This document shows positions 1 to 64,000 of a DNA stretch of 64,000 nucleotides, in pieces (within the stretch, counting starts at the first letter, position 1; the number at the start of each line of letters is the position of its first letter). The notes beneath the pieces are model-generated. The model had not been told where the DNA came from and did no database searches. It saw only the letters and a list, made by a program, of their open reading frames with translations. The translations under genes and the position numbers were made by a program. Source of the stretch: a virus (taxonomy: Duplodnaviria > Caudoviricetes). Where the stretch lies: positions 32,001 to 96,000 of the IMG/VR virus record IMGVR_UViG_3300049009_000811; one strand, written 5' to 3'.

Positions 1-34
1 TTGTGATCGGTAACTTTAACAAGGAGAATGAAAG

Positions 35-367
35 ATGAAGATTTATGTTAAGAACAAAAGTGGCAAAGTGATTTTCACATCAGATAGTGCTAAGGGTTGG
101 GTTGATGTTGATTTGAAGGGTGCGAATCTTGAGGGTGCTTATCTTCCTCATGTAAAACTTGCTGGTGCTAATGTGAATCTATCTGGTGCTAGGTTGGTTG
201 GTGCTGATCTTAGGGGTGCTGATCTAACTGGTGTTTGGTTGCTTGCTGCGAATCTTGAGGGTGCGAATCTTGAGGGTGCGAATCTTGAGGGTGCGAATCT
301 GAAGGGTGCGAATCTGAATGATGCGAATCTTGAGGGTATCAAAGTTGACAAAAAGACTCGATTCTAA
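35..367 (+). CDS. pentapeptide-repeat protein
   Basis: Tandem A(N/D)LxG repeats (GANLEGANLEGANLK); AAGGAG RBS upstream. Confidence 0.85.
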   Translation: MKIYVKNKSGKVIFTSDSAKGWVDVDLKGANLEGAYLPHVKLAGANVNLSGARLVGADLRGADLTGVWLLAANLEGANLEGANLEGANLKGANLNDANLEGIKVDKKTRF

Positions 368-371
368 TCAG

Positions 372-443
372 TACCTCCAAGGAGAATCGAACTCCTGTTT
401 TAGCTGTGAGAAAGCTATGTCCTAACCGCTAGACGATGGAGGC
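372..443 (-). tRNA. tRNA-Glu (anticodon CUC), no encoded CCA
   Basis: Reverse complement GCCTCCATCGTCTAGCGGTTAGGACATAGCTTTCTCACAGCTAAAACAGGAGTTCGATTCTCCTTGGAGGTA folds as a cloverleaf: acceptor GCCTCCA/TGGAGGT, anticodon stem TAGCT/AGCTA, loop TT-CTC-AC, T-loop GTTCGAT. Confidence 0.9.
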
Positions 444-490
444 GCGGACGGATTGTAACCGACGCGCCAGAGTAAATCAAGGAGAAAACC

Positions 491-817
491 ATGATCAACG
501 AAGACCTGTACCTGGACTTCCCCCCGGTACGACCGGTCCCGGAAGGCAATAAGACCTGCCCAGCCTGCGAAGGTCACGGCGGGTACAACGTGAGGCTGAA
601 CGCCTACCCTCTGCACCGGTACGAGAACACCAGGGAGAACCGGCACCTGCACGCCCACTTCAGGCACGGGTGCGTCAACTGCAACGGCTTGGGCTACGTC
701 CCCGAGGACCAGGATTGCGTCCACCAGTGGGGCGAGAGGCGTACCGTCGGCATGTCGCAGCACAGGTACTCCTGCGTCAACTGCGGAAGCCAGTGGACCG
801 TCGACAGCGGCGACTGA
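491..817 (+). CDS. small Zn-finger (CxxC) protein
   Basis: CPAC, CVNC, CVH and CVNC motifs; AAGGAG RBS. Confidence 0.75.
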   Translation: MINEDLYLDFPPVRPVPEGNKTCPACEGHGGYNVRLNAYPLHRYENTRENRHLHAHFRHGCVNCNGLGYVPEDQDCVHQWGERRTVGMSQHRYSCVNCGSQWTVDSGD

Positions 818-877
818 GCCGTTCCCCGTCTGCCCGGAACCCTACAGACGTAACCGAAACCCAACAAGGAGAACCAG

Positions 878-1255
878 ATGCCTTTCAGAACGTCTGACAA
901 AGTAGTGAAGGAGGACTTCTTCCTCCAGTTTGTGTACCAAAAGCCTTATAGCTTCGACGCGCCATCACACATACTCGCCAACAGTATCGCCAACGCCCTG
1001 ATGGATCGCGGACTATCCAGGGAAGCCGCCCAAAGTTTCATCTACAGCAAACTGTATCGTTGGGCATTTGATTTTGGCGGTCTTACAGAATCTATCGAAA
1101 AGGCAGGAAAAGATTTTGTCGGGAGTCTGTCGGAAGAGGATATCGAAGCCGATACCCTCAATGAGTATGGTGGCGAATTCAAAAAAGTTCCTGACGATTA
1201 CGAGTTCAGAAAACAAACCCAACAAGGAGATAGAGATGCCTTTCAGAACGTCTGA
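878..1255 (+). CDS. hypothetical cassette protein
   Basis: ORF behind motif A (817) and RBS; first 11 codons duplicated at 1236. Confidence 0.75.
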   Translation: MPFRTSDKVVKEDFFLQFVYQKPYSFDAPSHILANSIANALMDRGLSREAAQSFIYSKLYRWAFDFGGLTESIEKAGKDFVGSLSEEDIEADTLNEYGGEFKKVPDDYEFRKQTQQGDRDAFQNV

Positions 1256-1439
1256 CAAAGTAGTGAAGATTGACATATTCGTTTTAAGGGATGGATCTTT
1301 CAAATATTACTGTTCGACTGATTCTTCGAAAACTTGCAAGGAAGCAAAACAAAAGTTTTTGCAAAGCCACTCTGGTTTTAAAAATGATGAAGTTAAGGTT
1401 TCCAAGGTTAAGGCAAGAGAAGAAAGAGAAGGTGCGTAA
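1236..1439 (+). CDS. hypothetical protein (shares N-terminus MPFRTSDKVVK with the 878 ORF)
   Basis: AAGGAG RBS and ATG at 1236; duplicated leader. Confidence 0.7.
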   Translation: MPFRTSDKVVKIDIFVLRDGSFKYYCSTDSSKTCKEAKQKFLQSHSGFKNDEVKVSKVKAREEREGA

Positions 1440-1696
1440 TGTTGAAAGTAAAAGTAGAAGATTTAAAAGAAGGCGATCTTGTCGATTTAGAAAGCTGCCC
1501 CTACATGAAAGATTATCAATGGGCTAAGTGGGATATGGCTATAGTTTCCAGTGTAACAAAAGAATTTGTTGCTCGTTTTAATGAAAATCGTGTGGTAGTA
1601 AGTTATCGAGATATAGTCTGCCATATAGATACTGTTGATTATCCACTCGGAACTGTTCTGGAAGCCGTTCCCCGGCTACCCGGAACCCAACAATAG
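1439..1696 (+). CDS. hypothetical protein
   Basis: Coupled to the upstream stop (TAATG); 3' end runs through motif A at 1663. Confidence 0.65.
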   Translation: MLKVKVEDLKEGDLVDLESCPYMKDYQWAKWDMAIVSSVTKEFVARFNENRVVVSYRDIVCHIDTVDYPLGTVLEAVPRLPGTQQ

Positions 1697-1728
1697 ACGT
1701 GACTGATAACTTTAACAAGGAGAATGAT

Positions 1729-1953
1729 ATGAGCGATAAGAAAGTTTTGGACTTGACTGAGAAGTTTGATGGATTGCTGAATGAGGCGCAAGAGATCAAG
1801 GCTTCTTCCGAAGAATTGACAAGCCACCTTGATTGCGCCGGGACCTGCGAGACCGCGGAAGACTTTTTCGCTAACGTGAAAGACGCGCTTCTCGTGGCGA
1901 ACGAAATCGTAAAGGAACTGAAAAAAACACTGAAGAAAAACAAGGGAGTGTAA
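1729..1953 (+). CDS. small coiled-coil hypothetical protein
   Basis: Motif A and AAGGAG RBS upstream. Confidence 0.75.
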   Translation: MSDKKVLDLTEKFDGLLNEAQEIKASSEELTSHLDCAGTCETAEDFFANVKDALLVANEIVKELKKTLKKNKGV

Positions 1954-1957
1954 AGAC

Positions 1958-2671
1958 ATGGAAAAGGCTAGACTGACGAACAGCATCCTCGGCTGGAGGC
2001 TGATACCGCTCACCGAAGGTGCTATACCGATCCTGTCGGAACTGTACGGCTCCGACTACGACAAGATGAGCAACAAGGAGAAATCCGTCGGCGAGGGCAG
2101 GGACTGCAAGGATATCCTGGAGAACATCAGGAACGTGGCGCGCGACCTCGGCATCAGGGTGTCGGCGTGCGGCAACCGGCTCGCCCCGACCCTCCGCCTG
2201 TGGGAGGCGAAGAAGGCACAGAAGCCGGAGACCATCTCCGTCGAATTCAGGTGGTCGTGCTGGAGCGAGGACTGGACCGACTGGGGCGAGCACCTCGAGA
2301 CGATGCGCAAGGCGTTCTCCGGGGAACGAAACCCGGTCGAAGTGCGATCCAACCCGCGGTCCGCTTCGTACGCGCACGGGGGAACGGTCACGATAAGCAA
2401 GGGTCGCGCCGAAGGCATGTTCTACTCCACGTGGGACGACGACGAGGCGCTCGCCTCGACGCTCGGCATCGAATGCGACGAGGGGTTCAGCGAGATGGTC
2501 CCCTACATCCACGCGGCGGAATCCAACGGCACAGTCCGGGAGTTCTCCGCCAAAGCCAGGACGTTCGAAACCCTCATGCGCAAGATAAAGAAAGCCGAGA
2601 TGTCCATGATCGAGGACGACGAGGAAGCCTGGGACCAGATAAGGGCGTGCTTCACCGGGAGCGACAAATGA
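1958..2671 (+). CDS. hypothetical protein
   Basis: 237-aa ORF with GC3-rich codon usage and RBS. Confidence 0.75.
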   Translation: MEKARLTNSILGWRLIPLTEGAIPILSELYGSDYDKMSNKEKSVGEGRDCKDILENIRNVARDLGIRVSACGNRLAPTLRLWEAKKAQKPETISVEFRWSCWSEDWTDWGEHLETMRKAFSGERNPVEVRSNPRSASYAHGGTVTISKGRAEGMFYSTWDDDEALASTLGIECDEGFSEMVPYIHAAESNGTVREFSAKARTFETLMRKIKKAEMSMIEDDEEAWDQIRACFTGSDK

Positions 2672-2838
2672 TCGACGAGAACGAGATACGCAAGCTGGAG
2701 AGGTGGAGCAGGGAGGAACTGTCCCTGCTCGTCTCGAGGACCGCGGAAAGGGAACTCCAGAGGCTCCGCGAGGAGAACCTGGCGCTGAGGGAAGAACTGG
2801 ACAGGCTGAAGAACCAAACAGACAAGGGAGGCGCGTGA
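2668..2838 (+). CDS. small coiled-coil protein (MIDENEIRK...)
   Basis: ATGA overlap with the upstream ORF. Confidence 0.6.
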   Translation: MIDENEIRKLERWSREELSLLVSRTAERELQRLREENLALREELDRLKNQTDKGGA

Positions 2839-2948
2839 TGCTGCAGGACATCGTTTTCGGATTCTGCGTGGTATACCTGGCTGTCGTTTTGCCGGTCACG
2901 TTCTGCGTCGCCGTCGTCTCGGTGATCGTGAGCATTTTCATTTTGTAG
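2838..2948 (+). CDS. small membrane peptide (MLQDIVFG...)
   Basis: GGAGG RBS, TGATG overlap, hydrophobic 36 aa. Confidence 0.5.
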   Translation: MLQDIVFGFCVVYLAVVLPVTFCVAVVSVIVSIFIL

Positions 2949-2962
2949 GAAACGAGTAACAT

Positions 2963-3514
2963 ATGCCGAACTGGTGCATGAACATGGTGACCGTGTCACA
3001 CCCCAACCCGAAGAAGCTGCAGCTCCTGGTCGACGCGTACAACGCCGACAGGATGCTCGACATAATGGTGCCCGAGCCGGAATACGCGCGGGACGTCACC
3101 GGGGAAACCCGATCCGACATCCTCGACGTCCAAGACCTGGCTGCGCTGGGCGACGCGCAGATGGAACTCGAGAAGTCCAGGTACGCCTGGCGTCTCGGGA
3201 ACTGGGGATGCAAGTGGGACGTGAGGAGGTCTCACGGCGAGCCGGAAGCTTCGGTCAAGGAAGGATCGGCGACCATGCGGTTCCACAGCCCGTGGCAGCC
3301 TCCCCTGCGCGCCTACGAGATACTGCGCGACGAGGGGTTCACGGTCCAAGCCTACTACTTCGAGCCGATGATCGGGTTCTGCGGGTACGCCGACGAGAAG
3401 CAGCAGCAGCACGTGGACATAATCAAGCCGACACGTGAATGGATAGGCGCGAACGTGCCGGCTCACGTTGACGAAGCCATGGGCGTGAGCCAGACATACG
3501 TGAACCACCCGTAG
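2963..3514 (+). CDS. DUF1281/YubB-like ferredoxin-fold protein
   Basis: MPNWCxN start, NWGCKWD, FHSPWQPP and YYFEPMIGFCG motifs. Confidence 0.75.
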   Translation: MPNWCMNMVTVSHPNPKKLQLLVDAYNADRMLDIMVPEPEYARDVTGETRSDILDVQDLAALGDAQMELEKSRYAWRLGNWGCKWDVRRSHGEPEASVKEGSATMRFHSPWQPPLRAYEILRDEGFTVQAYYFEPMIGFCGYADEKQQQHVDIIKPTREWIGANVPAHVDEAMGVSQTYVNHP

Positions 3515-3519
3515 CAGCC

Positions 3520-3676
3520 TGTGAAGCGGACCTGTGAATCGGACTTGTGAAGGTATCCTGTGAAGGCAGCCCCGCGACGGCGAGACCACGTGAAGGCAAG
3601 GGAAACGTGAAGGTGGAAGCATCGCCGCGCGTGACCGGGGCGGAACTGTGAAGCCTCCGATCCCGAGTTGTGAAGC
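3520..3676 (+). repeat. cluster of about 8 GTGAAG/GTGAAT hexamers in an intergenic region
   Basis: Copies near 3521, 3534, 3547, 3560, 3590, 3608, 3648 and 3670, next to motif B. Confidence 0.65.
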
Positions 3677-3710
3677 TTGTCCGGAGGTCAGTACACCGGT
3701 CACATCCAAT

Positions 3711-3740
3711 AAAAAAAGACCAGGGAATCTCCCTGGTCCT
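3711..3740 (-). terminator. intrinsic terminator
   Basis: GACCAGGGA-AT-C-TCCCTGGTC hairpin with an A7 tract (U-tract on the minus strand) after ORF 3746..4273. Confidence 0.75.
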
Positions 3741-3745
3741 CTCGC

Positions 3746-4273
3746 TTACTTCTCCTGTCCCGTCGCCTTGGCGATAAGGGCGCGAAGCTCGTCCCACAAC
3801 GGCTCGTCCTCGTCCCATCGGTTGGGAAGGTCCTCGAGCCTGTGAAGCATCTCCAGCATTTCGGGCGCAGCCGCTATCAGCCTGGCGTCCGCGACGCTCG
3901 ACTCCGTGTAGTAGCACCTTTCTTCCCTCTTGCCCTTCGGCACCTTCCACTCGTGACCAGCGATGAGGCAGATCCTGATCGGATACTTGTGATGGTTTTC
4001 GTCCTGGGTGAGATACAGATGTTCCGCCCTGTCGCCGACGGCGAAACCTTCGGCTTTCCAGGGTCCGGGCGTGTGAGCCATTTTTTCGCTCCTCGTGTGG
4101 TACAGGTATTCTTCTTCGTCGCATTCGACCGCGTTTATCAACTCGCCATTCGGATAGGCTTCCATAGCCTGTTCGTCCGCCTGGTCCATGTCATCCGCCA
4201 TGCAATAAAAAAACAACGTAAGTTTCGTGTCGCCTTTGTCCTCGCGCAACGACACTTTGAATGGTCTCATCAT
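3746..4273 (-). CDS. hypothetical protein, HTPGPW...LIAAAPE...AKATG family, with N-terminal extension
   Basis: MAHTPGPW and ADARLIAAAPEMLEML...ALIAKATG motifs; motif A upstream. Confidence 0.75.
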   Translation of the reverse strand: MMRPFKVSLREDKGDTKLTLFFYCMADDMDQADEQAMEAYPNGELINAVECDEEEYLYHTRSEKMAHTPGPWKAEGFAVGDRAEHLYLTQDENHHKYPIRICLIAGHEWKVPKGKREERCYYTESSVADARLIAAAPEMLEMLHRLEDLPNRWDEDEPLWDELRALIAKATGQEK

Positions 4274-4319
4274 TTTCTTTTCTCCTTTGACAATAGGGTT
4301 CCGCGTGAAGCCCGAACGG

Positions 4320-4718
4320 CTAGACCGGGATACTTATCTTGAAGTAATCCCAGGTCTTGCTGGATACATGCTCGACCTTGCCCCCGATGGACTCGACCGA
4401 TCTCGTGACCGACGACACGCCGGATCCAGAAGGGAAGAAAGCCTTCCGCACCTTCGTGACGACCCGAGCCTTGCCGCGACCCGACTTGACCTCGTCGTCG
4501 AAGAAGCCGATGCCCTTGGCTGTAGCCTCGTTCTTCAGCGCCGCTTCCTGCACCTGCGGGATCTGGTCCAGGCACTCCGCCAGAACCGTGGAAAGCTTGC
4601 AATAGCCGCAGCCCGAGGCTTTGGCGGTCGCAGCCCCACCTGGATGGTAGGCTACTGCGTGGGGGTTCATCCCCCAGGTCTTCGATTTCTTCCATTCAAC
4701 CTTCACTTCAATTTCCAT
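4320..4718 (-). CDS. hypothetical cassette protein
   Basis: Motif A (4782) and AGGAG RBS; its stop TAG is supplied by the next motif A. Confidence 0.75.
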   Translation of the reverse strand: MEIEVKVEWKKSKTWGMNPHAVAYHPGGAATAKASGCGYCKLSTVLAECLDQIPQVQEAALKNEATAKGIGFFDDEVKSGRGKARVVTKVRKAFFPSGSGVSSVTRSVESIGGKVEHVSSKTWDYFKISIPV

Positions 4719-4828
4719 TTCAAGTCTCCTTGTTGTTTCGTTTCCACACGAAGGTGGGGTTCCAGGTAAAACACGAACGGCTTCAAAAGAAAAAGGGCGA
4801 CCGTGTGAAGGTCGCCCAGGTTTCCGGA

Positions 4829-5320
4829 CTACGCCGCATCCCCTGCGGTTTCTTCCTCGCTGTCGAACAAGCTAACGATGTTCGAGCTTTTTACCACGAA
4901 GCAAGGCTCGTTGCTAGGCTTCTGGTCCGATGGCGTGAGGAAGCTGTTGAAAACTTCCTTCGTCACCTCGTTGCCGTCCACGAAGTAAACGACCTTGGGC
5001 TTGTTGTTCGCCGCGGGGTAGAAGCGGAAATAAAAGGTTTCCTCTCCACCCTTGGGGGTGTGCTTGATCACATGGGGGAATACCACCCATGTCCCGAACG
5101 GAAGAGGACCAACATCACCACGCTCGCCGGCGGCGATTCCGTCCTTGACGGATTTGAGGTTTTCAAACGCCTTGCCGGCGGTGAAGACCCCGGAGGTCAA
5201 TTTCTCCAGAAGCTTGCCCTTGAAGGCAGCCGCTGGTTTCTTGGTGGTGCGGAACTTCGCTTTCACGAATTGTCCCTTGACACCCAAAAACTTCATCACA
5301 TTCGGATCGTTCATTTCCAT
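4829..5320 (-). CDS. hypothetical cassette protein
   Basis: Motif A (5387); followed by hairpin GGGCGACC..GGTCGCCC at about 4795-4818. Confidence 0.75.
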   Translation of the reverse strand: MEMNDPNVMKFLGVKGQFVKAKFRTTKKPAAAFKGKLLEKLTSGVFTAGKAFENLKSVKDGIAAGERGDVGPLPFGTWVVFPHVIKHTPKGGEETFYFRFYPAANNKPKVVYFVDGNEVTKEVFNSFLTPSDQKPSNEPCFVVKSSNIVSLFDSEEETAGDAA

Positions 5321-5593
5321 TTCTCAATCCCCTTTTTAAAGTTTCCCACCACACGATGATGGGGTTCCAGGTCTTTGGCGAACGGCTCGCCATTAGTCAT
5401 TCGTTTCAAGTCCAAAAAGATTTCTCTTTTTTTTCCTTATTTCGTTTCCCACAATTGTAGGGTGCCAGATCCGGCACGAACGGCTCGCCTGGTCCGGAGG
5501 TCAGTACACCACATTCCCCCAGGTCGGCCGTTCGCCGAAAACCTGGCACCCTACCATCGTGTGGTGGAAACAATAAAACAAGGAGACTGAGAC

Positions 5594-5770
5594 ATGAACG
5601 AAAACCAGATCATCATCGAAGAAGCCCTCAATGCAGCTTGCCTAGCCGTACAAGAACGGATAGGTGTGACGGACGGGGGCTGGGCATCACTGTTCTTCAC
5701 TGGCGAGAATCGCCAGAAATTCGAGGATCTGTTCTCGGCTTACATTCGATCCGAGAAGTCCTCGGACTAG
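5594..5770 (+). CDS. 58-aa hypothetical protein (MNENQIIIEE...), below the ORF-track cutoff
   Basis: Motif A (5526), AAGGAG RBS, terminator at 5775-5803. Confidence 0.7.
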   Translation: MNENQIIIEEALNAACLAVQERIGVTDGGWASLFFTGENRQKFEDLFSAYIRSEKSSD

Positions 5771-5774
5771 GGAT

Positions 5775-5803
5775 AAAGCCCCGAAATGGGGCTTTGACTT
5801 TTT
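5775..5803 (+). terminator. intrinsic terminator
   Basis: AAAGCCCC-GAAAT-GGGGCTTT followed by a T-rich tail. Confidence 0.75.
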
Positions 5804-5919
5804 ACTGGAAACCGGTGTACTGACTTCCAGAGCCAGTAACCTGGACCAGGCGAGCCGTTCGCCCTGAACCTGGAACCCTATCATCGTGTGGCGGGAACAA
5901 TAAAACAAGGAGAATGGAA

Positions 5920-6075
5920 ATGGAAGAGATGAAGCCTAGCGTGGTGCTCATGTGGGTAGCGGCTGAGACTTCGGTCGCAGCCTGCATACTGATGGACGAT
6001 CAGGCATTCGCCAGCAAGCTAAGGAACGGGGCGCAGGTCCAAGAATTGGTAAGCTGGGTAAACGAAAACTACTAG
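5920..6075 (+). CDS. 51-aa hypothetical protein (MEEMKPSVV...)
   Basis: Motif A (5853), RBS, hairpin at 6081-6103. Confidence 0.7.
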   Translation: MEEMKPSVVLMWVAAETSVAACILMDDQAFASKLRNGAQVQELVSWVNENY

Positions 6076-6229
6076 GGGATATCCCGGGTTTAACGCCCGG
6101 GATTTCTCGATTCCAGGAAACCGGTGTACTGACCTCCGGAGCCAGTAACCTGGACCAGGCGAGCCGTTCGCCCTGAACCCGGAACCCTATCGTCGTGTGG
6201 TGGAAACGAAACAAACAAGGAGAATGAAG

Positions 6230-6541
6230 ATGAACAAGATCGACGAGATGCTGGAAGCGAAGATAAAGGAAGAATTGACACCGGTCGATATCGAGGAATA
6301 TTACGCGGCAGCACTCGACGACATTTACCCCGTCGTTGAGATAGGACATTCCAGATTCAGCCCGAGCAGTATCGTAAGGGAACTTTCCCCGACAGATTTC
6401 CGCTGCGGGATGAACGACTACATCGACGGCGACGACACGCTCGAGTACGTGGCTGACGAATGGTACAGAGCCGACGAAATCCAGAAGCTCCGCGAGGAGA
6501 TCGAGGAAGAGATCGAGGCTGCGGAAGCGGAAGAGGACTAG
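6230..6541 (+). CDS. acidic phage early protein
   Basis: Motif A (6162); very D/E-rich; LDD..PVVEIG..F.PS....L.P..FRCG.NDY pattern. Confidence 0.75.
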   Translation: MNKIDEMLEAKIKEELTPVDIEEYYAAALDDIYPVVEIGHSRFSPSSIVRELSPTDFRCGMNDYIDGDDTLEYVADEWYRADEIQKLREEIEEEIEAAEAEED

Positions 6542-6608
6542 CCGTTCGCCGTCAACTCGGCACCCTATGTTCGTGGCGGGAAACTTAACTTTAACAGGAG
6601 AATAAACC

Positions 6609-6806
6609 ATGTATGTAAAAGCAAAAACGACAGAGGAAAAATTGATCGATCTTGTTAAGGAGCTTGCTGGACATCTGGAAGATGTTTACATTCAACCTGA
6701 CTTTGATGAAAATCAGTATGGGCAAAAACTTTGCGATAGGGCAAATAAATTTGCCTATAAAGCTGATAAAAGAAGGAACGAAATCTACAAAAAAGCAGGA
6801 GTTTAA
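6609..6806 (+). CDS. hypothetical protein
   Basis: Motif A (6540) and AGGAG RBS. Confidence 0.7.
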   Translation: MYVKAKTTEEKLIDLVKELAGHLEDVYIQPDFDENQYGQKLCDRANKFAYKADKRRNEIYKKAGV

Positions 6807-6807
6807 C

Positions 6808-7059
6808 ATGACGGACACAATAAAATTGGCGAACCGGTTCAGGAAATTGCCGTTCGCCAGCATATGCGAGCAGATCGAGCCGCTGGCGAAGGAGATCGAG
6901 GCGTCGAAATTCGCGAACGCGATGGAGATCCTCCGTCAGGAGATAGAGGTCCACCAAGACTGCGACAACTGGATAAAGGCGGACGTGCTTTCAAAAGCAC
7001 TACGTGAAATCAGAACAGTCAGAGACAGGGCGCTTGCAGCCTTGGCACGTAACCCATAG
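6808..7059 (+). CDS. hypothetical protein (MTDTIKL...)
   Basis: AGGAG RBS, directly after the 6806 stop. Confidence 0.65.
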   Translation: MTDTIKLANRFRKLPFASICEQIEPLAKEIEASKFANAMEILRQEIEVHQDCDNWIKADVLSKALREIRTVRDRALAALARNP

Positions 7060-7089
7060 GCATGGAAACAAACAAACAAGGAGACTGAG

Positions 7090-7278
7090 ATGAAGAAATT
7101 CACGGTAAAGGTTTGCAGGATCTCATACGGGTTCAACGACATCGAGGTGGACGCGGAAACGCCGGAGCAAGCCGAAGAGCTTGCCCTCGAGAACGCTGGC
7201 GACTACCTATTCAGCGAAAAAAGCAGCGAATATACGACCGATGGCGCAACCGAGAAGGAGCATATAAATGGAAGATGA
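7090..7278 (+). CDS. small hypothetical protein (IEVDAETPEQAEELA, DpnD/PcfM-like pattern)
   Basis: AAGGAG RBS; EVxAxxxExAxE pattern. Confidence 0.65.
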   Translation: MKKFTVKVCRISYGFNDIEVDAETPEQAEELALENAGDYLFSEKSSEYTTDGATEKEHINGR

Positions 7279-7525
7279 TTATTTCCGCGTTCCGACCTGG
7301 ACGGAAGTCTGCAGGGAGTACGCGGCGAACGTAGGAGGGGATCGACCCGAGCAGGCTTGGATCCTCACCCCATGGGACACCTGGGAACGCAACCCAGCCT
7401 ATTCCGGCGTGTTCGCGGACGCCCCGCACCCGTTCATCTCGGTGGAAGACTTCTACGACGACGACGGAGGCGCGCAGGCTCCGGCACCGGAGAAGCCGAC
7501 TGAACCGGACGACTGTCCGTTCTAG
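7268..7525 (+). CDS. hypothetical protein
   Basis: AAGGAG RBS; stop overlaps motif A at 7524. Confidence 0.7.
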   Translation: MEDDYFRVPTWTEVCREYAANVGGDRPEQAWILTPWDTWERNPAYSGVFADAPHPFISVEDFYDDDGGAQAPAPEKPTEPDDCPF

Positions 7526-7585
7526 CCGTTCCCCGGCAACCCGGAACCCTATGGTCGCAACCTAACTTCAACAGGAGAATGAAAG

Positions 7586-7762
7586 ATGAGTCATACGCCA
7601 GAGAAAATAAATTCCGAGTTGCTCAACATGCTCATGAGAATGGTCGATGAATGTTCTTATTCCCATGTCACCCCCGAGGGCGTTGAAATCGCCAGCAGAC
7701 CGTGCCCAATCACGATGCAGCATGCCCGCGAAGCCATCGCAAAGGCGACAGGAAAAAGCTAG
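7586..7762 (+). CDS. 58-aa protein MSHTPE...AIAKATGKS (AKATG family)
   Basis: Motif A (7524), RBS; C-terminus paralogous to the 8295 and 3746 ORFs. Confidence 0.7.
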   Translation: MSHTPEKINSELLNMLMRMVDECSYSHVTPEGVEIASRPCPITMQHAREAIAKATGKS

Positions 7763-7819
7763 CCGTTCGCCCGACATCTGGAACCCTATGGTCGTGTGGT
7801 GGAAACGAAATTATAACCT

Positions 7820-8236
7820 ATGAGGATTCATGCCATGAAAAGAACAAGAACAGTAGAAATTGAAGATGTTTTAGATTCATGTGTAGAAACAGCAATCGAT
7901 AAAGTTAAGGATTTACTGGAAGAATACATAAAAGAAAACGATTCCGGTCCTTTGCCTGATATCAATAACGACTTGGATTACTCTGGCTCCGTTCACGAAA
8001 TAATCGATAGGTCTGTACCAGATTATTACAAGGTCATAGACGATACTTGGTATCTTTATAAAGAAGATTTGATCGAAGCTTACGAAAATTCCGGAATGGG
8101 CGACAATCCCATGGATGGCAACGGAACAGTTGCGATATATTGCTATATCGAACAAAAAGTAGGCGAATGGTACCGAAAAGAAGCGCAAGACATATTTGAT
8201 GAAATAGTCAGTAAGAAGAAGAAAAAGAAAAGCTAG
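7820..8236 (+). CDS. acidic protein, possibly Ocr-like anti-restriction DNA mimic
   Basis: VHEIIDRSVPDYY resembles T7 Ocr IHMAADNAVPHYY; acidic, 138 aa. Confidence 0.55.
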   Translation: MRIHAMKRTRTVEIEDVLDSCVETAIDKVKDLLEEYIKENDSGPLPDINNDLDYSGSVHEIIDRSVPDYYKVIDDTWYLYKEDLIEAYENSGMGDNPMDGNGTVAIYCYIEQKVGEWYRKEAQDIFDEIVSKKKKKKS

Positions 8237-8294
8237 CCGTTCCCCGACATCTGGAACCCTACAAACGTAACTCAACACTAACAGGAGAAGAATA

Positions 8295-8585
8295 ATGACC
8301 GATAAACCAAAGTGGGACTTAGAAGAAGTTCCTTTTGAAAACAACGATCCTGCGGGTGGATGGTATCTCCACTTTGATACAGAGGCAGATCATGAAGTTC
8401 TATACATGAGTAAAAGCAATGTATCAGAAGAACAAGCCAATCTAATAGCAGCGTCGCCAGAGTTGCTGGAAACGCTGAAAGACATTTCTGTTTGGTTGAC
8501 AGCACCTTCTACGGACAAAGCAACCATCGATCATTGGAAGCAAAAGGTTTCAACAGCCATCGCAAAGGCGACAGGAAAAAGCTAG
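8295..8585 (+). CDS. hypothetical protein (LIAASPELL...AKATG family)
   Basis: Motif A (8235), RBS. Confidence 0.75.
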   Translation: MTDKPKWDLEEVPFENNDPAGGWYLHFDTEADHEVLYMSKSNVSEEQANLIAASPELLETLKDISVWLTAPSTDKATIDHWKQKVSTAIAKATGKS

Positions 8586-8651
8586 CCGTTCGCCCGACAT
8601 CTGGAACCCTATGGTCGTGTGGTGGAAACGAAACAAAAGGGAGACATAGAG

Positions 8652-8825
8652 ATGAATGACTCAGTGAAAAAATGGATCAACGGAAAGTCCGACAGCTGCA
8701 CCTTCACCGTCGACAAGGTTTCGACGGGGCACAAAGCCCACCGGGGAGGCGTCGGGATACACGACACCCGCCCGAGACGGCAGCGCACCAGGGGCGCAGC
8801 CCAGCGCAACGCGATGCGCGACTGA
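8652..8825 (+). CDS. small basic protein (HDTRPRRQRTR)
   Basis: Motif A (8584), AAGGGAG RBS; terminator at 8883-8916. Confidence 0.65.
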   Translation: MNDSVKKWINGKSDSCTFTVDKVSTGHKAHRGGVGIHDTRPRRQRTRGAAQRNAMRD

Positions 8826-8882
8826 CAAACGCGGCGAAAGCCGCCAGGCGTGGCAACCCCACACACACAATTGCCACGCCAA

Positions 8883-8916
8883 GGAAACCCAGGTCAATAG
8901 CCTGGGTTTCTTTTTT
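8883..8916 (+). terminator. intrinsic terminator
   Basis: GAAACCCAGG...CCTGGGTTTC plus T6. Confidence 0.8.
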
Positions 8917-9032
8917 GCCCGGAACCGGTGTACTGACCTCCGGAGCCAGCCTGTCTCCAGGTTCCAGCCGTTCGCCGACCAGGCGGAACCCAATCATTGT
9001 GGGAAACAACAAACCTTAAAAGGAGAATGAGG

Positions 9033-9926
9033 ATGATCAAGGTAAACAAGATTTTGCGGAACCCGAACATCACCGGCGACAGGTCAAACATCACCGGCGA
9101 TCCGATAAACATCAGGGGCGACATCACGAACATCAGGGGCGACGTAACGAAACTCAGGGGCGACGTAACGAACATCAGCGGCGACGTGACCCTAATCAAC
9201 CGGTGTGGGACCATTTACGGGATCGAGGGCGACGTCTCGGGAATCAGCGGCGACGTGACGAAAATCAAGGGCGACGTCTCGAATATCAGGGGCGACGTGA
9301 CCAAGATCAGTGGAAAGGTGGACGGGGTCAAGCCACACCCTGGGGGCGACAGCCATCAAACACGTCCAGGTCTCATGGGCGACGTGTCCAAGATCAGCGG
9401 CGACATATCCAATCTCTACGGCGACGTGTCCGGCATCTGGGGGAATGTTTCCGGGATCATAGGCGACGTGTCCTATATCAAGGGCGACGTGACCGATTTC
9501 TGCGGTGACGTGAACGGTCAATATCAACGTGTCACTGAGGGAGACATAAAAGACCTGGCGACGAACTATGGAAAGGTTAAAAAACTGATCAATTCCGGCA
9601 ATCTTGTTGGAAAATATCTTGAAATCAATGGCGATGCAAAGAACATCTGGGGCAACGCCTATAGAATCAGCGGCGACGTCTCGAATATCTGTGGTGACAT
9701 CAACAAGATCCATGGCTACGTCTCGGGAATCAGCGGCGACGTAACGAACATCGAGGGCGACGTCTCGAGAATCAGGGGCGACGTCTCGAAGCTCAGCGGC
9801 GACTTGTCCGGGATCAAGGGCGACGTGACCGGGATCGAGGGCGATTTCTCGTTCCTGACGGGAGAACAACGCTCGAAGGGAATCTCGATCTCTATAATCC
9901 TAGACATGTTGGAAAAAGCTGGCTAA
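9033..9926 (+). CDS. heptapeptide-repeat (GDV(S/T)xIx) probable beta-solenoid protein
   Basis: More than 25 seven-residue repeats with 21-bp periodicity (GGCGACGT); paralog at 17008. Confidence 0.8.
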   Translation: MIKVNKILRNPNITGDRSNITGDPINIRGDITNIRGDVTKLRGDVTNISGDVTLINRCGTIYGIEGDVSGISGDVTKIKGDVSNIRGDVTKISGKVDGVKPHPGGDSHQTRPGLMGDVSKISGDISNLYGDVSGIWGNVSGIIGDVSYIKGDVTDFCGDVNGQYQRVTEGDIKDLATNYGKVKKLINSGNLVGKYLEINGDAKNIWGNAYRISGDVSNICGDINKIHGYVSGISGDVTNIEGDVSRIRGDVSKLSGDLSGIKGDVTGIEGDFSFLTGEQRSKGISISIILDMLEKAG

Positions 9927-10032
9927 CCACGCGGAAACCTGGAAGCCCTGGCGTGACTGCCGGGGCTCCAGCCGTTCCCAGTCAACCCGGAACCCAATCA
10001 TTGTGGTGGCAAGCAACAAACTATAAAGGAGA

Positions 10033-10242
10033 ATGAAAATGCTGGTAGGAGAATTGAACCAGGGTCAGAGGCTCGCTTACAAGCTTCTGCTCCGGAGGGA
10101 CGCGAAGATATACGACTGGGACGACACGTTCGTCGCCAGGATGCTCGACGACAACGAGTCGGTCCTCGGCGGCGAGGGATCGATAGAGGCGGGACGCAGG
10201 CTGGTGCCGTACTTCAGGTCCGTCTACCACGCGAGACGCTAG
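10033..10242 (+). CDS. hypothetical protein
   Basis: Motif A (9970), RBS; terminator at 10241-10268. Confidence 0.7.
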   Translation: MKMLVGELNQGQRLAYKLLLRRDAKIYDWDDTFVARMLDDNESVLGGEGSIEAGRRLVPYFRSVYHARR

Positions 10243-10268
10243 ACCGGGAAACCCCCGGTCTTTTTTTT
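10241..10268 (+). terminator. intrinsic terminator
   Basis: AGACCGGG-AAACC-CCCGGTCT plus T8. Confidence 0.8.
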
Positions 10269-10355
10269 CCCCGGAAACCGGTGTACTGACCTCCGGAAAG
10301 CGAAACTCGGCACATATATAGGGTCATAACCGCCGTCCAACAAAAGGGAAGACCG

Positions 10356-11036
10356 ATGAAGACACAAAACAGGAAAGCCAAGAAACACCACAACCAGATC
10401 AACGAGGGGTTCGTCCGATACTCCTTCTCGGAGTACGTCCACAGGCAGGGCGACGAGCAGTTCGACGAGTTCCTCGGGATCGGGAAGGCTTTGGGCGGCG
10501 CGTGGAACAAACTCACCCAGAACCAGCGCCCAGGCGGCGTTCCCAGAGCTTCCGCCCCGGATGCGGCACCAGCACAAGCGCAGCGCCCAAGCGCGCCGCA
10601 GCGGATACTGCAGCGCGCCGCAGAGCAGAAGCCAAGCTCGTTCACCCCGGACCAAGCCAAAATGGCGAAACTGAAATCGAGGAACGTCCACCTGACACGC
10701 GTCGAGAAGTCTTTCGATGACATAGCCAACGTGCTGCAGAAACCGCAGCCCGGCGAGGACATGGCTGCGATATCGGGCATGAACGTATACGTGAAAGAGA
10801 AATTGATCCCGGCGCTGAAGAACCAGTTCCGCCCTTCGATGGACAAGAAATGGAAACTGCTCGACGACGCGACCCCGAACGACGTCTCCAGGAGCGGCGG
10901 CATGATATCCGCCAGGGAAACCAACCCAGAGGGCGGCGCGCCTAGGGGCAGCGGCTCGGCACCGGGTTCAGGCTCGGCTAAAGACCAGATCTCCAAGTCC
11001 GCCGGGAGTTACTTCGACAGGCTCAGCGGCAGGTAA
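10356..11036 (+). CDS. hypothetical protein, late-type (possible internal virion protein)
   Basis: CATATATA box at about 10313 instead of motif A; YSFSEY...DE motif near the N-terminus. Confidence 0.7.
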   Translation: MKTQNRKAKKHHNQINEGFVRYSFSEYVHRQGDEQFDEFLGIGKALGGAWNKLTQNQRPGGVPRASAPDAAPAQAQRPSAPQRILQRAAEQKPSSFTPDQAKMAKLKSRNVHLTRVEKSFDDIANVLQKPQPGEDMAAISGMNVYVKEKLIPALKNQFRPSMDKKWKLLDDATPNDVSRSGGMISARETNPEGGAPRGSGSAPGSGSAKDQISKSAGSYFDRLSGR

Positions 11037-11062
11037 CACGGGAACGGACGCGCGGAAACGAA

Positions 11063-11095
11063 GAAAGCCAGGGATTACTCCCTGGCTTTCTCATT
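11063..11095. terminator. bidirectional terminator between convergent genes
   Basis: GAAAGCCAGGGA-TTAC-TCCCTGGCTTTC. Confidence 0.7.
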
Positions 11096-11116
11096 TAAGT
11101 CAGTCTGCGCCCGCCA

Positions 11117-11200
11117 CTAGTCGGCTGCGCCAGTCGCGCATACCGCAGACACGAGGATCGAACCCATCATCGCCACGACCAACCACAGGTAAATTTCCAT
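11117..11200 (-). CDS. 27-aa hydrophobic peptide (MEIYLWLVVAMMGSILVSAV...)
   Basis: Own motif A (11271) and AAGGAG RBS. Confidence 0.55.
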   Translation of the reverse strand: MEIYLWLVVAMMGSILVSAVCATGAAD

Positions 11201-11269
11201 CTTTCATTCTCCTTCAAAGTTTTTGTTTCCCGCCACACGAACATAGGGTGCCGCGTGGCGGGCGAACGG

Positions 11270-11698
11270 CTATTCGGAAGCCATCATCGCGTCCCTCACC
11301 CTCGACGAGTGGTTGGTGCAATGGTGGTCATTCCCGGCGTAGGACTCGCCGCATCCCCTGCATACATTCGTCGCGGGCTTGACCCAGCTTTCGTTGCTCA
11401 AAGCCCACCGCAGCCGCTTCTCCGCGCGCTCCAGCGACACCTTCGCCTCGTCGGAACCGGGTTTCGCCTGCAGCGTCAACACCAGGTCGAGGACCTCGTC
11501 GCACCAGGCTTCGCTCGGGAACTGGTCATCCATCGCCCCGGTCAGCGTCTCCAGCACGTAAGCGAGGGTACGTTCCCGGCGGAAGAACTTGGACGTCCTC
11601 TCCCGGTCCTTCTGCCACACGACCATGCTTAGGTCATGAGCGAGGAACGCAGCGTGCGTCTCCAGCAACATCCCGATAACCTTCTTCTCCTTCTCCAT
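11270..11698 (-). CDS. hypothetical protein with C-terminal CxxC/HC
   Basis: AAGGAG RBS before MEKEKK; degenerate motif A upstream. Confidence 0.7.
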   Translation of the reverse strand: MEKEKKVIGMLLETHAAFLAHDLSMVVWQKDRERTSKFFRRERTLAYVLETLTGAMDDQFPSEAWCDEVLDLVLTLQAKPGSDEAKVSLERAEKRLRWALSNESWVKPATNVCRGCGESYAGNDHHCTNHSSRVRDAMMASE

Positions 11699-11946
11699 GA
11701 CACGACTCCTTTCAAAAGTCCGATCTCCCGGGTTCCGCCCGACATAGGGCGAACGCCATACCCGCGAACCACCATATAGGTGGCGAGGTGCCAGACCCGG
11801 CAAGAACGGCTAAGTCATTCGCCCGGAACCGGGAAAGTTTGCATGGAAAAACCGATATTTTCCTTTTTCCCCGTTCCGTGAGCCGTTCGACAGCGGACCG
11901 GCACCCCATAGCCGTGTGACAAACATCAAAACGAGAGGGATTGATC

Positions 11947-12657
11947 ATGGGAATGTTCTCCTGGTGCTGCAAGGGATGCGGCGAAGAGATATGCCGCGGC
12001 GAGTTCGCCCGGCTCAACGGAAGAAAACAGGTCTACGGCGGATACGGCGACGGCGACCACGACGAATACGTCGCCTGGCACCAGCGCTGCTACGGCGCTG
12101 CGACCAAGGAACAGAAGCTGGACGACAACCCCAGCAAGCCCGCGAAAAACCAGGGCATGGGCGCCGCGAGGCTGCGTTTCCTCGAGGGCTACGACGAGGG
12201 CAAGCCGGTCACCTACACCGCGGTCCTGTACGCCTACGGCGAGAAGGGGCAATTCGAGTTCTTCTACACCAACTCCGGCAAGCTGGAGAACCAGACGTCC
12301 TATGACGCCCTCTACGAGGCTGAGGTCGACAAGCCTTCCGGTTTCGACTACGAGGCGTGGACGCTGCTCCCAGCGGAGGACAAGAAGAAGGCGAAAGAGG
12401 AACACCTGAAGAAGATAGAGGAAGCAATCGGCTTCCCTTCCCCGCGCGACAACGCCAAGGTTTTCGGCTCGAGGGTCGATGCGCTCGTGTTGGCACTCGC
12501 GGCGCTGGATCGCGCGGCGCTGGCTCGCGACCTGCCGGAGGAGTGCGGGGGGAGATACCATCTGATCGTCCTCGGCAGGCAGGGCGATATCGAGGGATCC
12601 GTCTACGAGCGGGTAAGCCGTTCGGAAACCGACCGGAACCCCACCATCGTAAAATAA
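11947..12657 (+). CDS. hypothetical protein with N-terminal Zn-binding motif
   Basis: MGMFSWCCKGC...GxYGGYG...HxxC; motif A (11881). Confidence 0.75.
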   Translation: MGMFSWCCKGCGEEICRGEFARLNGRKQVYGGYGDGDHDEYVAWHQRCYGAATKEQKLDDNPSKPAKNQGMGAARLRFLEGYDEGKPVTYTAVLYAYGEKGQFEFFYTNSGKLENQTSYDALYEAEVDKPSGFDYEAWTLLPAEDKKKAKEEHLKKIEEAIGFPSPRDNAKVFGSRVDALVLALAALDRAALARDLPEECGGRYHLIVLGRQGDIEGSVYERVSRSETDRNPTIVK

Positions 12658-12675
12658 CCATAAAGGAGAACCGAG

Positions 12676-12831
12676 ATGGAAGACTACTGGCTGGAAATGG
12701 CGTACGAGGACAGGGTCTCTGGGAATCCAGACTTCGACGAGGACGACTACGACATCGAACCTGACTTCGATGACGACGACGATGACATCGAGCCCGACTA
12801 CGACCCGGACGGTCACGCGCAGGCTGCGTAA
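12676..12831 (+). CDS. 51-aa hyper-acidic peptide (MEDYWLEMAYEDR...DDDDDD)
   Basis: Motif A (12616), AAGGAG RBS. Confidence 0.7.
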   Translation: MEDYWLEMAYEDRVSGNPDFDEDDYDIEPDFDDDDDDIEPDYDPDGHAQAA

Positions 12832-12986
12832 GCAATGGCGGGCATCCACACACACTGAAGTCCCGCCGCGGGAAAGCCAGGGAAACCTGGCTTCCTCCCA
12901 TTCCACCCATATTACGGCTGAGCCGTTCACGGAAACCCCGGAACCCCATTGTCGTGACGGAAACCAAAACCAACGGAGATCGAAAG

Positions 12987-13196
12987 ATGAAGACCCTTTT
13001 CCTGCTTCTGGCGCCATTTTTCAACAACTATGTCGAGAGCGACGAGAACATAGTTTACGTCCAGAGCTACCAGATGGTAGTGAACGACGAGATCAAGCGT
13101 GACATCGTCGTGGGCGTGAAACCGGGCAAGAGGAAGTTCACGTTCGAGGTACTCGTCGTGGACAACGACAGCATCCTCGTCGACTTCCACAATTAA
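12987..13196 (+). CDS. hypothetical protein
   Basis: Motif A (12921), GGAG RBS. Confidence 0.65.
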   Translation: MKTLFLLLAPFFNNYVESDENIVYVQSYQMVVNDEIKRDIVVGVKPGKRKFTFEVLVVDNDSILVDFHN

Positions 13197-13278
13197 GACC
13201 ATGCCACCGTATGTACTGGCATGGCGAAAAAGGCGGCTTTCCCTCGGGAAGGCTGCCTTTTCTCACATACATACATAC

Positions 13279-13902
13279 ATGAACCTAAGGCAACATTCGA
13301 AGGAAGGTCAGGACATCGTCCTGTACCACTGGATCAGGACGGTCGGCGAGACCAACAGGGTCGCCGTCGAGTTCGGGGCGCGCGACGGCTTCGACTGCTC
13401 CAACGTGAGGATGTTCGCGCAGCTCGGCTGGAGGCTGGTCCAGTGGGACGCCAACCAGTCCGGGGACGTGAGCAGGGAGTTCGTGACGAGGGAGAACGTC
13501 AACGACACGTTCGCCAGGCACGGCGTCCCGCCCGAGCCGGACATACTCTCCATAGACGTGGACGGCAACGACTACTGGATATGGGAAGCGCTCACGTACC
13601 TCCCGAGGATCGTCGTCATCGAGTACAACGCCAACTTCGCGATCGGCGAGAGCGCCGTCGTGAGGTATGACCCCAACAGGAAGTGGACCGGGGACGCAGC
13701 CTACGGGGCTTCGTTCACCGCCATGAACGACCTGGCGAGGCGCAAGGGATACGTGTACGTCGACGAGGTCGGTCACGACCTGGTTTTCGTGCGCGAGAGC
13801 CTGCTCCTCCCCAAAGCCGTGAACCCGACCCTGCCGAGGCACATCCACAGGCAGACCGGATATGACCAGTTCACCGCGCCGACGCGCCAGATAAAGCTGT
13901 GA
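13279..13902 (+). CDS. FkbM-like class I SAM methyltransferase
   Basis: VEFGARDG, LSIDVDGNDYWIW, IEYN and GAS motifs; CATACATA late-type box, leaderless start. Confidence 0.75.
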   Translation: MNLRQHSKEGQDIVLYHWIRTVGETNRVAVEFGARDGFDCSNVRMFAQLGWRLVQWDANQSGDVSREFVTRENVNDTFARHGVPPEPDILSIDVDGNDYWIWEALTYLPRIVVIEYNANFAIGESAVVRYDPNRKWTGDAAYGASFTAMNDLARRKGYVYVDEVGHDLVFVRESLLLPKAVNPTLPRHIHRQTGYDQFTAPTRQIKL

Positions 13903-14002
13903 AGCCCGCGATCCCGCAAACGTGAAGCCGACCGGTGAAGCCGTTCCCAGACCGACCGGAACCCCATGGGCATGTGACGGAAACCGAACCAAGGAGAATG
14001 AA

Positions 14003-14107
14003 ATGAACGACATGAAGACACGCGAAGTGACGGACATCCAGTGCAACGAGGATACCGGGGTGACTCCCGAGCAGATCTACCTGGACATGCTGGCGATGGC
14101 TGCCTAG
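14003..14107 (+). CDS. 34-aa peptide (MNDMKTRE...)
   Basis: Motif A (13939), AAGGAG RBS. Confidence 0.55.
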   Translation: MNDMKTREVTDIQCNEDTGVTPEQIYLDMLAMAA

Positions 14108-14335
14108 GACAGGACGTGAAACCCGAAACCAAAGCCCATGGGGATTGCCCCGTGGGCTTTTCCTTTTAGGCGCCGGAACACGTGAAGCCCGGACCCGACG
14201 CCGGACCGCGTGAAGCAGCCATGCCGACGTGAAGCCGTGAAACCGGTGTACTGACCTCCGGACCCTGGCGCGGAAACGAGAAAGCGAGCGAGTCATCGCT
14301 GACTCGCTCGCTTTACCCCCTAGACCGCGCGGAAC

Positions 14336-14758
14336 CTACAGTATCTGGTACTGGTTCGGGTACTTGCCGTCAAGCCAAACCTTGGCTTTCGCCAGTTCCG
14401 TGCAGCCAGTAAGCGTCCGGAAAGTTCCCCTATCGTCCGTGGTGAGACGGAACACGGTTCCCTTCCTCTTGGCTTTCGCCAGTTGCTTCTCCTTCTCGAA
14501 GTTCTCTAGGAGCTGGTCGAGGAAAGTCTCGACATTGTGGGTGTATTGAACACCAGAGAATTCATATTGGGGCTGAGAGGCTACATGAGCCTCAAGACTC
14601 GCTTGCGATCCGACGCCGAAGTACTCGACATCGACCGGACCGCCCTCTCCTCCGTTATGGACGAAGGCGAACCTTTTGCCGTCCACGTTCAACGTGAACT
14701 GGTAACCGCCACCATCCCTCGTGTCCCAAGTTTTCAATCCCTTTATCTTGAAGTCCAT
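14336..14758 (-). CDS. hypothetical cassette protein
   Basis: Motif A (14827), AAGGAG RBS. Confidence 0.75.
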   Translation of the reverse strand: MDFKIKGLKTWDTRDGGGYQFTLNVDGKRFAFVHNGGEGGPVDVEYFGVGSQASLEAHVASQPQYEFSGVQYTHNVETFLDQLLENFEKEKQLAKAKRKGTVFRLTTDDRGTFRTLTGCTELAKAKVWLDGKYPNQYQIL

Positions 14759-14831
14759 TTTTCCGTCTCCTTTGTTTTATTGTTCCCTTCACACAACCAT
14801 AGGGTGCCAGTTCGCCAGCGAACGGCTCAGC

Positions 14832-15017
14832 CTAGGCGATTCTGGTTATCCTCATGTCGCCACGGATCTCGTCACCGACCTCGGAACACGAAACCCAATC
14901 CTCGAACTCCTCGAAGGACTCCTCGAAGGATTCGTCATACAAGGCGAGGACTCTGTCGCCCTCGACCTCGGTGTTGTATCCACGACCAGTAAGATCCTTC
15001 ACGAAGAATTTCTTCAT
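14832..15017 (-). CDS. 61-aa protein (KKFFVKDLTGRG), homologous to the C-terminal domain of ORF 32754..33215
   Basis: Motif A (15084); internal homology seen directly. Confidence 0.7.
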   Translation of the reverse strand: MKKFFVKDLTGRGYNTEVEGDRVLALYDESFEESFEEFEDWVSCSEVGDEIRGDMRITRIA

Positions 15018-15133
15018 TTCCGATCCCCTTGATTTTAGTTTCCCGCCACACGACAATGGGGTTCCAGGTCGCCAGCGAACGGCTCGACCGAAGCCCTACT
15101 GGGACCGGAAGTCAGTACACCGGTCCCAGTCAT

Positions 15134-15163
15134 AAAAAAAGCCTAGGTCGATGACCTAGGCTT
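15134..15163 (-). terminator. intrinsic terminator
   Basis: A7 plus GCCTAGGTC-GAT-GACCTAGGC; related hairpins at 15468 and 16278. Confidence 0.75.
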
Positions 15164-15168
15164 CCATT

Positions 15169-15339
15169 CTAGTCGCGGCGGCAATATTCGAGGCGGACAG
15201 CCTCGATGGCAGCCGTGAAGGCTTCCTGGTTCCCGCTCGCCGCCTTGACCGCCGCCATCAAGGCGACATAAGGGTTGCTGGAAGCCTCGAGGGCGTCCAG
15301 GCGGGAGTTTACACCGACAAAATATTCGGCTTCGGTCAT
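15169..15339 (-). CDS. 56-aa protein (MTEAEYFVGVNSRLDALEA...)
   Basis: Motif A (15411), AGGAG RBS; N-terminus shared with the 17972 ORF. Confidence 0.7.
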   Translation of the reverse strand: MTEAEYFVGVNSRLDALEASSNPYVALMAAVKAASGNQEAFTAAIEAVRLEYCRRD

Positions 15340-15496
15340 GTTTCGATCTCCTGAAAGAGTTTAAGTTCCACACCACACAACCATGGGGTTCCAGGTCGAC
15401 CACGAACGGCTCAGCCGAAGCCCCACTGGGACCGGAAGTCAGTACACCGGTTCCAGCCATGAGAAAAGCCCAGGTCATTGACCTGGGCTTTTCTGG

Positions 15497-15820
15497 TTAT
15501 CCAACCACGCAGACCTCAAGGTTCTCTTCCAGCAATTGCCGTACCATGTCCCCGTTGTTATCCAAGGCAATCCGGTGAACACTTGCCAAATCCTTGTTCT
15601 GATATCGCCTGCATGGGATGACGCTGACGATTTTGTAGAAGTCCTTGTTAAGACGGTGAGTCTCCCAAATCCCCTCTATCTTGCAAACACTAACACTTGT
15701 CTTGTATGCCTTGTCGACATGCCTTGTCGACATTTTAACCCTGGTATTACCACTTGTCCACGATTCGGTTATTGTTCTTTTTACCGAATCTTCAAACTTG
15801 TTGTTCTCTACAATCATCAT
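15497..15820 (-). CDS. hypothetical cassette protein
   Basis: Motif A (15891); terminator at 15464-15493. Confidence 0.7.
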   Translation of the reverse strand: MMIVENNKFEDSVKRTITESWTSGNTRVKMSTRHVDKAYKTSVSVCKIEGIWETHRLNKDFYKIVSVIPCRRYQNKDLASVHRIALDNNGDMVRQLLEENLEVCVVG

Positions 15821-16109
15821 CTTTCGATCCCCTTCAAAGTTTAAGTTCCACACCACACAAACATGGGGTTCCAGGTCATCCCCGAACGGCTCAGACTATA
15901 CTAGATCGATCCGCGGCAACAACGCAATACACCTAGCCGACGAAGCCCCGAAACGCCACCTGTTTTCGACGATCACCGGTAAATCGACCTGCCATGCCAT
16001 TCCAGGACATATGGACGAAAACAGGCACATGACCTGGCGAGCCGTTCACGGTCGACCCGGAACCCCATGGTTGTGTGATGGGAAACAAAAAACTTTCAGG
16101 AGATCGAAA

Positions 16110-16271
16110 ATGAAGAATCTTAGCGCGGTAAAGACCTTTGAGCAAAATTGCGAGTGGATTGACGCGGCAGCCGCCGCCCTCGAAAAACTCGAGGCTGCCA
16201 AGCTCGCGGTTATCGCCGCGCAGGCTGCGGCAGAAGCCGCCGAGGCTGAGGTCGAAATACTTTTCAGTTAA
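16110..16271 (+). CDS. Ala-rich 53-aa helical peptide
   Basis: Motif A (16040), AGGAG RBS; terminator at 16275-16304. Confidence 0.65.
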   Translation: MKNLSAVKTFEQNCEWIDAAAAALEKLEAAKLAVIAAQAAAEAAEAEVEILFS

Positions 16272-16423
16272 GGAAAAGCCTAGGTCCAAGACCTAGGCTT
16301 TTTTCATGCCCGGAAACCGGTGTACTGACCTCCGGACCCAGTGGAACCAGGTTCCAGCCGTTCGCCAAAGACCCGGAACCCCATCATCGTGTGGCAAGCA
16401 ACAAACTTTCAAGGAAATCAAAA

Positions 16424-16585
16424 ATGGCTAAGTTCTTTTTCGGCGCTTCAATCGTGTTGGCGACTTTCTCCTGCGTGGCTGCGAGCCATGCCGAGCCGAA
16501 TATCGGCGTCGGGATAGTGCTGACGACCCTGACCGCCGCCATGGCGTTGATCACGGCACCGGAGGCTCTCGGTCTCGACAAGTAA
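16424..16585 (+). CDS. small two-TM membrane protein
   Basis: Motif A (16356); hydrophobic segments. Confidence 0.6.
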   Translation: MAKFFFGASIVLATFSCVAASHAEPNIGVGIVLTTLTAAMALITAPEALGLDK

Positions 16586-16661
16586 GCCGAGCCGTTCGCC
16601 GAACACCCGGAACCCTATGGTTGTGTGGTGGGAAAAGGAAACAAAAAAAGGAGAATGGAAA

Positions 16662-16865
16662 ATGGAAGAACTGGCAGAAATGATCTACGACCGAAACCAG
16701 GAAACCATCTCGTCATTCTTCGAGGACGAGCGGTACGGAGAGGACGAATTCCTCGATGAATTGGTGGACGACATCGTCTCGGCGATCCAGATCGCCGAGG
16801 GCGAGGAATTCGCCCCCGAGGTCGAGGACCTCATCAGGGAACAAGTCATGAACGGTCTGACCTAG
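16662..16865 (+). CDS. 67-aa hyper-acidic protein
   Basis: Motif A (16590), AAGGAG RBS; strongly D/E-rich. Confidence 0.7.
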   Translation: MEELAEMIYDRNQETISSFFEDERYGEDEFLDELVDDIVSAIQIAEGEEFAPEVEDLIREQVMNGLT

Positions 16866-17007
16866 GACTCAGCCCAGGCTAAACGCCCGGGCTTTCCCTT
16901 TTCCCGGAAACCGGTGTACTGACCTCCGGAGCCGGACCCCTGGCGAGCCGTTCGTGAACTACCCGGAACCCTACAAACGTAACTCAACCCCAACCGGAGA
17001 ATCGAAG

Positions 17008-17598
17008 ATGTCTACTTGCGAGAAGAAACTGGTAAATGCAGGAAACCTCACCGGAGACCTTTCCGGGATATGGGGCGACGCGGGCAAGCGATATGATTGC
17101 GATATTACCGAACACCTTTCCGGTCTCACGGGCGACGCGACTAATATCAGGGGCGACGTGTCCAAAATCCGTGGCGACGTTACCGGGCTCAGGGGCGACG
17201 TGTCCGGGATCTGGGGATATGTGTCCGCGATCACGGGCGACGTGTCAAATCTCAGTGGCGACGCGTCCTTGTTCAGCCGGTGGGGATACGTGTCCAACCT
17301 CTACGGCGACGTGTCCGGGATCAGGGGATATGTGCACAATCTCAAGGGCGACGTTACCGGGATCAGGGGCGACGTGTCTGGTCTCCGTGGCGATGTCACC
17401 GGTCTCAAGGGCGGTGTGTACGGGCTCCGTGGCGATGTCACTGGGATCGAGGGAAGCGTGTACTGGCTCCGTGGCGACGTCGAAGACCTGGTTCTCCAGG
17501 GAAAGCTGAAGCGTACGGGCAAACATGAACCCGAGAAGACCAAGGAATCTCGACTGGTCGAGAAGCCAGACGATATCAAGACCTTGTTCGGCAAGTAA
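17008..17598 (+). CDS. heptapeptide-repeat (GDV(S/T)GLx) protein, paralog of 9033
   Basis: About 20 seven-residue repeats; motif A (16946). Confidence 0.8.
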   Translation: MSTCEKKLVNAGNLTGDLSGIWGDAGKRYDCDITEHLSGLTGDATNIRGDVSKIRGDVTGLRGDVSGIWGYVSAITGDVSNLSGDASLFSRWGYVSNLYGDVSGIRGYVHNLKGDVTGIRGDVSGLRGDVTGLKGGVYGLRGDVTGIEGSVYWLRGDVEDLVLQGKLKRTGKHEPEKTKESRLVEKPDDIKTLFGK

Positions 17599-17679
17599 AA
17601 ATCAGAAGCCGTTCCCAATCAACCCGGAACCCTACCGTCGTGTGGCGGAAACGAAAAAAACAAACAAGGAGAATGGAAA

Positions 17680-17907
17680 ATGGCTGATTTCACCTGGGCT
17701 TGCGGCACTGATCCCGTGGATTCCCAATCGAGGATCGCCGTCATGGGACACATCCACCGCGAGACCCTGCAGAGTCACGCCTTCAGGGTCCAGGAGCTGC
17801 AGGGCGAGCTCCAGCAGGCTAACGAACGGATCCTCCTCCTCGAGGGATACCTCAAGGCGATGAGCGAGGGGGAGAGTTTCGCCCTCCCACCGAACCTGGG
17901 CATCTGA
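17680..17907 (+). CDS. small coiled-coil protein
   Basis: Motif A (17607), AAGGAG RBS. Confidence 0.7.
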   Translation: MADFTWACGTDPVDSQSRIAVMGHIHRETLQSHAFRVQELQGELQQANERILLLEGYLKAMSEGESFALPPNLGI

Positions 17908-17971
17908 CCCTGCGTCCTAGCCGTTCCCAATCAACCTGGAATCCCATAACTTAAACCAAGGAGACCGAAAC

Positions 17972-18154
17972 ATGAATGAAGCCGAATATTTCATCGCGGT
18001 AAACGCCCGCCTGGACGCCCTCGAGGCTGCCCGGGAAGAAGAACCCAAAGCCGAGAAGCACTGGAAGGACCAGATAACCTGGTCCTGCGGCACGGAAGGC
18101 TGCTACGGAAGCGTGTCCGGGATCAACATGCCCTGCAGCAACTGCGGGGGCTAG
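17972..18154 (+). CDS. small Cys-containing protein (MNEAEYFIAVNARLDALEA...)
   Basis: Motif A (17919), RBS; terminator at 18160-18190. Confidence 0.7.
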   Translation: MNEAEYFIAVNARLDALEAAREEEPKAEKHWKDQITWSCGTEGCYGSVSGINMPCSNCGG

Positions 18155-18319
18155 GACGCAGCCCTGGTTTCAAAGCCAGGGCTTGCCTTTCCCGGCAAAC
18201 CGGTATACTGACCACCGGCGCAACCTGTCCCGGACATCCCGAGCCTGCGTCCGGAAGCCGTTCCCAATCAACCCGGAACCCCATCACCGTGTGGTGGGAA
18301 ACTTAAACCTTCAAGGAGA

Positions 18320-18547
18320 ATGAAAATGATCGAAGCAAAAGAAACCGAACGCCATGGCGGCGCCTACGACAGGGGTCGCGCCGACTCCTACTACAACCGC
18401 CCCCGGCTGCCCCATATGTTCGCCGGGGCGACATACGCCAGCCCGCAGGTCAACAAAAATGACATGACCGCGGAGCAGGTGGCGGATTACAACGCCGGCT
18501 ACAACTGGAACGAGGAGTTCGGGGACAAGAAGGACTGGGGGGGATAG
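18320..18547 (+). CDS. conserved-looking phage hypothetical protein (HGGAYDRGRADSYY...GDKKDWG)
   Basis: Motif A (18256), RBS. Confidence 0.75.
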   Translation: MKMIEAKETERHGGAYDRGRADSYYNRPRLPHMFAGATYASPQVNKNDMTAEQVADYNAGYNWNEEFGDKKDWGG

Positions 18548-18589
18548 AACCCCGGCTTCCCGCGGGAACCGGTGTACTGACCTCCGGAG

Positions 18590-19460
18590 CCAGTCCGGGT
18601 CGACCAGTCTAACCAGTATCACCAGTCTCATCGGGTCGTCCCGAGCCTGCGTCCCATCTTTCCGTGAACGCCCGTACATCGAACCGTGTCCGGGTCGACC
18701 GGTCTAACCAGTATCACCAGTCTCATCGGCGCGTCCCGGCGTCCCGGTTCGTCCAGTGAAGCCAGTAGATCCAGTCTCCCCGGCAGAACCGTCCGGGTCG
18801 TCCCGAGCCTGCGTCCCATCTTTCTGTGAACGCCCGTACATCGAACCGTGTCCGGGTCGACCGGTCTAGCCAGTATCACCAGTCTCACCGGCGTCCCGGC
18901 TTTCCAGTATCGCCAGTGAAGCCAGTATGACCAGTAGCGCCAGTAGAGCCTGCGTCCAGTGACTCCAGTGGAACCAGTGGAACCTGCCGGAACCGTGTCC
19001 CGAGCCACCGCCCGGTGGCTCCCGTCTGCCCGGCTCGCCGGGGAAGCCCCGAGACGCCACCGGGTTTCGACGATCCCACGCGAATCGACCGAGAACGCCG
19101 CCTCCGGGAAACCGAGCTGGAAACGGCGACGCAGCCTGGCGTCGGTCCAGTAGCGCCAGTAGATCCGGCAGGTCCGACCCGGCACGGGCGTTGTCCGGGT
19201 CGTTCCAGCCCGGTAAAACCTGTAGAACCGGTAGAGCCAGTCGCTCCATCAGGACCTGTCCGGGTCGTTCCCGAGCCTGCGTCCCGCAGTGATATTGAAC
19301 GCCCGTACATCAAACCGTGTCCGGGTCGTCCGGTCCCGGCATGACCTGTAGAACCGGTAGAGCCAGTGGAACCTGTCCGGGTCAGTCCCGAGCCCGCGTC
19401 CCTGGTCGCCCCGGTCCGACCAGCCGGGTATGACCTGTAGAACCGCGGTTGCCCGCGTCC
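18590..19460. repeat. about 870-bp repeat-rich region with near-identical 94-bp units (18632-18725, 18794-18887; degenerate 19261-19333) and 9-bp-periodic CCAGT arrays
   Basis: Direct reading; no RBS-led ORF with normal codon usage. Confidence 0.8.
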
Positions 19461-19532
19461 CGAAGCCGTTCCCGGGCAACCCGGCACCCTACCATCGTGT
19501 GGCGGGAAACGAAAACTCAAGGAGAATGAAAC

Positions 19533-19799
19533 ATGGATGCCAAGAAAATGAGCGACGCGAACCTGAAGGCTGCGTACTGGGCTGCTTACAACAAGAAGGA
19601 AGCCGCCCACCTGGCGTGGCGCACGGAGACCGGCTTCGGTCGGGTAGCCCCGGACCTCGAGGCTGCGTTCCGGGCAGCGTGCGCGGAGTACGAGCCGCTC
19701 CTCGACGAGTGGGACGCCCGGTTCTCGTCCGAAGAGGACGACGTACGCGCCCGCGAGGCGATCGCGGACCGGTACGAGGTCAACTGGAGCGAGGAATAG
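19533..19799 (+). CDS. hypothetical cassette protein
   Basis: Motif A (19464), AAGGAG RBS; hairpin at 19807-19831. Confidence 0.75.
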   Translation: MDAKKMSDANLKAAYWAAYNKKEAAHLAWRTETGFGRVAPDLEAAFRAACAEYEPLLDEWDARFSSEEDDVRAREAIADRYEVNWSEE

Positions 19800-20019
19800 A
19801 CCGGTAGCCCCGACCACGGGGCTTCACCTTTACCCCGGAAACCGGTGTACTGACCTCCGGAGCCCGGCACCCATGTCGCCGACCGGGTCCGGACCCTTCG
19901 GGCTGCGCGGACCGTGGCGGTCATTCCCCCTATATATATTGTATCAGGCGAGACGTCCGCCGGGAACGGGCGAGCCGAAGGGTCCAGCCGTTCGCCGGAT
20001 ACCCGGCACCCCATGGTCA

Positions 20020-20100
20020 CGCGGACCGGGGGATCAAGCCCGGTCCGCGTGAAGCTACGCGTAAACATACTCAACGAGCCGGGCTAGTCGCCCGGCTTAA
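20020..20100 (+). ncRNA. candidate small structured RNA
   Basis: Motif A (19986) followed by no RBS or ORF but two hairpins (GCGGACCGGG..CCCGGTCCGC; GCCGGGC..GCCCGGC), then motif B. Confidence 0.4.
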
Positions 20101-20170
20101 CTTGGACCGGCGACCGGTGTACTGACCTCCGGAGCCGGGCTACGTCTTACAGGTCGGATGGGGGGATAGC

Positions 20171-20545
20171 ATGCGCAAGGAAAACACGAAGGGTCTCGAG
20201 GGTTACAGGCTGTCGTACGTCACCAGGAAGAACGGGGTCGTCAAGACCATCACCGGCTACTGGGACGAGGACCTGTACTGGCTCATAGAGGACGCGAAGA
20301 CGGACGAGGGGTTCGTCGCGGTCGTCAGGGAGGCTGTCTTCCGCGGCGACACGGGATCCAGGGTCGTGCCGACCGGGACGCTGCACGGGATGATACCCGA
20401 GAGTTTCACGCTGGGCGAACTGGGATACTCGGAGATACCCATGGCTATCCCGGTGGAAGCCGGCGACGGCATACCCATGGCTATACCTGTCGGAACTGAC
20501 GGGGAGCTCGACGGGGACGAGCCGTGGGTCCTCAAGATGGTGTGA
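20171..20545 (+). CDS. hypothetical protein with duplicated IPMAIPV
   Basis: 124-aa ORF with typical codon usage. Confidence 0.65.
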   Translation: MRKENTKGLEGYRLSYVTRKNGVVKTITGYWDEDLYWLIEDAKTDEGFVAVVREAVFRGDTGSRVVPTGTLHGMIPESFTLGELGYSEIPMAIPVEAGDGIPMAIPVGTDGELDGDEPWVLKMV

Positions 20546-20893
20546 AGCGTTTTTTTGGCAAAGATTCTTTTGCGTAAATTAATTCGGAAAACCCCGGGGG
20601 GAAGACCGGGGGTGGGTACCCCCCGCCACCTATTACTGCCCCCTTTTGCTTGACCCTCCCCTTTTTGCAAAACCGGGGGAAGGGGAACCCGGAATTCTCC
20701 CGGCGGGGCTGTGGGATTGCGGAAAACCCCCGGAGAAAAAAAATCGCCGGGGGTTTTTCCGTTCTGTCTGTGGGGGAAAACGGTTTCTTCATGGGGCATC
20801 CGCAGGAATGGGATTGATGCGGTAGACTTTCCAGGCAGATAAAATCATGTTTGGCGCCCATCCGAATCGTTGACGCCAAGTTTGGTTTCCGCT

Positions 20894-21307
20894 TTACGCG
20901 AGTTTCTTGCCGCAGGACGCGCATTCCAGGCTTTCGATCGAGTTGATGAAAGCGCAGTCCCCGCACTTCTTCGTCTCGTTAACCTTTATGGTCAAGAGGT
21001 GAGCCTTGAGAGCCCCGACCAGTGCGCCGAGCAGCTTCTTTCCCGATGGATGGAGCTGGGTCGTGTTCAGCATGCCGTCAAGGTGGCTTGCGAGCTGGTT
21101 TTTGACGGAGTTGGCGTCGGTGCCCGGCAGACCGCCGCCGCACCCGTGGCAAGTGCCGCCCGGGGCGTTGCCCTCGGTGCCGCAGACCATGCACTTGATC
21201 GCTTGGGGCGCCGCTTCCTCCAGGAAGCCGTACGATACGTTCTCCTGCTTGACGCCGAGACCCCTCGATATAGTGTTCCACCATTCCTTCTCAGATAAGT
21301 TGTTCAT
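20894..21307 (-). CDS. double zinc-ribbon protein
   Basis: Four CxxC pairs; CATATATA box and AAGGAG RBS. Confidence 0.7.
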   Translation of the reverse strand: MNNLSEKEWWNTISRGLGVKQENVSYGFLEEAAPQAIKCMVCGTEGNAPGGTCHGCGGGLPGTDANSVKNQLASHLDGMLNTTQLHPSGKKLLGALVGALKAHLLTIKVNETKKCGDCAFINSIESLECASCGKKLA

Positions 21308-21382
21308 GATGCTCCTTTCCGTTATATATGTCGGAGTATTCAAGTTTGCCTACAATATATATTCGCATTCCGAGGGGGGAAG

Positions 21383-22222
21383 ATGCTGAAGCACGACCTG
21401 TTGGGCGATGACGAATGGGTTTTGATCAATCAAAGATGTCACGGGCAATTGGGCGACATCGTAATGTCTCTCAACCTGATGTACAACTTGGGAGTGGAGA
21501 CAGGACGAAGGTTCGAGATTGTCTGTTACGATGGCGCGGCAAGCCAGCTCCTCGATCTTTTCGATTACGGAATCTCGAGGCGGTCGGGAAATGCCCCAGT
21601 CGGTTCCGGAAACGAGCTTGGTCGTTCCGGGGATATAAACATCCTGCTGGATTCATCCTACCACTCCGTGTACGGAAAGATTGGCGGTCCCGAACGCTCG
21701 GCTATCGCCGCGCCGTGGGGCGTGGAGCTATACGGATTCTCCCCCGACAGGGTTTCCTGCTCAGCCTTCCCGCACAAGTTGAGGTCGTTCCGCCTCCCCC
21801 CGCGCAAGGTGAGCGCGTCTGGCGCGCGCGGAACGGCGTGCTGCCAGATGGACACCCGCTCCGCGCATCCTGGAAAGGACAGGTTCTCCACGGAGGAGGT
21901 CGACATGGCGAACTCCATGTTCGGCGGGAGGGACTCCGTCCACATCGGCGGACCGGGCACGGACGCGTACACCGGGGGATTGCGGACCCACTACGCCGCG
22001 CTGCGCGAGCAGAGCGAGTTCATCTTGGGATGCAGCGGGTTCTACGGGATCGACAGCGGCATGTCGCACCTCGCAGGGACTCTGGGAATGCCAGGCGACG
22101 TGGTGATACAGAATTCCGGCGAATTCGAATCTTTAAGTTACATGTACGGGTTGATGTACCCTAGCCTGCGGGTTCACAGGAGGTCGGTTCTGGAAGGAGT
22201 CGTGGGGAGAGAGCCTCGATAA
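21383..22222 (+). CDS. glycosyltransferase family 9-like (heptosyltransferase fold)
   Basis: LGDIVM N-terminal and GIDSGMSHLA C-terminal motifs. Confidence 0.65.
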   Translation: MLKHDLLGDDEWVLINQRCHGQLGDIVMSLNLMYNLGVETGRRFEIVCYDGAASQLLDLFDYGISRRSGNAPVGSGNELGRSGDINILLDSSYHSVYGKIGGPERSAIAAPWGVELYGFSPDRVSCSAFPHKLRSFRLPPRKVSASGARGTACCQMDTRSAHPGKDRFSTEEVDMANSMFGGRDSVHIGGPGTDAYTGGLRTHYAALREQSEFILGCSGFYGIDSGMSHLAGTLGMPGDVVIQNSGEFESLSYMYGLMYPSLRVHRRSVLEGVVGREPR

Positions 22223-22255
22223 GGAAATTTCCGAATACATGTCCTAAGGGGGAAG

Positions 22256-23092
22256 ATGCTGAAACACGACCTGTCCGCCGGCGCCGAGGAGCGCCTCTAC
22301 ATTGGTTCGGGGATACACCTCGGCGACGTGATCATGTCGCTGAACATCATGTACAACCTGAGCCTCGAGAGCGGCGTGAGGTGCGCCGTCCCGTGTTCCG
22401 AGGGCGACAGGGTCAGCCAGCTCATGGGAATATTCGACTACGGCGGCGTCCTCGTAGGCTGCCCTTTGACGAAGACCAGGGGCACGCCGCGAGTCTGCCC
22501 CGGCACGTCCGCCTCCGAGGCTGTCTCGACCGCCAGCAGGCTCGTGGGAAGCACCAGGTCGAAGAGCCTCGGCGCGTTCATGCGCTGGAAGGCTGAGACG
22601 GAAGCGGGCAAGGAGTCCCCGCACATGTTGAGGTCTTTCCGGCTGCCGCCGAGCAGGGTCGAGCCTTCCGGGGTACGCGGGGCGAGGTGCTGCCAGATGA
22701 ACACCAGTTCCCCCCTCCATGGGAAGGAGAGGTTGTCGAAGATGGAGGTCGACATGGCGAACGCCCTGTTCGGCGGGAGGGACTCCGTCCACATCGGCGG
22801 ACCTGGGACCGACACGTACACGGGCGGCTTGCGGACCCACTACGCCACGCTGCGCGAGCAGAGCGGGTTCATACTGGGGTGCAGCGGGTTCTACGGGATC
22901 GACAGCGGCATGTCGCACCTCGCCGGGTCTCTCGGTCTTGGGGGGGACGTGGTGATACAGGACACCAACGAGGAGGACATCGAGTGCATCACGGGGATGT
23001 ACGGGTTCATGTACCCCGGGATGAGGACGCACAGGAGGTCGGTTCTGGGAGGGGTCGCCCCCGGGCGCGGGATGTCGGCGCTGCTACAGTGA
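22256..23092 (+). CDS. glycosyltransferase family 9-like, tandem paralog
   Basis: LGDVIM and GIDSGMSHLA; C-terminal half near-identical to the 21383 ORF. Confidence 0.65.
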   Translation: MLKHDLSAGAEERLYIGSGIHLGDVIMSLNIMYNLSLESGVRCAVPCSEGDRVSQLMGIFDYGGVLVGCPLTKTRGTPRVCPGTSASEAVSTASRLVGSTRSKSLGAFMRWKAETEAGKESPHMLRSFRLPPSRVEPSGVRGARCCQMNTSSPLHGKERLSKMEVDMANALFGGRDSVHIGGPGTDTYTGGLRTHYATLREQSGFILGCSGFYGIDSGMSHLAGSLGLGGDVVIQDTNEEDIECITGMYGFMYPGMRTHRRSVLGGVAPGRGMSALLQ

Positions 23093-23599
23093 GAACTTCG
23101 CGAGGAACAAATCTATGTCGGCGAGGAGGTCTATGTTGCTCTCCACCTTACCCCTGTCCCAGTCCCACCACCTTATCTCCATCAGCCTGTCTATCACGTC
23201 CCTCTCGAACCTGTACCTAATGACCCTGGCGGGGTTCCCAGCCACCACGGCGAACGGGGGGACGTCCTTCGTGACGACCGCCCTGGCGCCCACGATGGAC
23301 CCGTGACCGATGGTGGTGCCGCCGAATATCATCGCCTCCGTGCCGACCCAGCAGTCCGAGCCTATCTCGATCGGACCCTTGTCCCTGCCCGTCGGGTAGT
23401 TCGAGTCCGGGTAGTGCGACCTGAACCTGAAGTTGCTCACGGTCGGGTGGTCCGCGGAGGCGTGGTCTATCGGACCGCCGCAGAGGAAGGTGACCCTCCT
23501 GGCTATCCCGGAGTAGTTCCCCACGGTTATCCGCCCGTTCGGGAAGTACACGACGCAGTCCTGGTTTATTGTCGATAGCGTGCCAAGGGTTATCCCCAT
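23084..23599 (-). CDS. CatB/Vat-type hexapeptide O-acetyltransferase
   Basis: IEIGSDCWVG, IGHGSIVGARAVVTKDVPPFAVVAGNPARVIRYRF, WWDW. Confidence 0.85.
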   Translation of the reverse strand: MGITLGTLSTINQDCVVYFPNGRITVGNYSGIARRVTFLCGGPIDHASADHPTVSNFRFRSHYPDSNYPTGRDKGPIEIGSDCWVGTEAMIFGGTTIGHGSIVGARAVVTKDVPPFAVVAGNPARVIRYRFERDVIDRLMEIRWWDWDRGKVESNIDLLADIDLFLAKFSL

Positions 23600-23836
23600 T
23601 CGTCTGTCTCCGGTTGGAACACGTTGCGCGGTGCGCTGTTTCGCCGCTGGCATCATAGCGGATCTTAGCCTCGCCTCCAAGGCGTTTTTCGCGGGGACAA
23701 TTGGAATTGACGTGTTTTTTCGGTTCTGCTAGATTCACGCATCGCGTCGGGACGAAGAATTGCCGTGGGTGGGAATTCCGAAGAGGCAACGCGTTGTTGC
23801 CGCCCGGGGCGGTTCAAAAAGAAAGGTAACAATGTC

Positions 23837-24544
23837 ATGTATTCAAAAGAAAATGTCAGCCGCCTCATGGGTAGCGATGAATCAATTTATAATGCGGGAA
23901 ATTTTGATCCCATTGGAACACTCGACAAGAATATAAATTTTATAAACGAAAAGTACAATGGACAATTCAATAAAACAGAGGTTTTGTCGACATCATACAC
24001 AGAGGGCGACAAAGAATTTGCGGTCATCACATGTCGCGACATGACATGTTTAAATGAAAACAAACTTTTAATGTATCTTACCACTGGGAAAGATGCAAAA
24101 AGATTAATGCCGAAAATTCAAATGGCAGTTAACGAAAACAAGCAACTGTCATTTGTGGAATTTGTGATGTTTCTTTCCTTTAATGATATTGAAACCGAAA
24201 GAGATGCTTTTGGAGTTGATTCGAATGAAGATGGGCAAATGGAAAAATTCAAATCTTCAGTAACAGGATACAAGCATGACCCATTGTATCCTCCTCTGCC
24301 AAAAGAACCCCATGGTTCCTTGTCCGGCATAGGGTTCATCTATGACGAAGATATGGACGAAAGGGTTTTAATGGCAATAGAACTAGTAAAACACATGAAA
24401 AACGTCGTGGCAGTTCATGAGCATCAAGGCACTTTGGCAATTTACAGTAAAGATCCTTGCGAAATGGAAGAAATAGAAGTGTATGGCGACAATTGGTCTG
24501 TTGACAACTATGTGCCAGAAAACGGAAAATGGGTCGAAGTATAG
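23837..24544 (+). CDS. hypothetical protein (AT-rich)
   Basis: Long ORF with RBS. Confidence 0.7.
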   Translation: MYSKENVSRLMGSDESIYNAGNFDPIGTLDKNINFINEKYNGQFNKTEVLSTSYTEGDKEFAVITCRDMTCLNENKLLMYLTTGKDAKRLMPKIQMAVNENKQLSFVEFVMFLSFNDIETERDAFGVDSNEDGQMEKFKSSVTGYKHDPLYPPLPKEPHGSLSGIGFIYDEDMDERVLMAIELVKHMKNVVAVHEHQGTLAIYSKDPCEMEEIEVYGDNWSVDNYVPENGKWVEV

Positions 24545-24663
24545 AAAATGAGACTCCATTCCATAAAAGGCATTCCCTTGGAACACGTAAGGTCGATATT
24601 GTATGAAAACAAAGTTAGATGAAGAATTGTATTCTAAATTCTAAACCGCACAATTAAAATCAT

Positions 24664-24999
24664 ATGGAGACAAACGACATGGCGACTATTGATGAAGTCA
24701 TAGAAGAATTACAAGAAATGAAGAATCAAAAAGGGAATACAGGAGAAACAAGAATTATACCTTGTATTTTCAAAAAGGAAGATTTCAAAATATCCCCAGA
24801 AGAATGGGATGAGTATATGGAATCATACTCATTCGTGGGACCCGGAGTTGAGCCCCATCTCCATATGGATATCCGATATAAAATCAGCGAACACATTAAA
24901 GAACATGTGACTATGGTGTCGAAATATAGAGAACAACAAAAAGAATATAGAGAACAACAAAAAGGACGCCGCAAGGGTGGCAGCCGAAGCCAGGAATAA
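24664..24999 (+). CDS. hypothetical protein
   Basis: AT-rich ORF with a 21-bp duplication (YREQQK x2). Confidence 0.65.
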   Translation: METNDMATIDEVIEELQEMKNQKGNTGETRIIPCIFKKEDFKISPEEWDEYMESYSFVGPGVEPHLHMDIRYKISEHIKEHVTMVSKYREQQKEYREQQKGRRKGGSRSQE

Positions 25000-25026
25000 G
25001 ATGCACGGCACTTTCGGGAGGGTGAA

Positions 25027-25251
25027 ATGATACACGAGTTCAGGAACCCCATGCCGGTGGAGACGCCCCTGGGCTACGGCATGCTGGTGTACGTGAGGGA
25101 CGGCGGCGCGTTCTCCAACGACGTGTTCGCCATAGTCTCCGAGTCGGACGGCGTGCTGCGCCACTACCGCAGCGGTCAGTTCAGGTTCCTCCCGAACCCG
25201 ACTTTCGACATCCAGAACAGGGGCGAGATCAGGGAAACCAAGGACATATAG
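25027..25251 (+). CDS. hypothetical protein
   Basis: GGAGG RBS. Confidence 0.7.
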   Translation: MIHEFRNPMPVETPLGYGMLVYVRDGGAFSNDVFAIVSESDGVLRHYRSGQFRFLPNPTFDIQNRGEIRETKDI

Positions 25252-25266
25252 GAACAGGAGGTCCAC

Positions 25267-25479
25267 ATGGACACTTTCGAGAACGCGTCGCCGCCCCACG
25301 AGCAGCCGGACAAGGTGCTGGCGAGATGCTGGGAATGCGGCGAGACGAAAATGTGCTTCGAGCACATCGTCTGCTGCACGGGAACACACTTCCACACCTG
25401 CGTGAAGTGCAGGGAAGCCATAAACCGCAGGGAATACGTCTATTCCCATACCGAACCGGGGGCGGAATCCAATGCCTAA
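25267..25479 (+). CDS. small Zn-finger protein
   Basis: CWEC...CVKC; AGGAGG RBS. Confidence 0.65.
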   Translation: MDTFENASPPHEQPDKVLARCWECGETKMCFEHIVCCTGTHFHTCVKCREAINRREYVYSHTEPGAESNA

Positions 25480-25630
25480 CGTTAACCCACCACCAGTGAG
25501 CCTCGCGCTCGCCCCGCACCTCGTCCTGATACTGGAGCAGATAAGGAGCGAGGATCTGCCCCTTTACGAGGAGATACTCCGCACGATAGAGCTGAAACTC
25601 CAGACCCTCGAAACAGGCAAGGCTTTATAA
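25472..25630 (+). CDS. 52-aa hypothetical protein
   Basis: Overlaps the upstream stop and fills the operon gap. Confidence 0.5.
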   Translation: MPNVNPPPVSLALAPHLVLILEQIRSEDLPLYEEILRTIELKLQTLETGKAL

Positions 25631-25640
25631 AGGAGAGGAC

Positions 25641-26114
25641 ATGGCGTCATCGCCCTTCATCAACGACATACCGGCTGCGTACATCCGTTCCGTGCTAGAG
25701 ATAGACCCGGGGAGCGAGACCGGTCTCACCTGGAAGCCCAGGGAGTCCGCCCCCAAGCAGTGGAACACCAGGTACGCCGGGAAGTCTGCCGGCTACAGGC
25801 ACGCCTCCAAGAACACGGAGAGGGAGACGTGGAGGGTCGACGTCAAGTACGGGGAGAAGGTCTTCAAGCTGTACGCCCACCGCCTAGTCTGGCTTCTGAA
25901 GGAGGGGGAGATAGACCCCGACTTAGAGATCGACCACGCCAACGGGAATCCCCTGGACAACGGGGTTGAGAACCTGAGGCTGGACACCAAGTCTAGGAAC
26001 ACGCGGAACAGGAAAGCGCGCCCGCGGTTTCCCCATGGTCTCCATCCAGTTTTCCCAGTAACCTATCCCGAGCCGGCGCGGGCGCCGGCTGCAACCGAAA
26101 GGATTTCGCGATGA
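25641..26114 (+). CDS. HNH (homing-type) endonuclease
   Basis: AHRLVW...IDHANGNPLDNGVENLR; C-terminus may be truncated or frameshifted. Confidence 0.8.
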   Translation: MASSPFINDIPAAYIRSVLEIDPGSETGLTWKPRESAPKQWNTRYAGKSAGYRHASKNTERETWRVDVKYGEKVFKLYAHRLVWLLKEGEIDPDLEIDHANGNPLDNGVENLRLDTKSRNTRNRKARPRFPHGLHPVFPVTYPEPARAPAATERISR

Positions 26115-26254
26115 ACACGATTGAGTTTTTCCAGGAACTGGCGTATGATGCGTTCACGGTGCCGCTGTTCTGGCTCCTGCGCAACTGGGCTACCGCCCTG
26201 CCGGCAGCCATGTTCGCCGGGACCGCGCTTGCGGTAGCGCTCCTGCTTTCCTGA
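26111..26254 (+). CDS. small membrane protein
   Basis: ATGA overlap; hydrophobic. Confidence 0.5.
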   Translation: MNTIEFFQELAYDAFTVPLFWLLRNWATALPAAMFAGTALAVALLLS

Positions 26255-26278
26255 AACCTTTCCCCGGAGGACGACCAG

Positions 26279-26641
26279 ATGTCGAAGATGAGCAACCTTC
26301 TCGAAGCCGCGGAGGCTGCCAGGGCGGCAGCCAAGGCTTCCGACGTGGCGCACGACGCCTACCTTTCCTACTCCAACGCGGTCTTAGCCTCGTACAGGTG
26401 CAACCTGAAGGTCGTCATCGCCTCGCTCAACTGCGAGACGGACCGCTCGGAGGAGAACCTCTCAGCCCTAGCCGAAGCCGAGTCGGAATCGTCCGAAGCG
26501 GACGCCGCGGCGAGCGGAGCAAGGTCTGGGGCGCTGGCTGCCGACCACTACGCCAAGGCTGCCGCGAGGAAGGCTTACGAGGCTAGCGTGAGGGACAAGG
26601 GGGCGAGGTTTCCCGGTCTCGGGCTGGGGCGAGGAAAATAG
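26279..26641 (+). CDS. Ala-rich hypothetical protein
   Basis: GGAGG RBS. Confidence 0.65.
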   Translation: MSKMSNLLEAAEAARAAAKASDVAHDAYLSYSNAVLASYRCNLKVVIASLNCETDRSEENLSALAEAESESSEADAAASGARSGALAADHYAKAAARKAYEASVRDKGARFPGLGLGRGK

Positions 26642-26682
26642 ACAGAAAAGTTAATATGGACCCGCGGGTGGCTCGCCCGCCG

Positions 26683-27201
26683 TCACTTCTTCGTGACCGT
26701 TATGACGAATGTCCCGAATTCCGTCCGCTTGCTCGCGCTGAACAGGGCGAACCCGTCATCCGCGCTCGACCTGTCCTTCAGTTCCTCGATCTCCTTGATG
26801 GCGTTTGTGTTGTCGAGGAACTTGTTCTTCGAGCCGAAGTGCTTCACCGCCAGCACGTTGAACTGGTATTCGCCGAGGTCGAGCTTCTGGAACCCGGCGC
26901 CGTGGAGGGTTTGTCTGCCGCCCTTGCGCATCAGAGCCTCGAACCCTTTCTCCGTGGCGTAGTGTTCGATCAGGTCCCTCGCCTTCGCCGAGTACTGCTC
27001 CTCCTGGAGTCTGGCTGGGGCTACGGAGGGCAGAACGTGGGAGTACCCGGGCTTCTGCGGCTGTGCTTGCGGCTCGGCTCCGGAGGCGTCCCCGGCTAAA
27101 GCCCCGAGGGCGGCTAGCCCGCCGGCAGCCAGCTGCCGCAGGTTTATCTCGTTGTACAGGTCTTGGTCTCTCTCCCGCAGGAATTCGTTGAACGCGATCA
27201 T
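26683..27201 (-). CDS. putative internal virion protein
   Basis: N-terminus MIAFNEFLRE; CATACATA late-type box. Confidence 0.65.
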   Translation of the reverse strand: MIAFNEFLRERDQDLYNEINLRQLAAGGLAALGALAGDASGAEPQAQPQKPGYSHVLPSVAPARLQEEQYSAKARDLIEHYATEKGFEALMRKGGRQTLHGAGFQKLDLGEYQFNVLAVKHFGSKNKFLDNTNAIKEIEELKDRSSADDGFALFSASKRTEFGTFVITVTKK

Positions 27202-27284
27202 GTCTTCACCTTCTCCCAGTGTTTTGGCGTATGCTTGTATGTATGCAATCGAGTAGAAAAGTTAATATGCCGGTCGCAAGGAAG

Positions 27285-28007
27285 TCATCGAGCCAACATC
27301 CTGAGCTTTTCCCTGTTGTCCACGTTGACGACATCGTCGAATCCTTCCTCGTTCGAGACATTCTCGAACGACCTCATCATTCTCTCGAGGACTTCCGGCG
27401 GGATGGTTTTCGATCCCCCCTGGAACTTTATCTCCCTCGACCTCTTGAACGCTATTTTCTGGATGACCTCCTCAGCCCCCTCGAAAGGGAAGACCACGGC
27501 GACCTTCTGGAACATCTCGTCCTTGCCAGCGACGGCGGAGAGAGCCTGGCTTCTCGCCCTCGCGGTCATGTTGGTCATGTCCACGACTATGTCCCTGCCC
27601 GAGGTGGCAGCCCCCGCCATCTTGCCCTTGAGCTGTGCGTTTATGGAGGAGTTGGCTGCGAGTATCTTCGAGTACGACAGCGACTGCCATGGGACGGAAG
27701 GTGGGGACTTGACGACCGTGCCGTACTTGCCGTCCTCCGAGCCCTCGACCGAGCCTTCCGGCGGGGCTGAGAACATGTCGTCGTATGTCATGCCCATACC
27801 CTTCGCCACCTCCTCGGCTATGGAGTCGCGGTTGATGATGTAAGGCTCGTCACGGAAGGTTTCCTTGATCCATGTCGATTTCCCCACCGCCGGCGGACCG
27901 ACCAGGACGAATATGGTCTTCCTCTCCTCGGCGTCCTCGAGGTACTGGCTCTCCGTGATTATGCCTGCGAGGTAAAGCCTGTATTTGGGGTTGTCTTTGT
28001 TGTTCAT
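27285..28007 (-). CDS. P-loop kinase (AAA_33 / polynucleotide-kinase-like)
   Basis: VLVGPPAVGKST Walker A, IVVDMTN...R. Confidence 0.8.
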   Translation of the reverse strand: MNNKDNPKYRLYLAGIITESQYLEDAEERKTIFVLVGPPAVGKSTWIKETFRDEPYIINRDSIAEEVAKGMGMTYDDMFSAPPEGSVEGSEDGKYGTVVKSPPSVPWQSLSYSKILAANSSINAQLKGKMAGAATSGRDIVVDMTNMTARARSQALSAVAGKDEMFQKVAVVFPFEGAEEVIQKIAFKRSREIKFQGGSKTIPPEVLERMMRSFENVSNEEGFDDVVNVDNREKLRMLAR

Positions 28008-28066
28008 AGAAGAATTCGTCCTTTTCTGTCTGATCGATCATACTATTGATTTTATACTGAATATAT

Positions 28067-28630
28067 ATGGTCATGGAGAAATATAATTGGAAACATTTGA
28101 TGGAGATAGAGCCGAGGTCTTCGGTGACTTTCGGGATGATCAAGCCTTTCCTGCTGCCGGAACACAAGGTCGTGCTGGACGTGTTCTGCGGCTTTGCCCC
28201 GCTGCACAAGCACATGGCTGACAGGGAATATTTCGGCTACGACTCGAGCGAGGAGGCGATATCGAGCCTCAGGAGGGATTTCCCGAGGGGCAACTGGAAA
28301 GTCCTCAGGGACAGCCAGTTCTCGTTCGACGGCAAGATCGATGTCTTCATCCACCTTGGCATATCGGCTGGGGAGAGGGATACGGACAGCAAGATCGAGA
28401 CGGAGGTGGACTCGAGGATAATAGGGTCGTGTTCGCCTTCTCTGGTCATTCTGGAGATGTGCGCCGGTCATTACGACCGCATAAAGGCTGCCAAGCTGCC
28501 GCACCATTGGGACGCCATAAACGAGCGTGTCGCCAGCAAGTACAGGCTGTTGGCTTCCGAGGCTTTCGATTCGGGCATAAAGAGGGAGTGCGTCGCCAAG
28601 AGGGTGATGAACATCTATGGGGTCGGCTGA
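28067..28630 (+). CDS. class I SAM-dependent methyltransferase
   Basis: VLDVFCGFA...YFGYDSS. Confidence 0.7.
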   Translation: MVMEKYNWKHLMEIEPRSSVTFGMIKPFLLPEHKVVLDVFCGFAPLHKHMADREYFGYDSSEEAISSLRRDFPRGNWKVLRDSQFSFDGKIDVFIHLGISAGERDTDSKIETEVDSRIIGSCSPSLVILEMCAGHYDRIKAAKLPHHWDAINERVASKYRLLASEAFDSGIKRECVAKRVMNIYGVG

Positions 28631-29277
28631 CCGGTTCGCCTTGCGAATCCCAGACCTGCGGCGAACGGTATGGACAGGAACTCGAAACTTTTTTTCGCCT
28701 CGTGGTCTGCCGTGATTTCCTCCCAGAACCGCTTGACGCCACATTTGCCGTATTTCGTCTCTTTCTCGACCGTTATGTCATGGAGAGCCATGTATCCGTC
28801 GTGGGCTAGGAGTTTCTCGCAGAAATGGAAGTCGTGCTTGACCCCTTCGTACGAGTGGTCGCCGTCGATGTAGATGTATTGGTACTTGGAGGGCGAGGAG
28901 AAGTTCTCCAGCCTCATGTTGTGTATCCTTATGATGTTCTGGCATCCGACTGGTTCCCAGTAGTCTTTCTTGGCTGTCTTCCAGATGCCGACCCCGCCCC
29001 AGGCGTTCGTCTCGTCGATGCTGTAGCCCGCGTCGACGAAATCGACGGTCCCGGCTCCCTCGTCCCTGCAGGCTATGCCGCATATCGATGGAACGTATCC
29101 CCTTTGCGACCCGACGACCAGGACATTTGCCGGTCTTATGTTGCGGATGAAGGCGTAGTGGAAAAGACCGAACCCGAGGTTGTTTTTGGCGTAGTCGTTG
29201 TTGTGGTTCCTGTCGTGGTATCTGTCCCTTATTGTTTTCGCGATGTTCGGGTTCGCGAACGGGTCGTGGTTTCCCAT
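28615..29277 (-). CDS. Methyltransf_24-like SAM methyltransferase
   Basis: VLVVGSQRG, YIYIDGDHSYEGVKHDF, LHD. Confidence 0.8.
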   Translation of the reverse strand: MGNHDPFANPNIAKTIRDRYHDRNHNNDYAKNNLGFGLFHYAFIRNIRPANVLVVGSQRGYVPSICGIACRDEGAGTVDFVDAGYSIDETNAWGGVGIWKTAKKDYWEPVGCQNIIRIHNMRLENFSSPSKYQYIYIDGDHSYEGVKHDFHFCEKLLAHDGYMALHDITVEKETKYGKCGVKRFWEEITADHEAKKSFEFLSIPFAAGLGFARRTGQPTP

Positions 29278-29288
29278 TGTTTCCCCCG

Positions 29289-29633
29289 TTACATGCTGAA
29301 GGAGCTTCCGCAGCCGCAGGTTGACTTCGCTTGCGGGTTGTCTATCCTGAAGCCGCGGGCGTTGAGGTCGTCGACGAAGTCGACGGTGGCGTCGCCGATG
29401 TACATGGCGCTCCTCTTGTCGAGGACGATCGTGACCCCGTTGACCTCGTGCCTCTCGTCTATCCTCTCGTTGAACTCCGTCTCCACGGTTATCTTGGACT
29501 GGAAGCCGGAACAGCCGCCGCCGACCACCTTCAGCCTTATGTGCATTTCTCCCGCGGACTGGTCTTGCGACTTCTGCTCCTCTATAGCCCTCGCTATCTC
29601 CGCGGCAGCCTTGTCTGTGATCTTTATTGGCAT
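29289..29633 (-). CDS. iscA: A-type Fe-S cluster carrier (IscA/HesB/ErpA family)
   Basis: GGGCSG and C-terminal CGCGSSF signatures. Confidence 0.9.
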   Translation of the reverse strand: MPIKITDKAAAEIARAIEEQKSQDQSAGEMHIRLKVVGGGCSGFQSKITVETEFNERIDERHEVNGVTIVLDKRSAMYIGDATVDFVDDLNARGFRIDNPQAKSTCGCGSSFSM

Positions 29634-29714
29634 ATGTCTTCCTTTCTAGAAAAAACTTTCATTGGTTGTTCGCCCCATATCATTTTTGTGTCCGACTTTG
29701 CAAGATCAAGTGCT

Positions 29715-30371
29715 CTAGTTGATCCCGTCGTAGTTCTTGTTGCTAGGGGATTCGCCGAAAACTCCACGCATCCACGACTCGTTCTTGCCTGGCTGAACAT
29801 TACCTTTCAAAGCGGAAAGCAAAGCTCTGGCGACAACTCTGTCTTTTTCTTGTTCGTCATTAGGCAATCCTGCATAATCAATGTTCATTAATTTTTGTCG
29901 TTGTTGAAGTTTTGCTTCTAATTTACCTGCTTCTTTTAACTTTGCAGTATCGTCGAATTGATCTGGATTCTGAACAAAAGCTTGAGCAGTAACATTCCAA
30001 CCTTTATGTATAGCATCACTGATCGCTTCAATGTCAGTAACGCCAGAGTCAATGATTTTCTTAGCGAACTCTGCTGACTTTAAATTAGCTTGCCATCCAA
30101 ATGTATTGCCTGGAGTGCTTCGACCATAATGGTAAGCATCATCTAATGCTTTGTCGCTAATTGTCGCTAATTGTTGAATGTTTAAAGATGAAGCTGCTTG
30201 TGCTTGTGCCGCTCCCGGAGCTTGTGCTTGTGCCGCTCCCGGAGCTTGTGCTTGTGCCGCTCCCGGAGCTTGTGCTTGTGCCGCTCCCGGAGCTTGCGCT
30301 GCTCCTGCCGTTGGCGGAATCTCGCCAGCCTCGTTGGTCCTGAGTTGCAGATACTCGTAGAAATTCATCAT
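29715..30371 (-). CDS. putative virion protein with PGAAQAQA repeats and RyR-like domain
   Basis: MNFYEYL N-terminus; AIHKGW...YAGLPNDEQEKDR. Confidence 0.65.
   Translation of the reverse strand: MMNFYEYLQLRTNEAGEIPPTAGAAQAPGAAQAQAPGAAQAQAPGAAQAQAPGAAQAQAASSLNIQQLATISDKALDDAYHYGRSTPGNTFGWQANLKSAEFAKKIIDSGVTDIEAISDAIHKGWNVTAQAFVQNPDQFDDTAKLKEAGKLEAKLQQRQKLMNIDYAGLPNDEQEKDRVVARALLSALKGNVQPGKNESWMRGVFGESPSNKNYDGIN
30196..30291. repeat. 24-bp tandem repeat x4 (GCTTGTGCTTGTGCCGCTCCCGGA)
   Basis: Direct reading; encodes PGAAQAQA. Confidence 0.9.
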
Positions 30372-30434
30372 GACGACACCTTTTTTAAAAAACATTTGAT
30401 GAATTATGTATGTCTCTACGATGGAAAACAACGG

Positions 30435-30626
30435 TTATTTTTTGTTTTCCAGGCTTCTGTCCAAGATCCTCTCCGCGATGTCGACCATCACCGAGACGGA
30501 TTCTTCGCCAGCCGAAGTCCTCCTCGCAGCCTCCTTCCGCAGGGACGCAAGGAAAAGCCTTTCCGCCTCGCCGAGGTTCGGGTCGTTGACGACTTCCGAC
30601 AGCATGTTGTCGATGTCCATGTCCAT
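30435..30626 (-). CDS. hypothetical protein
   Basis: GAGG RBS before MDMDIDN. Confidence 0.6.
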   Translation of the reverse strand: MDMDIDNMLSEVVNDPNLGEAERLFLASLRKEAARRTSAGEESVSVMVDIAERILDRSLENKK

Positions 30627-30784
30627 GTGGCTACCTCTATCCAATGTGATTGTTTTCCGACACACCAAAATATCATATCCGCGTCGACAGGAGAATATGG
30701 TTTTCCGCATTATGGTCGGATGATTTTCCTTCTGGGCACATAGATATCGGTGAGGCTGGAAAACTTATAATGGGGTGAGACAAC

Positions 30785-31450
30785 ATGAGATTCAAAGAGT
30801 GGCTGGTTCTTGGCGAGGCTTTGGACCCTACCAAGACATACGACAAGGCGTCAGACAAGTGGGTCCCGTTCGACCCCAACAGCATCGAGATCAAGAACGG
30901 CAAGGTAGATTTCTCCGTTGACGGAGAGGACTTCTTCGCGTCGTTCGCGCCCACGACGATAACGGCCAACCAAGTCAATCCGGCGCTTGGGGACCAGGAG
31001 TTCAAAGGCGTGTCCATAAGCTTCACCGGTCCAAGAGGTTTCTCCCTGACCGGGACAAGCAAGAACCCGACCGAGGTCTACGCCAACCTGGCGAAGGCGG
31101 TATATGGCTACACGTCCCAGAGGAACCCCGACTTCCTGACGTTCGGTCCAGCCAACGAGAAGATGAACGTCCCATACAAGCTCCTCTACGACGGTTTCCT
31201 CAGCAAGTCCTACCCGCTGGCGCACGCGTCTGACGACCAGAAGTATTTCGTGAGAAGGGACATTTTCGAGATGATGAAGAATCATTTCCCGAAACCAAGG
31301 GAAGAACACGAGGAAGAATGGTCCAAAAGGGTCAAGGAAATAAAGGAAAAAAAGGTGAGGGAAAGAAAACCCGTTGGCTTTCTGAGCAAGCCGCCGAATG
31401 AAATCCCATATTCTTTCGAGCCAGAGCCAAGCTTCGGTCGTGACGTTTAA
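30785..31450 (+). CDS. putative internal virion protein
   Basis: MRFKEWL N-terminus; CATAGATA box at 30739. Confidence 0.7.
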   Translation: MRFKEWLVLGEALDPTKTYDKASDKWVPFDPNSIEIKNGKVDFSVDGEDFFASFAPTTITANQVNPALGDQEFKGVSISFTGPRGFSLTGTSKNPTEVYANLAKAVYGYTSQRNPDFLTFGPANEKMNVPYKLLYDGFLSKSYPLAHASDDQKYFVRRDIFEMMKNHFPKPREEHEEEWSKRVKEIKEKKVRERKPVGFLSKPPNEIPYSFEPEPSFGRDV

Positions 31451-31480
31451 ACATCCAGAAAACAATCAAAGGACACCTCT

Positions 31481-32749
31481 ATGGCGAGAGTCATGACATT
31501 CATCGAGTACCTTGAGCATCGAGACCCTTCGATGCACGCCGAGATCATCAACGAGGACCTAGCCGGGATCTACAGGAGAGGCAAGGAGATGGTCGGTCAG
31601 GCTTGGCAGGGGACGAAGGACTTCGCCTCGAGTTTCATGTCCGAGCTGAAAAGCCAGATCGGGGAGTTCTCCGCGGACTTCAAGAGCATAAAGGGGATTT
31701 ACGACAAGGGGGAGCTGACCCCCAAGCTGGTGACGCTCATGAGGGAGAAGGGTCTGAGGCACAGGGACACGCTCATGGAACTCGGGAAACTGGGGATCAT
31801 CCTCGGGACGGTCGGTCTGGTCGCGATGGGCGGCGCCGCAGGCAAGGCTCACGCCCCGACCGTGCAGCACGACTACGACCATGACGGCGGCGACCACTCC
31901 CATGACGGCGCTGACCACTCCCACGACGGCGGTATCGGCGTACTCGCCGGGAAGGAAGGGATCAAGATAGCCAAGGCTATAGACAGCAAATACAAGCTGT
32001 CGCCGGAAGGCAAGGCTAAGCTCAAGACCATGAAGATGATCAAGCCATCTGAGATACTGAAGAAGCTCTACGGCGACGAGGACTACGAGAAGGTCGTCAG
32101 GACGGCAGCCAAGGAGCAGGGCGCGCAGAATGTACATGGGGTTGAGATTCCCGCGTTGAACTCCCCGGTCACGACCATGGCGGACAAGATGGACGACCCG
32201 ATCCCGGTGATTTTCGCCAACGCCTCTGATTTCGGAGTGCAGAACGCCGGCGGGTTCTGCGCCTCGCTTAATATCGACGGCAAGCTTCAGAAGTTCTGCG
32301 TCGTCGAGAGCGAGAGCGAAATACACACCCTTGCCCACGAGCTTCGCCACACGACGCAGGACAACCGCGGCAGCGGCAGCTACCTGGACGACAATAGCGG
32401 CAAATACAACGTCGGAGACCTGAGTGACCTGGAAAGGTACTCGGCGGACCAGAACGAGATAGGTGTTAGGATAGCCGGGATGAAGCAGACATATCTGGAC
32501 AAGATGAAGACGGAGAATCCGCAGACCTACCAGAAGCTCAAGTCGAACGATTTCAAGATGGGCGACGGCGACACCAATGCCCTGATACATTATTTCTACA
32601 AGAACCCTGGCAAGTTCAGCTATGACGTGCAGCAGATGAAGCACACGCTGGACAACGCCAAGGACCTCGACAAGCTCATAGGCGTTTTCAAGGACGAGAT
32701 AAACAAGGTCGTCGATGCCGGACAGGGTCGCGGAGACGGCTTGGCTTGA
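31481..32749 (+). CDS. putative virion protein with HExxH metallopeptidase motif
   Basis: MTFIEYLE N-terminus, TM segment, His-rich HDGxDHS repeats, LAHELRH. Confidence 0.7.
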   Translation: MARVMTFIEYLEHRDPSMHAEIINEDLAGIYRRGKEMVGQAWQGTKDFASSFMSELKSQIGEFSADFKSIKGIYDKGELTPKLVTLMREKGLRHRDTLMELGKLGIILGTVGLVAMGGAAGKAHAPTVQHDYDHDGGDHSHDGADHSHDGGIGVLAGKEGIKIAKAIDSKYKLSPEGKAKLKTMKMIKPSEILKKLYGDEDYEKVVRTAAKEQGAQNVHGVEIPALNSPVTTMADKMDDPIPVIFANASDFGVQNAGGFCASLNIDGKLQKFCVVESESEIHTLAHELRHTTQDNRGSGSYLDDNSGKYNVGDLSDLERYSADQNEIGVRIAGMKQTYLDKMKTENPQTYQKLKSNDFKMGDGDTNALIHYFYKNPGKFSYDVQQMKHTLDNAKDLDKLIGVFKDEINKVVDAGQGRGDGLA

Positions 32750-32753
32750 TTCC

Positions 32754-33215
32754 TTACCCTATGCAGGTCACCTTCACGTCGTCGATCTTGACGGAATCCC
32801 CTTTTTCGCATGAGTCGATCCAGCCGTCCTCGAAATCGTAGTCGAGCGTTTTAAGCTTGGAGGCGGTTACCGTGCTGGATATTCCGCGACCGGTAAGGTC
32901 CTTGAGGATGAATTTCTTTTCATCGCCTTCTTTTTTCTCGAAGATATATGTTATGCCCTGGTCGTTGTTCGTGATCCAGACTATCTCGGCGTTGTTTTCG
33001 TTTCTCGACTTGCCGGCTGAAACAGCCTCGCAGGTCTGGAACTGACCCCTGTAGGACTGAGGTATGAGGCTTATCGCGCTCTCCACCTCGATCCTCTCGC
33101 TGTTCTCCTCAAGGTTCGATAGGTTCTCGCTGTTGTACGTGCCTATGAATCCGTAGCTGTCCGATGTTTCCTCTACCGTCTGGCGGAAGCTCATCCATTC
33201 GTTGAATTTTCTCAC
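32754..33215 (-). CDS. hypothetical protein (GTG start, MRKFNEW) with C-terminal KDLTGRG domain
   Basis: AAGGAG RBS; TATATATA box. Confidence 0.7.
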   Translation of the reverse strand: MRKFNEWMSFRQTVEETSDSYGFIGTYNSENLSNLEENSERIEVESAISLIPQSYRGQFQTCEAVSAGKSRNENNAEIVWITNNDQGITYIFEKKEGDEKKFILKDLTGRGISSTVTASKLKTLDYDFEDGWIDSCEKGDSVKIDDVKVTCIG

Positions 33216-33277
33216 TGGTTCTCCTTTGCTCGTGTGTGTTATATATAATTGGTCGTAATTTTTTCGAGGAAATAATA

Positions 33278-33598
33278 TTGAGAGACAACATCGTCGCGCC
33301 GACCCTTACCGCCACAAACGACCCGAGCCGCAGCCCGCAGTCCAGCGAGGTCACGGCTCAGGTCGAATCCGTGTTCTTGGCTTCCGGCGAGATAAGGAGG
33401 ATGTCGCCCAGGGAATACGAGAGGCTTCAAGGTTTCCCCGATGACTGGACTATGGTCCCGCAGAACGGCAAGCCAGCCGCGAGATGCCCCAACGGTCCGA
33501 GGTACAAGGCTATCGGCAACAGCATGGCTGTGACTTGCATGCGGTGGATAGGTCGGAGGATATTGAGGAGTCAAGCCCCGGCGGACCTCAGTATCTGA
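33278..33598 (+). CDS. stand-alone C5-methyltransferase C-terminal module (one TRD-like unit plus motifs IX/X)
   Basis: APTLTA...RRMSPREYERLQGFPDDWT...RYKAIGNSMAV; GAGGA RBS, TTG start. Confidence 0.7.
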   Translation: MRDNIVAPTLTATNDPSRSPQSSEVTAQVESVFLASGEIRRMSPREYERLQGFPDDWTMVPQNGKPAARCPNGPRYKAIGNSMAVTCMRWIGRRILRSQAPADLSI

Positions 33599-34203
33599 TC
33601 CTTCGTCATGTTGACAGACGCCTTGGCGAAAGCCGGCAGGTCCAGGATGTCTGGAGAGTCGCAGGCTGACCTGTGCGACGAGTAGGCGCACATCCTCACG
33701 TAGTCGCCCGAGGATACGGCGTTCGAGAGCGGGTGGGCTGGGGAGATGTACGCCTCGGAAGGTTCCAGGTCCTCGGATATCATGGACATTAGCCTCTCGG
33801 AGAAGGACCTAGCCGTTTCAGGCGAGCCGTTCGACTCGTCGAGGCATCCCAAGACCCAGTCACGGACCTCCTTGTTGCCGACTATGTTGAGGCACAGGAG
33901 CGCGGCGAACCTGAATCGCTGCTGGTCGGTTATGTTAGGTCTGGCGGATTCGGCGACGCACCTTATCTTGGAGTAGTGGCGCCTAGCCTTGTCCTCGCCT
34001 ATCTTCTCGAACGACTCGACCTCCCAGAATCTCGGTTCTAGCAGTCCCTCGAAGCTTGGCTGCATAAGCTCCGCAACGTTCAAGTCCTTGTATGGCGTGA
34101 ATATGTAGTTAGGGTTGTCGGTTTCGTACGATTCCCCCGGTTTCATCTCCAGACCGGAGAAATGCCTTCCGTGCTTGTCCGTGACTAGGTAAGAAATGGT
34201 CAT
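33571..34203 (-). CDS. hypothetical protein
   Basis: GGAG RBS before MTISY. Confidence 0.7.
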   Translation of the reverse strand: MTISYLVTDKHGRHFSGLEMKPGESYETDNPNYIFTPYKDLNVAELMQPSFEGLLEPRFWEVESFEKIGEDKARRHYSKIRCVAESARPNITDQQRFRFAALLCLNIVGNKEVRDWVLGCLDESNGSPETARSFSERLMSMISEDLEPSEAYISPAHPLSNAVSSGDYVRMCAYSSHRSACDSPDILDLPAFAKASVNMTKDQILRSAGA

Positions 34204-34307
34204 GATATAGCTCCCGATTTTTCTGGCTGTTGTTGTTTGGCGACTCCCTTTAGAAGAGTGTCCCGACATCACTCTAATATGTTGATGTTTCCCAGGAGTG
34301 AAAAAAA

Positions 34308-35138
34308 ATGAAGAGAATGATGTTTGTGTTGTTTTCGGCTTTCGCCGCGGGATCTTTTTTGGGCATAGCCCTCAAGCCTTCGTTCATGGAGGTCGAGTCG
34401 AAAGAGGAGGGCAAGACCGAGGACATAGTGGCGTATCCGCAGCCAAGGTGGTACATCCAGGACGTCATAGGCAAGAAGGATCTGAGGCTCGGCGCGGTTC
34501 TCTCCGACATAAGGTCGCACATAAGCGACGGGGGCTACTACGACGACGGCGACAAGGTTACTTCTGGTCACGAGACGACCCACGGGATAAACTCCATGGT
34601 CAGGAACAGGCTCTACAATGGTAAGCCGATAAACGCGTTCTACTGCCTTGACGGAAAGGTTTCCGTTCTCGACGAGCCTAGAACCAGAATAGAGGTTGTC
34701 GCCCGCGAGGTGCCGCGCAGCCTTAGGGGCGGGGTTTACGGGCTGTACATGGTCGAGCAGGCTTCGACATGGGGAGACAGGGCTCTGTACATACTGGACG
34801 AGTGGGTCTGCTACACTAACGGCAGCGCTGTCCGCAAGGACCTTGGGATGTCCGGGAGGGCTGAGACCGTCCTGTACATGCTAGAGTTCGACGTCTACGT
34901 CATGACGCTGGCGAAAGTCCTTGAGGATCTCGAGCCTGGATATTCCTTCGGCGGGTTCAAGGACTTCGTGAGGTGGAACGTCGAGAGGAGCATGAGCCTT
35001 TACAACGGCGAGAGGGAAGCCGGTGAATACCTGGCGAAGCTTCGCGGGAACGCGGACGCCGCGGGATTGAGGTCTTTCATGATTGGCTATTTCGGTCGAA
35101 GGTGGTGCGTGGACGTCTTGGGCGTCGGTGGAGTCTGA
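34308..35138 (+). CDS. secreted or membrane-anchored HExxH protein
   Basis: N-terminal signal/TM; GHETTHG and downstream LDEW. Confidence 0.7.
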   Translation: MKRMMFVLFSAFAAGSFLGIALKPSFMEVESKEEGKTEDIVAYPQPRWYIQDVIGKKDLRLGAVLSDIRSHISDGGYYDDGDKVTSGHETTHGINSMVRNRLYNGKPINAFYCLDGKVSVLDEPRTRIEVVAREVPRSLRGGVYGLYMVEQASTWGDRALYILDEWVCYTNGSAVRKDLGMSGRAETVLYMLEFDVYVMTLAKVLEDLEPGYSFGGFKDFVRWNVERSMSLYNGEREAGEYLAKLRGNADAAGLRSFMIGYFGRRWCVDVLGVGGV

Positions 35139-35139
35139 C

Positions 35140-35871
35140 CTACAGCTTCGTGACGCCGTTCACGAGGAGTTTCCTCCTCTCCCTGTACCTGCCGATCTTT
35201 TCAGGGTTGACTTCCCTTCTGAAGTTCGACTTGCTGCTGTCGTCGAATTCGAAGCCGAAGTATTCGATGTCCTTCCTGTATATGCTTCCGACCATGTCCA
35301 CCATCTTGTCCGTGTAGTATGTCCTGTAGTCCTCGTGCTTGCTCCTGTTCGCGTGGGGTAGCTTTTTCCTGTTTCCCGTGATGTCGGACACGAGCTTGAA
35401 GTCCTCTTCGTAGGTGTGGATGCTGCAGAAGTAGTCGACCAGGATCTCCCCGTCGGCGCTCACCCAGTCCATGACCGGACTGAGGTAGAACCAATACCGG
35501 TTGTCTCCGTCGTGTTCCATGTGGATCTCGTCGTCGGTCTGAATGGCGATGTAGTCCTCCATGGTCATTTTCGATATGTGCTTTTCTTTTTTTCTTTTGC
35601 TTCTGCCGTTCATGGACACGCTTTGGTTATCGAGGAGGTACAAGTAGGCTGAAACCATCCTCTCCCAAGGGTTCCTCGTGTTGGCGAACACGAGGTAGTT
35701 TTCGAGGTTTATCTTCTTGTTGCGGTAGTGCTGCATCGAATAGTGGAGCGGCGACCATTCAGTGTTGCCGAATTCGTTGATGACGGAGCAATTGCCGAAA
35801 AGGTCTATTATCGACCACCCGCCGGTCTTCGGCGGGTGTATGAAAATTATTTTCTCCATCTCGTTTATCAT
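35140..35871 (-). CDS. sulfotransferase family 2
   Basis: FIHPPKTGG.S (5'-PSB), RNPWERMVSAY (3'-PB), Y..D...FGF. Confidence 0.85.
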   Translation of the reverse strand: MINEMEKIIFIHPPKTGGWSIIDLFGNCSVINEFGNTEWSPLHYSMQHYRNKKINLENYLVFANTRNPWERMVSAYLYLLDNQSVSMNGRSKRKKEKHISKMTMEDYIAIQTDDEIHMEHDGDNRYWFYLSPVMDWVSADGEILVDYFCSIHTYEEDFKLVSDITGNRKKLPHANRSKHEDYRTYYTDKMVDMVGSIYRKDIEYFGFEFDDSSKSNFRREVNPEKIGRYRERRKLLVNGVTKL

Positions 35872-35962
35872 ATGTTTATGTAGGCATCCTTGCCTGAAGA
35901 TCAATCCGTTGAATGTATATATCATCGAAGCCTAGCCTAGTCAAACAACTTTCGCAACAATC

Positions 35963-36298
35963 TCACGGATGGCGCATGCTGAGTTTCATCACGACCATGC
36001 CGATGACAACCATTATCGAGCCGACAAAGAATCCCCTTGTCGGGTTTATGCCGTATATTAGGTACGGCACGATGACGTCGACTAGTATGACCGAGAACTC
36101 CCAGGCTAGGCTGAACATCAGCAGCCTTTCGCTCCCGTTGGTGATCCTTGTGCCGAAAGCCCACATAGTGCCGCACACGAGGCTGAAGGATACGCACACC
36201 GGCACGTAGTACCACGCGTTCCTGAAGGAATCGTTGTATGACAGCGACATCGATATTCCGTAAAGGAAAAAAACGATCAATACTATTATGTTCTCCAT
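35963..36298 (-). CDS. four-TM small membrane protein (DMT/SMR-like size)
   Basis: Four hydrophobic segments in 111 aa. Confidence 0.65.
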   Translation of the reverse strand: MENIIVLIVFFLYGISMSLSYNDSFRNAWYYVPVCVSFSLVCGTMWAFGTRITNGSERLLMFSLAWEFSVILVDVIVPYLIYGINPTRGFFVGSIMVVIGMVVMKLSMRHP

Positions 36299-36348
36299 AT
36301 AGTTATATGAAGAAGCGGGAGAAGTAAATTACCCGGAAAAATGCTCAA

Positions 36349-36388
36349 AAAAAAGACCGGTCCTTTTTTCGGACCGGTATTTTTTTTT
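36349..36388 (-). terminator. intrinsic terminator (likely bidirectional)
   Basis: A-tract, ACCGGTCC..GGACCGGT hairpin, T-tract. Confidence 0.75.
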
Positions 36389-36645
36389 CAATGCCCCTCG
36401 GCTATTTTCTGGGCTTTCCTGTAATCTCCCTTTCCGAGGGCTTTTCTCATCTTCTTTTTACTCAGAATCTCGCACAGGGTGATTATCACGGACGTGGTGA
36501 CTGGCTTGCTGAAGAAAACAAGCCTTTCGTCTTCGTCGTGACCTATGTGGCATATCAATTCTCCGGTGGACTTGTCGACGAACCTCACCACGTTTTCCCC
36601 CATGCCCAACAAGTCGGACTTGCCGGACTCCTCCTCTTTGAACAT
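36388..36645 (-). CDS. hypothetical protein
   Basis: AAGGA RBS. Confidence 0.65.
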   Translation of the reverse strand: MFKEEESGKSDLLGMGENVVRFVDKSTGELICHIGHDEDERLVFFSKPVTTSVIITLCEILSKKKMRKALGKGDYRKAQKIAEGH

Positions 36646-36656
36646 TCGAGCGTCCT

Positions 36657-37064
36657 TTACTTCTTGATTTTAGGGTCCTTGTTCGCTTCGGGCGTGATGG
36701 CTACTGGTTCTGGGATCATCCAGCGGGCATGACCTTCCTTCGTGAAGTTGAACTGCTTTATGGCGGTGTGGTATCCGTCGGCGTACGAAGCCGTTCCGGC
36801 GACCTTCAGCGCCGAGTCCCATCCGTCCTGGAAAGAACCGGGGGATTGCGGTCCGCCCATTTTTATGAGCGCGTCCCTGTATCCGTCGTTGTAGGACGGC
36901 GATGTCTGCAGGGAGCCTATCTCGTTAGCCATCAGCGAGTTCTCGAACTTGAGTATCTGCGAGTACAGGTTCGCGCTTCTGGCGTCGTAGTCCTTGTAGG
37001 CTGCGAAAGCCAGGGAAACCAAGGTTGCCGCGCACGAAGCGACCAAAATCTTTCTCGAATCCAT
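36657..37064 (-). CDS. membrane-anchored hypothetical protein with Y.DG repeats
   Basis: AAGGAG RBS, N-terminal TM. Confidence 0.65.
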   Translation of the reverse strand: MDSRKILVASCAATLVSLAFAAYKDYDARSANLYSQILKFENSLMANEIGSLQTSPSYNDGYRDALIKMGGPQSPGSFQDGWDSALKVAGTASYADGYHTAIKQFNFTKEGHARWMIPEPVAITPEANKDPKIKK

Positions 37065-37138
37065 GAAAAACACTCCTTTCATTTTAGTGTTGCCGATAGG
37101 CAGTAGGTTACCAGCGACGGAAACAAAATCAATGGCAA

Positions 37139-37750
37139 TCAGGAGTTTTTTTCCAGTTTGTATTCGACCGCCACGTTTACCGTCATCGTGGGGACTCCGA
37201 TGTCGGTGCATATGTTGACCTTTTTGGCTTGCGCAGCCGTGAGGAAAAGGTCGGCGTTGTTCTTGTCGTGTAGCATCTCGAGGAAGAAGCCGGGTTTCTT
37301 CCCGCAGTTCTTCGACATGATCTTGAATATGAGCTTGTTGAGCCTGTCCGTCTCCTTCACGTCAGCCTTTATATCCTCCGTCTTGCCAAACGACCTTGAC
37401 GACACCTCGTGTATCATGAGGGTCGCGTGCGGGGACATGTACCTCCTGTCGCCCATGGCGAACAGTATGGCTCCGCACGACATTGCTTTGCTCTCGACTA
37501 TTGTGTGGCACGGGAGCGGACATGTCTCTATCCTGCCGACCATCTCCAGCAGGCTGTAGACTTCGCCGCCGTACGAGTCTACGACTATGGGGATGAACGG
37601 CTGCCCGGAGTTGGAAGCCTTGTCCATCTGTTCCGAGAAGTCCTGGCACGACGTCCCGGAGAAGTTCTTGACCCTGATGACGACCGGCTGGTCCATCAGT
37701 TCCTCGAGCTTGCACTTGATGGCTTTGTCCACTTTTATCGTCTTGTGCAT
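37139..37750 (-). CDS. clpP: ClpP-family serine protease
   Basis: VDSYGGEV, KAMSCGA (catalytic Ser), LMIHE (His), DLFLTA..A. Confidence 0.88.
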   Translation of the reverse strand: MHKTIKVDKAIKCKLEELMDQPVVIRVKNFSGTSCQDFSEQMDKASNSGQPFIPIVVDSYGGEVYSLLEMVGRIETCPLPCHTIVESKAMSCGAILFAMGDRRYMSPHATLMIHEVSSRSFGKTEDIKADVKETDRLNKLIFKIMSKNCGKKPGFFLEMLHDKNNADLFLTAAQAKKVNICTDIGVPTMTVNVAVEYKLEKNS

Positions 37751-37751
37751 T

Positions 37752-38609
37752 TCACCTCGGTTTTTCCAGGTATGACTTCGCCACGTTCGACATCCTCATG
37801 AACGCCATTGTCGGCGAGTATTCGGACAGAACCTTGAACGGGTTCCCGAAGGAGAAGTATTCCGGCGGCTTGAATCCGAACATGTTCTTGCTGAATATAG
37901 GCATGTATCCGTTTCTGTAGCTTATAAAGCTTTTGGGATGGTTGCTGAAAAGGTCGCAGTCGAGCTCGTATGTCCCCAGCGCGTTGTACTTGCCGACATA
38001 CTTGTGCAGCTGCACGTTCATGGCTACGTTGACGCTTTCCGACCAAGGTTCCTTCCCGGACTTGATCTGGTTGAATATGTACTGCTCGCACAGGTTTATT
38101 GTCTCGTCGAAGAATTCGCTAGGGAAGCCGCCGAAGAACATGGTCCCGTAGGCGCTCGGCCATTTTTCCGAAGTCAATTCCTTTGGGTCGATGCCGAAGT
38201 GTTCCTTGAAGCCGGTCTTCCCGTCTATGAACTCGGGGGTGAAGTAAGGGTCGATCTGGAACCGGCAGAAAACCTGATCTTGGATGTCCTGGGGCTTGCT
38301 GAATATGATGGAGTCGAGGTCGAGCATGACGAACTGGTCGGATAGAGCCTTGTCCTTCATGGCGAAGCTGACCGCGTAAAGCTTGTTGAGCGTCTCGAAC
38401 CCCCTGACTTCGCCTATGTTCGTGTGCACGAACTTTCTGGCGTGGTTGTTGATGTTCGACGAGAATTCGGGCAGCAGTTTCGAGTCTTCCCTCGAGGCGA
38501 TGCATATCAGGAGCTTGTCCTCCAGCCCGATGGTCTTGAAGCTCTCTATCATAAGCTCAAGCTGCCACTGGTTTTGCGGGGTAAGCTCTGTGCTCACGAA
38601 AAAATCCAT
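37752..38609 (-). CDS. putative GT-A glycosyltransferase-like protein
   Basis: WQLEL..SF, NK and DLD (DxD) motifs; weak. Confidence 0.45.
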   Translation of the reverse strand: MDFFVSTELTPQNQWQLELMIESFKTIGLEDKLLICIASREDSKLLPEFSSNINNHARKFVHTNIGEVRGFETLNKLYAVSFAMKDKALSDQFVMLDLDSIIFSKPQDIQDQVFCRFQIDPYFTPEFIDGKTGFKEHFGIDPKELTSEKWPSAYGTMFFGGFPSEFFDETINLCEQYIFNQIKSGKEPWSESVNVAMNVQLHKYVGKYNALGTYELDCDLFSNHPKSFISYRNGYMPIFSKNMFGFKPPEYFSFGNPFKVLSEYSPTMAFMRMSNVAKSYLEKPR

Positions 38610-38678
38610 AAAATCTCCTTTGTTGTGTTTAAATTAGTGTGGAAAAGACTAAAATGTAATCAGAAAGGCGGTTTGAAC

Positions 38679-39266
38679 ATGAAAGCTTTGACATTAACAT
38701 TGGCGGTGGCGGTCGCGTCCATCCTCTACCTTGGGGTTTCTCCCAAGCTCGAGGCTGGCTGAAACGACGACAACGGTTTCGTTGTCGTTCCCCCGCCGGT
38801 CGGCGGATACGGCAATCTTGACGGCTTGGACACGAGAGACAGGCTTCGTCTGGAGGACGACTACAAGTACATGGTCTACCTCGCCAGGCAACTGGTCACG
38901 ATGGACCAGACCATGTTCGAGGCGGCGCTGAACAGGAGCGACAGGCGCGTCAAGTCAGCGGCTCTGGCTATAGCTCACAAGTACGAGGAGAAGTACCTCG
39001 AAGACCTTATCTCCAACATCGACTCGGACGAGCTTCTGGTCAGCCAGGCTGCCAGATACAGCCTAATACAGATAAGCAACCTTTACTTGGGAGGCAAGAA
39101 CTTCGTCGACTTCGGTCCCATGATCACGCACGACAGGGACACCAAGAGTTCCATAGCTTTCCTGTGGAAGGCTTGGTTCGGCAAGGCTGTGAAGGAAGGG
39201 AAAAAATGCAAGGGTTCACAGACGATCCAGAAGTCGACCGCGAAAACCCCGACGCAGAAGAAGTGA
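38679..39266 (+). CDS. secreted HEAT-like protein with in-frame TGA at codon 28 (recoded, or pseudogene)
   Basis: Signal peptide MKALTLTLAVAV..LEAG, then TGA (38760-38762), then the same frame stays open to 39266; hairpin at 38766-38789. Confidence 0.6.
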
Positions 39267-39472
39267 CATTGAAGTCGGATGAAATAGGAAGTGACGAGCG
39301 TGTGTGCTGCAACTGCAAGCATTTACTCTGGGGAATAGCTCTCGGGATCGGCTTGCGATGCACAGAACCGAAGAACCACGATAGGTCTTCGGGAAACATG
39401 CCACCGATGGTGCCAAGCAGGAGGCACACCTGTGCCGGATTCGAGTTTCGCCATCCGCCTAGCAAAGATTGA
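39263..39472 (+). CDS. small Cys-rich protein
   Basis: GTGA overlap; CCNCKH...C...C. Confidence 0.55.
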   Translation: MTLKSDEIGSDERVCCNCKHLLWGIALGIGLRCTEPKNHDRSSGNMPPMVPSRRHTCAGFEFRHPPSKD

Positions 39473-39802
39473 TCATCGGCTACTGGTCCCGTGCCATGAG
39501 TTGATCCTCTGACCTATCCACCTCATGACGTTGGTAGCCATCGAGTTGCCGATAGCCTTGTACCTCGGACTGTCTGGGCAGACCTCGGATGGCTTGCCCC
39601 TATAGGGTATCTGAGTCCAGTTGTCCGGGAATCCCTGCAGCCTCTCGCATTCCACTGCCGTAAGGTGTCTCACTTTACCGCCTGCGGCGATGTGCATCCT
39701 AGGCAGGGAATCCTTCCCTCCACTGGCACCGTGGTGCTTGTAGAAGCAAGAGGTTATGGTGTCGGAGATATTCTGGAATACCACCTGCTCGATTTCAATC
39801 AT
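39473..39802 (-). CDS. stand-alone C5-methyltransferase C-terminal module
   Basis: SDTITS...RHLTAVECERLQGFPDNWT...RYKAIGNSMA; ATGA coupling, AAGGA RBS. Confidence 0.75.
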   Translation of the reverse strand: MIEIEQVVFQNISDTITSCFYKHHGASGGKDSLPRMHIAAGGKVRHLTAVECERLQGFPDNWTQIPYRGKPSEVCPDSPRYKAIGNSMATNVMRWIGQRINSWHGTSSR

Positions 39803-40335
39803 AAATCCTTCTTTTCGCAAAAAGTTGGATTGCGTAGTTCCTGATCCTTCCTCAAGATCCTCTGACCTATCCACCGCATGACGTTGACAGCCATCGAGTT
39901 TCCCAGAGCCTTGTACCTCGGACCGTCGGGGCATTTGTCTTCCGGCTTGTTCCTGTACGGCACAAGAGTCCAGTTGTCCGGGAATCCCTGCAACCTCTCG
40001 CATTCGGTCGTGGTCATCCTCCTGATGTACATTTCGGTCACGGTCGATTCCAGTTTCACTGCGACCACGGACTGGTCGGCGTTGTGACCAGGGCTGTTCG
40101 TCTGACCGCCGCCACGGCTCGATCTTCCCATTAGCGTAGCCGAGACCTCTGGAGTGTAGACGAATTCCTGTTTCACCACCGCCACTCCAGGGATCACCGC
40201 GGTCCTGAGCGTGAATGCCGGTTCTCCCTCTTTTCCCCATCCGGCGGTCTGCTTCCTGGTCGGAGAAAGTGAGCAAAGGTCCATCGGGTCTTTCAGCGGA
40301 ACGCAGGAGACGCTGTCTTTCTTCTTGTCAATCAT
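39799..40335 (-). CDS. stand-alone C5-methyltransferase C-terminal module (two TRD-like units)
   Basis: AFTLRT, SATLMG, RRMTTTECERLQGFPD, RYKALGNS; ATGA coupling. Confidence 0.75.
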   Translation of the reverse strand: MIDKKKDSVSCVPLKDPMDLCSLSPTRKQTAGWGKEGEPAFTLRTAVIPGVAVVKQEFVYTPEVSATLMGRSSRGGGQTNSPGHNADQSVVAVKLESTVTEMYIRRMTTTECERLQGFPDNWTLVPYRNKPEDKCPDGPRYKALGNSMAVNVMRWIGQRILRKDQELRNPTFCEKKDL

Positions 40336-42290
40336 ATTTGACCGCCATCCTTCATCGCCACCCTCTGACCTATCCACCGCATGACGTTGGTAGCCATCGA
40401 GTTGCCTAAAGACTTGTACCTCGGACCGTCGGGGCATTTGTCCGCGTCCTTCTTCCTGTACGGTATCTTGGTCCACAAGTCCGGGAAGCCCTGCAGCCTC
40501 TCGCACTCTATCGGGGTCAACCTCCGCACCACCATGTGCTGGAACACCATCCCGACATGGTCGCCGTCCGACCTGCTGGCGCGTATCGTCTGCGAGGTGT
40601 CGCTTACCGTCTGGCTGTAGCCGTCGAAAGCGAGAACGTCTTGCTCCTGCTCGAGCAACACCATTCCCATCTTGTCGCAGTCCGACCCGGTACGGATCGT
40701 CTGGGAGGTCGTGGACAGAGTCTGATTGTATCCGTCGAACGCCATGGCTTCTTGCTTCTGCTCGAGAATGTAGTTGGTCTGCTTAGCCCCGGACTCCGCA
40801 GCCAGAGCCCCGGCTATCTGCCCGTCGCCTGATATGAACCTCACCTCGTCACGGGTGTTCTGCTGGAACGCGGATTTGATGACATGGCTTGGTCTGCTGG
40901 GTCGGTTCTCTCCCTCGGCTCGAAGCGTTCCGGAGACCTCGTCCTTCACCCAGTAACCGTGACCAGATTCCCGCATGCACTCCGACTCTACCACGTAAGC
41001 CTGCGCGCACGGAGCCCCGCTCAGTTCGGGAGTGGAAACCTGGATCGCTTCGGCGCTTGTCGTGGCTATGATGTGTCCGTTCATGATCGACTGGTGGGTC
41101 AGCTTGCCCCCGCCGCACTGCGTGTCCAGGCACCCGGCTGTCTCCGGGATCTGGTGCTTGACGAAAAGGCTACCGTTGTCGGCGCTGGCGTTTCCGTTCC
41201 ATTTCGTGCCGTACGCTGCGGTGAGGCAGTCAGCCGTCTCCCTGAAAGGTACTGGCTTGCCTTGGCTGTTGGAATCCGCTATCGCCGGCGGGTGAGCCCC
41301 CGAAGCGAGAGGGTGGCAAGGGTCGCCCGGCTTAGGGTTGCTGTAGTTGGACGCGCTGGTTATCTGCGTGGTGTCGAACGGCAGGACGCCGTTCTCATCC
41401 TTGCTGGTCGACGAGTAGTCCTGGACCGACCTCTTCGGCGGCGAGTCTAATCTTTTTTTTTGAGGCACAGCCTGTATGTAGCCGGCGTCCACGCCCTGGT
41501 TGCAAGCGAAATTGCCGGCGTCATGTCCGTTCGGACCGGTGTTGCATGCCAGAGTACCGACCGTCTCGGACCTGCTCGGCGGGGAATCTATTCTGGGTCT
41601 TTCGTCTCTGGATCTTTCGTCGAGACTTCCCGAAGAGCCGACTCCAGAGTCGGAGGGAGCTTCTTGCCCCTGCGCTCCGCCCTCGACAGTATCCCCCTGC
41701 ACGCTCGCCCACTCAAAAAGAATCTCTGCGGGATCTGCCCCGTCTCTAGGACAGCTGACAACGAACACACGCTTGCGCCGTTGTGCCAGGTTGAAATATT
41801 GGGCATCGAGGCATCGCCACGCGATTGCTCTTTTGGGTCCATACACACAACCAGAGTCCTTCCATTTTCCCCCTGGCGGTCGAATTTCACAATCTTCGCC
41901 GGCAAGCGCTCCCAGAAAGCATCCGAATGCGTTGTCCTTTGAGCTGAGTACCCCTGGCACGTTTTCCCAGATGATGTACTTTGGGTTGAACTTGTCTGCG
42001 ATCTGCACGAAGGTGATTGAGAGGCTTCCTCGTGCGTCCTCGAGTCCGCGCCGCAGTCCTGCGACTGAGAAGGCTTGGCATGGAGTTCCTCCGACGAGGA
42101 TGTCGACGTCTCCGATATTCCAGTTTCTGTATTCATTCATGTCTCCTAGGTTTGGAACGTTTGGGAATCTGTGGGCTAGAACCGCGGCGGGGAAGGCGTC
42201 TATCTCGGAGAAAGCAACTGGCTCCCAACCGAAATCGTGCCAGGCTACGCTGGCTGCCTCTATGCCCGAACAAACTGACAAATACTTCAT
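40332..42290 (-). CDS. DNA (cytosine-5) methyltransferase with about 8 tandem TRD-like units
   Basis: SVCSGIEA (I), GGTPCQ (IV), WENVPG (VI), QRRKRVF (VIII), ERLQGFP (IX), GNS (X). Confidence 0.92.
   Translation of the reverse strand: MKYLSVCSGIEAASVAWHDFGWEPVAFSEIDAFPAAVLAHRFPNVPNLGDMNEYRNWNIGDVDILVGGTPCQAFSVAGLRRGLEDARGSLSITFVQIADKFNPKYIIWENVPGVLSSKDNAFGCFLGALAGEDCEIRPPGGKWKDSGCVYGPKRAIAWRCLDAQYFNLAQRRKRVFVVSCPRDGADPAEILFEWASVQGDTVEGGAQGQEAPSDSGVGSSGSLDERSRDERPRIDSPPSRSETVGTLACNTGPNGHDAGNFACNQGVDAGYIQAVPQKKRLDSPPKRSVQDYSSTSKDENGVLPFDTTQITSASNYSNPKPGDPCHPLASGAHPPAIADSNSQGKPVPFRETADCLTAAYGTKWNGNASADNGSLFVKHQIPETAGCLDTQCGGGKLTHQSIMNGHIIATTSAEAIQVSTPELSGAPCAQAYVVESECMRESGHGYWVKDEVSGTLRAEGENRPSRPSHVIKSAFQQNTRDEVRFISGDGQIAGALAAESGAKQTNYILEQKQEAMAFDGYNQTLSTTSQTIRTGSDCDKMGMVLLEQEQDVLAFDGYSQTVSDTSQTIRASRSDGDHVGMVFQHMVVRRLTPIECERLQGFPDLWTKIPYRKKDADKCPDGPRYKSLGNSMATNVMRWIGQRVAMKDGGQI
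41588..42136 (-). CDS. nested alternative-frame ORF inside the C5-MTase (beta-subunit-like); true start uncertain
   Basis: CSLSAVLE...FFLSGRACRGILSRAERRGKKLP..LESAL; counterpart in the paralog at 43014. Confidence 0.55.
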   Translation of the reverse strand: MNTETGISETSTSSSEELHAKPSQSQDCGADSRTHEEASQSPSCRSQTSSTQSTSSGKTCQGYSAQRTTHSDAFWERLPAKIVKFDRQGENGRTLVVCMDPKEQSRGDASMPNISTWHNGASVCSLSAVLETGQIPQRFFLSGRACRGILSRAERRGKKLPPTLESALREVSTKDPETKDPE

Positions 42291-42303
42291 CGCGAATCTC
42301 CTT

Positions 42304-43641
42304 TTATTTTTCCGACTCGACCCGCTCGCCTATCCAGCGCATCACGTTTACGCACATGGAGTTGCCGATAGCCTTGTACCTCGGACCGTCTGGGCATGCC
42401 TCGGCTGGCTTGCCCCTGTATGGTATCTGAGTCCAGTTGTCCGGGAATCCCTGCAGCCTCTCGCACTCTATGGGAGTGAGCTTCCTCACGATCATGGAGT
42501 GGTGGAGAGACATCTGGTTGTCGCCGGGTTCCTTCCTCAGCGTGCCGCATATGTCCTCCCAGTAGTAGCCACCCATCCTGGACATTGCTCCCGGCTCGAA
42601 GGTCGCCGGATGCATCACGAGGCTTCCGCCCTGGTTCTTGCTCGGGTCCGGCACCGAAGTGTCAAGGGTCTTTATCGTTTCCACTTCCCTGCAGCCGCTG
42701 TGCGGGTTGCTTGATTTCATCGAGTTGCTCGATTTTGAGTCGAACGAGTACACGACCGCGGGCTGCGCGACCCCGTGCACGCAGGCTGAGGTTATGGTGT
42801 TGGATGGGTCGCCCTCGGAGCCTACGCCGAGACCCTGCCTGTTCATCGCGTCCATCTTTTTCGGGTCTCGGCAGGCGTTGCGGAGGTCGAGGGGTATGGC
42901 TTGGACAGCCACGTGCCTCTGCTTGCTGCCCTGGAGGGCATCAAGCGTGTTCGTGACATCGGTCTCGACATAGCAGCCGCCGGTGTCGCCGAAATTCTGG
43001 GGCTTGTACAGGGTCACTCCGTCTTGTTCGCAACCGCCTCCAGAGCGTTCTTGAGCTTCTCTGGAAGCTGCTTTTTTCTTTCCTCTGCTCTTCGCAGTAT
43101 CCCTAGACACGCTTTCTGACTTAAAAAGTACTTTTGCTGCACGTTCCTGGTCTCCAAGACACCCAACAACGAACACCCTTCGTCTCCGTTGCGGAACTCC
43201 GAACCCCGAAGCGTCCAGGACCCTATATGCCCACCCGTACCCCAGTTCCCCCAGCCCCCCGAGGAAGGTTCCAAAATCCCTTCCTCCGTGGCTTGAAAGC
43301 ACCCCGGGGACATTTTCCCAGACAATCCATCTAGGTTTTCTACTTCTAGCGATCTCAAGAAATCTGAGCATGAGACCGCCCCTTGGGTCGCTGAGCCCTT
43401 TTCGCAGTCCCGCGACTGAGAAGCTCTGGCATGGGGTTCCTCCGACGAGCAGGTCGATTGGATCGATGTCCCATCGTTCATGTTCATTCATGTCTCCTAG
43501 GTTTGGTACGTTCGGGAATCTTGTCTTGAGAATCTCGCAAGGGAATTTCTCTATCTCTGAGAAGGCTACTGCTTCCCAGCCCATGTGGTGCCAAGCCGAG
43601 GTCGCGGCTTCTATGCCGGAACAGACCGATAGGTATTTCAT
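42304..43641 (-). CDS. DNA (cytosine-5) methyltransferase with about 4 TRD-like units
   Basis: All C5-MTase motifs, as above. Confidence 0.92.
   Translation of the reverse strand: MKYLSVCSGIEAATSAWHHMGWEAVAFSEIEKFPCEILKTRFPNVPNLGDMNEHERWDIDPIDLLVGGTPCQSFSVAGLRKGLSDPRGGLMLRFLEIARSRKPRWIVWENVPGVLSSHGGRDFGTFLGGLGELGYGWAYRVLDASGFGVPQRRRRVFVVGCLGDQERAAKVLFKSESVSRDTAKSRGKKKAASREAQERSGGGCEQDGVTLYKPQNFGDTGGCYVETDVTNTLDALQGSKQRHVAVQAIPLDLRNACRDPKKMDAMNRQGLGVGSEGDPSNTITSACVHGVAQPAVVYSFDSKSSNSMKSSNPHSGCREVETIKTLDTSVPDPSKNQGGSLVMHPATFEPGAMSRMGGYYWEDICGTLRKEPGDNQMSLHHSMIVRKLTPIECERLQGFPDNWTQIPYRGKPAEACPDGPRYKAIGNSMCVNVMRWIGERVESEK
43014..43487 (-). CDS. nested alternative-frame ORF inside the C5-MTase (beta-subunit-like); true start uncertain
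   Basis: CSLLGVLE...KYFLSQKACLGILRRAEERKKQLPEKLKNAL. Confidence 0.55.
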   Translation of the reverse strand: MNMNDGTSIQSTCSSEEPHARASQSRDCEKGSATQGAVSCSDFLRSLEVENLDGLSGKMSPGCFQATEEGILEPSSGGWGNWGTGGHIGSWTLRGSEFRNGDEGCSLLGVLETRNVQQKYFLSQKACLGILRRAEERKKQLPEKLKNALEAVANKTE

Positions 43642-43728
43642 GGGGTCGCCTTTCCGCTTCTGGCATAGAAACTATCATCTTGCCGATTAAGGAGTATAAG
43701 CGATAAACAATTAAAAATAAATAGATCT

Positions 43729-45195
43729 TCAGGAACCAATGTTGTCCAGGAACCTTTTTGTGGACAAAAGCCTTCTGGTCCGCTCGAAATCATCGCCTTT
43801 GGGGCTGTGACCGAGCATGTTGACATACGCGGGGTTGACCTTCTTGCCGAAGACGGTGTCGACGTAGGGGCTCAAATCGGAGTCGTCATGGCTGAGGAAC
43901 GAGCCCATCTGCGGACCGTCGAACCTGCCCATCTTCATCCAGTCCTTGATCTTGCCCTTCGTGAGTCCCGTCTTGGCGCTCTTGAGGTCATAGAACATGG
44001 ACGGGTCGAAGTTGCTTTTGGACCACTTGTAGAGGCTCACGAGGTGGGCTATGTCGCCAGCCTCCTGCTTCGACCATCCGTTGCCGACAAGCATGTCCTT
44101 GAGCTCCTCGGAATCCTTGTCCTTGGTCAGCCAAGCCGTGGTCAGCCACCTGTCGCCCTTCATGTTGGTCGGCAGATCTTCCAGAGAGTAGTCCGGCATG
44201 ATGTTGCGGAGCAGACCGAGGCTGTCCATGAGCCTAAGGTATTTCCTGGAATCTATGTCCGGGTCTTCGATGCTCCCGAAGAACTCCTTCTTGGCGTAGT
44301 CCTTGGAAAGGTCTCCAATCCTCTCGTTCCCCTTTATGGCGCTGGCGTATTTCTTGGCGACGTCGTCGGGATTGCCGTATTTCGAAAGCATCCTAGCGTA
44401 CCGCATGGCGGTGCCCGGGTCTTCCTCTATCCTCGACTTGAAGTCGTCGTTGACGCTTACTATCTGGCTGTTCTTGAGGTGGTGCGCGCCGCCGTACGGG
44501 TCTATTAGGTCGGAGTTGTCGCCGTCGCTGTTGGTCAGCGGTATGTACATGGAGTTTATGGTGAAGTCCCTGTTGCTCGCGTCGTCCTCGAGTGATCCGG
44601 TAGCCTCGAAGGAATCGAGGTCGACCAGCTTGCTCTTGGATGACTTGGACATCGTGGAAAGCTCGAACTTCTCCCCGTTTATGACGATCGTGAATTCCGA
44701 CTCCTTTCCGCCCTTGTCCCACCTGGAGGCGTAGAAGTACTTGTTCCTGTTGCTTTCCTTGAGGAGTTTCGCGTATTTCTCGGACGAAGCCTTGCTTTCG
44801 TTCTTCGGCTTTATCTCGACGAACGAGTTTTCCGGGTGGCTCAGGATCATCCTTATCTCGCTGGCGGTGGCGTCGGTGACGAGGTTGTAGTTCTTCTGCG
44901 TCTTGTTCTTGAGGTGGTCCCTGACCGAGCCTCCGGACAGGTAAAGCGACTTCCTCTTGAGGGTCGGCTCAACCTCGCCCTTGCTTTTCTCTATGGTCGT
45001 GTACCCTATGCCCGTTTTGTCGCTGTTGTCGAAAGACTTCATGAGGATGCGGAGGTTAGCCCTGTTGCCCTTGGAGACGTTGAACGGCATGTAGTCGCTG
45101 TCCTTGCTCAGCCTGACCTTGGACATGACCGTGTTGTTCGGCTTTGTCTCGTTTTGTTCCCTGAATGCCATGAAACGTGAAAATTTGTTTTTCAT
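43729..45195 (-). CDS. CCA-adding enzyme / poly(A) polymerase homolog with degenerate active site
   Basis: GGSVRD...NYN (expected DxD), NRDFTINSM, DPYGG..L, EDPGT (expected EDxxR). Confidence 0.8.
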   Translation of the reverse strand: MKNKFSRFMAFREQNETKPNNTVMSKVRLSKDSDYMPFNVSKGNRANLRILMKSFDNSDKTGIGYTTIEKSKGEVEPTLKRKSLYLSGGSVRDHLKNKTQKNYNLVTDATASEIRMILSHPENSFVEIKPKNESKASSEKYAKLLKESNRNKYFYASRWDKGGKESEFTIVINGEKFELSTMSKSSKSKLVDLDSFEATGSLEDDASNRDFTINSMYIPLTNSDGDNSDLIDPYGGAHHLKNSQIVSVNDDFKSRIEEDPGTAMRYARMLSKYGNPDDVAKKYASAIKGNERIGDLSKDYAKKEFFGSIEDPDIDSRKYLRLMDSLGLLRNIMPDYSLEDLPTNMKGDRWLTTAWLTKDKDSEELKDMLVGNGWSKQEAGDIAHLVSLYKWSKSNFDPSMFYDLKSAKTGLTKGKIKDWMKMGRFDGPQMGSFLSHDDSDLSPYVDTVFGKKVNPAYVNMLGHSPKGDDFERTRRLLSTKRFLDNIGS

Positions 45196-45262
45196 TTGAT
45201 TCCCCAAAAGTAAAAATACAAGATTATTTATCTTCCCTGACTCGATTTTTGAAACAAGAATG

Positions 45263-45661
45263 TCAGTTTTGTCCTAGCTTGTACGCCGCGTAGGTAGATA
45301 TGAAAGTAAGAACTATCTTGAAAATCCAGTCGACGGTCTTTGACCACTTGTCGGAATGGTTCGACAGGGACAGGTCGAGGTTCGAAGTCCTGATGTCGAG
45401 TTCGTGCATTTTCGCCCGTATAGCCTCTATGTCGTCGGAGTGGATCGTCGTCTCCATCGACGCGACCCTCTGTAGTATCGACCTTATGTCTTCGGACACC
45501 AGATCCAGGTTGTTCTTGTACTCGTCGTCCTTCTCGTAGAGGATCTTTATCCTTTCGTCTATCCTCGACACCATGTTGATGACGGACTCTATGGAGTCGC
45601 GGATGTTCTTGTCGACTATGTCGACCTCTATCTGCCTGGAGTTGCTCTTTTGTTGTGTCAT
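45263..45661 (-). CDS. coiled-coil protein with C-terminal TM (XhlA/holin-like topology)
   Basis: Heptad pattern and hydrophobic C-terminus. Confidence 0.6.
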   Translation of the reverse strand: MTQQKSNSRQIEVDIVDKNIRDSIESVINMVSRIDERIKILYEKDDEYKNNLDLVSEDIRSILQRVASMETTIHSDDIEAIRAKMHELDIRTSNLDLSLSNHSDKWSKTVDWIFKIVLTFISTYAAYKLGQN

Positions 45662-45699
45662 AGGTTTCAGATTTCTCGTGTTCCGAGCTTATATATTAC

Positions 45700-46224
45700 A
45701 TGAACAGCGGAGACCTTATTGAAGAAATGAAAAAAACGGAAGAATTTTCCACGATCGAGATAATCGACAGTGTCGGAGACGAACTACGCGACATACAGAG
45801 CGTCCTCCCTAACATGAACTCCAAGGTCGTCGACCAGTCGATCGAGCCCCAGGAGAACAGCATAATATCGGACGAGGAGATAACCGGCATATACGCCGAC
45901 ATACTCGGTCTGATAAAGGAAGACAGGCAGCAGGTAAGCGGCTTCATAGACACCATGGCGGAGATGGTCATAAACGACGGCGACGCGACCACCTCAAGCA
46001 AGGAGGCTCTCGTGAACCTCATAAAGATAAAGGTGGACATGACAGACAAGATGTCCAAGGTAGCCGACATGATGACAAGGGTCAAACTCAAGGAAAAGGA
46101 CACTTTCCCGAAATACTTGGCGACAAACCAGAACAACACGATCAACATCAACGAGTCCGGATCAAGAAGGAACCTCATAGAGGCTATAAACAAGGCGAAG
46201 AACAACAAGGAAAAAAATGTATAA
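45700..46224 (+). CDS. hypothetical protein, possibly terminase-small-subunit-like
   Basis: Helical core and NQNNTININ tail; late-type box immediately upstream; function weak. Confidence 0.55.
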   Translation: MNSGDLIEEMKKTEEFSTIEIIDSVGDELRDIQSVLPNMNSKVVDQSIEPQENSIISDEEITGIYADILGLIKEDRQQVSGFIDTMAEMVINDGDATTSSKEALVNLIKIKVDMTDKMSKVADMMTRVKLKEKDTFPKYLATNQNNTININESGSRRNLIEAINKAKNNKEKNV

Positions 46225-47527
46225 CATAGCGATACAGGAATTGCTCAACGAAGCGGACCCAAGCATGAACCCTTCAGGCAACCCGCCAGCCGTGGGCGCC
46301 GGAGTGCCTCCGGGTCAGGAAGCCCCTGTAGCCCCCGAGGGCGATCCCAACGTGGCGAACACGCCTCCGAACATGAAGTCCGGAGAGGACGCCGGAAGCC
46401 CGCCGCCGGACGACGAGGTCCCGGACAGGTCGCAGGACCCAGAAGCCCCGGACATGCCGGACGAGAAGAAAAGCGAGAGCTTCGACGAGTGGCAGGACGG
46501 ATTCATGAGGGAAACCACCAAGGGCGACGTCAACAAGCTGATAGACATGATCCAGCAGATAAGGGACGAGGACCTCGACTCCTACCCGAGGAAGTTCATC
46601 GAGGACAACCTGCAGATATGCTTCCTGAGGCAGCACTCGAACATAGACAAGGCTAGCAAGGAGATCCGCAAGCTGGTAAAGGGCGAACTCGACCAGAACA
46701 GCCCGGCAGGATCACTGTCGAAGCACATAAGCTCGGTGCTCCAGACCATGCCTGAACTCAACAACGTGTTCATCAAGGTCAAGGGTCTGCTCGGGGCAAA
46801 GGGCGACATGCACCGCAAGTTCGTTGCTGCCCTCACCGGTTCGGTGCAGGTCGGGAGCGGAGCCAACAGCGAGGACATCATCTACAACGAGAGGGAATAC
46901 TCCATCAGGATATCGACCAGGTTCAACGACAAGTGGGGCAGGGTCGAGATAGGCAAGTGGGCTCTAAAGGAAGAGGATCCGGGCAAGTACCTGACCGAAC
47001 CGGAACAGAAGAGGCTGGAGGAGGGAAGCCCGGAAGAGAGGGACGTGCTGCGCAGGAGGATCGTGATGGAGAGCATCGGCGACTCCTTCAGGAAAAGGGC
47101 GTTCATAATCCACGTGGTATCCACCGACGGCACAATCAACATGGTCGGTTGGGACATGGCGACCTCGCTGAGGAACGCCTACACGGAAGGCAAGCTCATG
47201 GTGAAGACTCTCCTCTCGCAGAACTCCGAGGCGATGATAGACAACGACGGCAAGATCATACCCTCAGTCGACCTCAAGGTCGTGTACATCAAGGAGACAG
47301 GCGAACTTGACGAGGACGGAAAGCCGGTCAAGGAGGAGAACGACTTCCTGGAGAGGATAGACGGCATACTGTACCTCACGGCGACACAGCAGATAATAAA
47401 GGAGGCGGCAGCCTCCTTCACAGGTCTCTCGTGGAAGGAGACGCCGTACAACGGGAACCCGAGTGACCTCAAGGTTCTGATGCGGTGCGTCCCGAACGCC
47501 ACGGAATTGCTCATGAGACAATGTTAA
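46217..47527 (+). CDS. hypothetical late protein with Pro/acidic N-terminus
   Basis: 436-aa ORF with RBS. Confidence 0.75.
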   Translation: MYNIAIQELLNEADPSMNPSGNPPAVGAGVPPGQEAPVAPEGDPNVANTPPNMKSGEDAGSPPPDDEVPDRSQDPEAPDMPDEKKSESFDEWQDGFMRETTKGDVNKLIDMIQQIRDEDLDSYPRKFIEDNLQICFLRQHSNIDKASKEIRKLVKGELDQNSPAGSLSKHISSVLQTMPELNNVFIKVKGLLGAKGDMHRKFVAALTGSVQVGSGANSEDIIYNEREYSIRISTRFNDKWGRVEIGKWALKEEDPGKYLTEPEQKRLEEGSPEERDVLRRRIVMESIGDSFRKRAFIIHVVSTDGTINMVGWDMATSLRNAYTEGKLMVKTLLSQNSEAMIDNDGKIIPSVDLKVVYIKETGELDEDGKPVKEENDFLERIDGILYLTATQQIIKEAAASFTGLSWKETPYNGNPSDLKVLMRCVPNATELLMRQC

Positions 47528-47538
47528 GGAGACCAAAA

Positions 47539-48036
47539 ATGCAGTTCAACGAATTCATAAACCACAGGCAGAGGGAGGACAGGGAACACCTAGCCCTCCT
47601 CGCCAGAGTGCTGAAAAGCGGAAACGACAAGTTCGAGATCAAGACGTTCTTCGACGACGACGACCCGTACATATACGTGAAGTCGCCTTACGAGACATTC
47701 AGTTTCGAGGGCATAAGGGTGTATCCCCGCGGCGACACCTTCGCGTACAAGGTCCAGAACGAGGAGGACACGCATCCCTACGGAAAGGCTTACTCGCTCG
47801 ACCTAGAGAGGATGTTCTCGGACTTCATGGGAGATAACCTGGAGGCGGAGGACGCAGCCAAGCAGGTGATGCTCAGCGCCAAAAGGGAGATAAGGACTTT
47901 CTTCAAGAAGACCGAGGAAGCCGAGGAGAAGATATCCGATTCGCCAGCGAAGTCGCAGTATCTGCTGAAGACCGGCGGGGCTGGCGACCTCAGCGCACCC
48001 CAGGACTACAGCACGATGGTCACGGGCAAAGTCTAA
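47539..48036 (+). CDS. hypothetical late protein (MQFNEF)
   Basis: AAGGAG RBS. Confidence 0.75.
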   Translation: MQFNEFINHRQREDREHLALLARVLKSGNDKFEIKTFFDDDDPYIYVKSPYETFSFEGIRVYPRGDTFAYKVQNEEDTHPYGKAYSLDLERMFSDFMGDNLEAEDAAKQVMLSAKREIRTFFKKTEEAEEKISDSPAKSQYLLKTGGAGDLSAPQDYSTMVTGKV

Positions 48037-48068
48037 CCGCCGTGAATCGCGGCGGTCGAGGCATTCGC

Positions 48069-48443
48069 TCAATGATCCGAATCATATTCGTCCGAGTAAT
48101 CGTCTTCGTCGTCCGAGCAATCACTCTCGTACGCCCTGTCCGCGACACAACTTTCGGCAAAGACCGTACATCTGTTGCCGTTCATTTTTTCTCGCCAGTT
48201 GATTTTATGGATGTTCCTGTATGTCGCCATTTCCATGAATTCTTTGAAATCATCGTAAGTGACCATCTCATCCGAGATGCCATCGTTCACGAGTTTTTCC
48301 ATTTCCTCATCATTCTCGGCTTCGAATATCACTTGCCCCTTGATGACCGGGTATGTCTCGCTCTCTCTGGAACCGGCGCCGGATTCGCCAGGGTCTTCCC
48401 AGGTCTCCCAAACAATGTCAAGAGTGTTGGATACAATTTTCAT
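48069..48443 (-). CDS. acidic hypothetical protein
   Basis: AAGGAG RBS. Confidence 0.7.
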   Translation of the reverse strand: MKIVSNTLDIVWETWEDPGESGAGSRESETYPVIKGQVIFEAENDEEMEKLVNDGISDEMVTYDDFKEFMEMATYRNIHKINWREKMNGNRCTVFAESCVADRAYESDCSDDEDDYSDEYDSDH

Positions 48444-48497
48444 GAAAAATCTCCTTAAGATAACGGCGCTTCGAAGCAGCCGAGGTAACGCCATTGA

Positions 48498-48881
48498 TTA
48501 ACCGCCGAAAATCTCGCCGTTCTTCTCGATCTCGTCGAACAGGTTTGGTCTCTGCCTCAATATGGACTTCACCATCGAATCCCACCAGAGGTACGCCATG
48601 CCTATCGGCTTCGGCATCTTCTCGAAAACGTTCCCTTCATCGCTCTGCTCCAGATTGTTGACGCTCTCGAGGAACGCGACCATCTGATCCTCCTTGTTCT
48701 TCCTGCTTTCCTCGTCCAGTTTCTTTATGAAGAACATGTCGTTGGTGACCATGTACCAGAAGACGTCCTGCATGACGATGATGTCGTTGTAGTCGACCTC
48801 GATGCCGCTGGATATGTCGACGCATACGGGCAAGACCATCTTCACGAACCTCTGCGCCACGGTCTCTGATCTAGATGCCAT
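48498..48881 (-). CDS. hypothetical protein
   Basis: Operonic ORF with RBS. Confidence 0.7.
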   Translation of the reverse strand: MASRSETVAQRFVKMVLPVCVDISSGIEVDYNDIIVMQDVFWYMVTNDMFFIKKLDEESRKNKEDQMVAFLESVNNLEQSDEGNVFEKMPKPIGMAYLWWDSMVKSILRQRPNLFDEIEKNGEIFGG

Positions 48882-48885
48882 GATT

Positions 48886-49212
48886 CTATCCTTTCACGAT
48901 TAATATTGCGGAAACGAAACCAGCCATGAATATGAAGAAATCGACCATCGAAAACAACGGCTTGGCGACGACGGCGTTTCGCGGCTCTGCCTTCTGGGCT
49001 TTCTCCGGGACCGGCATGACGGAATCCTCCACCGGGGGTTTCGAGGCGACGGGAGGGATCGGGGGCATCGAAGTAACCGGGAGTATGAGGGTAGTCTCCC
49101 TGTTGCACCTTGGGCAGAAGAAGCTCTCGAAGACCTTGGAACTCCTGCTCCTAATGCCCATCTTCCTGCATCCGTCGCAAAGATACAACGTCTTTTTCTC
49201 GAGAGTTTTCAT
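48886..49212 (-). CDS. Zn-ribbon protein with C-terminal TM
   Basis: CDGC..CPRC, Pro linker, TM. Confidence 0.65.
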   Translation of the reverse strand: MKTLEKKTLYLCDGCRKMGIRSRSSKVFESFFCPRCNRETTLILPVTSMPPIPPVASKPPVEDSVMPVPEKAQKAEPRNAVVAKPLFSMVDFFIFMAGFVSAILIVKG

Positions 49213-49709
49213 TAATTCAACCCAGCCTTCGACAACTCGAACAGGTTCTGCATCTTGCCGTACACCAAACCGCCCAACGAATGGTTCTCGTCCCAGGTTT
49301 CCCAGTCTCCGAGCGTCACCTTGTCGCCGTCACGGCTTATATCGGCGACATAGGACTTGCTGGTCTTGAAGCTCGAGTACTCGATGATCAACGATTCCTT
49401 CCTGTCGGGATAGTCTTCCAAGCTACCCATTTCGCCGATGTGGTCGGTCACTTCCTTGATCGAGCTAGGCAACTGCTTCTCCACGAGCCAAGCCTCCGCG
49501 ATAAACACGTACTCCCTCAGTTCCCCGCTCGCTATCATTTTCTTCAACGATTCGATGGATTCCATTTTCTCGTCCTGGTTTTTCCAGAAGCACGGCTGCA
49601 ATCTCGTCACGCCATTGACGTTGAGGATGTACAGCGTTACATGAGAGCCATCGCTCTCGAATGCGGACCTGGATAATCTCTTTAAATCATCAATCTGGTC
49701 TATCAACAT
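49212..49709 (-). CDS. hypothetical protein (FIAEAW motif)
   Basis: AAGGA RBS; coupled to the downstream ORF. Confidence 0.7.
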   Translation of the reverse strand: MLIDQIDDLKRLSRSAFESDGSHVTLYILNVNGVTRLQPCFWKNQDEKMESIESLKKMIASGELREYVFIAEAWLVEKQLPSSIKEVTDHIGEMGSLEDYPDRKESLIIEYSSFKTSKSYVADISRDGDKVTLGDWETWDENHSLGGLVYGKMQNLFELSKAGLN

Positions 49710-49741
49710 ATTGCGATCCTTTCTCGATTTGTTTTATATCC

Positions 49742-49909
49742 TTACCAACACCTTTTAAGCGTCGCCGTCACGTCGACGTACTCGACCGCCTGCGGCTTGT
49801 CCGTGTAGACTCTGGCGCTGCCGTTGACGGAACTTTCCCACCTGGAGCTTTGCGTCGAGGAACACCCGGCTACAAACAAGGCTGCGAAGGCGAAAATCAT
49901 TGTCTTCAT
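49742..49909 (-). CDS. small lipoprotein
   Basis: MKTMIFAFAALFVAG-C lipobox; AAGGAG RBS. Confidence 0.7.
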   Translation of the reverse strand: MKTMIFAFAALFVAGCSSTQSSRWESSVNGSARVYTDKPQAVEYVDVTATLKRCW

Positions 49910-49951
49910 CTTTCGGACTCCTTTCCTAAACATATCATACTGGAGAACTAA

Positions 49952-50506
49952 CTACAGTAAACTGTTTTCCATGAAATCGACATAGTCAGAGAATGTTTTG
50001 GGGCATCCCCACTCGAACACGAAGGTGTGACCCTTCATCTTCGAGTAGAACTCGCCGATCCTCATCGGCTTGAACCTGCCGACGCTCACTTCTTTCCCGA
50101 TGCCGGGATACGATATCCTGTTGCCTTCCTCGTCTTTGTCCGAAGTGCCTATGAGGTAGGCGTTCTTGTTGTCGTACTGCTTGTACAGTACGGAATCCTG
50201 GTTGTACTTCGACCCGACGTCCTTGATGAACCGCTTGAGGCTGCCCACGTCGTCGCCGTCTTCGCCGAACACGAGGAAAGATATCTCCCTCTTCGGCTCC
50301 TTCTGCGAATCCGATCCGTAGCCTTCTATGTAGTGACCCTCAAGCCTCGCGAACTCGAGACCGGCGTCCTTGATGTCGCTCTCCAGCCTGTCGCTCCTCT
50401 TGAGGTTTTCAGCCTTGTCGTGTGCGGAGCGGAAAGCCGAGACTATCCCGATTGTCTTTTTCTCGATCCTGCCGAACAGTGACGATATCGATTCCTTTTT
50501 CCTCAT
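49952..50506 (-). CDS. conserved phage protein (DUF3293-like)
   Basis: GIVSAFR..N..R...L...G.Y.E...E.SF...KYNQDSVL. Confidence 0.65.
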   Translation of the reverse strand: MRKKESISSLFGRIEKKTIGIVSAFRSAHDKAENLKRSDRLESDIKDAGLEFARLEGHYIEGYGSDSQKEPKREISFLVFGEDGDDVGSLKRFIKDVGSKYNQDSVLYKQYDNKNAYLIGTSDKDEEGNRISYPGIGKEVSVGRFKPMRIGEFYSKMKGHTFVFEWGCPKTFSDYVDFMENSLL

Positions 50507-50514
50507 GGTTCACC

Positions 50515-50940
50515 TCAAAGTCTATTTATGAGTTCCCTGAGCTTTTCGTACTCGCTCTTTTTCTTTTTCGGCTTCACGACCTCGGCTTCGGCGACTGGCT
50601 TCTTCTCCACGTGCTTCGAGGTCGGCAGGGAGTTCGTGCATGAGTGGCAAACGGACGGCCAGTTCCCGTCGCGCGACTTGCCGTTGCTGCCGTTTATGTC
50701 GGAGAAGCAGTGAGGGCAGTGCGTGTAGTTGGGACCGCCTCCATACATGTCCAAACTGTATGTCGGGTCCGCGAGGAAGAAATGGGGCAATACGGGAACG
50801 TTGTGGAGGTAGTAGTCGAACATGTCGGCGTCGCAGTGCAGCCCCCTGAACCTGGCTCCGCAGCTGTCGCAGTCCCATATGGAGTACCTGCTGTAGTCGG
50901 AACGGAAAGAAACGTCGCATTTCGGGCATTTGTATTTCAT
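50515..50940 (-). CDS. multi-CxxC Zn-finger protein under an outlying motif A
   Basis: CPKC, CDSC, CPHC, CHSC. Confidence 0.7.
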   Translation of the reverse strand: MKYKCPKCDVSFRSDYSRYSIWDCDSCGARFRGLHCDADMFDYYLHNVPVLPHFFLADPTYSLDMYGGGPNYTHCPHCFSDINGSNGKSRDGNWPSVCHSCTNSLPTSKHVEKKPVAEAEVVKPKKKKSEYEKLRELINRL

Positions 50941-50979
50941 GGAAGACCCCGTCTTTCTCTTTGGTTTTACTCTGGAACA

Positions 50980-51011
50980 ACCATGGGGTGCCAAACTATC
51001 AGCGAACGGCT
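50980..51011 (-). promoter_or_regulatory. isolated motif A copy
   Basis: Reverse complement AGCCGTTC-GCTGATAGTTT-GGCACCC-CATGGT, 40 bp upstream of ATG 50940. Confidence 0.8.
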
Positions 51012-51424
51012 CGCTCGCCGAAAACCTCGCCCAGCCCAAGGCTTGAGACCTTGTCCTTTATCTCCTTGATGGTGGAGACACCGCAGTTCCTGACCTCCCT
51101 CATGTCCATCTCTGTCTTCTTGGTCAGTTCACCGACGGTGGTCACGTTCATCCTCCGCAAAGCCTTCCTAGCCCTGGCGGAAAGCCCGAGGCTCGTCACC
51201 GGGATGTCGAGTATCTCCTCCCGAGACTCGGCGGAGACGGTTCGCCTCCTGCCCAGGAGCCATTCGTTGACAGCCTTGATCTCGTACATCTCCATGTCAT
51301 TGGATTCCCGGTATTTCATCAAGGCGTATATGGGCTTGGGGAATCCATCGCTCGACACCATCTCGTCGATGTCATGGGGAAGGACGGACAGCATCGTCAC
51401 GAGGTCTTTTTTGCGTATGAACAT
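50999..51424 (-). CDS. AlpA/excisionase-like HTH fused to RNA polymerase alpha C-terminal domain
   Basis: LDIPVTSLGLSARARKALRRMNVTTVGELTKKTE..M.EVRNCG..T.KEI matches the alpha-CTD pattern; N-terminal GFPKPI...V.EW. Confidence 0.75.
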   Translation of the reverse strand: MFIRKKDLVTMLSVLPHDIDEMVSSDGFPKPIYALMKYRESNDMEMYEIKAVNEWLLGRRRTVSAESREEILDIPVTSLGLSARARKALRRMNVTTVGELTKKTEMDMREVRNCGVSTIKEIKDKVSSLGLGEVFGERAVR

Positions 51425-51496
51425 TTCTGAAAGCCTCCAAGGGGAATACGGAAGACAACCGCATATCAATTATATTGTTTTTTTGGTCCCGGTAAA

Positions 51497-51504
51497 CATA
51501 AATA
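51497..51504 (+). promoter_or_regulatory. T4-like late promoter box (CATAAATA); related (C/G/T)ATANATA boxes at about 10313, 13266, 21323, 27238, 30405, 30739, 33240, 45225 and 45689
   Basis: Resembles T4 TATAAATA and recurs just upstream of late-type ORFs. Confidence 0.6.
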
Positions 51505-51509
51505 ATCGG

Positions 51510-52049
51510 ATGCCAGACCTATTCACGCCAGCTACGATGGACGCAAGCTCATATGGTCAGACCGGTTACGGTCCCACCAAGGACGTCAGCCAGTCCGTCA
51601 TGAAGCCGAACCAGACCGTGCAGAAGGGAAGCCTGATGGTGTTCAGGTACACCTTCAACAAGCCGAACCACGATCCGTACCCGATGGTCCTCGTCACGGA
51701 CAGGGACTATCCCGTCCCGTACAGGAACCCGACCAGGTTCGACGTGCGCGGGGTGAACCTGCATTACCTGGCTTTCAACGACATCAGGGTCCTGCTGCAG
51801 GCGAACTGCAATAACGTCAATTTTTCTTACGATACTTTGAAGCAGGGGCAATATATAAACCTGACAAGTGCCTTTAGGCAGTACAAGAAAAGCGGCATAC
51901 GGCAGGTTAAGGTTTTGGACTGCGCATTTCTTCTCAATGTTCTCGCTTCAGTAAGGTCAATAAGTCCTTCAGAAGTTGAAGCGATCCGAAAATCTGTGCG
52001 GGAACAAATATCACGAATGACTAACCCGATGGCTGCGGCGACACCATGA
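51510..52049 (+). CDS. T4 gp2-like DNA end protector
   Basis: F.Y...HD.YP.VLV...GVNLHYL...Y..LK...AFR.Y. Confidence 0.7.
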   Translation: MPDLFTPATMDASSYGQTGYGPTKDVSQSVMKPNQTVQKGSLMVFRYTFNKPNHDPYPMVLVTDRDYPVPYRNPTRFDVRGVNLHYLAFNDIRVLLQANCNNVNFSYDTLKQGQYINLTSAFRQYKKSGIRQVKVLDCAFLLNVLASVRSISPSEVEAIRKSVREQISRMTNPMAAATP

Positions 52050-52119
52050 AATTAGTCTTTTGCTTTCGTAAACGGCGGGATTCGCAGTCTATTAAGTAAA
52101 GGGAAAAAAAGGTTCATAA

Positions 52120-55100
52120 ATGGCTCAAATTTCGGACAACCTGGGAAGAGTAGTGGCAGCTCAGAACACCGCCAACATGACCCTGGAGCAGATAAGGGAC
52201 ATGCTCGGCACCAAGCTGAAAAGCCCGGTGGGCGAAGCCAAGTCGTTCGGCAAGGAAAAGTCGGCGGACCCGGCGCTCCAGAAAATCTCCGACATGTTCA
52301 CGCAGTACGTCAAGGACTTCAAGGCGGACGTAGACGACCGCAAGACCTACATCGACGACATGAAGAAGGTGCTGGAGGAAATAAGGGACAAGAAGGAACA
52401 GACCGGCAAGGAGAAGAAGGATTCGACAGCCGAAGCCGCGGACCTGTCGTTCATGGAGCAGTTCGCGAAGATGGCGATGAGCGCCACGTCCATATACACG
52501 AAGGACGAGGATGCGAGAAAATCCCTGACAGAGATAAGCACCACATTGAAGACCATGCAGCAGAGTTCCTCCACCAAGGTCGAGAGCGCTGTCTCGTCGA
52601 TGGTCGAAATCAAGGGCATGGACAACCTGGAGAAAATGGCTCTTAGGGGCATGAAGCCCGGATCCATCTACACCAACGACGCCGGGGTGAGGAAGGTGCT
52701 GCGCAAGATATCGTCCACACTGAACAAAGTCGCGGAAAAGATGGGCGTGGTTTCGGACGTGGAAAAGTCCATAAAGCCGCCAAAAGACCCGAAGCCTCCG
52801 AAACCGCCGAAACCTCCAGGGGGCAAGAATCCCTCAGAGCATCTGGATGACATAGTCGGTAAACCCCCGGTTGAACCCAAGGAAAAAAAGACGGAGAAAA
52901 AAAGGGATCAAAAATTCGATCCATATGCCGCGAAAAGGTGGGCTGACAAAACCGAAGAGATAATATCGCAAGGGCTCATGGGAATAAAGCTTACCGATTA
53001 CATCAGCTTCGAGTCGCTTCTTGTCCAGGAGAGGAAATTGGTGCAGGAGACAAGGAAGATAGCCTACGAGATAAATGGCGCCACCAAGGGAAGCAAAGCC
53101 CTCACCGAATCGTTCGACGCCATGGGCAAGACGTCAGCCATGACGGGAAAGACTCGCGATGAATTCCAGAAATTATATGTGGACAACCTCAAGAAGGGCA
53201 TCAGGGAAGCCAAGACGGCGCAGAAGATAACCGTCGCCCAGCTCAACACGGAAGAACAGCTCGGGATGGAAGCGCAAGCTTTGGGCGATACGTTCTCGGA
53301 CATGAACCTCAAGCTGAAGATGAATTCCTCGCAGGTGGCCGAAGTCGGCAGGGGGATGAGGGAGGTCGCAAGAAACACAGGCATGACCGGCAAGGAACTT
53401 GCTGGGGTGATCACGAGTTCTGCGACATTCGTGAACAACATGCGTAAAGCCGGGACGCTGACGACCGCTTCCTACAAGAACATCGTGGAACTCCAGGCGA
53501 ACCTAAAGAAGGTCGGCGAGGAAGGCGGAGGGATGATGGACGCTCTTTCCAGCACGAACAAGCTGCTGGCTGCCGACTCTAAGATGTTCAACTTGCTCGC
53601 CATATCCGCCTCGAGGGCTGGTCTGACGACTGAACTGCTCAACGGAAGCATCACGAAGAGCAAGGACAGCCTCAAGGGAATGGCTGGAGGATTCAAGAGC
53701 ATAGCCAACCAGTTCGGCATAGCCGGAGAGACCGCCGAGGAGATGAGGAAAAACCTCGAGGAACTCGACGACGCCACGAAGAGGAACATAAACATATCTC
53801 TGGAGTCGGCTTTAGGTGTGGAGGCTGGGCAGCTCATATCGCAGTTCGAGGCTATATCCAACTCGAGCAAGACCCTCGCCGACAAGCTTTCCGACCTCAA
53901 CGCCAAGAAGAAGACGAACATAACCCTTGACGAGAAAGCCGGCATAGCCGAGGAGGAGAGGAAACTCAGGCTAGGCAAGTCGCTGGAAGTGCTCACCGCC
54001 CTCGACAAGGCTGCTTCGTCTGCCACCAACATGGGGGACGCCCTCCAGAGCTTCAGCAAGAAGAGGAGCGAATTCGAGGGCGACCTCAACGCCCTTGGCG
54101 TCGCATGGACATCCGAGACGGACGTCGCCAGGAAAGCTATAGAGGGATCGCTCCAGGGAGTGAACAAGCAGCTCAAGGATGCCGGAAAGAAAGAGCTAAA
54201 GATAGACGCGTCGCAGATAGAGAAGGCTCTCAAGGACCCTGCTGCCATCAGGGAACTGACGGCTCAGATAACGAAGGCTGAGCAGGAGGCTTCGACCGCT
54301 TCCAAGGCTCAGCTCGACCCGGCATCCGCGTCGGCTCAGAGCCTCAAGGAAATAAACGACAGCATAAGGAATCTGGTCGGCGGCGGCTTGAGCGCGGTAT
54401 TCAGTTCCGCCTTCGGCGGAATGTTGGCTACCTTGGGTCTAGTCGTATCCTTCGGGGCGATGGCTGTAAGCTGGCTTTCTGGGATCTACAGCTACTTGAG
54501 GTCAGGTGATCAGCTAAATAATTTCATACAAGCCTATGAAATGTCAGGACAGAGAAAATTAGAAGAAACAACATCCAAGTCAACCCAGAATCTCAACAAA
54601 GAAGCGACGACAGAGGGTTCAATCTACACGCATGACAGCCACTCGGAGAAGATACTGAACGAGATCCTCGCGGCGCTTAGAGCCGGCAAGTCGCAGGCTG
54701 GAGCCGGAGCCGGGACAGGTGGCGGCGGCGGCTTCAACGTGACGAAGTTCGACCCTCTCAAGTCCGAGCACCACGACCTGGGGATGTCGGCGGCGAAGAA
54801 AAAGGACGGACAACTTAGGGCGGCTGGCAAGAGCGGTATGTCCGATGAAGCAATGAAGAAGATGGCTGCGGGAATAGCGGCGAAGAAGGAGTCGGCGATT
54901 CAGGGCGGCGCGGTCGGGTTCAGGGACCAGAAGAAGCTGGCTGCGAAGACGGGCGGCGGCGAAAAGTTCAACAAGGCTCTGGAGAGGGCGGAGGAGAACC
55001 ACACCAAGAGGAGGATTAAGTTCCAGCGGCAGGAGATGGCTCACGACATGAGGCGCATCAAAGGCGAGAAGAAGTGCGACCCATGCCCCGACACCAAGGA

Positions 55101-58100
55101 CGTCGACGTGGAGTCTCCGAAGGGAAGCTCGTTCATAGAGGAAACAATGAGCATGCTCAAGTCCATCAAGCCGCAGGAGATGCTGCAGCTCGGTGCGATC
55201 ATAGCGGCGATGGCTGTGGGTCTCCTGATCCTCGGCGCCGCGATAATGTTCATAGGCACAAAGATAATAAAGGCTCTCAACCTGGACTTGGCGACGGTGG
55301 CGGAGACAGCCGCCGTGATAGTCGCGATAGGCGGCGCAGCCGTCGGCATAGCGATGGCTTCCATGGAACTCATCGACATGCTCCAGGAGAACAAAAAAGC
55401 GATCAAGAAAATTTCTGATCCAAAAAAAGCCAAGGAACTCGCGAAGGTTGCCGGTTCTCTGGCTTTGATCTCGATCGCCACCGTGGCTCTCGGGGCGATG
55501 ATAGTCAAGGTGTCCGACATGATACTGAAGGGTCTTGGTCTGTCGCCAGCCAGCGTGATGGAGACGGCGATGGTCATAGCGGAACTGGGCGCAGCCACCA
55601 CCGGTATAGTATTGGCTTCCGTGGGAACCGCGATGGTTCTGGACAATATCAAAAAATATAAAATGATAAGCAATCCCATGGGTACGGTCAAAACAATAAT
55701 GAACGTCGGCAAGTCCCTGCTGATGATAACCGGCGCAATCATACTGCTCGGCGCCGCGATCATGAAGATGAGCGAGATGATACTCGGCGGGCTGAACCTC
55801 AACCCTTCAGCCATAGCAGCCACGACGGCTACGATAGTCGCCCTCGGCGTCGGCGTCGGAATCATAGCCACAGCAGTCTTGACTGCCATGGCTGGTCTCA
55901 AACTGATTGGCGGAATGCGTCAGACGATCGAACAGAACATGGATACCATGATAGATGGCGCCATCATACTTCTCCTCTTCACGCCAGCCATCATACTGTT
56001 AGGCGCTGCGATCATGAAGATGGGCGAGATGATACTCGGCGTCTTCGACCTCAACGCCGCGAAAGCTGTGGAGATATCGACCGCGGTCGTGGCTGTCCTG
56101 CTGGGTGCTGCGATAATAGCCGGGGCTGTCGGGGCTGCGATGTTCGGTCTCGCCACCATCGGAGGCATGTGGTCGATAATATCCGCGGCAATTACGCCGA
56201 TGACTATAGGAGCAGAAGTCCTTATGGTGGCGACGCCAGTCATCCTCCTCCTCGGCGCGGCGATCATGAAGATGGGCGAGATGATACTCGGCGCTTTCAG
56301 CCTCGACGCGGCAAAGGCTACGGAGATATCGACAGCGGTCGTGGCAGTCCTGATGGGCGCTGCCATCATCGCCGGAGCCGTCGGCGCCGCGATGTACGGT
56401 CTCTCCGCCCTCGGAGGCATGTGGCCGATAATATACGCGGCGCTTACGCCGATGGCTATAGGCGCAGGGATACTTCTGGTCGCCACCCCAGTCATAATCA
56501 CGTTGGGCGCGGCGATAGTCGCCATGGGTGACAAGATACTCGGGGCTTTCGACCTGACTGCCGCCAAGGCTACGGAGATATCGACCGCGGTCGTGACGGT
56601 GCTCATAAGCGCGGCGATGATAGCCGGGGCAGTCGGCGGGGCGATGTTCGGTCTCTCTGCCCTCGGAGGCATGTGGGAAATTATAAAGAGAGCCCTAAAA
56701 CCGATGGCTAAGGGAGCCATGATCCTTCTGGTCGCGACCCCGATAATACTACTGCTGGGCGCGGCGATAGTAGCCATGGGCGACAAGATACTCGGGGCTT
56801 TCGACCTGACCGCCGCCAAGGCTGCGGAAATATCAGCCGCCGTGGTGGCGGTGCTCGTGGCTGCGGCAACCATAGCCGGCGCCGTGGGAGCTGCGATGTT
56901 CGGTCTCTCCGCCCTCGGAGGCATGTGGTCGATAATAACCGGGGCGATCCCGATGATGGCTCTCGGCGCCCTTGTGCTGTTGGTCGCGACCCCGGCAATC
57001 ATCCTCCTTGGAGGCGCGATAGTCAAGATGGGAGAGAAGATACTCGGCGGCTTCGGACTCGACGCCGGGAAAGCCAAGGAGATAGGGGAGGCTGTAGCCT
57101 CGATCATAAGCAGCGCGGGCTCGATAGCCATGACCGTAGCCAAGGCTATGGTCGGTCTAGCCCTTCTCGGCACCCAGGCGGCGTTCATATGGGGATACGT
57201 CCCACTCATGTGGATCGGAGCCAAGACCCTGATGATGCTCATTCCCCCGGTGCTGTTCCTCGGGGCGGCGATAGTGAAGATGGGCGAGTTCATCCTAGGT
57301 GTCCTGAAGCTGGACGCCAACAAAGCAAAAGAGATATCGGAGGCGATCACCGCCGTCATGTCGGCTGCAGCCAGCATCACGGGATCCGTCATCAAGTCGT
57401 CGGTCATGCTGTCGATCATGGGGGCGCTGCTTCCCGTGGCGAGAGAGATAGCCTTAATGGCTCTTCTCGGCGTACTCGCCTTCTCGATACTTTCCGTGCC
57501 TCTCATCCTGTATGTCGCCGCCGTCCTCGGTTTCGTCAAGGCGGTGAGCGCGATCATGAACCCCAAGACCGCGGCGGAGATGAGCCAGGGCGTCACGGAC
57601 GTGATGACAGCCTGCAGGACCGTGACCATCGAGATCGTGAAATCAGCCGCCTTGCTCGGGGCGCTAGGGTTGTTGAGCGTTCTGGGTGTTGGGGCTATAC
57701 TTTATGCCGGTCTGATGTATCTCGGCATCGCGGCTCTATTCATACTTTCCAAGCCGATATACGATTACGTGCGCACGATCCGCGACTTCTCGAAGAAGGT
57801 GGGGTCTATAATCAACCCGAAGTTGGCGACGGAGATGGGCAAGGGCGTGACCGACGTGATGACGGCGTGCAGGGACGTGACCCTCGAGATCGTGAAAGCC
57901 GTGCCTCTCCTCATGGTTCTAGGTTCATGGGGCGGGCTGGGAGTTCTAGCCCTACTGTATGCCGGTCTGATGTATCTCGGGGTCATGACCCTGAACATAC
58001 TCTCGGTTCCGATAGAACATTACATCAGTTCGATCGTGGCTTTCTCGAAATCGGTGGGCTCGTCGTTGAACCCGAAGCTGGCGGCGAGCATGGGTCAGGG

Positions 58101-61100
58101 CGTCGCCGAGGTCATGCGGGCGGTCGCCGCGGTGACAATCGAGATCGTGAAAGCCGTGCCTCTCCTCATGGTTCTAGGTTCATGGGGCGGGTTGGGGGCT
58201 CTAGCCCTCTTGTACGCAGGTCTGATGTATATCGGGGTCATGACCCTGAACATACTCTCAGCCCCGATAGGTTATTACATCAGGTCTGTCGTGGCTTTCT
58301 CGAAATCGGTCGGCTCTTCGTTGAACCCGAAACAAGCCGCGGAGATGGGTCAGGGAGTCGCCGAGGTGATGCGGGCGGTCGCCGCTGTCACCGCGGAGAT
58401 CGTGAAGGCTGTGCCTCTCCTCATGGGTCTCGCCTCGTTCGGCGGGTTGGGAGCCATGGCTCTCCTGTACGCCGGTCTGATGTATCTCGGGGTGATGACA
58501 CTTAACATCCTCTCCGCCCCGATAAAGGAATACATCGACTCCGTCGTCAGCTTCTCCAAGTCCGTGGGCGGCAAGCTGAACCCGAGGATGGCTGCCAGCA
58601 TGGCCAGCGGCGTCGCCGAGGTCATGCGCGCGTGCAGCCTGGTGGCGGTCGAGATCGTCAAGAGCGCGCACATGCTCACGGCTCTCTCCGTGCTGTACAT
58701 GTTCTCCGGGATCATGTCGAGCCTTATGGGCTACGGCACCGAAGCCCTGAAGGTGATGACCCCTCCGATAATGACGTTCCTGGACGAGATAGTGTCGATG
58801 TCGAAAAACCTTCAGAAGAAGGTAAGCATAAAAGAGGCTGCGAAACTCGCGTACCTCATGAAGATGATCGGCGACCTTGTCCGTTCGGTGGCGAGCGTGG
58901 TGAACGACCTCTACAAGAACATACTACCGCTGATGAAGGTCGGCTGGATAAGCGACTCCATAGTGGTCCAGCTCGAGAAGGCGATGCCGATGTTCCAGGC
59001 GTTCTTCGCGAAGGTCGCAGATTTCGTGAAGGTTGGCATAGTCGACGCCGTGAGGTCGCAGTTCTCCAACATGAAAGACCTGAGGGACGCGGCGAAGAAG
59101 ATAGACGCGATGGCTCAGATACTGAGGCTCGTGGCTCCGGTGATGAAGATAATGTCCGAGAACATCGCCCCGATGACCCAGCCCGGATTCTTCTCCGCCT
59201 CGCCGGTCGACAAGATATCGAAGGGCATGGTCAAGATGGACGGCTTCTTCAGGTCGGTAGCCGAGTTCGTCAGCGACGGCATCATCAAGCCGGTAATGGA
59301 AAAAATGTCGGACAGCAAGGAACTCAAGGAGGTCGCGAGACGGCTGGCGGCTCTGTCCGTCATCCTCCAGAGCACGGCGACCATGATAGAGGCTACAGCC
59401 AAGGTCATAGGGTTCATGGACCCGACGTCGTTCTTCTCGGACGCCCCGATGGAGAAGATCATGAAGAACAAGGGCAAGTTCAGGACGTGGTTCAACTCCA
59501 TAGTCGTACTGATAAAGGACGGCATAATAGCCCCCGTAGCCCTGATCGGCGACTCCAAGGTGCTGAAGGACACGGCGATGAAGCTGTGCCAGATGTCGTC
59601 GATAATGAAGAGCGTGGTCAGCGTGATAGAGAGCGTCGCCAAGGCGATAGGCATGATGGACCCGAAATACATATTCTTCGATTCCCCGGTCGACAAGATC
59701 ATGAAGAACAAGGACAAGTTCAAGGAGTCTTTCATAGCGATATCGAAGTTCATCAACGATGGCATAGTAAAGCCGGTGGTCTCGGAGTTCGGGGACGCCA
59801 GGGAGATCACGGTTGCCTCAGTGATACTGAAGGCTATGGCGAAGGCGATCTGGGCTGTGCCGAGGGTCATAACCGGTCTGGCGGCTGCGATAAGCCTCAT
59901 GACCGATTCCAAGAGCTTCTTCAAGGACACCCCCGTCGACAGCATCATGAAGAACAAGGACCAGTTCGGGATTTACTTCAAGTCGATAGCGAAGTTCCTC
60001 AAGGAAGGCATCGTGGACCCAATCCTGGACGAGATGGGCGACGCGAAGGACATACAGACCGCAGCGAAGATACTGAAAGCCATGAACAAGGTCATAACGT
60101 ACATACCGAAGGTCATACTCGGCGTCTCCGAGGGTCTGATGCCCCTGATGCTCGGCGGGAAGAGGCTGGAGAAGGACACGCCGTTCGAGACCATACTGGA
60201 CAACAAGGACCAGTTCGCGACATACTTCAGGACGATAGCGAAGTTCCTCAAGGAGGGAATCGTGAACCCCATCCTGGAAGAACTCGGCGACGGCAAGGAC
60301 ATACAGTCCGCGGCGAAGACCCTGAGATCCATGAGCAAGGTCATAAATTACATACCGAAGGTCATAAGGGGAGTTTCGGAAGGTCTGATGCCGTTGATGA
60401 TGTCCAAGGACCTGACGAAGGACTCGCCGATGGAAAAGATCATGGAGAACAAGGCGGAATTCGAGACGTACTTCAGGTCGATAGCGAAGTTCCTCAAGGA
60501 AGGCATCGTGAACCCCATCCTGGACGAGATGGGCGACGGCAAGGAGATACAGTCCGCCGGGAAGACACTGAGGGCTATGAGCTCGATAGTCAGGATCATA
60601 CCGTTGCTCATCAGCAGGCTGTCGAAGGCTTTCGGTCTTATGAAGCCGGAGGACTGCATAAAGGACTCGCCGATAGCGGCGCTGTCCAAGCACGCCTCCG
60701 AGTTCGCTGGGTGGTTCTACGAGGTCGCCACGTTCATGAGGCACGGGATAGTCGAGCCGTTGCTCGAGGGAGCGGTGTCGCCGGAGGAGATAGTCTCCGC
60801 CAGCGAAGCCATAGACAACATCGCTGTCAACATAGAGAACGTTCCGGGATTCGTGTCGAGGCTTTCAACGGCGATATCCGGTCTCATGAACTCGGAATAC
60901 TTCGACTACAAGATATTCAAGAACGCAAAGCTGGTCGGCGACTGGTTCGGCGGCATAGCAAGGAGCCTGCTTGACGGGTTCATATACCCGATCAGGGAGA
61001 TGCCCGACTCGACGGAGATGGAGGAACTCAAGAACCGCCTGTATGTCATATCGGACATAATACCCGCGGTGCAGGAGGTCATAGGTCAGCTGGTGGCGAA

Positions 61101-63873
61101 CATAGCCCCTCTCGTGACGAACAACAGCTGGTTCTCGGCGTTGCCGATATCGATGCTGGAGAAGCAGACGAGGGTCTTCGGGGATTACTGGATGGGGATA
61201 TCCGAATTCATCAACCTCGGGATCGTGCAGCCAATAATCATGAACCTGCCGGAATCCAGGGTGCTGTCGGAAGCCAACGACCGAATAGTCGGGGTCTCAA
61301 AAATACTGGCAGTGGTCAACGAGGTCGTGGGCTATCTCATGTCGACCATAACCCCGCTCGTCTCGAGCAAGGGCTGGTTCTCCGATTTGCCGATAGTACA
61401 GCTAGAGAAGCAGACCAAGGTTTTCGCCGAGTACTGGAAGCAGATATCGAGATTCCTCAACGAAGGCATCATAAATCCGATCATGAAAAACCTCCCCAAC
61501 TCCGCGGTCCTCCAGGAAGCCAACGACAGGATATCCATGACGGTAAGGATCATCGGCAACGTGGTTAACGTCATAAAGAAATTCTCCTCCAGCATCTCGC
61601 CGATGATGAAAGGCGGCTTCATCAACAATTCAGAGATAGCGAACGTGCAGAAAGCCACGAAGGATTTCGGAACATACTGGAACAACATAACGGTGTTCCT
61701 GAACAACGGACTGATCAACCCCATACTCAACAACCTCCCAGATTCGTCCGAACTCAAAGAGGTTCTCTCGAGAACGGAATTGCTTTCCGACGTAATTGAA
61801 AGTGTCAGGACTTCCATGCTGACATTCATGGAAGTGCTTGCCCCAATGATGGAAGGCGGCATTTCTTCCCCGATATCTGAAATCCAGAAATCCACCGAGG
61901 AGTTTGGCGGAAGCTTCAAAGCCATCGCCACATTCTTAAGGGATGGATTGATAAATCCGATATTGGAAAACATTCCGAACTCAACAGAACTTCAAGAGGC
62001 GTTGCTGAGAATAGAATTGGTCACAGAGATGATCGTCGCAATAAAAACGGCAATGAGCACCTTGTCCGACTCTATCTCGAGTGTTTCGGGAATGGATCTT
62101 GGATCTATGAATATTGGAGATATAGCTCTCCTTTCCGGGATGTCAAACAGCGTCAAGCCAAAAATTGGCGGTGGCGGAGTTTCTGGTGGTGGATCTATGG
62201 GCAGCGGCGTTTCTGGCGGCGATGCCGTGAAACCGGAAAAATCCTCGTCGAAAGATTTATCCGGCGCGTTGTCGAAAAGCAAACCTGCGGGCGTTTCTGG
62301 CGATGCCGTGAAACCGGAAAAATCCTCGTCGAAAGATTTGTCCGGCGCGTTGTCGGAAAGCAAACCTGCAGCAGGAGCAACAAGCCTTATCGGTGATGGC
62401 TTGTCATTGATTGGTTCCGCAATCGGCGGCGTTGCCAGCGGAGCAGCAAGCATTGTTACTGGAGGCTTGTCATTGATTGGTTCCGCAATCGGCGGCGTTG
62501 CAAGCCTTGCGAAAAACATTGTCGGCGGAGGCTTGTCACTGGTTGGTTCCGCAATCGGTGGCGTGGCAAGCCTTGCGAAAAACATTGTCGGCGGAGGCTT
62601 GTCACTGGTTGGTTCCGCAATCGGTGGCGTTGCAAGCCTTGCGAAAAACATTGTCGGCGGAGGCTTGTCACTGGTTGGTTCCGCAATCGGCGGCGTTGCA
62701 AGCCTTGCGAAAAACATTGTCGGCGGAGGCTTGTCATTAGTTGGCTCCGCAATAAGTGGCGTGGCAAGTGGTGCGGCAAGTATTGTTACTGGTGGTATAT
62801 CAGCAGTTGGCTCCGCAATAAGTGGCGTGGCAAGTGGTGCGGCAAGTATTGTTACTGGTGGTATATCTTCAATTTGGGGTGGCATTAAAAGTGTTGGCTC
62901 TGCAATAGGCAACGTCGCAAGTGGAGCAGCAAGTCTTGTTACTGGTGGCATATCAGCAGTTGGTTCCGCGATAAGTGGAACTGCAAGTCTTGCGAAAAAC
63001 ATTGTCGGTGGTGGCTTGTCACTGGTTGGTTCCGCAATAAGTGGAACTGCAAGTCTTGCGAAAAACATTGTCGGTGGTGGCTTGTCACTGGTTGGTTCCG
63101 CAATAAGTGGAACTGCAAGTCTTGCGAAAAACATTGTCGGTGGCGGCATATCATTGGTTGGCTCCGCAATCGGCGGCGTTGCAAGTGGCGCGGCAAGTCT
63201 TGTTACTGGTGGCATATCTTCAATTTGGGGTGGCATTAAAAGTGTTGGTTCTGCAATAGGCAGCGTTGCAAGTGGAGCCGCAAGTCTTGTCACTGGTGGC
63301 ATATCAGCAGTCGGCTCCGCAATCGGCGGCGTTGCAAGTGGAGCGGCAAGTCTTGTCACTGGTGGCATATCAGCAGTCGGCTCCGCAATCGGCGGCGTTG
63401 CAAGTGGAGCAAAAAGCATTGTTGGTGACAGCTTATCATCAGTTGGCTCCGCAATCGGCGGTGCCGGGTCCGCACTGTGGTCAGGAGTAGAAAAAATGGG
63501 ATCTTCCGTTTGTTGCGCGGATCAGGTCGCGGCGGTGCCACCGATGAAAGAGTCGATGAGGGAAAAGGTCGGCAAGGATGTCGTGACTTCCGAGCCTAGC
63601 AACACCAACGTGTCCTCGCCGGAACTGAGCGAGATGAAGGACGAGACCTGCGAGCAGACGAAGATGCAGGAGGAAATGGTCAAGCTACTTACTAGCTTAT
63701 TGAAGGTGTTCACGCAGCCAGCTAAAAGCGGGGAAGGCGGCGCGGCTCAACTTGACACCTCGGTCAGGAAAACGGGCTCGAAACCAGCCAAAGACGCGAA
63801 ATGGCCGTACGGATCACATAGCGCGACAGCCGGCAAGCAGATAACGAACATGGGCTCAAGCTCACCTAGATAA
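52120..63873 (+). CDS. tail tape measure protein (3917 aa)
   Basis: Very long, helical, Ala/Gly-rich; about 80-aa internal repeats and 11/22-aa C-terminal repeats; next to the gp2-like gene. Confidence 0.8.
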   Translation: MAQISDNLGRVVAAQNTANMTLEQIRDMLGTKLKSPVGEAKSFGKEKSADPALQKISDMFTQYVKDFKADVDDRKTYIDDMKKVLEEIRDKKEQTGKEKKDSTAEAADLSFMEQFAKMAMSATSIYTKDEDARKSLTEISTTLKTMQQSSSTKVESAVSSMVEIKGMDNLEKMALRGMKPGSIYTNDAGVRKVLRKISSTLNKVAEKMGVVSDVEKSIKPPKDPKPPKPPKPPGGKNPSEHLDDIVGKPPVEPKEKKTEKKRDQKFDPYAAKRWADKTEEIISQGLMGIKLTDYISFESLLVQERKLVQETRKIAYEINGATKGSKALTESFDAMGKTSAMTGKTRDEFQKLYVDNLKKGIREAKTAQKITVAQLNTEEQLGMEAQALGDTFSDMNLKLKMNSSQVAEVGRGMREVARNTGMTGKELAGVITSSATFVNNMRKAGTLTTASYKNIVELQANLKKVGEEGGGMMDALSSTNKLLAADSKMFNLLAISASRAGLTTELLNGSITKSKDSLKGMAGGFKSIANQFGIAGETAEEMRKNLEELDDATKRNINISLESALGVEAGQLISQFEAISNSSKTLADKLSDLNAKKKTNITLDEKAGIAEEERKLRLGKSLEVLTALDKAASSATNMGDALQSFSKKRSEFEGDLNALGVAWTSETDVARKAIEGSLQGVNKQLKDAGKKELKIDASQIEKALKDPAAIRELTAQITKAEQEASTASKAQLDPASASAQSLKEINDSIRNLVGGGLSAVFSSAFGGMLATLGLVVSFGAMAVSWLSGIYSYLRSGDQLNNFIQAYEMSGQRKLEETTSKSTQNLNKEATTEGSIYTHDSHSEKILNEILAALRAGKSQAGAGAGTGGGGGFNVTKFDPLKSEHHDLGMSAAKKKDGQLRAAGKSGMSDEAMKKMAAGIAAKKESAIQGGAVGFRDQKKLAAKTGGGEKFNKALERAEENHTKRRIKFQRQEMAHDMRRIKGEKKCDPCPDTKDVDVESPKGSSFIEETMSMLKSIKPQEMLQLGAIIAAMAVGLLILGAAIMFIGTKIIKALNLDLATVAETAAVIVAIGGAAVGIAMASMELIDMLQENKKAIKKISDPKKAKELAKVAGSLALISIATVALGAMIVKVSDMILKGLGLSPASVMETAMVIAELGAATTGIVLASVGTAMVLDNIKKYKMISNPMGTVKTIMNVGKSLLMITGAIILLGAAIMKMSEMILGGLNLNPSAIAATTATIVALGVGVGIIATAVLTAMAGLKLIGGMRQTIEQNMDTMIDGAIILLLFTPAIILLGAAIMKMGEMILGVFDLNAAKAVEISTAVVAVLLGAAIIAGAVGAAMFGLATIGGMWSIISAAITPMTIGAEVLMVATPVILLLGAAIMKMGEMILGAFSLDAAKATEISTAVVAVLMGAAIIAGAVGAAMYGLSALGGMWPIIYAALTPMAIGAGILLVATPVIITLGAAIVAMGDKILGAFDLTAAKATEISTAVVTVLISAAMIAGAVGGAMFGLSALGGMWEIIKRALKPMAKGAMILLVATPIILLLGAAIVAMGDKILGAFDLTAAKAAEISAAVVAVLVAAATIAGAVGAAMFGLSALGGMWSIITGAIPMMALGALVLLVATPAIILLGGAIVKMGEKILGGFGLDAGKAKEIGEAVASIISSAGSIAMTVAKAMVGLALLGTQAAFIWGYVPLMWIGAKTLMMLIPPVLFLGAAIVKMGEFILGVLKLDANKAKEISEAITAVMSAAASITGSVIKSSVMLSIMGALLPVAREIALMALLGVLAFSILSVPLILYVAAVLGFVKAVSAIMNPKTAAEMSQGVTDVMTACRTVTIEIVKSAALLGALGLLSVLGVGAILYAGLMYLGIAALFILSKPIYDYVRTIRDFSKKVGSIINPKLATEMGKGVTDVMTACRDVTLEIVKAVPLLMVLGSWGGLGVLALLYAGLMYLGVMTLNILSVPIEHYISSIVAFSKSVGSSLNPKLAASMGQGVAEVMRAVAAVTIEIVKAVPLLMVLGSWGGLGALALLYAGLMYIGVMTLNILSAPIGYYIRSVVAFSKSVGSSLNPKQAAEMGQGVAEVMRAVAAVTAEIVKAVPLLMGLASFGGLGAMALLYAGLMYLGVMTLNILSAPIKEYIDSVVSFSKSVGGKLNPRMAASMASGVAEVMRACSLVAVEIVKSAHMLTALSVLYMFSGIMSSLMGYGTEALKVMTPPIMTFLDEIVSMSKNLQKKVSIKEAAKLAYLMKMIGDLVRSVASVVNDLYKNILPLMKVGWISDSIVVQLEKAMPMFQAFFAKVADFVKVGIVDAVRSQFSNMKDLRDAAKKIDAMAQILRLVAPVMKIMSENIAPMTQPGFFSASPVDKISKGMVKMDGFFRSVAEFVSDGIIKPVMEKMSDSKELKEVARRLAALSVILQSTATMIEATAKVIGFMDPTSFFSDAPMEKIMKNKGKFRTWFNSIVVLIKDGIIAPVALIGDSKVLKDTAMKLCQMSSIMKSVVSVIESVAKAIGMMDPKYIFFDSPVDKIMKNKDKFKESFIAISKFINDGIVKPVVSEFGDAREITVASVILKAMAKAIWAVPRVITGLAAAISLMTDSKSFFKDTPVDSIMKNKDQFGIYFKSIAKFLKEGIVDPILDEMGDAKDIQTAAKILKAMNKVITYIPKVILGVSEGLMPLMLGGKRLEKDTPFETILDNKDQFATYFRTIAKFLKEGIVNPILEELGDGKDIQSAAKTLRSMSKVINYIPKVIRGVSEGLMPLMMSKDLTKDSPMEKIMENKAEFETYFRSIAKFLKEGIVNPILDEMGDGKEIQSAGKTLRAMSSIVRIIPLLISRLSKAFGLMKPEDCIKDSPIAALSKHASEFAGWFYEVATFMRHGIVEPLLEGAVSPEEIVSASEAIDNIAVNIENVPGFVSRLSTAISGLMNSEYFDYKIFKNAKLVGDWFGGIARSLLDGFIYPIREMPDSTEMEELKNRLYVISDIIPAVQEVIGQLVANIAPLVTNNSWFSALPISMLEKQTRVFGDYWMGISEFINLGIVQPIIMNLPESRVLSEANDRIVGVSKILAVVNEVVGYLMSTITPLVSSKGWFSDLPIVQLEKQTKVFAEYWKQISRFLNEGIINPIMKNLPNSAVLQEANDRISMTVRIIGNVVNVIKKFSSSISPMMKGGFINNSEIANVQKATKDFGTYWNNITVFLNNGLINPILNNLPDSSELKEVLSRTELLSDVIESVRTSMLTFMEVLAPMMEGGISSPISEIQKSTEEFGGSFKAIATFLRDGLINPILENIPNSTELQEALLRIELVTEMIVAIKTAMSTLSDSISSVSGMDLGSMNIGDIALLSGMSNSVKPKIGGGGVSGGGSMGSGVSGGDAVKPEKSSSKDLSGALSKSKPAGVSGDAVKPEKSSSKDLSGALSESKPAAGATSLIGDGLSLIGSAIGGVASGAASIVTGGLSLIGSAIGGVASLAKNIVGGGLSLVGSAIGGVASLAKNIVGGGLSLVGSAIGGVASLAKNIVGGGLSLVGSAIGGVASLAKNIVGGGLSLVGSAISGVASGAASIVTGGISAVGSAISGVASGAASIVTGGISSIWGGIKSVGSAIGNVASGAASLVTGGISAVGSAISGTASLAKNIVGGGLSLVGSAISGTASLAKNIVGGGLSLVGSAISGTASLAKNIVGGGISLVGSAIGGVASGAASLVTGGISSIWGGIKSVGSAIGSVASGAASLVTGGISAVGSAIGGVASGAASLVTGGISAVGSAIGGVASGAKSIVGDSLSSVGSAIGGAGSALWSGVEKMGSSVCCADQVAAVPPMKESMREKVGKDVVTSEPSNTNVSSPELSEMKDETCEQTKMQEEMVKLLTSLLKVFTQPAKSGEGGAAQLDTSVRKTGSKPAKDAKWPYGSHSATAGKQITNMGSSSPR
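62390..63460 (+). repeat. 66-bp (22-aa) tandem repeats in the tape measure C-terminus
   Basis: VGGGLSLVGSAIGGVASLAKNI-type units; an 81-bp duplication at about 62220-62370 precedes them. Confidence 0.9.
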
Positions 63874-63884
63874 GGGGTTTTGAA

Positions 63885-64000
63885 ATGAAGGCGACAGACA
63901 GAACAGGAAAGTTGGTCCCGATGAGCGATTGCTACATAGAGAGCGACCTTGATGGCAAAAACCTGTACAGCACGAACAGCGGTAAGCTCGTCATGGACAA
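63885..64000 (+). CDS. partial ORF (MKATDRTG...), probably tail or baseplate
   Basis: AAGGGG RBS after the tape measure stop; runs off the window. Confidence 0.55.
   Translation, partial: MKATDRTGKLVPMSDCYIESDLDGKNLYSTNSGKLVMD

Follow-up and report, generated by a model that had tools for sequence, protein, structure and literature searches.

The left part of the 64,000-nucleotide window (the whole stretch of DNA analysed, positions 32,001 to 96,000 of the viral record IMGVR_UViG_3300049009_000811) is occupied, at positions 1-20133, by a segment of an array of small genes, most of which are preceded by their own copy of a conserved element, motif A. The array is real but larger than the 20 kb assigned to it in the first-pass annotation of the window: it starts 31 kb to the left of the window, comprises about 100 small genes and covers 52 kb (genome 951-52133) of the 116-kb fragment under study (hereinafter G). 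This fragment represents ~24% of the genome of a very large uncultured freshwater phage. Motif A is conserved over 38 bp with a fixed geometry (positions 0-37; consensus A-GCCGTTC-GC-N5-RYCY-GGMACCC-N-A-Y-N-R-T-CGT); the sequence ahead of position 0 carries no information. Counting copies with an 11-nt spacer and no more than one mismatch gave 67, of which 66 are located at genome 951-51987 (a range that begins 31 kb before the window and ends at window position 19987) and one, isolated beyond the array (50974-51011, minus strand), is kept in L069. Window positions 817-20133 contain 35 copies, exactly the number given originally, a count that includes one variant with a 10-nt spacer (8236-8273, plus) and one weak, doubtful copy with GGCACCT (11774-11811, minus). 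Apart from the copies described below, those on the plus strand lie at 817-854, 5526-5563, 6162-6199, 6540-6577, 7761-7798, 8966-9003, 9970-10007, 11881-11918, 12921-12958, 13939-13976, 16040-16077, 16356-16393, 16590-16627, 17607-17644, 18256-18293 and 19464-19501, and those on the minus strand at 4284-4321, 4745-4782 (immediately behind a terminator, without motif B), 5350-5387, 5448-5485 (with no ORF at the usual distance), 11234-11271, 14790-14827 and 15374-15411. Adjacent copies are more similar than random pairs (0.52 vs 0.41; permutation p<0.0002), and the best-matching partner of many copies sits 20-40 copies away. The sequence of motif A matched no known consensus. Because the strict pattern gives only single matches elsewhere, both in IMG/VR contigs and in 185,579 prokaryote species genomes (596 Gb), from which the motif is essentially absent (3 single matches), a chance origin of the array is excluded.

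Motif A is co-oriented with the ORF that it precedes, and in nearly all copies the ATG is found 59-73 nt past the first G of the motif. Single-gene units account for 45 of the 62 motif A units; polycistronic units have one motif A only, and their internal genes lack A yet possess a ribosome-binding site (RBS), so that motif A is not a per-gene translation signal. As proposed at the outset, the elements mark transcription units whose genes are small and, for the most part, ORFans; the genes are arranged in blocks of both orientations and are heterogeneous in composition (ORF GC content from 35% to 68%). The proposal that most genes follow one layout holds for motif A, which precedes most units, but not for motif B and clear terminators, which accompany only about one third. 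The stop codon of the upstream gene, which motif A had been noted to supply, indeed overlaps the 5' edge of the motif in 18 of the 54 copies with a same-strand upstream gene; 15 of these stops are TAG, the G being motif position 1, and three are TGA or TAA ending at position 0. Three ORFs run into the motif, including the two noted earlier, 1439-1696 and 11947-12657, which contain the plus-strand copies 1663-1700 and 12616-12653, respectively. Among the array proteins, 93 of 103 are singletons. For at least seven cargo genes, the unrelated phage L116 has a homologue, in each case behind L116's own element. The conjectured anti-defence cargo is represented by at least one gene that looks Ocr-like: the acidic 133-aa protein encoded at 7835-8236 (plus strand, 36.6% GC) probably is an anti-restriction protein of this kind, and its gene is 80% identical at the nucleotide level to one in an unrelated phage of 37% GC, the similarity being confined to the ORF.

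The second element, motif B (GGAAACCGGTGTACTGACCTCCGG), is a continuous 29-nt block behind T-runs that is present in 21 copies, 15 of them, again as first counted, within window positions 817-20133. It is asymmetric, intergenic and oriented with transcription, and is normally found 9-45 nt ahead of A and, at 14 of 18 loci, ~22 nt past a GC hairpin with a T-run. The cores on the plus strand are at 5812-5830 (with a terminator hairpin at 5776-5795), 6121-6139, 8925-8943, 16317-16335, 16911-16929, 18200-18218 (two mismatches), 18569-18587 and 19842-19860, and at 14243-14261, the end of a plus-strand block; those on the minus strand are at 5494-5512, 15105-15123 and 15432-15450, and at 3681-3699, behind a terminator at the end of a minus-strand block. 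Three genes have motif B but not A; no A accompanies the plus-strand cores at 10278-10296, followed by ORF 10356-11036, and at 20114-20132, with ORF 20171-20545 beginning 38 nt on. Motif B and the 44-copy element of L116 agree at 11 of 13 positions (AACNNGTGTACTG), a level of similarity that was reached by 15 of 20,000 shuffles, and LR756511.1 has a TGTACT-core element that likewise occupies a post-terminator position.

The layout of motif A fits a promoter of the sigma70 family, with a block at the -35 position, a 17-nt gap and a -10-like NAYNRT. Block 1 (AGCCGTTCGC) would take the -35 position, block 2 (YGGMACCC) would form the 3' half of the gap that comes next, and the -10-like hexamer N-A-Y-N-R-T, followed by CGT, would retain the two key bases, A at -11 and T at -7. 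From this arrangement, we infer promoter function, with a predicted start site at approximately position 38 and a leader of 22-35 nt containing a strong AAGGAG; each of the ~67 copies would start a short, mostly single-gene unit in a 52-kb hyperplastic region. The protein that reads blocks 1 and 2 may be a phage sigma factor, a MotA/AsiA-like appropriator or a phage polymerase, and its gene presumably lies in the three quarters of the genome that were not sampled; the 116 kb yielded no gene for a sigma factor or an RNA polymerase, although the PF00940 search carries no weight here, since its control did not match anywhere either. The -35 and extended -10 blocks are unlike any known sigma specificity, so the geometry could be a coincidence. 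In favor of a promoter, canonical sigma70 sites are not enriched (6 observed vs 6.5 expected). Among orthologous copies from two strains, the divergence is 1.4% in block 1 and 3.7% in block 2, compared to 15% in the spacer and 13-19% in the flanks, and the motif is preserved even where upstream coding sequence covers it. Tandem copies of motif A number two in G, three in the relative and two in L082. In the middle promoters of T4, a MotA box at -30 is combined with a sigma70 -10 through sigma appropriation. By analogy, motif A could represent another case in which a non-sigma70 box replaces the -35 element at a fixed spacing from a -10-like TAnnnT-type hexamer, which would imply a phage-specific factor, although the box sequence is unrelated, there is an extra invariant block at -20..-13, and no MotA or AsiA homologue was identified here.

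An alternative that we regard as rather improbable is that motif A functions at the RNA level, either as a site cleaved by a phage endoribonuclease or as an element of translation or stability, in long polycistronic transcripts. The distance from A to the RBS is fixed; many copies have no upstream terminator, so that read-through transcripts would include A; and an epsilon-like TTAACTTTA is found, with at most two mismatches, in the leaders of 16 of the 67 copies (2 expected). However, neither a conserved secondary structure nor covariation is present, the motif has the same folding energy as shuffled sequences, and no Rfam family matched; moreover, operon-internal genes manage with an RBS alone, the strongest conservation lies 30-65 nt upstream of the RBS, the motif has the bipartite, fixed-spacer look of a DNA recognition site with a -10-like A..T signature, and the tandem copies and the placement right behind terminators suit promoters. 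For motif B, we lean slightly toward a second promoter class, related by homology to the one repeated element of an unrelated phage with a cassette array, even though some copies have no downstream gene and thus fit a promoter poorly. Conceivably, but with a lower probability, B is instead an oriented operator at which a phage regulator acts, as a road-block in the manner of stoperators or as an activator, or else a terminator that a phage polymerase recognizes by its sequence and that is placed behind the intrinsic one. Such a role would suit its asymmetry, intergenic location, co-orientation and position behind terminators, its presence at convergent block ends without a downstream gene (3699, minus; 14243, plus), and the 3-4 tandem copies with a 25-nt period that overlap the RBS of the first leftward gene and resemble an operator array. 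Against this, B is the sole conserved upstream element of the three genes that lack A, a terminator 7 nt ahead of a start codon would silence the gene, 44 genes of L116 have nothing conserved upstream but the homologous element, and both this element and that of LR756511.1 are best read as promoters. The stoperators of cluster A mycobacteriophages, 13-nt sites of L5 gp71, resemble motif B in being asymmetric, present in ~20-30 copies in short intergenic gaps and co-oriented with transcription, but B is 29 nt long, comes here with no known repressor or integrase, and looks like what is presumed to be a promoter in another phage.

Sister strains from lake metagenomes, all of them metagenome assemblies that are 75-97% identical, differ from G by at least 23 rearrangements; 23 junctions distinguish G from the relative Ga0209500_10000060. 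The footprint of motif A is touched by 17 of these (p=1.6e-7 under a uniform null), and 11 connect two such footprints (p=3e-4 even against an intergenic-only null). Under the latter null, single breakpoints in A are not significantly enriched (p=0.21), so the association in part reflects the survival of intergenic breakpoints only. Motif B, at one of the 23 junctions, is not a preferred breakpoint and is not the recombination site. As for the early suggestion of rearrangement at the elements, gene gain, loss, replacement and reordering between close strains do occur at A. In the window, the A-to-A joins 7557|8582 and 15089|15814 involve the plus-strand copies 7524-7561 (left) and 8584-8621 (right) and the minus-strand copies 15047-15084 and 15854-15891, respectively. 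At plus-strand copies, the relative lacks the cassette 16947-17607, both edges of which lie at block 1 (copy 16946-16983), and contains an additional cassette between duplicates of the 5853-5890 copy, a 404-nt insertion at the 5' edge of the 17919-17956 copy, and an intact cassette in the place of the gene-less remnant 19986-20023; the B core 19842-19860 has a junction with the relative at its 3' end. At four deletion junctions, the promoters of the relative are chimeric, with the crossover in block 1 (two) or in the spacer/block 2 (two). The identity used by most A-A junctions is 9-21 nt, within an overall range of 9-79 nt, and is long (74-79 nt) at two, including a 74-nt overlap at genome 9266|11588; three clean junctions fall within -6..+9 of block 1 (genome 28194|28621, 48951|49607 and 49919), and others on Shine-Dalgarno sequences or in the leader. 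One pair of A copies encloses a 131-aa gene in one strain and, as a replacement, an ankyrin-repeat gene in the other; the cassette order is swapped in L073; a paralogue cassette is relocated in inverted orientation; and in L074, the TAG of an inserted ORF is fused to the motif A edge (CCGTTC). The strain comparison thus shows that promoter-to-promoter cassettes are deleted, inserted, replaced, reordered and inverted by recombination between A copies. Because these copies share invariant 8-10-nt blocks and, within subfamilies, up to ~75 nt, they would act as portable homology.

That the strain differences are artefacts of de Bruijn assemblers jumping between A repeats seems very improbable: every compared sequence is a metagenome contig, A copies are identical over 74-79 nt at two junctions, and a repeat-induced misjoin could mimic the one with a 74-nt overlap, genome 9266|11588, but the exact identity at most A-A junctions is below the usual k-mers, replacements import unrelated intact ORFs (an EAEYF paralogue and the ankyrin gene, for example), point divergence of 5-25% separates the strains as well, and several junctions recur identically in the independent samples Ga0114980, Ga0209299 and Ga0209500. 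Hardly more probable is the integron-like scheme, in which cassettes would travel as circles, cut and joined at the 5' edge of A (or at B) by a dedicated recombinase whose gene lies in another part of the genome. The three clean junctions close to block 1, the TAG-CCGTTC fusion in L074 and the termination of upstream genes exactly on the motif edge are in its favor, and with ~24% of the genome in hand, a recombinase could be missed; the relative has HNH_3 endonuclease genes 4 kb left of the array. In the 116-kb fragment, however, Pfam searches detected no integrase, resolvase, GIY-YIG or HNH protein, which extends the original observation that no integrase or recombinase is visible in the window. 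An attC-like hairpin was rejected, motif A being unable to fold so; it has neither hairpin nor arm symmetry, and a 4-bp dyad is broken, without compensation, in 28 of the 67 copies. The involvement of B in a single junction and the variable length of homology are also at odds with a site-specific reaction. Like integrons (IntI/attI/attC), the array consists of unrelated small genes of heterogeneous GC content, each bounded by a repeated element, and cassette content differs among close relatives; unlike in integrons, no tyrosine recombinase was found in the fragment, the element is 5' of the gene and promoter-like, and the cassettes, predicted to be self-expressed, occur in both orientations with variable crossovers. 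The integron-like reservoir initially envisaged is accordingly not upheld. Judging from the junctions, the array is a case of short-homology recombination between repeated promoters rather than of a site-specific enzyme, because crossovers occur at varied places in A, over 9-21 nt of identity, and at Shine-Dalgarno sequences.

The comparison drawn at the outset with the promoter-early stem-loop (PeSL) cassettes of T4-type phages (Arbiol et al. 2010, PMC2839356; Comeau et al. 2014, PMC4122927) is apt: in those phages, homologous recombination between the modules accounts for the changes that map to them in close relatives. Both systems feature dozens of conserved promoter-bearing intergenic modules before ORFans, hyperplastic regions, associated terminator stem-loops, an upstream stop codon at one module edge with an SD and ATG at the other, and insertions, deletions and replacements between close relatives at the modules. 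By contrast with PeSLs, motif A is not a sigma70 consensus but bipartite and GC-rich; the terminator is a separate, optional element instead of being part of the promoter, and a second conserved element, B, is located between the two; the 67 copies form one 52-kb block; and the carrier does not belong to the T4-like myoviruses but is a huge phage that is uncultured. In this array, the principle known from the PeSLs of T4 recurs on a larger scale and with another promoter. Lambdoid phages, too, have conserved boundary or linker sequences and evolve in a modular fashion. As in these phages, short conserved sequences at gene boundaries are the preferred crossover points, but the linker here is a highly repeated promoter within one genome, which makes intragenomic shuffling possible. 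Altogether, we consider it likely that motif A is a phage-specific promoter whose repeated copies provide the homology for recombination of promoter-to-promoter cassettes. The array would then be a fast-turnover store of small early-type genes, some of them from a pool common to unrelated phages.

The small genes of this phage are organized in cassettes headed by a 38-bp promoter-like repeat (motif A, positions 0-37), and the cassette array is much larger than first reported: 52 kb with about 100 genes and 67 copies of this putative promoter, all with an exact 11-nt spacer. Between genome positions 951 and 51987 (coordinates of the whole contig) there are 66 of these copies, and an isolated copy is located on the minus strand at window position 51010. 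The 35 copies of motif A and 15 copies of a second repeat, motif B, that the first-pass annotation counted in window 817-20133 were recovered exactly by repeat search and scans. The information profile of motif A is A(0)-GCCGTTC(1-7)-G-C-N5-R-Y-C-Y-GGMACCC(19-25)-N-A(27)-Y-N-R-T(31)-C-G-T-R-W, with no information upstream of position 0; the GCCGTTC region is denoted block 1 and YGGMACCC block 2. In nearly all copies, a start codon preceded by a Shine-Dalgarno sequence is found 59-73 nt downstream. The A-headed units, 45 of 62 of which consist of a single gene, come in both orientations, each with its own motif A, and the heterogeneous base composition of the cargo, noticed at first pass, is borne out by the array ORFs, which range from 35% to 68% GC. 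A hairpin with a T-run precedes a few copies of motif A; most abut the previous stop codon without a hairpin.

The overlap of stop codons with the first bases of motif A, part of the original description, involves 18 of the 54 upstream genes on the same strand, and 15 of these 18 stops are TAG; the ORFs that run into the motif, two of which had been described before, are three in number. Stop codons do favor the motif edge, and we read the overlap as compaction together with a stop-promoter joint that passes on with the cassette; the overlap would fit a role of block 1 as a frequent joint without proving it. A 79-nt, 100% identical repeat (window 7732-7810 and 8555-8633) covers motif A together with the final 9 codons (..AIAKATGKS*) of each of two different ORFs, which suggests recombination joints, or perhaps gene conversion, extending into coding ends. 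A 106-aa protein from a third strain has the same ..AIAKATGKS* tail. In the leaders that follow motif A (e.g., window 6578-6600), a TTAACTTTA-like sequence is found ahead of AAGGAG, in 16 of the 67 cases with at most 2 mismatches (2 expected); the 'epsilon' translational enhancer of T7 gene 10 is similar. Leaders of this kind, with CTTAAC/CTCTAAC, are also seen in two other phage sequences, L116 (Ga0214923_10000568, a contig of an unrelated phage) and LR756511.1.

The array belongs to a single IMG/VR virus contig of 115,719 bp, of which the window covers bases 32001-96000 and for which the CheckV completeness estimate of 24% implies a genome near 0.5 Mb. The contig encodes an rIIA homologue, baseplate-wedge proteins, a tRNA nucleotidyltransferase-like protein and two C5-methyltransferases (window 40332-43641). 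A 3917-aa ORF (window 52120-63873, plus strand) has tape-measure-type matches in its C-terminal third, so that either the tail is very long or the protein has several functions; this ORF had prompted the idea of an N4-like phage, which was dropped given that the ORF matches tape-measure families rather than the virion RNA polymerase. Among public phage records, the closest is that of an uncultured huge phage of 595 kb, LR756511.1, with a protein identity of only 34-44%; queries of the GenBank phage set (megablast) and IMG/VR with motif A, motif B and the rIIA protein yielded no usable close relative. Rfam yielded only a tRNA, and nothing for motif A. A tRNA-Glu gene with the anticodon CTC (window 371-443, minus strand) lies within the array, its neighbors being encoded on the other strand. 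CCGG and CCWGG are frequent in or beside both motifs, with CCGG/CTGG before MACCC in motif A, CCGG twice in motif B, and CCTGGACCAGG in the B-A linkers among such sites; conceivably, if speculatively, methylation by the two encoded enzymes might be linked to promoter recognition.

The geometry of motif A is that of sigma70-family promoters, that is, two elements 17 +/- 1 bp apart and a -10 hexamer with A at its second and T at its sixth position. Positions 3-8 occupy the slot of the -35 hexamer, and positions 26-31, 17 nt further on, make up a -10-like hexamer, with A27 present in 64 of the 67 copies and T31 in 50; these two conserved bases correspond to the A at -11 and the T at -7 that sigma region 2 flips out. 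From this geometry, the start site is predicted near position 38, which would give leaders of 22-35 nt. The host sigma70 consensus (TTGACA/TATAAT) is absent from the motif, and sigma70-like sites number 6 where 6.5 are expected. For sigma54, which requires GG and GC exactly 10 bp apart (TGGCAC-N5-TTGC), GGMAC is present and the -12 position reads T-C-G-T, not TTGC; the ECF, sigma28, sigma54 and Bacteroidetes-type consensus sequences, compared by eye with motifs A and B, do not fit either. The hairpin promoter of the N4 virion RNA polymerase, with its 5-7-bp stem and 3-nt loop, was also considered, and no such hairpin is found in motif A or B. Purifying selection on the blocks is visible between strains: over 21 orthologous pairs of motif A, the spacer has diverged by 15% and the flanks by 13-19%, block 1 by only 1.4% and block 2 by only 3.7%. 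The strict pattern has only 3 single matches among 185,579 prokaryote species, each represented by one genome, and only single chance matches in IMG/VR, so the specificity behind the motif is phage-borne. The Pfam profiles for sigma70 regions 2 and 4_2 have no match in the 116-kb fragment (~24% of the genome), and neither does the profile for T7-like RNA polymerase (PF00940), the control for which matched no genome either. On a further metagenome contig, L082 (Ga0114978_10000157), two tandem well-formed copies of motif A (6337 and 6424, plus strand) follow a T-run at the start of a divergent operon, so the motif is not tied to cassettes only. That contig has no protein similarity to the present fragment and comes either from elsewhere in the same huge genome or from a different phage with the same promoter.

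Sister strains were identified by a metagenome scan with the motif A pattern, one as a 101.8-kb contig (Ga0209500_10000060) and others as shorter contigs from four other samples. The large contig, over the 52.8 kb compared, is 75-97% identical to, and colinear with, genome 1-55744. When junctions inside tandem-repeat protein genes are excluded, 23 remain, 17 of which touch the footprint of motif A (-10 to +80) and 11 of which join one motif A to another. The proposal that rearrangement breakpoints fall at the repeats holds for motif A; motif B, found at one junction only, is not a preferred breakpoint. Compared with uniform placement, the excess of junctions touching motif A is significant (p=1.6e-7). 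With a null confined to intergenic DNA, of which motif A footprints make up 40%, significance is lost for the one-sided excess (p=0.21) and kept for the A-to-A joins (p=3e-4). Survivorship therefore accounts for part of the association, yet exchange between copies of motif A is real. Direct alignment shows that, at four deletion junctions, the promoter of the relative is a chimera of two copies from the reference genome, with two of the crossovers located in block 1 (9-21 nt of identity) and two in the spacer or block 2; at a fifth junction, 74 nt are identical. The junctions outside motif A are located at AAGGAG Shine-Dalgarno sequences or start codons. The events include deletion or insertion of 1-3 cassettes, a change in the number of tandem motif A copies (2 versus 3), a swap of cargo between the same two copies (a 131-aa gene versus an ankyrin-repeat gene of ~290 aa), replacement by a gene that has paralogues elsewhere in the reference genome, and an additional, inverted cassette that encodes a protein with 57% identity to the product of a reference gene 23 kb away. 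At two other loci, the cassette order is swapped (L073) and an inserted ORF has its TAG fused to the edge of motif A (L074). Assembly artefact is an unlikely source of these differences because the identical stretches at most junctions are too short for an assembler to go astray, independent samples share several of the junctions, and the replacements bring intact foreign ORFs.

The process that could generate such an array is short-homology recombination between repeated sequences, followed by selection for viable products. Homology at the junctions extends from 6 to 79 nt, crossover positions vary within any short conserved sequence, and no recombinase was found in 116 kb, which is the pattern that short-homology recombination predicts. 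The same mechanism has been put forward for the promoter-early stem-loop modules (PeSLs) of T4-type phages (PMC2839356). As in the PeSLs, a repeated intergenic module is located directly upstream of ORFans in a hyperplastic region, and the breakpoints of indels and replacements between close relatives fall in the modules; a difference is that an early promoter of the host sigma70 consensus belongs to the PeSL. The earlier reading of the array as shuffled expression units stands, with the exception of its integron-like mechanism. A site-specific system of that kind is not supported: apart from the variable crossovers, the profiles for integrase (PF00589, IntI) and resolvase (PF00239) have no match in the 116 kb (~24% of the genome), and the same is the case for the GIY-YIG and HNH Pfam profiles. 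Two HNH_3 (AP2-type) homing-endonuclease-like ORFs (plus strand, 118-861 and 681-1592 of locus L068) are encoded in the sister strain, ~4 kb to the left of the array and past the end of the reference contig. Integron cassettes are promoterless, have one orientation and depend on a common Pc, in contrast to the units described here, and attC is a foldable imperfect inverted repeat 3' of each ORF, whereas motif A contains only a 4-bp GTTC/GAAC dyad, the third pair of which is broken in 28 of the 67 copies without compensation; the folding energy of the motif is the same as that of shuffled sequences (MFE -5.6 versus -5.0). In short, the array of this huge phage follows a variant of the PeSL principle in which the putative promoter is an undescribed one.

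Motif B is a continuous 29-nt block, GGAAACCGGTGTACTGACCTCCGGAGCC, that is usually found ~22 nt after a GC hairpin with a T-run (present ahead of it at 14 of 18 loci) and 9-45 nt before a motif A. For a promoter of a single-subunit (T7-like) RNA polymerase, one would expect an unbroken conserved stretch of ~20-29 nt together with a gene for such a polymerase; the stretch is there, and the PF00940 profile matched nothing in the fragment, nor did its control match any genome. Three leftward-facing tandem copies with a 25-nt period (genome 805-873) mark the left boundary of the array and end 7 nt before a start codon, the GGAG of motif B being the Shine-Dalgarno sequence of the first leftward gene; the relative has four tandem copies at the same boundary (L068 5393-5470). 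The unrelated contig L116 (55 kb, 37% GC; also loci L117-L120) has an upstream element of its own, TCAACTTGTGTACTGTATTGG, in 44 copies within 20 kb, ahead of small genes and each followed by a leader hairpin. This element is identical to motif B in 11 of 13 positions (AACNNGTGTACTG), a match attained by 15 of 20,000 shuffles. LR756511.1, from which motif A is absent, also has its own array (loci L086-L115, record 0.7-46 kb), with exact copies of AAGCTGTAC in the motif T-A-AAGCTGTAC-t-a-A; 64 of 77 copies of TAAAGCTGTAC are in the first 46 kb (6 expected). The element is co-oriented with small genes, usually after a hairpin with a T-run, with an ATG 35-47 nt downstream. The elements of these two phages are best read as promoters since they are the only conserved upstream elements in both. 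By homology and position, we favor, with some reserve, motif B as a second promoter class, and this is most likely its role; an oriented operator is a less probable interpretation of the same element. Two products of genes preceded by motif B only had no match in the ESM Atlas.

Among the array proteins, 93 of 103 are singletons, and there are only two paralogue families, one of eight members with repeats and one of two members in opposite orientations; the array brings together unrelated genes and is not a product of duplication. The eight-member coiled-coil/heptad-repeat family is scattered through the array (genome 1018, 9260, 10411, 13135, 28689 and 29974; window 9033 and 17008), each member with its own motif A, and copy number and repeat length differ between strains. 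The GC-rich region at window 18600-19400 contains a CCAGT-type repeat with a period of 9 nt, along with a tandem repeat of 162 nt, and differs in copy number from the relative. Pfam scans of ~47 array and flanking proteins were almost all blank, the exceptions being rIIA-like, AAA ATPase, pentapeptide repeats, DUF6717, DUF6036 and the coiled-coil repeat family. An acidic 133-aa protein (window 7835-8236, plus strand), the gene for which has 36.6% GC compared with 55% for the genome, is a member of a large family. The family profile has T7 Ocr (gp0.3) as its top two PDB matches, near full length, with E about 0.02; of 20 members of the family, 6 match the Pfam ocr profile (PF08684; best E 5.8e-4), although the window protein itself does not; and Ocr is the best Foldseek match of the AF2 model (pLDDT 93; probability 0.95, TM 0.54, E 0.25). 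These matches are convergent but weak, below formal thresholds, and suggest an Ocr-like protein, that is, a possible anti-restriction DNA mimic. Its closest relatives are encoded in L116, with 80% nucleotide identity confined to the ORF, and at least seven cargo genes have homologues there, in a different order; for neither the L116 phage nor the Ocr-like cargo was a cultured relative found. One could imagine unrelated freshwater phages of 37%, 42% and 55% GC, from contigs of at least 55 kb to genomes of ~0.5 Mb, maintaining large arrays of mini-genes with promoters of their own and trading cargo from a common pool. The shared core (AACNNGTGTACTG / TGTACT; motif B here) would then be both a common expression signal and an inter-phage recombination linker, and motif A a lineage-specific second promoter class for a phage-encoded sigma factor or polymerase of undescribed specificity, the two forming a dedicated two-tier system of cassette capture and expression for counter-defence genes; as a whole, we consider this scenario improbable.

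Promoter-mediated 'modular shuffling', as in T4-type phages, is thus also at work, on a larger scale, in an uncultured huge phage, and the strain comparisons provide base-level crossover maps that are rare for such phages. The two other phages with the same architecture, the cargo shared with the unrelated one, and the B-like core of the latter suggest a wider cassette economy among freshwater phages. Motif A offers a handle for tracing the transcription factor or polymerase behind the early genes of huge phages, and a means of marking out, in phage contigs from metagenomes, early genes that probably act in counter-defence.

Follow-up and report, generated by a model that had tools for sequence, protein, structure and literature searches.

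The window analysed here is a 64,000-nt stretch (G000:C1:32001-96000) of a 115,719-bp IMG/VR virus contig, the source of which is a freshwater jumbo phage. It contains 15 copies of a short sequence, motif B (ACCGGTGTACTGACCTCCGGA), where none is expected by chance; 100 dinucleotide-preserving shuffles yielded no match. At up to three mismatches, nine of the 15 matches are perfect, three carry two mismatches, and three carry three. These are the near-identical copies reported in an initial annotation of the window, and all were recovered at exactly the same positions. Towards the genome-wide count called for there, the contig supplies 21 copies, confined to contig positions 804-52133 (the first 52 kb), with zero copies in the remaining 63 kb. 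All 21 are intergenic, compared with an intergenic share of 20.4% in that region, and all 20 GTACTGAC octamers of the contig fall within motif B copies.

The copies in the window are listed below in window coordinates, together with one -10-like element; motif A is a promoter-like motif described in the next section.

3680..3700, minus strand: motif B, perfect; after the terminator of minus-strand gene 3746-4273
5493..5513, minus strand: motif B, variant left arm TGTGG; between two divergent motif-A promoters, no terminator
5811..5831, plus strand: motif B, two mismatches; terminator, motif B, 22 nt, motif A, gene 5920
6120..6140, plus strand: motif B, perfect; terminator, motif B, 22 nt, motif A, gene 6230
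8924..8944, plus strand: motif B, perfect; terminator, motif B, 22 nt, motif A, gene 9033
10277..10297, plus strand: motif B, perfect; after a terminator, no motif A; 3' end exactly 17 nt before TATATAGGG
10315..10323, plus strand: TATATAGGG, -10-like element; one of the contig's three TA[AT]ATAGGG sequences
14242..14262, plus strand: motif B, perfect; terminator and GTGAAG array before it, convergent terminator opposite
15104..15124, minus strand: motif B, two mismatches; terminator, motif B, 20 nt, motif A; minus-strand gene cluster
15431..15451, minus strand: motif B, two mismatches; terminator, motif B, 20 nt, motif A; minus-strand gene cluster
16316..16336, plus strand: motif B, perfect; terminator, motif B, 20 nt, motif A, gene 16424
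16910..16930, plus strand: motif B, perfect; terminator, motif B, 16 nt, motif A, gene 17008
18199..18219, plus strand: motif B, most divergent copy (three mismatches); terminator, motif B, 37 nt, motif A, gene 18326
18568..18588, plus strand: motif B, perfect; 20 nt past a stop codon, then 985 bp of repeat-rich DNA without a called gene
19841..19861, plus strand: motif B, perfect; after a terminator, motif A 125 nt downstream
20113..20133, plus strand: motif B, perfect; after a terminator, gene 20171 with its ATG 37 nt downstream, no motif A; last copy in the contig

Motif B is a GC-rich, asymmetric, and nearly invariant site of 17-21 bp, and it is not a dyad. Its conserved unit is GTGTACTGACCTCCGGA, and loss of the left hexamer is tolerated: this hexamer is replaced in 7 of the 21 copies (by AGATGT twice, and by ACGCGT, ACAGGT, ATCGGT, TGTGGT, and others). 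The flanking hexamers ACCGGT and TCCGGA are each self-palindromic, as initially described, but with only CCGG in common they do not form a pair of inverted arms. The suggestion that the site is methylation-sensitive found no support, with CCGG not unusual in this DNA (744 observed vs. 655 expected).

The initial annotation also noted that not every copy precedes a gene, and indeed no gene is called downstream of 3680(-), 14242(+), or 18568(+). The copy at 3680..3700 points at a GTGAAG(rc) array and has neither gene nor promoter downstream, and its orthologue in a close relative is identical at 20 of 21 positions. The copy at 14242..14262, also with no gene or promoter downstream, has a 21/21 orthologue amid flanks of about 84% identity with indels. 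Elsewhere, the copy at 5493..5513 lies 8 nt and 14-17 nt from its flanking motif-A promoters, gene 10356 starts 58 nt downstream of the copy at 10277..10297, and in the relative's counterpart of 19841..19861, motif A is only 13 nt downstream.

Organization of the linkers

Motif B forms the centre of a composite linker, in which a terminator hairpin is followed after 14-19 nt by motif B and, after a further 8-37 nt, by the promoter-like motif A. Motif A, made up of a GCCGTTCG box, N9-10, GGMACCC, and nAynnn, is the commoner of the two motifs, with 64 copies. On the upstream side, motif B starts 14-19 nt (mostly 16-17 nt) past the terminator stem in 14-15 copies, which bears out its initially described placement shortly after terminators, and 40-47 nt past the upstream stop codon in nine copies. 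On the downstream side, the same-strand GCCGTTCG box of motif A begins 8-37 nt past the 3' end of 12 copies. Spacings from motif B to motif A are 8, 9, 16, 20, 22, 37, and about 80-130 nt, with no constant helical phase; inverted copies sit 12-14 and 77-127 nt from motif A, and both orientations relative to motif A occur.

The two motifs also occur apart. At least four strong terminators of the same region (contig 7815-8004, 14956-15075, 18798-18977, and 36719-36828) lead straight into motif A without motif B, and motif B is the sole conserved upstream element for the genes at contig 21798(-), 42356(+), and 52171(+). The sequence TA[AT]ATAGGG is found only three times in the contig, twice exactly 17 nt past the end of a motif B copy, and the genes behind these two pairs lack motif A. 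Two copies, window 5493(-) and contig 21826(-), lie in divergent promoter regions without a terminator, which indicates that motif B is not terminator-dependent. There is also a tandem array at contig 804-874, comprising three copies here and five in the relative with a period of 25-27 bp, that is located 77-127 nt upstream of a motif-A promoter; the triple is antisense to a plus-strand gene and faces its 3' end.

Across the contig, plus-strand copies outnumber minus-strand ones by 13 to eight, and the strand tracks local gene direction. This suggests a function tied to transcription units rather than to genome polarity, so roles in genome entry or partition, which were considered initially, fit poorly, as does one in packaging. 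The downstream gene is co-oriented with motif B within 27-106 nt in 13 copies (14 including window 5493(-), at 172 nt), while 5-7 of the 21 have no co-oriented downstream gene. Co-orientation with the upstream transcript, which had been proposed as a general property, holds in 15 copies but breaks down at the tandem triple, at window 5493(-), and at contig 21826(-).

Conservation of motif B

Among the 21 paralogous copies, mean pairwise identity is 0.94 at positions 6-21 and 0.78 at positions 1-5, compared with 0.27-0.45 in the flanks. Likewise, in 16 orthologous pairs from the phage and its close metagenomic relative, motif B is 97.3% identical, while the flanks are 88.3% and 77.4% identical (Fisher p=2e-15). 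The concern raised initially, that motif B might be no better conserved than the duplicated DNA around it, is thereby removed for paralogues and orthologues alike, and the excess of identity over the flanks argues for selection on the sequence itself. The existence, conservation, placement, and polarity of motif B are direct observations. Altogether, motif B is a real and strongly conserved site, most likely a recognition site that serves as a transcription control element and not as a recombination site.

Gene gain and loss between relatives

Synteny junctions were mapped against the close relative Ga0209500_10000060. Of the 16 junctions, about 12 fall within motif A or adjoin it, with overlaps of 36-79 bp, and overlapping motif-A copies are found at the junctions of single-gene gains and losses. 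Overlaps of this kind are what homologous exchange between the repeated linkers leaves behind. A cassette specific to the relative (L105 4268-4566) carries its own terminator and motif B.

The initial annotation likened motif B to a recombination site and proposed testing whether breakpoints map to its 9-bp core. If gene cassettes were moved by site-specific recombination with motif B as the core site, its position at the edges of cassettes would be accounted for, since single genes are clearly gained and lost in this region, and one junction does abut it, 3 nt after window 19861. Even so, we consider this very improbable. That junction is the only one of the 16 to do so, and most of the others map to motif A; the hexamers do not form the mutual inverted repeats of attC, dif, or att sites, and the left arm is dispensable, being replaced in copies that keep the core and right arm intact. 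Among the 169 ORFs of the contig, which is estimated to be 24% of the genome, Pfam recognized no domain of the integrase, recombinase, resolvase, or transposase type. The breakpoint map and the Pfam result thus leave the analogy unsupported, and the map by itself already refutes it for the most part.

Candidate functions of motif B

Almost no regulatory logic has been mapped for jumbo phages from metagenomes. Here, a three-part grammar of terminator, motif B, and promoter-like motif A spans 52 kb of orphan genes, and comparison with the close relative indicates that its linkers double as substrates for gene shuffling. Motif B is the best-conserved part of this grammar and offers a 17-bp bait for the regulator of the whole accessory-gene region. 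The bait sequence is also present in a low-GC element that shares the lakes with the phage but is unrelated to it, which makes a testable, culture-free case for shared regulation between the two mobile elements. If motif B instead proves to act as a promoter or to mark nicks, it would represent a new specificity for either.

Our tentative preference is that motif B is an operator or upstream activating site for a putative sequence-specific DNA-binding regulator. A single such protein would recognize the double-stranded site through the functional core GTGTACTGACCTCCGGA and act on initiation at the promoter just downstream. Motif B would then be the middle module of linkers that delimit transcription units in a 52-kb region of small accessory genes, with the terminator hairpin and T-tract before it and motif A and a leader after it; at two putative promoters lacking motif A, it fills the -50 to -30 zone. 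Protein binding, and activation or repression as its effect, are what we infer from these features. A position ahead of or over the -35 region of a promoter, as for UP elements and class I/II activator sites, is found for the 12 copies at 8-37 nt from motif A, and also for the two copies 17 nt before the -10-like TA[AT]ATAGGG, both of these being putative promoter elements. Tandem arrays with a period of 25-27 bp upstream of a promoter have the geometry typical of cooperative operator arrays. Against this preference, motif B lacks the fixed helical phase and orientation of UP elements and activator sites, and its variable spacing to motif A in both orientations would be atypical of activators in contact with RNA polymerase. 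The much tighter terminator spacing (14-19 nt) suggests coupling to the terminator instead, and the two perfect copies at window 3680(-) and 14242(+) lack a downstream promoter or gene in both directions. Pfam found no HTH, ParB, or sigma family among the 169 ORFs of the contig (an estimated 24% of the genome).

The resemblances to known systems are each partial. The promoter-early stem-loop (PeSL) elements of T4-like phages are terminator/promoter cassettes (Arbiol et al. 2010, PMC2839356; Comeau et al. 2014, PMC4122927). Like them, the linkers are small composite units repeated between small orphan genes of a hyperplastic region: 14-15 join a hairpin and T-tract to motif B, motif A, a leader, and an ATG. 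The indels between close relatives are again bounded by the repeated unit, consistent with homologous exchange. Unlike PeSL promoters, motif A does not fit the sigma-70 consensus TTGACA-N17-TATAAT, matches to which show no excess in window 1-20000 (seven found vs. 7.5 expected). Furthermore, GC-rich motif B would occupy the place of the PeSL AT-rich tract, is present at only ~60% of terminator-promoter junctions, and also occurs alone. The lambda OR1-3 and P2/P4 Ogr/delta sites are 17-21 bp long, some of them in tandem with a period of ~24-25 bp, at about -40 to -90. Motif B shares their length (17-21 bp), its occasional tandem arrangement, and its location upstream of promoters, but it is not a dyad, its spacing and orientation vary, two copies have no nearby promoter, and its regulator is only putative.

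The contiguous block could, with lower probability, be a promoter in its own right, of the single-block type, for a dedicated polymerase or holoenzyme form. Units with both motifs might then, at the same modest odds, have two promoters of different class or timing. T7-, T3-, and SP6-type promoters are contiguous blocks of ~20 bp, nearly identical in ~20 copies, oriented with genes and often just after terminators. Motif B matches this description as a nearly invariant 17-21-bp block in 21 copies that follows terminators at unit starts, mostly with a co-oriented gene beyond, and variable spacing to motif A would pose no problem. This reading would also suit the three genes with motif B as their only conserved upstream element and the orphan copies that precede short ORF-less stretches ending in hairpins (window 14263-14335 and 19862-20090), which could be small RNAs. 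In the distant relative G001, individual genes carry a contiguous 29-nt motif in a comparable style, although the likeness is not significant (p about 0.06-0.11). However, single-subunit RNA polymerase promoters are always co-oriented with a gene, which 5-7 of the 21 copies are not; the 3-5 tandem copies at contig 804-874 are inverted and point away from genes, and motif B has no AT-rich melting segment ahead of its 3' end. The phage family encodes sigma factors, and sigma-factor promoters normally have two parts. Searches of the contig and four relatives (144-340 kb), all of them incomplete genomes, turned up no RNA polymerase gene of the T7-like or multisubunit kind; the first of these searches lacked a positive control, its PF00940 profile having zero matches in G000-G004 and none in control genomes either.

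The tight upstream and variable downstream spacing would be expected if motif B were a terminator-coupled roadblock or insulator, an alternative from the initial annotation that is still a live rival, if a somewhat doubtful one. A protein just past the T-tract might, on this unlikely account, block polymerase that reads through or retain it over the terminator, shielding the next unit. The distance of 40-47 nt from the stop codon in nine copies, the 15 copies co-oriented with the upstream gene, the two conserved copies that follow terminators without a downstream promoter, and the relative's extra cassette that brings its own terminator and motif B all agree with it. Still, the two copies between divergent promoters lie where nothing reads through, the tandem array has the opposite orientation to the terminator that it follows, and at least four strong terminators do without motif B; the constant spacing could come from descent of terminator and motif B as a single duplicated module. 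Considerably less probable is a mark for site-specific single-strand nicks in virion DNA, of the T5-like, phiKMV-like, or tf type. Known nick motifs are short, asymmetric, and multi-copy, and motif B is likewise conserved, polar, multi-copy, and, as in LUZ19, intergenic (PMC3517423, PMC3604761). The LUZ19 nick motif CCTACTCCGG is the only detectable intergenic motif in that phage (PMC3604761), and the phage tf nick consensus is TACT/RTGMC (PMC3517423). CTCCGG and TACTG are present within motif B, the former hexamer in common with the phiKMV-type motif, and the contig encodes two HNH endonucleases (Pfam). The resemblance is nonetheless limited to 5-6 nt in otherwise different sequences. Localized nick motifs occupy a single strand genome-wide, but motif B, known here from assembled sequence, lies on both strands (13 plus, 8 minus) in line with local transcription.

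Occurrence in unrelated low-GC contigs

Several lake metagenomes contain unrelated contigs (36-43% GC) on which the 19-21-mer of motif B is likewise arrayed in tandem. In contrast to these multi-copy occurrences, 185,579 species genomes gave single matches only, below a rough chance estimate. This distribution suggests a dedicated trans-acting factor of mobile elements. Together with the conservation described above, the recurrence in an unrelated element supports the initial proposal that motif B is probably a protein-binding site under selection. Ogr/delta sites are common to P2 and its satellite P4, unrelated replicons that answer one regulator. It is conceivable, though unlikely, that motif B is similarly the site of a trans-acting factor common to the ~55% GC jumbo phage and the 36-43% GC element in one freshwater host. 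The small element might in that event, with no greater likelihood, sense, titrate, or hijack the transcription regulator of the jumbo phage as its satellite, hyperparasite, or competitor, or the roles might be reversed. If so, cis-sites common to a jumbo phage and a second element could directly reveal cross-talk in their regulation. In the low-GC element, dense motif B arrays and related GTGTACTG sites adjoin its own sigma-factor gene.

Motif B and its copies

Motif B is a new, sharply defined cis-element within a known architecture, namely regulatory cassettes like the promoter-early stem-loop (PeSL) cassettes of T4-like phages. We regard it as a real finding and not an ordinary one, and its connection with an unrelated mobile element was unexpected. 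Its copies are named here by window position and strand. The window holds 15 matches to the 21-mer ACCGGTGTACTGACCTCCGGA at up to three mismatches, and shuffled sequences hold none. This agrees with the 15 near-identical copies of the initial annotation; the whole 115,719-bp IMG/VR contig (G000) carries 21, all within contig 804-52133. Every occurrence of the octamer GTACTGAC in the contig falls within one of these copies. All 21 are intergenic, in a region of which just 20.4% is intergenic sequence, and their strand tracks that of the local genes (13 plus, 8 minus).

Mean pairwise identity among the copies is 0.94 over positions 6-21 and 0.78 over positions 1-5. In the adjoining 10 nt it falls to 0.45 (upstream) and 0.37 (downstream), with ~0.3 beyond. 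Based on this profile, the actual conserved unit is GTGTACTGACCTCCGGA. Of the two palindromic hexamers originally described as flanking the site, the left one is replaced in 7 of the 21 copies, while the core and right arm are conserved. A hairpin formed by motif B was rejected by inspection: the sole pairing available is a 4-bp CCGG/CCGG stem around an 11-nt loop, which the tandem copies lack. The suggestion that the CCGG arms are methylation-sensitive gained no support from base composition, as CCGG is neither depleted nor enriched on the contig (744 vs 655 expected). A string search of the literature with the core decamer turned up nothing beyond primers and unrelated sequences.

Placement within composite linkers

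We called 172 ORFs on the contig, using a simple model of codon usage and ribosome-binding sites, and inspected every intergenic region of contig 1-56 kb by reading. A generic scan for terminators and promoters showed no excess over shuffles, so we identified terminators by going through the copies one by one. Nearly every small gene of this stretch is preceded by motif A, which consists of GCCGTTCG, N9-10, GG(A/C)ACCC, nAynnn, and CGT..., then a leader with AAGGAGA and ATG. The start of motif A often coincides with the upstream stop codon. Several strong terminators lead directly into it with nothing between, so a promoter is the economical reading. Loose matches to motif A number 64, all but one within contig 952-51988 (in the window, 817-19990), and the pattern has no match in IMG/VR. 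The lone copy outside the cassette region is at window ~50986 (-), just downstream of an ORF with an RNA polymerase alpha C-terminal domain (alpha-CTD).

Motif B is rarer than motif A and is found only at unit boundaries. In 14-15 copies, a terminator hairpin is followed after 14-19 nt (the T-tract plus a CCGGAA-like stretch) by motif B and after another 8-37 nt by motif A; nine of these terminator-B-A copies begin 40-47 nt past the upstream stop codon. Two copies are flanked by divergent promoters and have no terminator [window 5493(-) and contig 21826(-)], and three are found ahead of genes without motif A, at 27, 58, and 37 nt upstream of ATG. The sequence TA[AT]ATAGGG occurs three times in the whole contig, twice exactly 17 nt past the 3' end of motif B and before two genes without motif A. 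This spacing would put motif B at about -50 to -30 relative to a -10-like element. Three tandem copies at contig 804-874 have a 25-bp period, lack the left arm, and are in inverted orientation, with a terminator on one side and a motif-A promoter on the other.

Motif B does not always precede a gene, as had been noted from the sequence alone. Window copies 3680(-) and 14242(+) follow terminators at convergent junctions and have no gene or promoter ahead, and 18568(+) faces a 985-bp repeat stretch. Both promoterless copies touch GTGAAG arrays, with eight GTGAAG copies beside 3680 (window 3515-3680) and three to four beside 14242 (window 14180-14240); GTGAAG copies are also present at contig 1-416. 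The start of the cassette region in a relative has 27 GTGAAG copies in a 1.5-kb non-coding stretch (L106:3400-4900), in units of ~50 bp of the form AAACCAGGTCTTnAATTGAyGTGAAG. The 985-bp stretch (window 18589-19532) has no called gene and is built of 162-bp tandem units with a 9-bp periodicity, nnnnCCAGT. Its minus strand reads as fragmentary collagen-like G-S/A-T repeats, in a frame that overlaps a plus-strand gene and a motif-A copy.

Close relatives and cassette shuffling

One metagenome scan with the motif B 18-mer yielded 25 stretches, including a group of close relatives of this phage with 75-97% nucleotide identity. The main close relative, Ga0209500_10000060 (101.8 kb), carries at least 17 exact copies. 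Across 16 orthologous pairs, motif B is identical at 327 of 336 positions, compared with 88.3% identity in the 50 nt upstream and 77.4% in the 50 nt downstream (Fisher p=2e-15). Thus, conservation above the flanking DNA, a point at issue since the initial annotation, is evident. The two promoterless copies are also conserved in this relative, and its tandem array has five copies.

Many single-gene gains, losses, and replacements separate G000 from Ga0209500_10000060. About 12 of the 16 junctions in the colinear chains map within or next to motif A, where the blocks overlap by 36-79 bp; others are at the 5' edge of terminators or within genes. Just one abuts motif B, at whose core the initial annotation had proposed looking for breakpoints between relatives. 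An extra cassette specific to the relative carries its own terminator and motif B. In the PeSL cassettes of T4-like phages, orphan genes are shuffled when repeated terminator/promoter units recombine (PMC2839356, PMC4122927), and we see the same shuffling pattern across repeated linkers here. The exchange substrate is the whole linker, chiefly its motif-A part; inside the linker, motif B is the best conserved module and does not mark the crossover point. We rejected the proposal that motif B itself is a recombination site as highly improbable, on the breakpoint map, the anatomy of the arms, and the lack of a recombinase in Pfam searches of 169 ORFs of this ~24%-complete contig.

Distant relatives

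The distant jumbo relatives G001-G004 (144-340 kb) share 59% identity in the baseplate wedge protein; both motif B and motif A are missing from them. G001 has its own contiguous ~29-nt motif, TAGGTC(C/T)A(G/T)TGTACCCTA then gtgGGTGTaAC (also given as TAGGTCCAGTGTACCCTAGTGGGTGTAAC), with 62 copies within 28 kb (G001:C1:265224-293133; L147, L148), one ahead of each small gene. Its TCTATTG variant (15 copies) comes after terminators in ~9 of 15 cases, and its TCCAGTG variant (45 copies) comes after ORF ends in the copies inspected. Thus, a cassette array with a special signal form at unit starts is a family trait, and motif B is lineage-specific. The likeness between motif B and the G001 motif (CC[GA]GTGTAC) is not significant (p 0.06-0.11), and we set it aside as evidence for a common origin.

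A second carrier of motif B

The other multi-copy 18-mer matches came from eight contigs of 36-43% GC in at least six lake assemblies. These low-GC contigs have no tblastx similarity to G000, no motif A, and no GTGAAG arrays. Non-coding stretches of 1-3 kb in them, mostly at contig ends, hold 25 copies of A(T/C)CGGTGTACTGACCTCCGGA:

L115:1-1500, low-GC array locus
L101:9800-12589, low-GC array locus
L111, L112, L117, L119, L121, and L122, low-GC contigs with array loci

The motif B copies there are interleaved with other repeats that have the common core GTGTACTG, including a 47-bp tandem unit containing TGCGGTTGTGTACTGA and a further repeat, CAACTTGTGTACTGTATTGG. These dense non-coding arrays hold three types of GTGTACTG-bearing site, one of which is the motif B 21-mer. 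Genes flanking the arrays encode sigma-factor-like, helicase, DUF932, DUF2130, FtsK/TrwB-like ATPase, and PD-(D/E)XK nuclease proteins; the FtsK/TrwB-like ATPase and helicase have no match in G000-G004.

The rest of the metagenome matches are single copies within coding DNA, which we read as chance, as we do the one exact 17-mer match in IMG/VR, also within coding DNA. A search of 185,579 species genomes with the 18-mer gave seven single matches, vs roughly 17 estimated by chance, and no multi-copy genome. Many copies in the two unrelated elements are identical over 19-21 nt, and host-like contigs show no sign of such sites. This favors a dedicated trans-acting recognition factor that mobile elements carry; gene conversion and a general host site both fail to explain the identity.

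Possible functions of motif B

Based on its placement, polarity, and conservation, a role for motif B in transcription, as a double-stranded DNA site, is well supported. We tentatively favor regulation of initiation, in which motif B would be an operator or upstream activating site, because it is near promoters in 17 of the 21 copies, would take the -50 to -30 position at two TATATAGGG promoters, and is present in divergent promoter regions without terminators. Two analogies point the same way: the period of the tandem array resembles operator arrays, and motif B fills the place of the PeSL AT-rich tract.

That motif B is an autonomous promoter seems unlikely to us, even with its contiguous sequence and the three genes that have motif B without motif A. 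Tight terminator-to-B spacing and the two conserved promoterless copies are what a transcription roadblock or insulator would predict, and we hold this role, raised in the initial annotation, to be rather doubtful. A nick site is suggested by analogy only (PMC3517423, PMC3604761) and is very improbable given that motif B occurs on two strands.

Candidate binding proteins

Pfam scans of 169 ORFs detected no HTH, ParB, sigma, integrase, or transposase family. Two proteins, one with an alpha-CTD and one HEAT-like, are leads, not evidence. The first is:

Window 50999-51424, minus strand, 141-aa ORF with RNA polymerase alpha C-terminal domain (Pfam E 1e-17)

The best solved match of this ORF is the RNA polymerase alpha-CTD chain 3gfk_B, which we take to be from Bacillus subtilis. 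The equivalents of R265 and G296 are kept and those of N268 and K298 are changed, presuming the E. coli numbering. For the conserved N-terminal 65 residues, a Cox- or HTH_17-like character is possible but no more than a lead: their ESM Atlas look-alikes are Cox or HTH_17 (0.89-0.90), and AlphaFold2 confidence is <55 in this part, where the model is unreliable. Relatives carry two alpha-CTD paralogues, and in them a gene for a small, weakly HEAT-matching protein directly precedes the alpha-CTD gene, 12 nt upstream. The alpha-CTD ORF is also present in G001, which is without motif B, and no homologue was found in the low-GC loci examined; as a motif B binder, it remains a lead.

The small HEAT-like protein is the sole one found in common between the contig and the low-GC loci (window 38871-39266 vs L101:5591-5968; 38% identity, E 8e-15), and it belongs to a broad family, with 324 library proteins at E <=0.001, many of them long and multi-stretch. 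Pfam gave only a weak HEAT_2 match for this family, in the L101 homologue. The shared protein was rejected as the binder; it is probably not DNA-binding because it follows an in-frame signal-peptide-like mini-ORF. This mini-ORF has 28 codons and closes with a TGA, past which the reading frame runs on into the 131-aa ORF of the shared protein (window 38679-39266, +; see also L124:7610-8160 and L188:4176-4643). The in-frame TGA is also present in a 54-59% identical relative, which suggests read-through or recoding.

The phage family encodes sigma factors; G001 has four Sigma70_r2 matches, three above the Pfam cut-off. Searches of the incomplete genomes G000-G004 detected neither a multisubunit nor a T7-like polymerase, and the T7-like profile was blank in controls too.

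Identity of the contig

CheckV estimates the contig to be ~24% complete, and a full genome of about 480 kb is expected. It is a fragment of a tailed jumbo phage, based on a tape-measure ORF and a baseplate wedge protein encoded downstream of it:

Window 52120-63873, 3917-aa ORF matching tape-measure PHROGs

Were the tape-measure-like ORF a true ruler, it would imply an unusually long tail. Viral contigs yielded 284 confirmed relatives of the wedge protein, and some of these contigs are 250-340 kb long. A megablast search of the INPHARED phage collection found no nucleotide relatives. Rfam searches over 120 kb detected two tRNAs only, both within the cassette region, and place motif B in no known RNA family:

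Window 372-443, minus strand, tRNA gene amid plus-strand genes
L011:203-274 (contig 20203-20274), tRNA-Met(CAT) gene

GGCC is nearly missing from the contig (17 observed vs 655 expected), and GCGC is halved (364 vs 655 expected). The contig also encodes five ORFs with C5-methyltransferase domains, one Vsr endonuclease, and two HNH endonucleases.

Follow-up and report, generated by a model that had tools for sequence, protein, structure and literature searches.

A candidate selenocysteine codon conserved directly after the signal-peptide-like N-terminus of a HEAT-like phage protein family

A gene of a large uncultured freshwater phage raises the question of how a protein is made from a reading frame that meets UGA immediately after an apparent signal peptide, and which residue would be inserted there. 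The window, i.e., the whole stretch of DNA analyzed, is 64,000 nt long and corresponds to bases 32001-96000 of a 115,719-bp IMG/VR virus record. CheckV estimated this record as 24% complete and the whole genome at about 480 kb; the record thus represents a fragment of a very large phage. An earlier inspection of the letters alone (the sequence-only reading) had described a ribosome binding site (RBS), then signal-peptide-like codons, a TGA, and 167 further open codons, all of which were borne out (Table 1). The 27 N-terminal codons specify Lys at position 2, an 18-residue hydrophobic core, and a short polar stretch ending in Ala-Gly, and the 167 open codons run from the TGA at 38760-38762 to the terminating TGA at 39264-39266.

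Table 1. Positions of the candidate gene, its RNA elements, and neighboring features in the window
Feature	Position	Strand	Remarks
Sigma-70-like promoter match	38628..38655	+	Divergent intergenic region; 9/12 hexamer matches, consensus match only
RBS-like AGAAAGG	38662..38668	+	10 nt upstream of ATG; identical heptamer before ATG in clade B
Whole gene, putatively recoded	38679..39266	+	195 codons including one in-frame UGA, plus stop; homologs in 8 lineages alike
Signal-peptide-like N-terminus	38679..38759	+	27 codons; ends at predicted signal-peptidase site (Ala -1), then Gly
In-frame UGA, candidate selenocysteine codon	38760..38762	+	Residue 28 = position 2 of predicted mature protein
Hairpin 1	38766..38789	+	10 bp (38766-38775/38780-38789), loop GUUU, -13.5 kcal/mol
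Hairpin 2, best SECIS candidate	38793..38806	+	5 G-C pairs, loop GGUC, 35 nt after UGA, -8.3 kcal/mol
Helical-repeat (HEAT-like) domain	38826..39203	+	Residues ~50-175; AlphaFold2, Foldseek, and Pfam on homologs
Terminating TGA	39264..39266	+	Equivalent place is TAA in relatives outside clade A
Neighbor gene, Sulfotransfer_2	35140-35925	-	
Neighbor gene, Clp protease	37139-37750	-	
Neighbor gene, PolyA_pol head domain	43729-45207	-	tRNA nucleotidyltransferase family

The TGA is neither an error nor a sign of a different genetic code. The same TGA occurs in near-identical phages that were assembled independently (L003, obtained from a Logan run, and L004/L006, obtained from JGI samples), which disposes of the read error raised as an alternative in the sequence-only reading; these assemblies, together with the sharing of the TGA by eight lineages, rule out a sequencing error or a fresh nonsense mutation. 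Elsewhere TGA behaves as an ordinary stop, as had been claimed, since it terminates 33 of the 89 long ORFs of the 115,719-bp record, often abutting the next gene, and one ORF of 3917 codons is devoid of in-frame TGA. Genome-wide reassignment of TGA (code 4 or 25) is ruled out by these observations and by the use of TGG for Trp. In lineage F, the Trp two codons upstream of the TGA is encoded by TGG, as are the other three Trp positions of lineage E, and TGA is thus no synonym for Trp there.

A targeted scan of the record for a second combination of signal peptide, TGA, and long open frame gave no convincing case. At 26160-26641 (+ strand), a 31-codon hydrophobic ORF ending at TGA 26252 is in frame with a 120-codon ORF (26279-26641). 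The two are probably separate genes, since the latter has its own ATG start nine codons after the TGA.

Relatives were identified by protein and profile searches followed by DNA retrieval, yielding 13 distinct sequences in eight lineages: A (the window, L003, and L004), B (L001, L005, L008, and L009), C (L011), C2 (L024), D (L016), E (L022), E2 (L035), and F (L034). Their proteins are 26-98% identical to that of the window, and the GC content of the loci ranges from 29 to 55%. In each of the 13, a hydrophobic N-terminus is immediately followed by a single in-frame TGA. This codon lies exactly one residue past an Ala of the signal-peptidase type in seven of the eight lineages, and the preceding codon is Gly in seven lineages and Glu in lineage E.

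No close homolog (E < 1e-30) with a sense codon at the UGA site was found in the libraries searched. A scan of genome collections for close relatives gave none, as did a viral-contig scan with the E/F alignment. Trp homologs, which the sequence-only reading had named among its refuting cases, were represented by only two database proteins with a "W" at the site, P0006 (L011-L015) and P0014 (L022). In both, the actual codon is TGA; the "W" arose as the short contigs were gene-called with code 4, and both were discarded as artefacts. Public gene callers mishandled the gene in all relatives found, either by calling only the stretch downstream of the TGA or by applying code 4, which implies that viromes systematically miss such genes.

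The pattern of nucleotide change indicates that the UGA is translated through in frame, as there is no conserved later start and change in that frame is mostly synonymous. In the stretch that separates the TGA from the first ATG shared downstream, 10 of 13 variable sites leave the residue encoded in this frame unchanged (6/7 in clade A and 4/6 in clade B). Within the signal-peptide part, all four variable sites of clade A are synonymous, as are 3 of 13 changes in clade B, where the altered residues stay hydrophobic. No start codon is conserved after the TGA: an alternative TTG at 38826 is CTA in L003 and CTG in L004 (relatives with 96-98% identity), with Leu retained; the TTG found two codons past the UGA in L001 is TTA in L005, L008, and L009; and the first ATG shared within clade A is 37 codons past the UGA and has no RBS.

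The identity of the residue is addressed by more distant homologs. Sequences were aligned with MAFFT with X placed at the UGA to avoid biasing the aligner, and the column holding the X of clades A-D contains Cys in 13 homologs that lack the TGA, a pairing that rests on protein architecture plus alignment as the N-terminal region is short and variable. The check proposed in the sequence-only reading, namely whether homologs keep TGA or Cys at this codon, thus gave TGA in 13/13 DNA sequences and Cys in the more distant homologs. Distant family members without the TGA (E = 1e-15 to 1e-3) have one or two Cys just past the signal peptide. Seven of the 13 Cys homologs are of a Planctomycetota type with the layout signal peptide-Ala-Gln-Cys, a group that a genome scan showed to comprise Gemmataceae and other Planctomycetota MAGs. 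In Gemmataceae the Cys codon at the aligned site is TGC, which differs from TGA by a single base. Where several phage-like homologs have Cys-x4-Cys, the arrangement is Cys-x4-UGA in lineage D and UGA-x4-Cys in lineage E.

Given the arrangement Ala-Gly-UGA followed by a Pro-rich linker, a lipoprotein lipobox with Cys at +1 ([LVI][ASTVI][GAS]-Cys) was also considered. It was rejected: clades A-D have Glu, Tyr, or Gln at position -3, and at position -1 lineage E has Glu and the seven Planctomycetota-type sequences all have Gln.

If the UGA encodes selenocysteine (Sec), a bacterial SECIS element (bSECIS) is expected downstream, for which the published model gives a 4-16 bp stem, a UGA-loop spacing of 16-37 nt, an apical loop measuring 3-9 nt, with G in its first two positions and, as a rule, G or U next, and a minimum free energy of at most -7.5 kcal/mol (PMC13188914). 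The sequence-only reading had pointed to a 9-10 bp stem with a GTTT loop just past the TGA, without a U-tract and with the loop somewhat close to the UGA at 13 nt, as SECIS-like. The structure, our hairpin 1, is as described, with a 10-bp stem starting 3 nt past the UGA and a GUUU loop whose distance falls outside the 16-37 nt of the model. Hairpin 1 is probably not the SECIS, since in addition to the 13-nt spacing the hairpin is absent in clade B and weakened in L003. In L003, which is 96% identical, the stem has a C.A mismatch and the loop is GCUU, so that the GU is lost. In the window, 198 of 200 shuffles fold less well than the 51 nt from the UGA onward (z = -2.6), and clade B folds no better than shuffles.

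Hairpin 1 encodes a peptide island kept in clades A, C, and D. Its region (38763-38789) is a codon-level palindrome in which Asp/Asn codons pair with Val codons after a Gly-Phe turn, whereas the pairing partners of these Gly-Phe codons in clades C and D are Arg-Asn-Leu codons located downstream. Judged by these predicted pairings, hairpin 1 appears to be rebuilt with a different partner in different lineages, and it may serve as a spacer or pause site. A role as an intrinsic terminator was rejected, as no U-tract follows hairpin 1 and a scan gave no terminator-like site.

Hairpin 2 is the better candidate. In the window it fits the strict contiguous-stem version of the bSECIS model, as do 67 of the 3570 TGA triplets of the record (1.9%) and 0.4% of those in the pooled low-GC loci. 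The strict model is also passed in lineage D (11 bp, loop AGU, spacing 23 nt, -9.5 kcal/mol) and lineage F (7 bp, loop GGUCA, spacing 21 nt, -13.0 kcal/mol); the stem is too weak in lineages B, E, and E2, and the spacing is too long, at 53 nt, in C and C2. Under relaxed limits, which were chosen post hoc with the data already seen and have backgrounds of 17.5% and 3.5%, a hairpin whose apical loop contains GU is present 21-53 nt past the UGA in all eight lineages. This loop GU arises in three codon phases, namely from a Val codon (A-D), a Gln-Phe junction (E and E2), and a Gly codon (F).

Within clades A-D, hairpin 2 is homologous, the G-U of the loop is kept, and the closing C-G pair is invariant. 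A covariation test on seven related sequences found both sides changed in 4/7 pairs, with a score reached by 0/500 shuffles. The signal disappeared when the partner was slid by 1-2 columns, and a +3 slide kept about two-thirds of it (0.211 vs 0.313). In C2 and D, C-G to U-A and G-C to A-U compensations occur through paired Pro-to-Ser and Gly-to-Asp replacements, which suggests that the RNA, and not the peptide, is under selection here. The middle pair is mismatched in clade B, in two different ways, and the spacing between UGA and hairpin varies by lineage. An Rfam scan of 38600-39000 gave no match at E up to 10.

We put the probability at roughly 0.6 that the gene represents a new phage family of secreted HEAT-like selenoproteins whose UGA is read as Sec through the host system. 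The UGA at codon 28 would be decoded by the host SelB/Sec-tRNA system, recruited by the in-ORF SECIS-type hairpin at 38793-38806 with its G-C stem and GGUC loop. When Sec insertion fails, the ribosome would stop at the UGA, with the 27-residue signal peptide as the sole product. Cleavage by signal peptidase would leave Sec as the second residue of the mature protein, corresponding to Cys in cellular and other phage homologs. Sec as the inserted residue, binding of SelB by hairpin 2, and the N-terminal cleavage are what we infer from sequence comparison. The proposal of the sequence-only reading, Sec or read-through at about position 2 of a mature exported phage protein, is thereby supported by the TGA in 13/13 sequences and the Cys column. 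It is likewise more likely than not that these phages, whose lineages span 29-55% GC, hijack host SelA/B/C/D through a coding-region SECIS that evolved together with the protein.

Selenium machinery was sought in the phage and in possible hosts. The 115-kb record, which covers ~24% of the genome, gave no match to SelA, an EF-Tu-like GTPase, an AIRS_C (SelD-type) domain, or tRNA-Sec. The only tRNAs of the record are those for Met and Glu, and in the related records G001 and G006 a tRNA search gave tRNA-Thr only. SelA (E ~1e-145) is present in three of the four Planctomycetota genomes that carry Cys homologs. The Planctomycetota-type lineage, from which the family may derive, appears to use Sec, which does not imply that the phage infects this lineage. 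With phage loci spanning 29-55% GC, all hosts would have to be Sec users, which counts against Sec.

The main rival to Sec is programmed read-through independent of SelB, in which a leaky UGA is read infrequently by a near-cognate tRNA, usually that for Trp, or by a phage suppressor tRNA; this would throttle or time production of the exported protein, with the downstream hairpins slowing termination or stimulating read-through. We regard it as doubtful yet serious, since the evidence that the UGA is crossed does not fix the identity of the residue and 5/8 lineages fail the strict SECIS model. Gly before UGA and C after it are weak termination contexts in E. coli, and Gly precedes the UGA in 7/8 lineages and C follows it in clades B and D. 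However, the base following the UGA differs between lineages (A, C, or G), and lineage E has Glu before the UGA, so that no leaky context seems to be conserved. A suppressor tRNA may be encoded elsewhere, as the record covers only about a quarter of the phage genome, and stop-recoding phages with suppressor tRNAs are known (bioRxiv 10.1101/2021.08.26.457843). Such phages have many in-frame stops in late genes, whereas only one was found here and none in the 3917-codon ORF. Furthermore, the UGA is fixed at a position that is Cys in 13 homologs, a match that a purely regulatory stop does not need.

Two readings dispense with decoding of the UGA altogether. The locus could contain two cistrons, with a 27-residue hydrophobic peptide ending at the UGA and the helical domain starting internally, as public gene callers imply when they annotate the downstream part alone (125-155 residues) and as an ATG 14 codons past the UGA in clade B would allow. 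This is improbable, as neither an RBS nor a start is conserved downstream (the first ATG shared in clade A comes 37 codons on), the intervening stretch evolves as coding sequence in the same frame (6/7 variable sites synonymous in clade A), and the in-frame layout is retained in 13/13 sequences despite many linker indels. The other reading is bypassing of the type known from T4 gene 60, whose elements are a stop preceded by a Gly codon and immediately followed by a hairpin, and, farther on, a Gly codon that matches the first (PMC7026636). The window has all of these, with the matching codon 40 nt downstream, and peptidyl-tRNA-Gly could leave GGC, skip hairpin 1, and land on GGC at 38802-38804. 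We consider this hardly credible and rejected it: the supposed gap encodes the peptide island kept through different codons in A, C, and D with mostly synonymous change, lineage E has GAA at the take-off site and no matching landing codon nearby, and the landing codon in C2 is a non-matching GGA.

The Sec reading invokes a known mechanism in a new setting. Bacterial SECIS elements lie within the ORF and are bound by SelB, the archetype being E. coli fdhF (model, PMC13188914; mechanism, PMC7026636). As in bacterial selenoprotein genes, the UGA is conserved among orthologs, other homologs have Cys, and the coding sequence contains a hairpin with G followed by G or U in the loop; as in bSECIS elements, hairpin 2 of the window is within 16-37 nt of the UGA and below -7.5 kcal/mol. 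GGUC is also the apical loop of fdhF. Unlike in bacterial selenoprotein genes, the candidate is phage-encoded and Sec would occupy mature residue 2 in a disordered linker instead of an enzyme active site, and unlike in the bSECIS model, the hairpin is weaker or farther away in several lineages, and in clades A, C, and D another hairpin lies between it and the UGA. The mechanism would be the ordinary bacterial one (PMC7026636), and the phage carrier, the protein family, and the position of Sec would be new. Small secreted HEAT-like repeat proteins are absent from the selenoprotein lists checked.

Comparison with viral recoding gives partial parallels. In RNA phage Qbeta, a leaky UGA read as Trp by near-cognate decoding extends the coat protein to the minor protein A1. 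The present gene resembles it in having a conserved in-frame UGA in a phage gene, with the short product as default and the full-length product requiring read-through; whereas the short product of Qbeta is the functional coat protein, here it is only a signal peptide, and the site is aligned with Cys and followed by a co-evolving GU-loop hairpin. Stop-recoded phages read TAG as Gln or TGA as Trp by means of phage suppressor tRNAs (bioRxiv 10.1101/2021.08.26.457843, PMC9523058). Their genes, like this one, are unreadable under the standard code, but they have many recoded stops in late genes, and here a single codon at a fixed position is concerned while TGA otherwise terminates. Among viruses of eukaryotes, molluscum contagiosum and fowlpox viruses encode selenoproteins that are glutathione peroxidase homologs. 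These viruses likewise borrow the host machinery for Sec insertion into a protein of their own, although with a SECIS in the 3'-UTR and a captured cellular enzyme, as opposed to a bacterial in-ORF SECIS and a non-enzymatic repeat protein.

Sec insertion is regarded as a cellular trait. Our literature searches found no phage-encoded selenoprotein, and the words phage and virus do not occur in a 2026 review of the prokaryotic selenoproteome (PMC13188914). If the Sec reading is correct, phages would depend on the selenium metabolism of their hosts for an exported protein, and a non-enzymatic family with an N-terminal Sec would be added to the known selenoproteins. As only a Sec-using host could support it, the gene would also mark host range.

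The protein was modeled with AlphaFold2 on a 26-sequence alignment, giving a mean pLDDT of 83 and values > 90 in the core. The model comprises a helix at residues 2-17 (signal peptide), a low-confidence linker at 24-50 which contains the UGA, and an all-helical repeat core at 50-175. Foldseek gave weak matches only, to designed alphaRep/HEAT-like repeat proteins (best E = 0.24). A Pfam search with the window protein gave no match, and longer homologs matched HEAT_2 above the cut-off. The product would be an exported binding module on a flexible linker. As a guess, it may act in the periplasm or at the surface, with the N-terminal Sec/Cys making a redox or metal contact; a selenylsulfide/disulfide link or a metal contact could be formed.

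Upstream of the gene, an AT-rich motif, TTTAAATTAGTG, and the AGAAAGG RBS are kept in divergent intergenic regions of both the window (38610-38678) and L001 (2853-2922). The motif is similar to the promoter-like match and also occurs upstream of the gene in clade B loci; motif and RBS are thus common to clades A and B despite only ~50% protein identity. The AT-rich motif may be a phage promoter common to both divergent genes.

A ClpP-like gene and an adjoining conserved gene of 283-285 residues on the opposite strand are syntenic with the candidate in clades A, B, and D, and a PolyA_pol-family gene lies nearby in clades A and D. Downstream, an 88-codon ORF in another frame (39206-39472, + strand) starts 61 nt before the end of the candidate gene and is also called in L003. 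In clade B, the downstream neighbor is instead a protein of 137-139 residues with a match to the RNA polymerase alpha C-terminal domain. On the minus strand, the region 39473-42290 encodes a C5 DNA methylase of 652 residues followed by two shorter ORFs (39799-40506 and 39473-40276). Each of these three ORFs ends with a conserved C-terminal methylase module, which is thus present in three tandem copies, and a second full methylase is located at 42304-43641.
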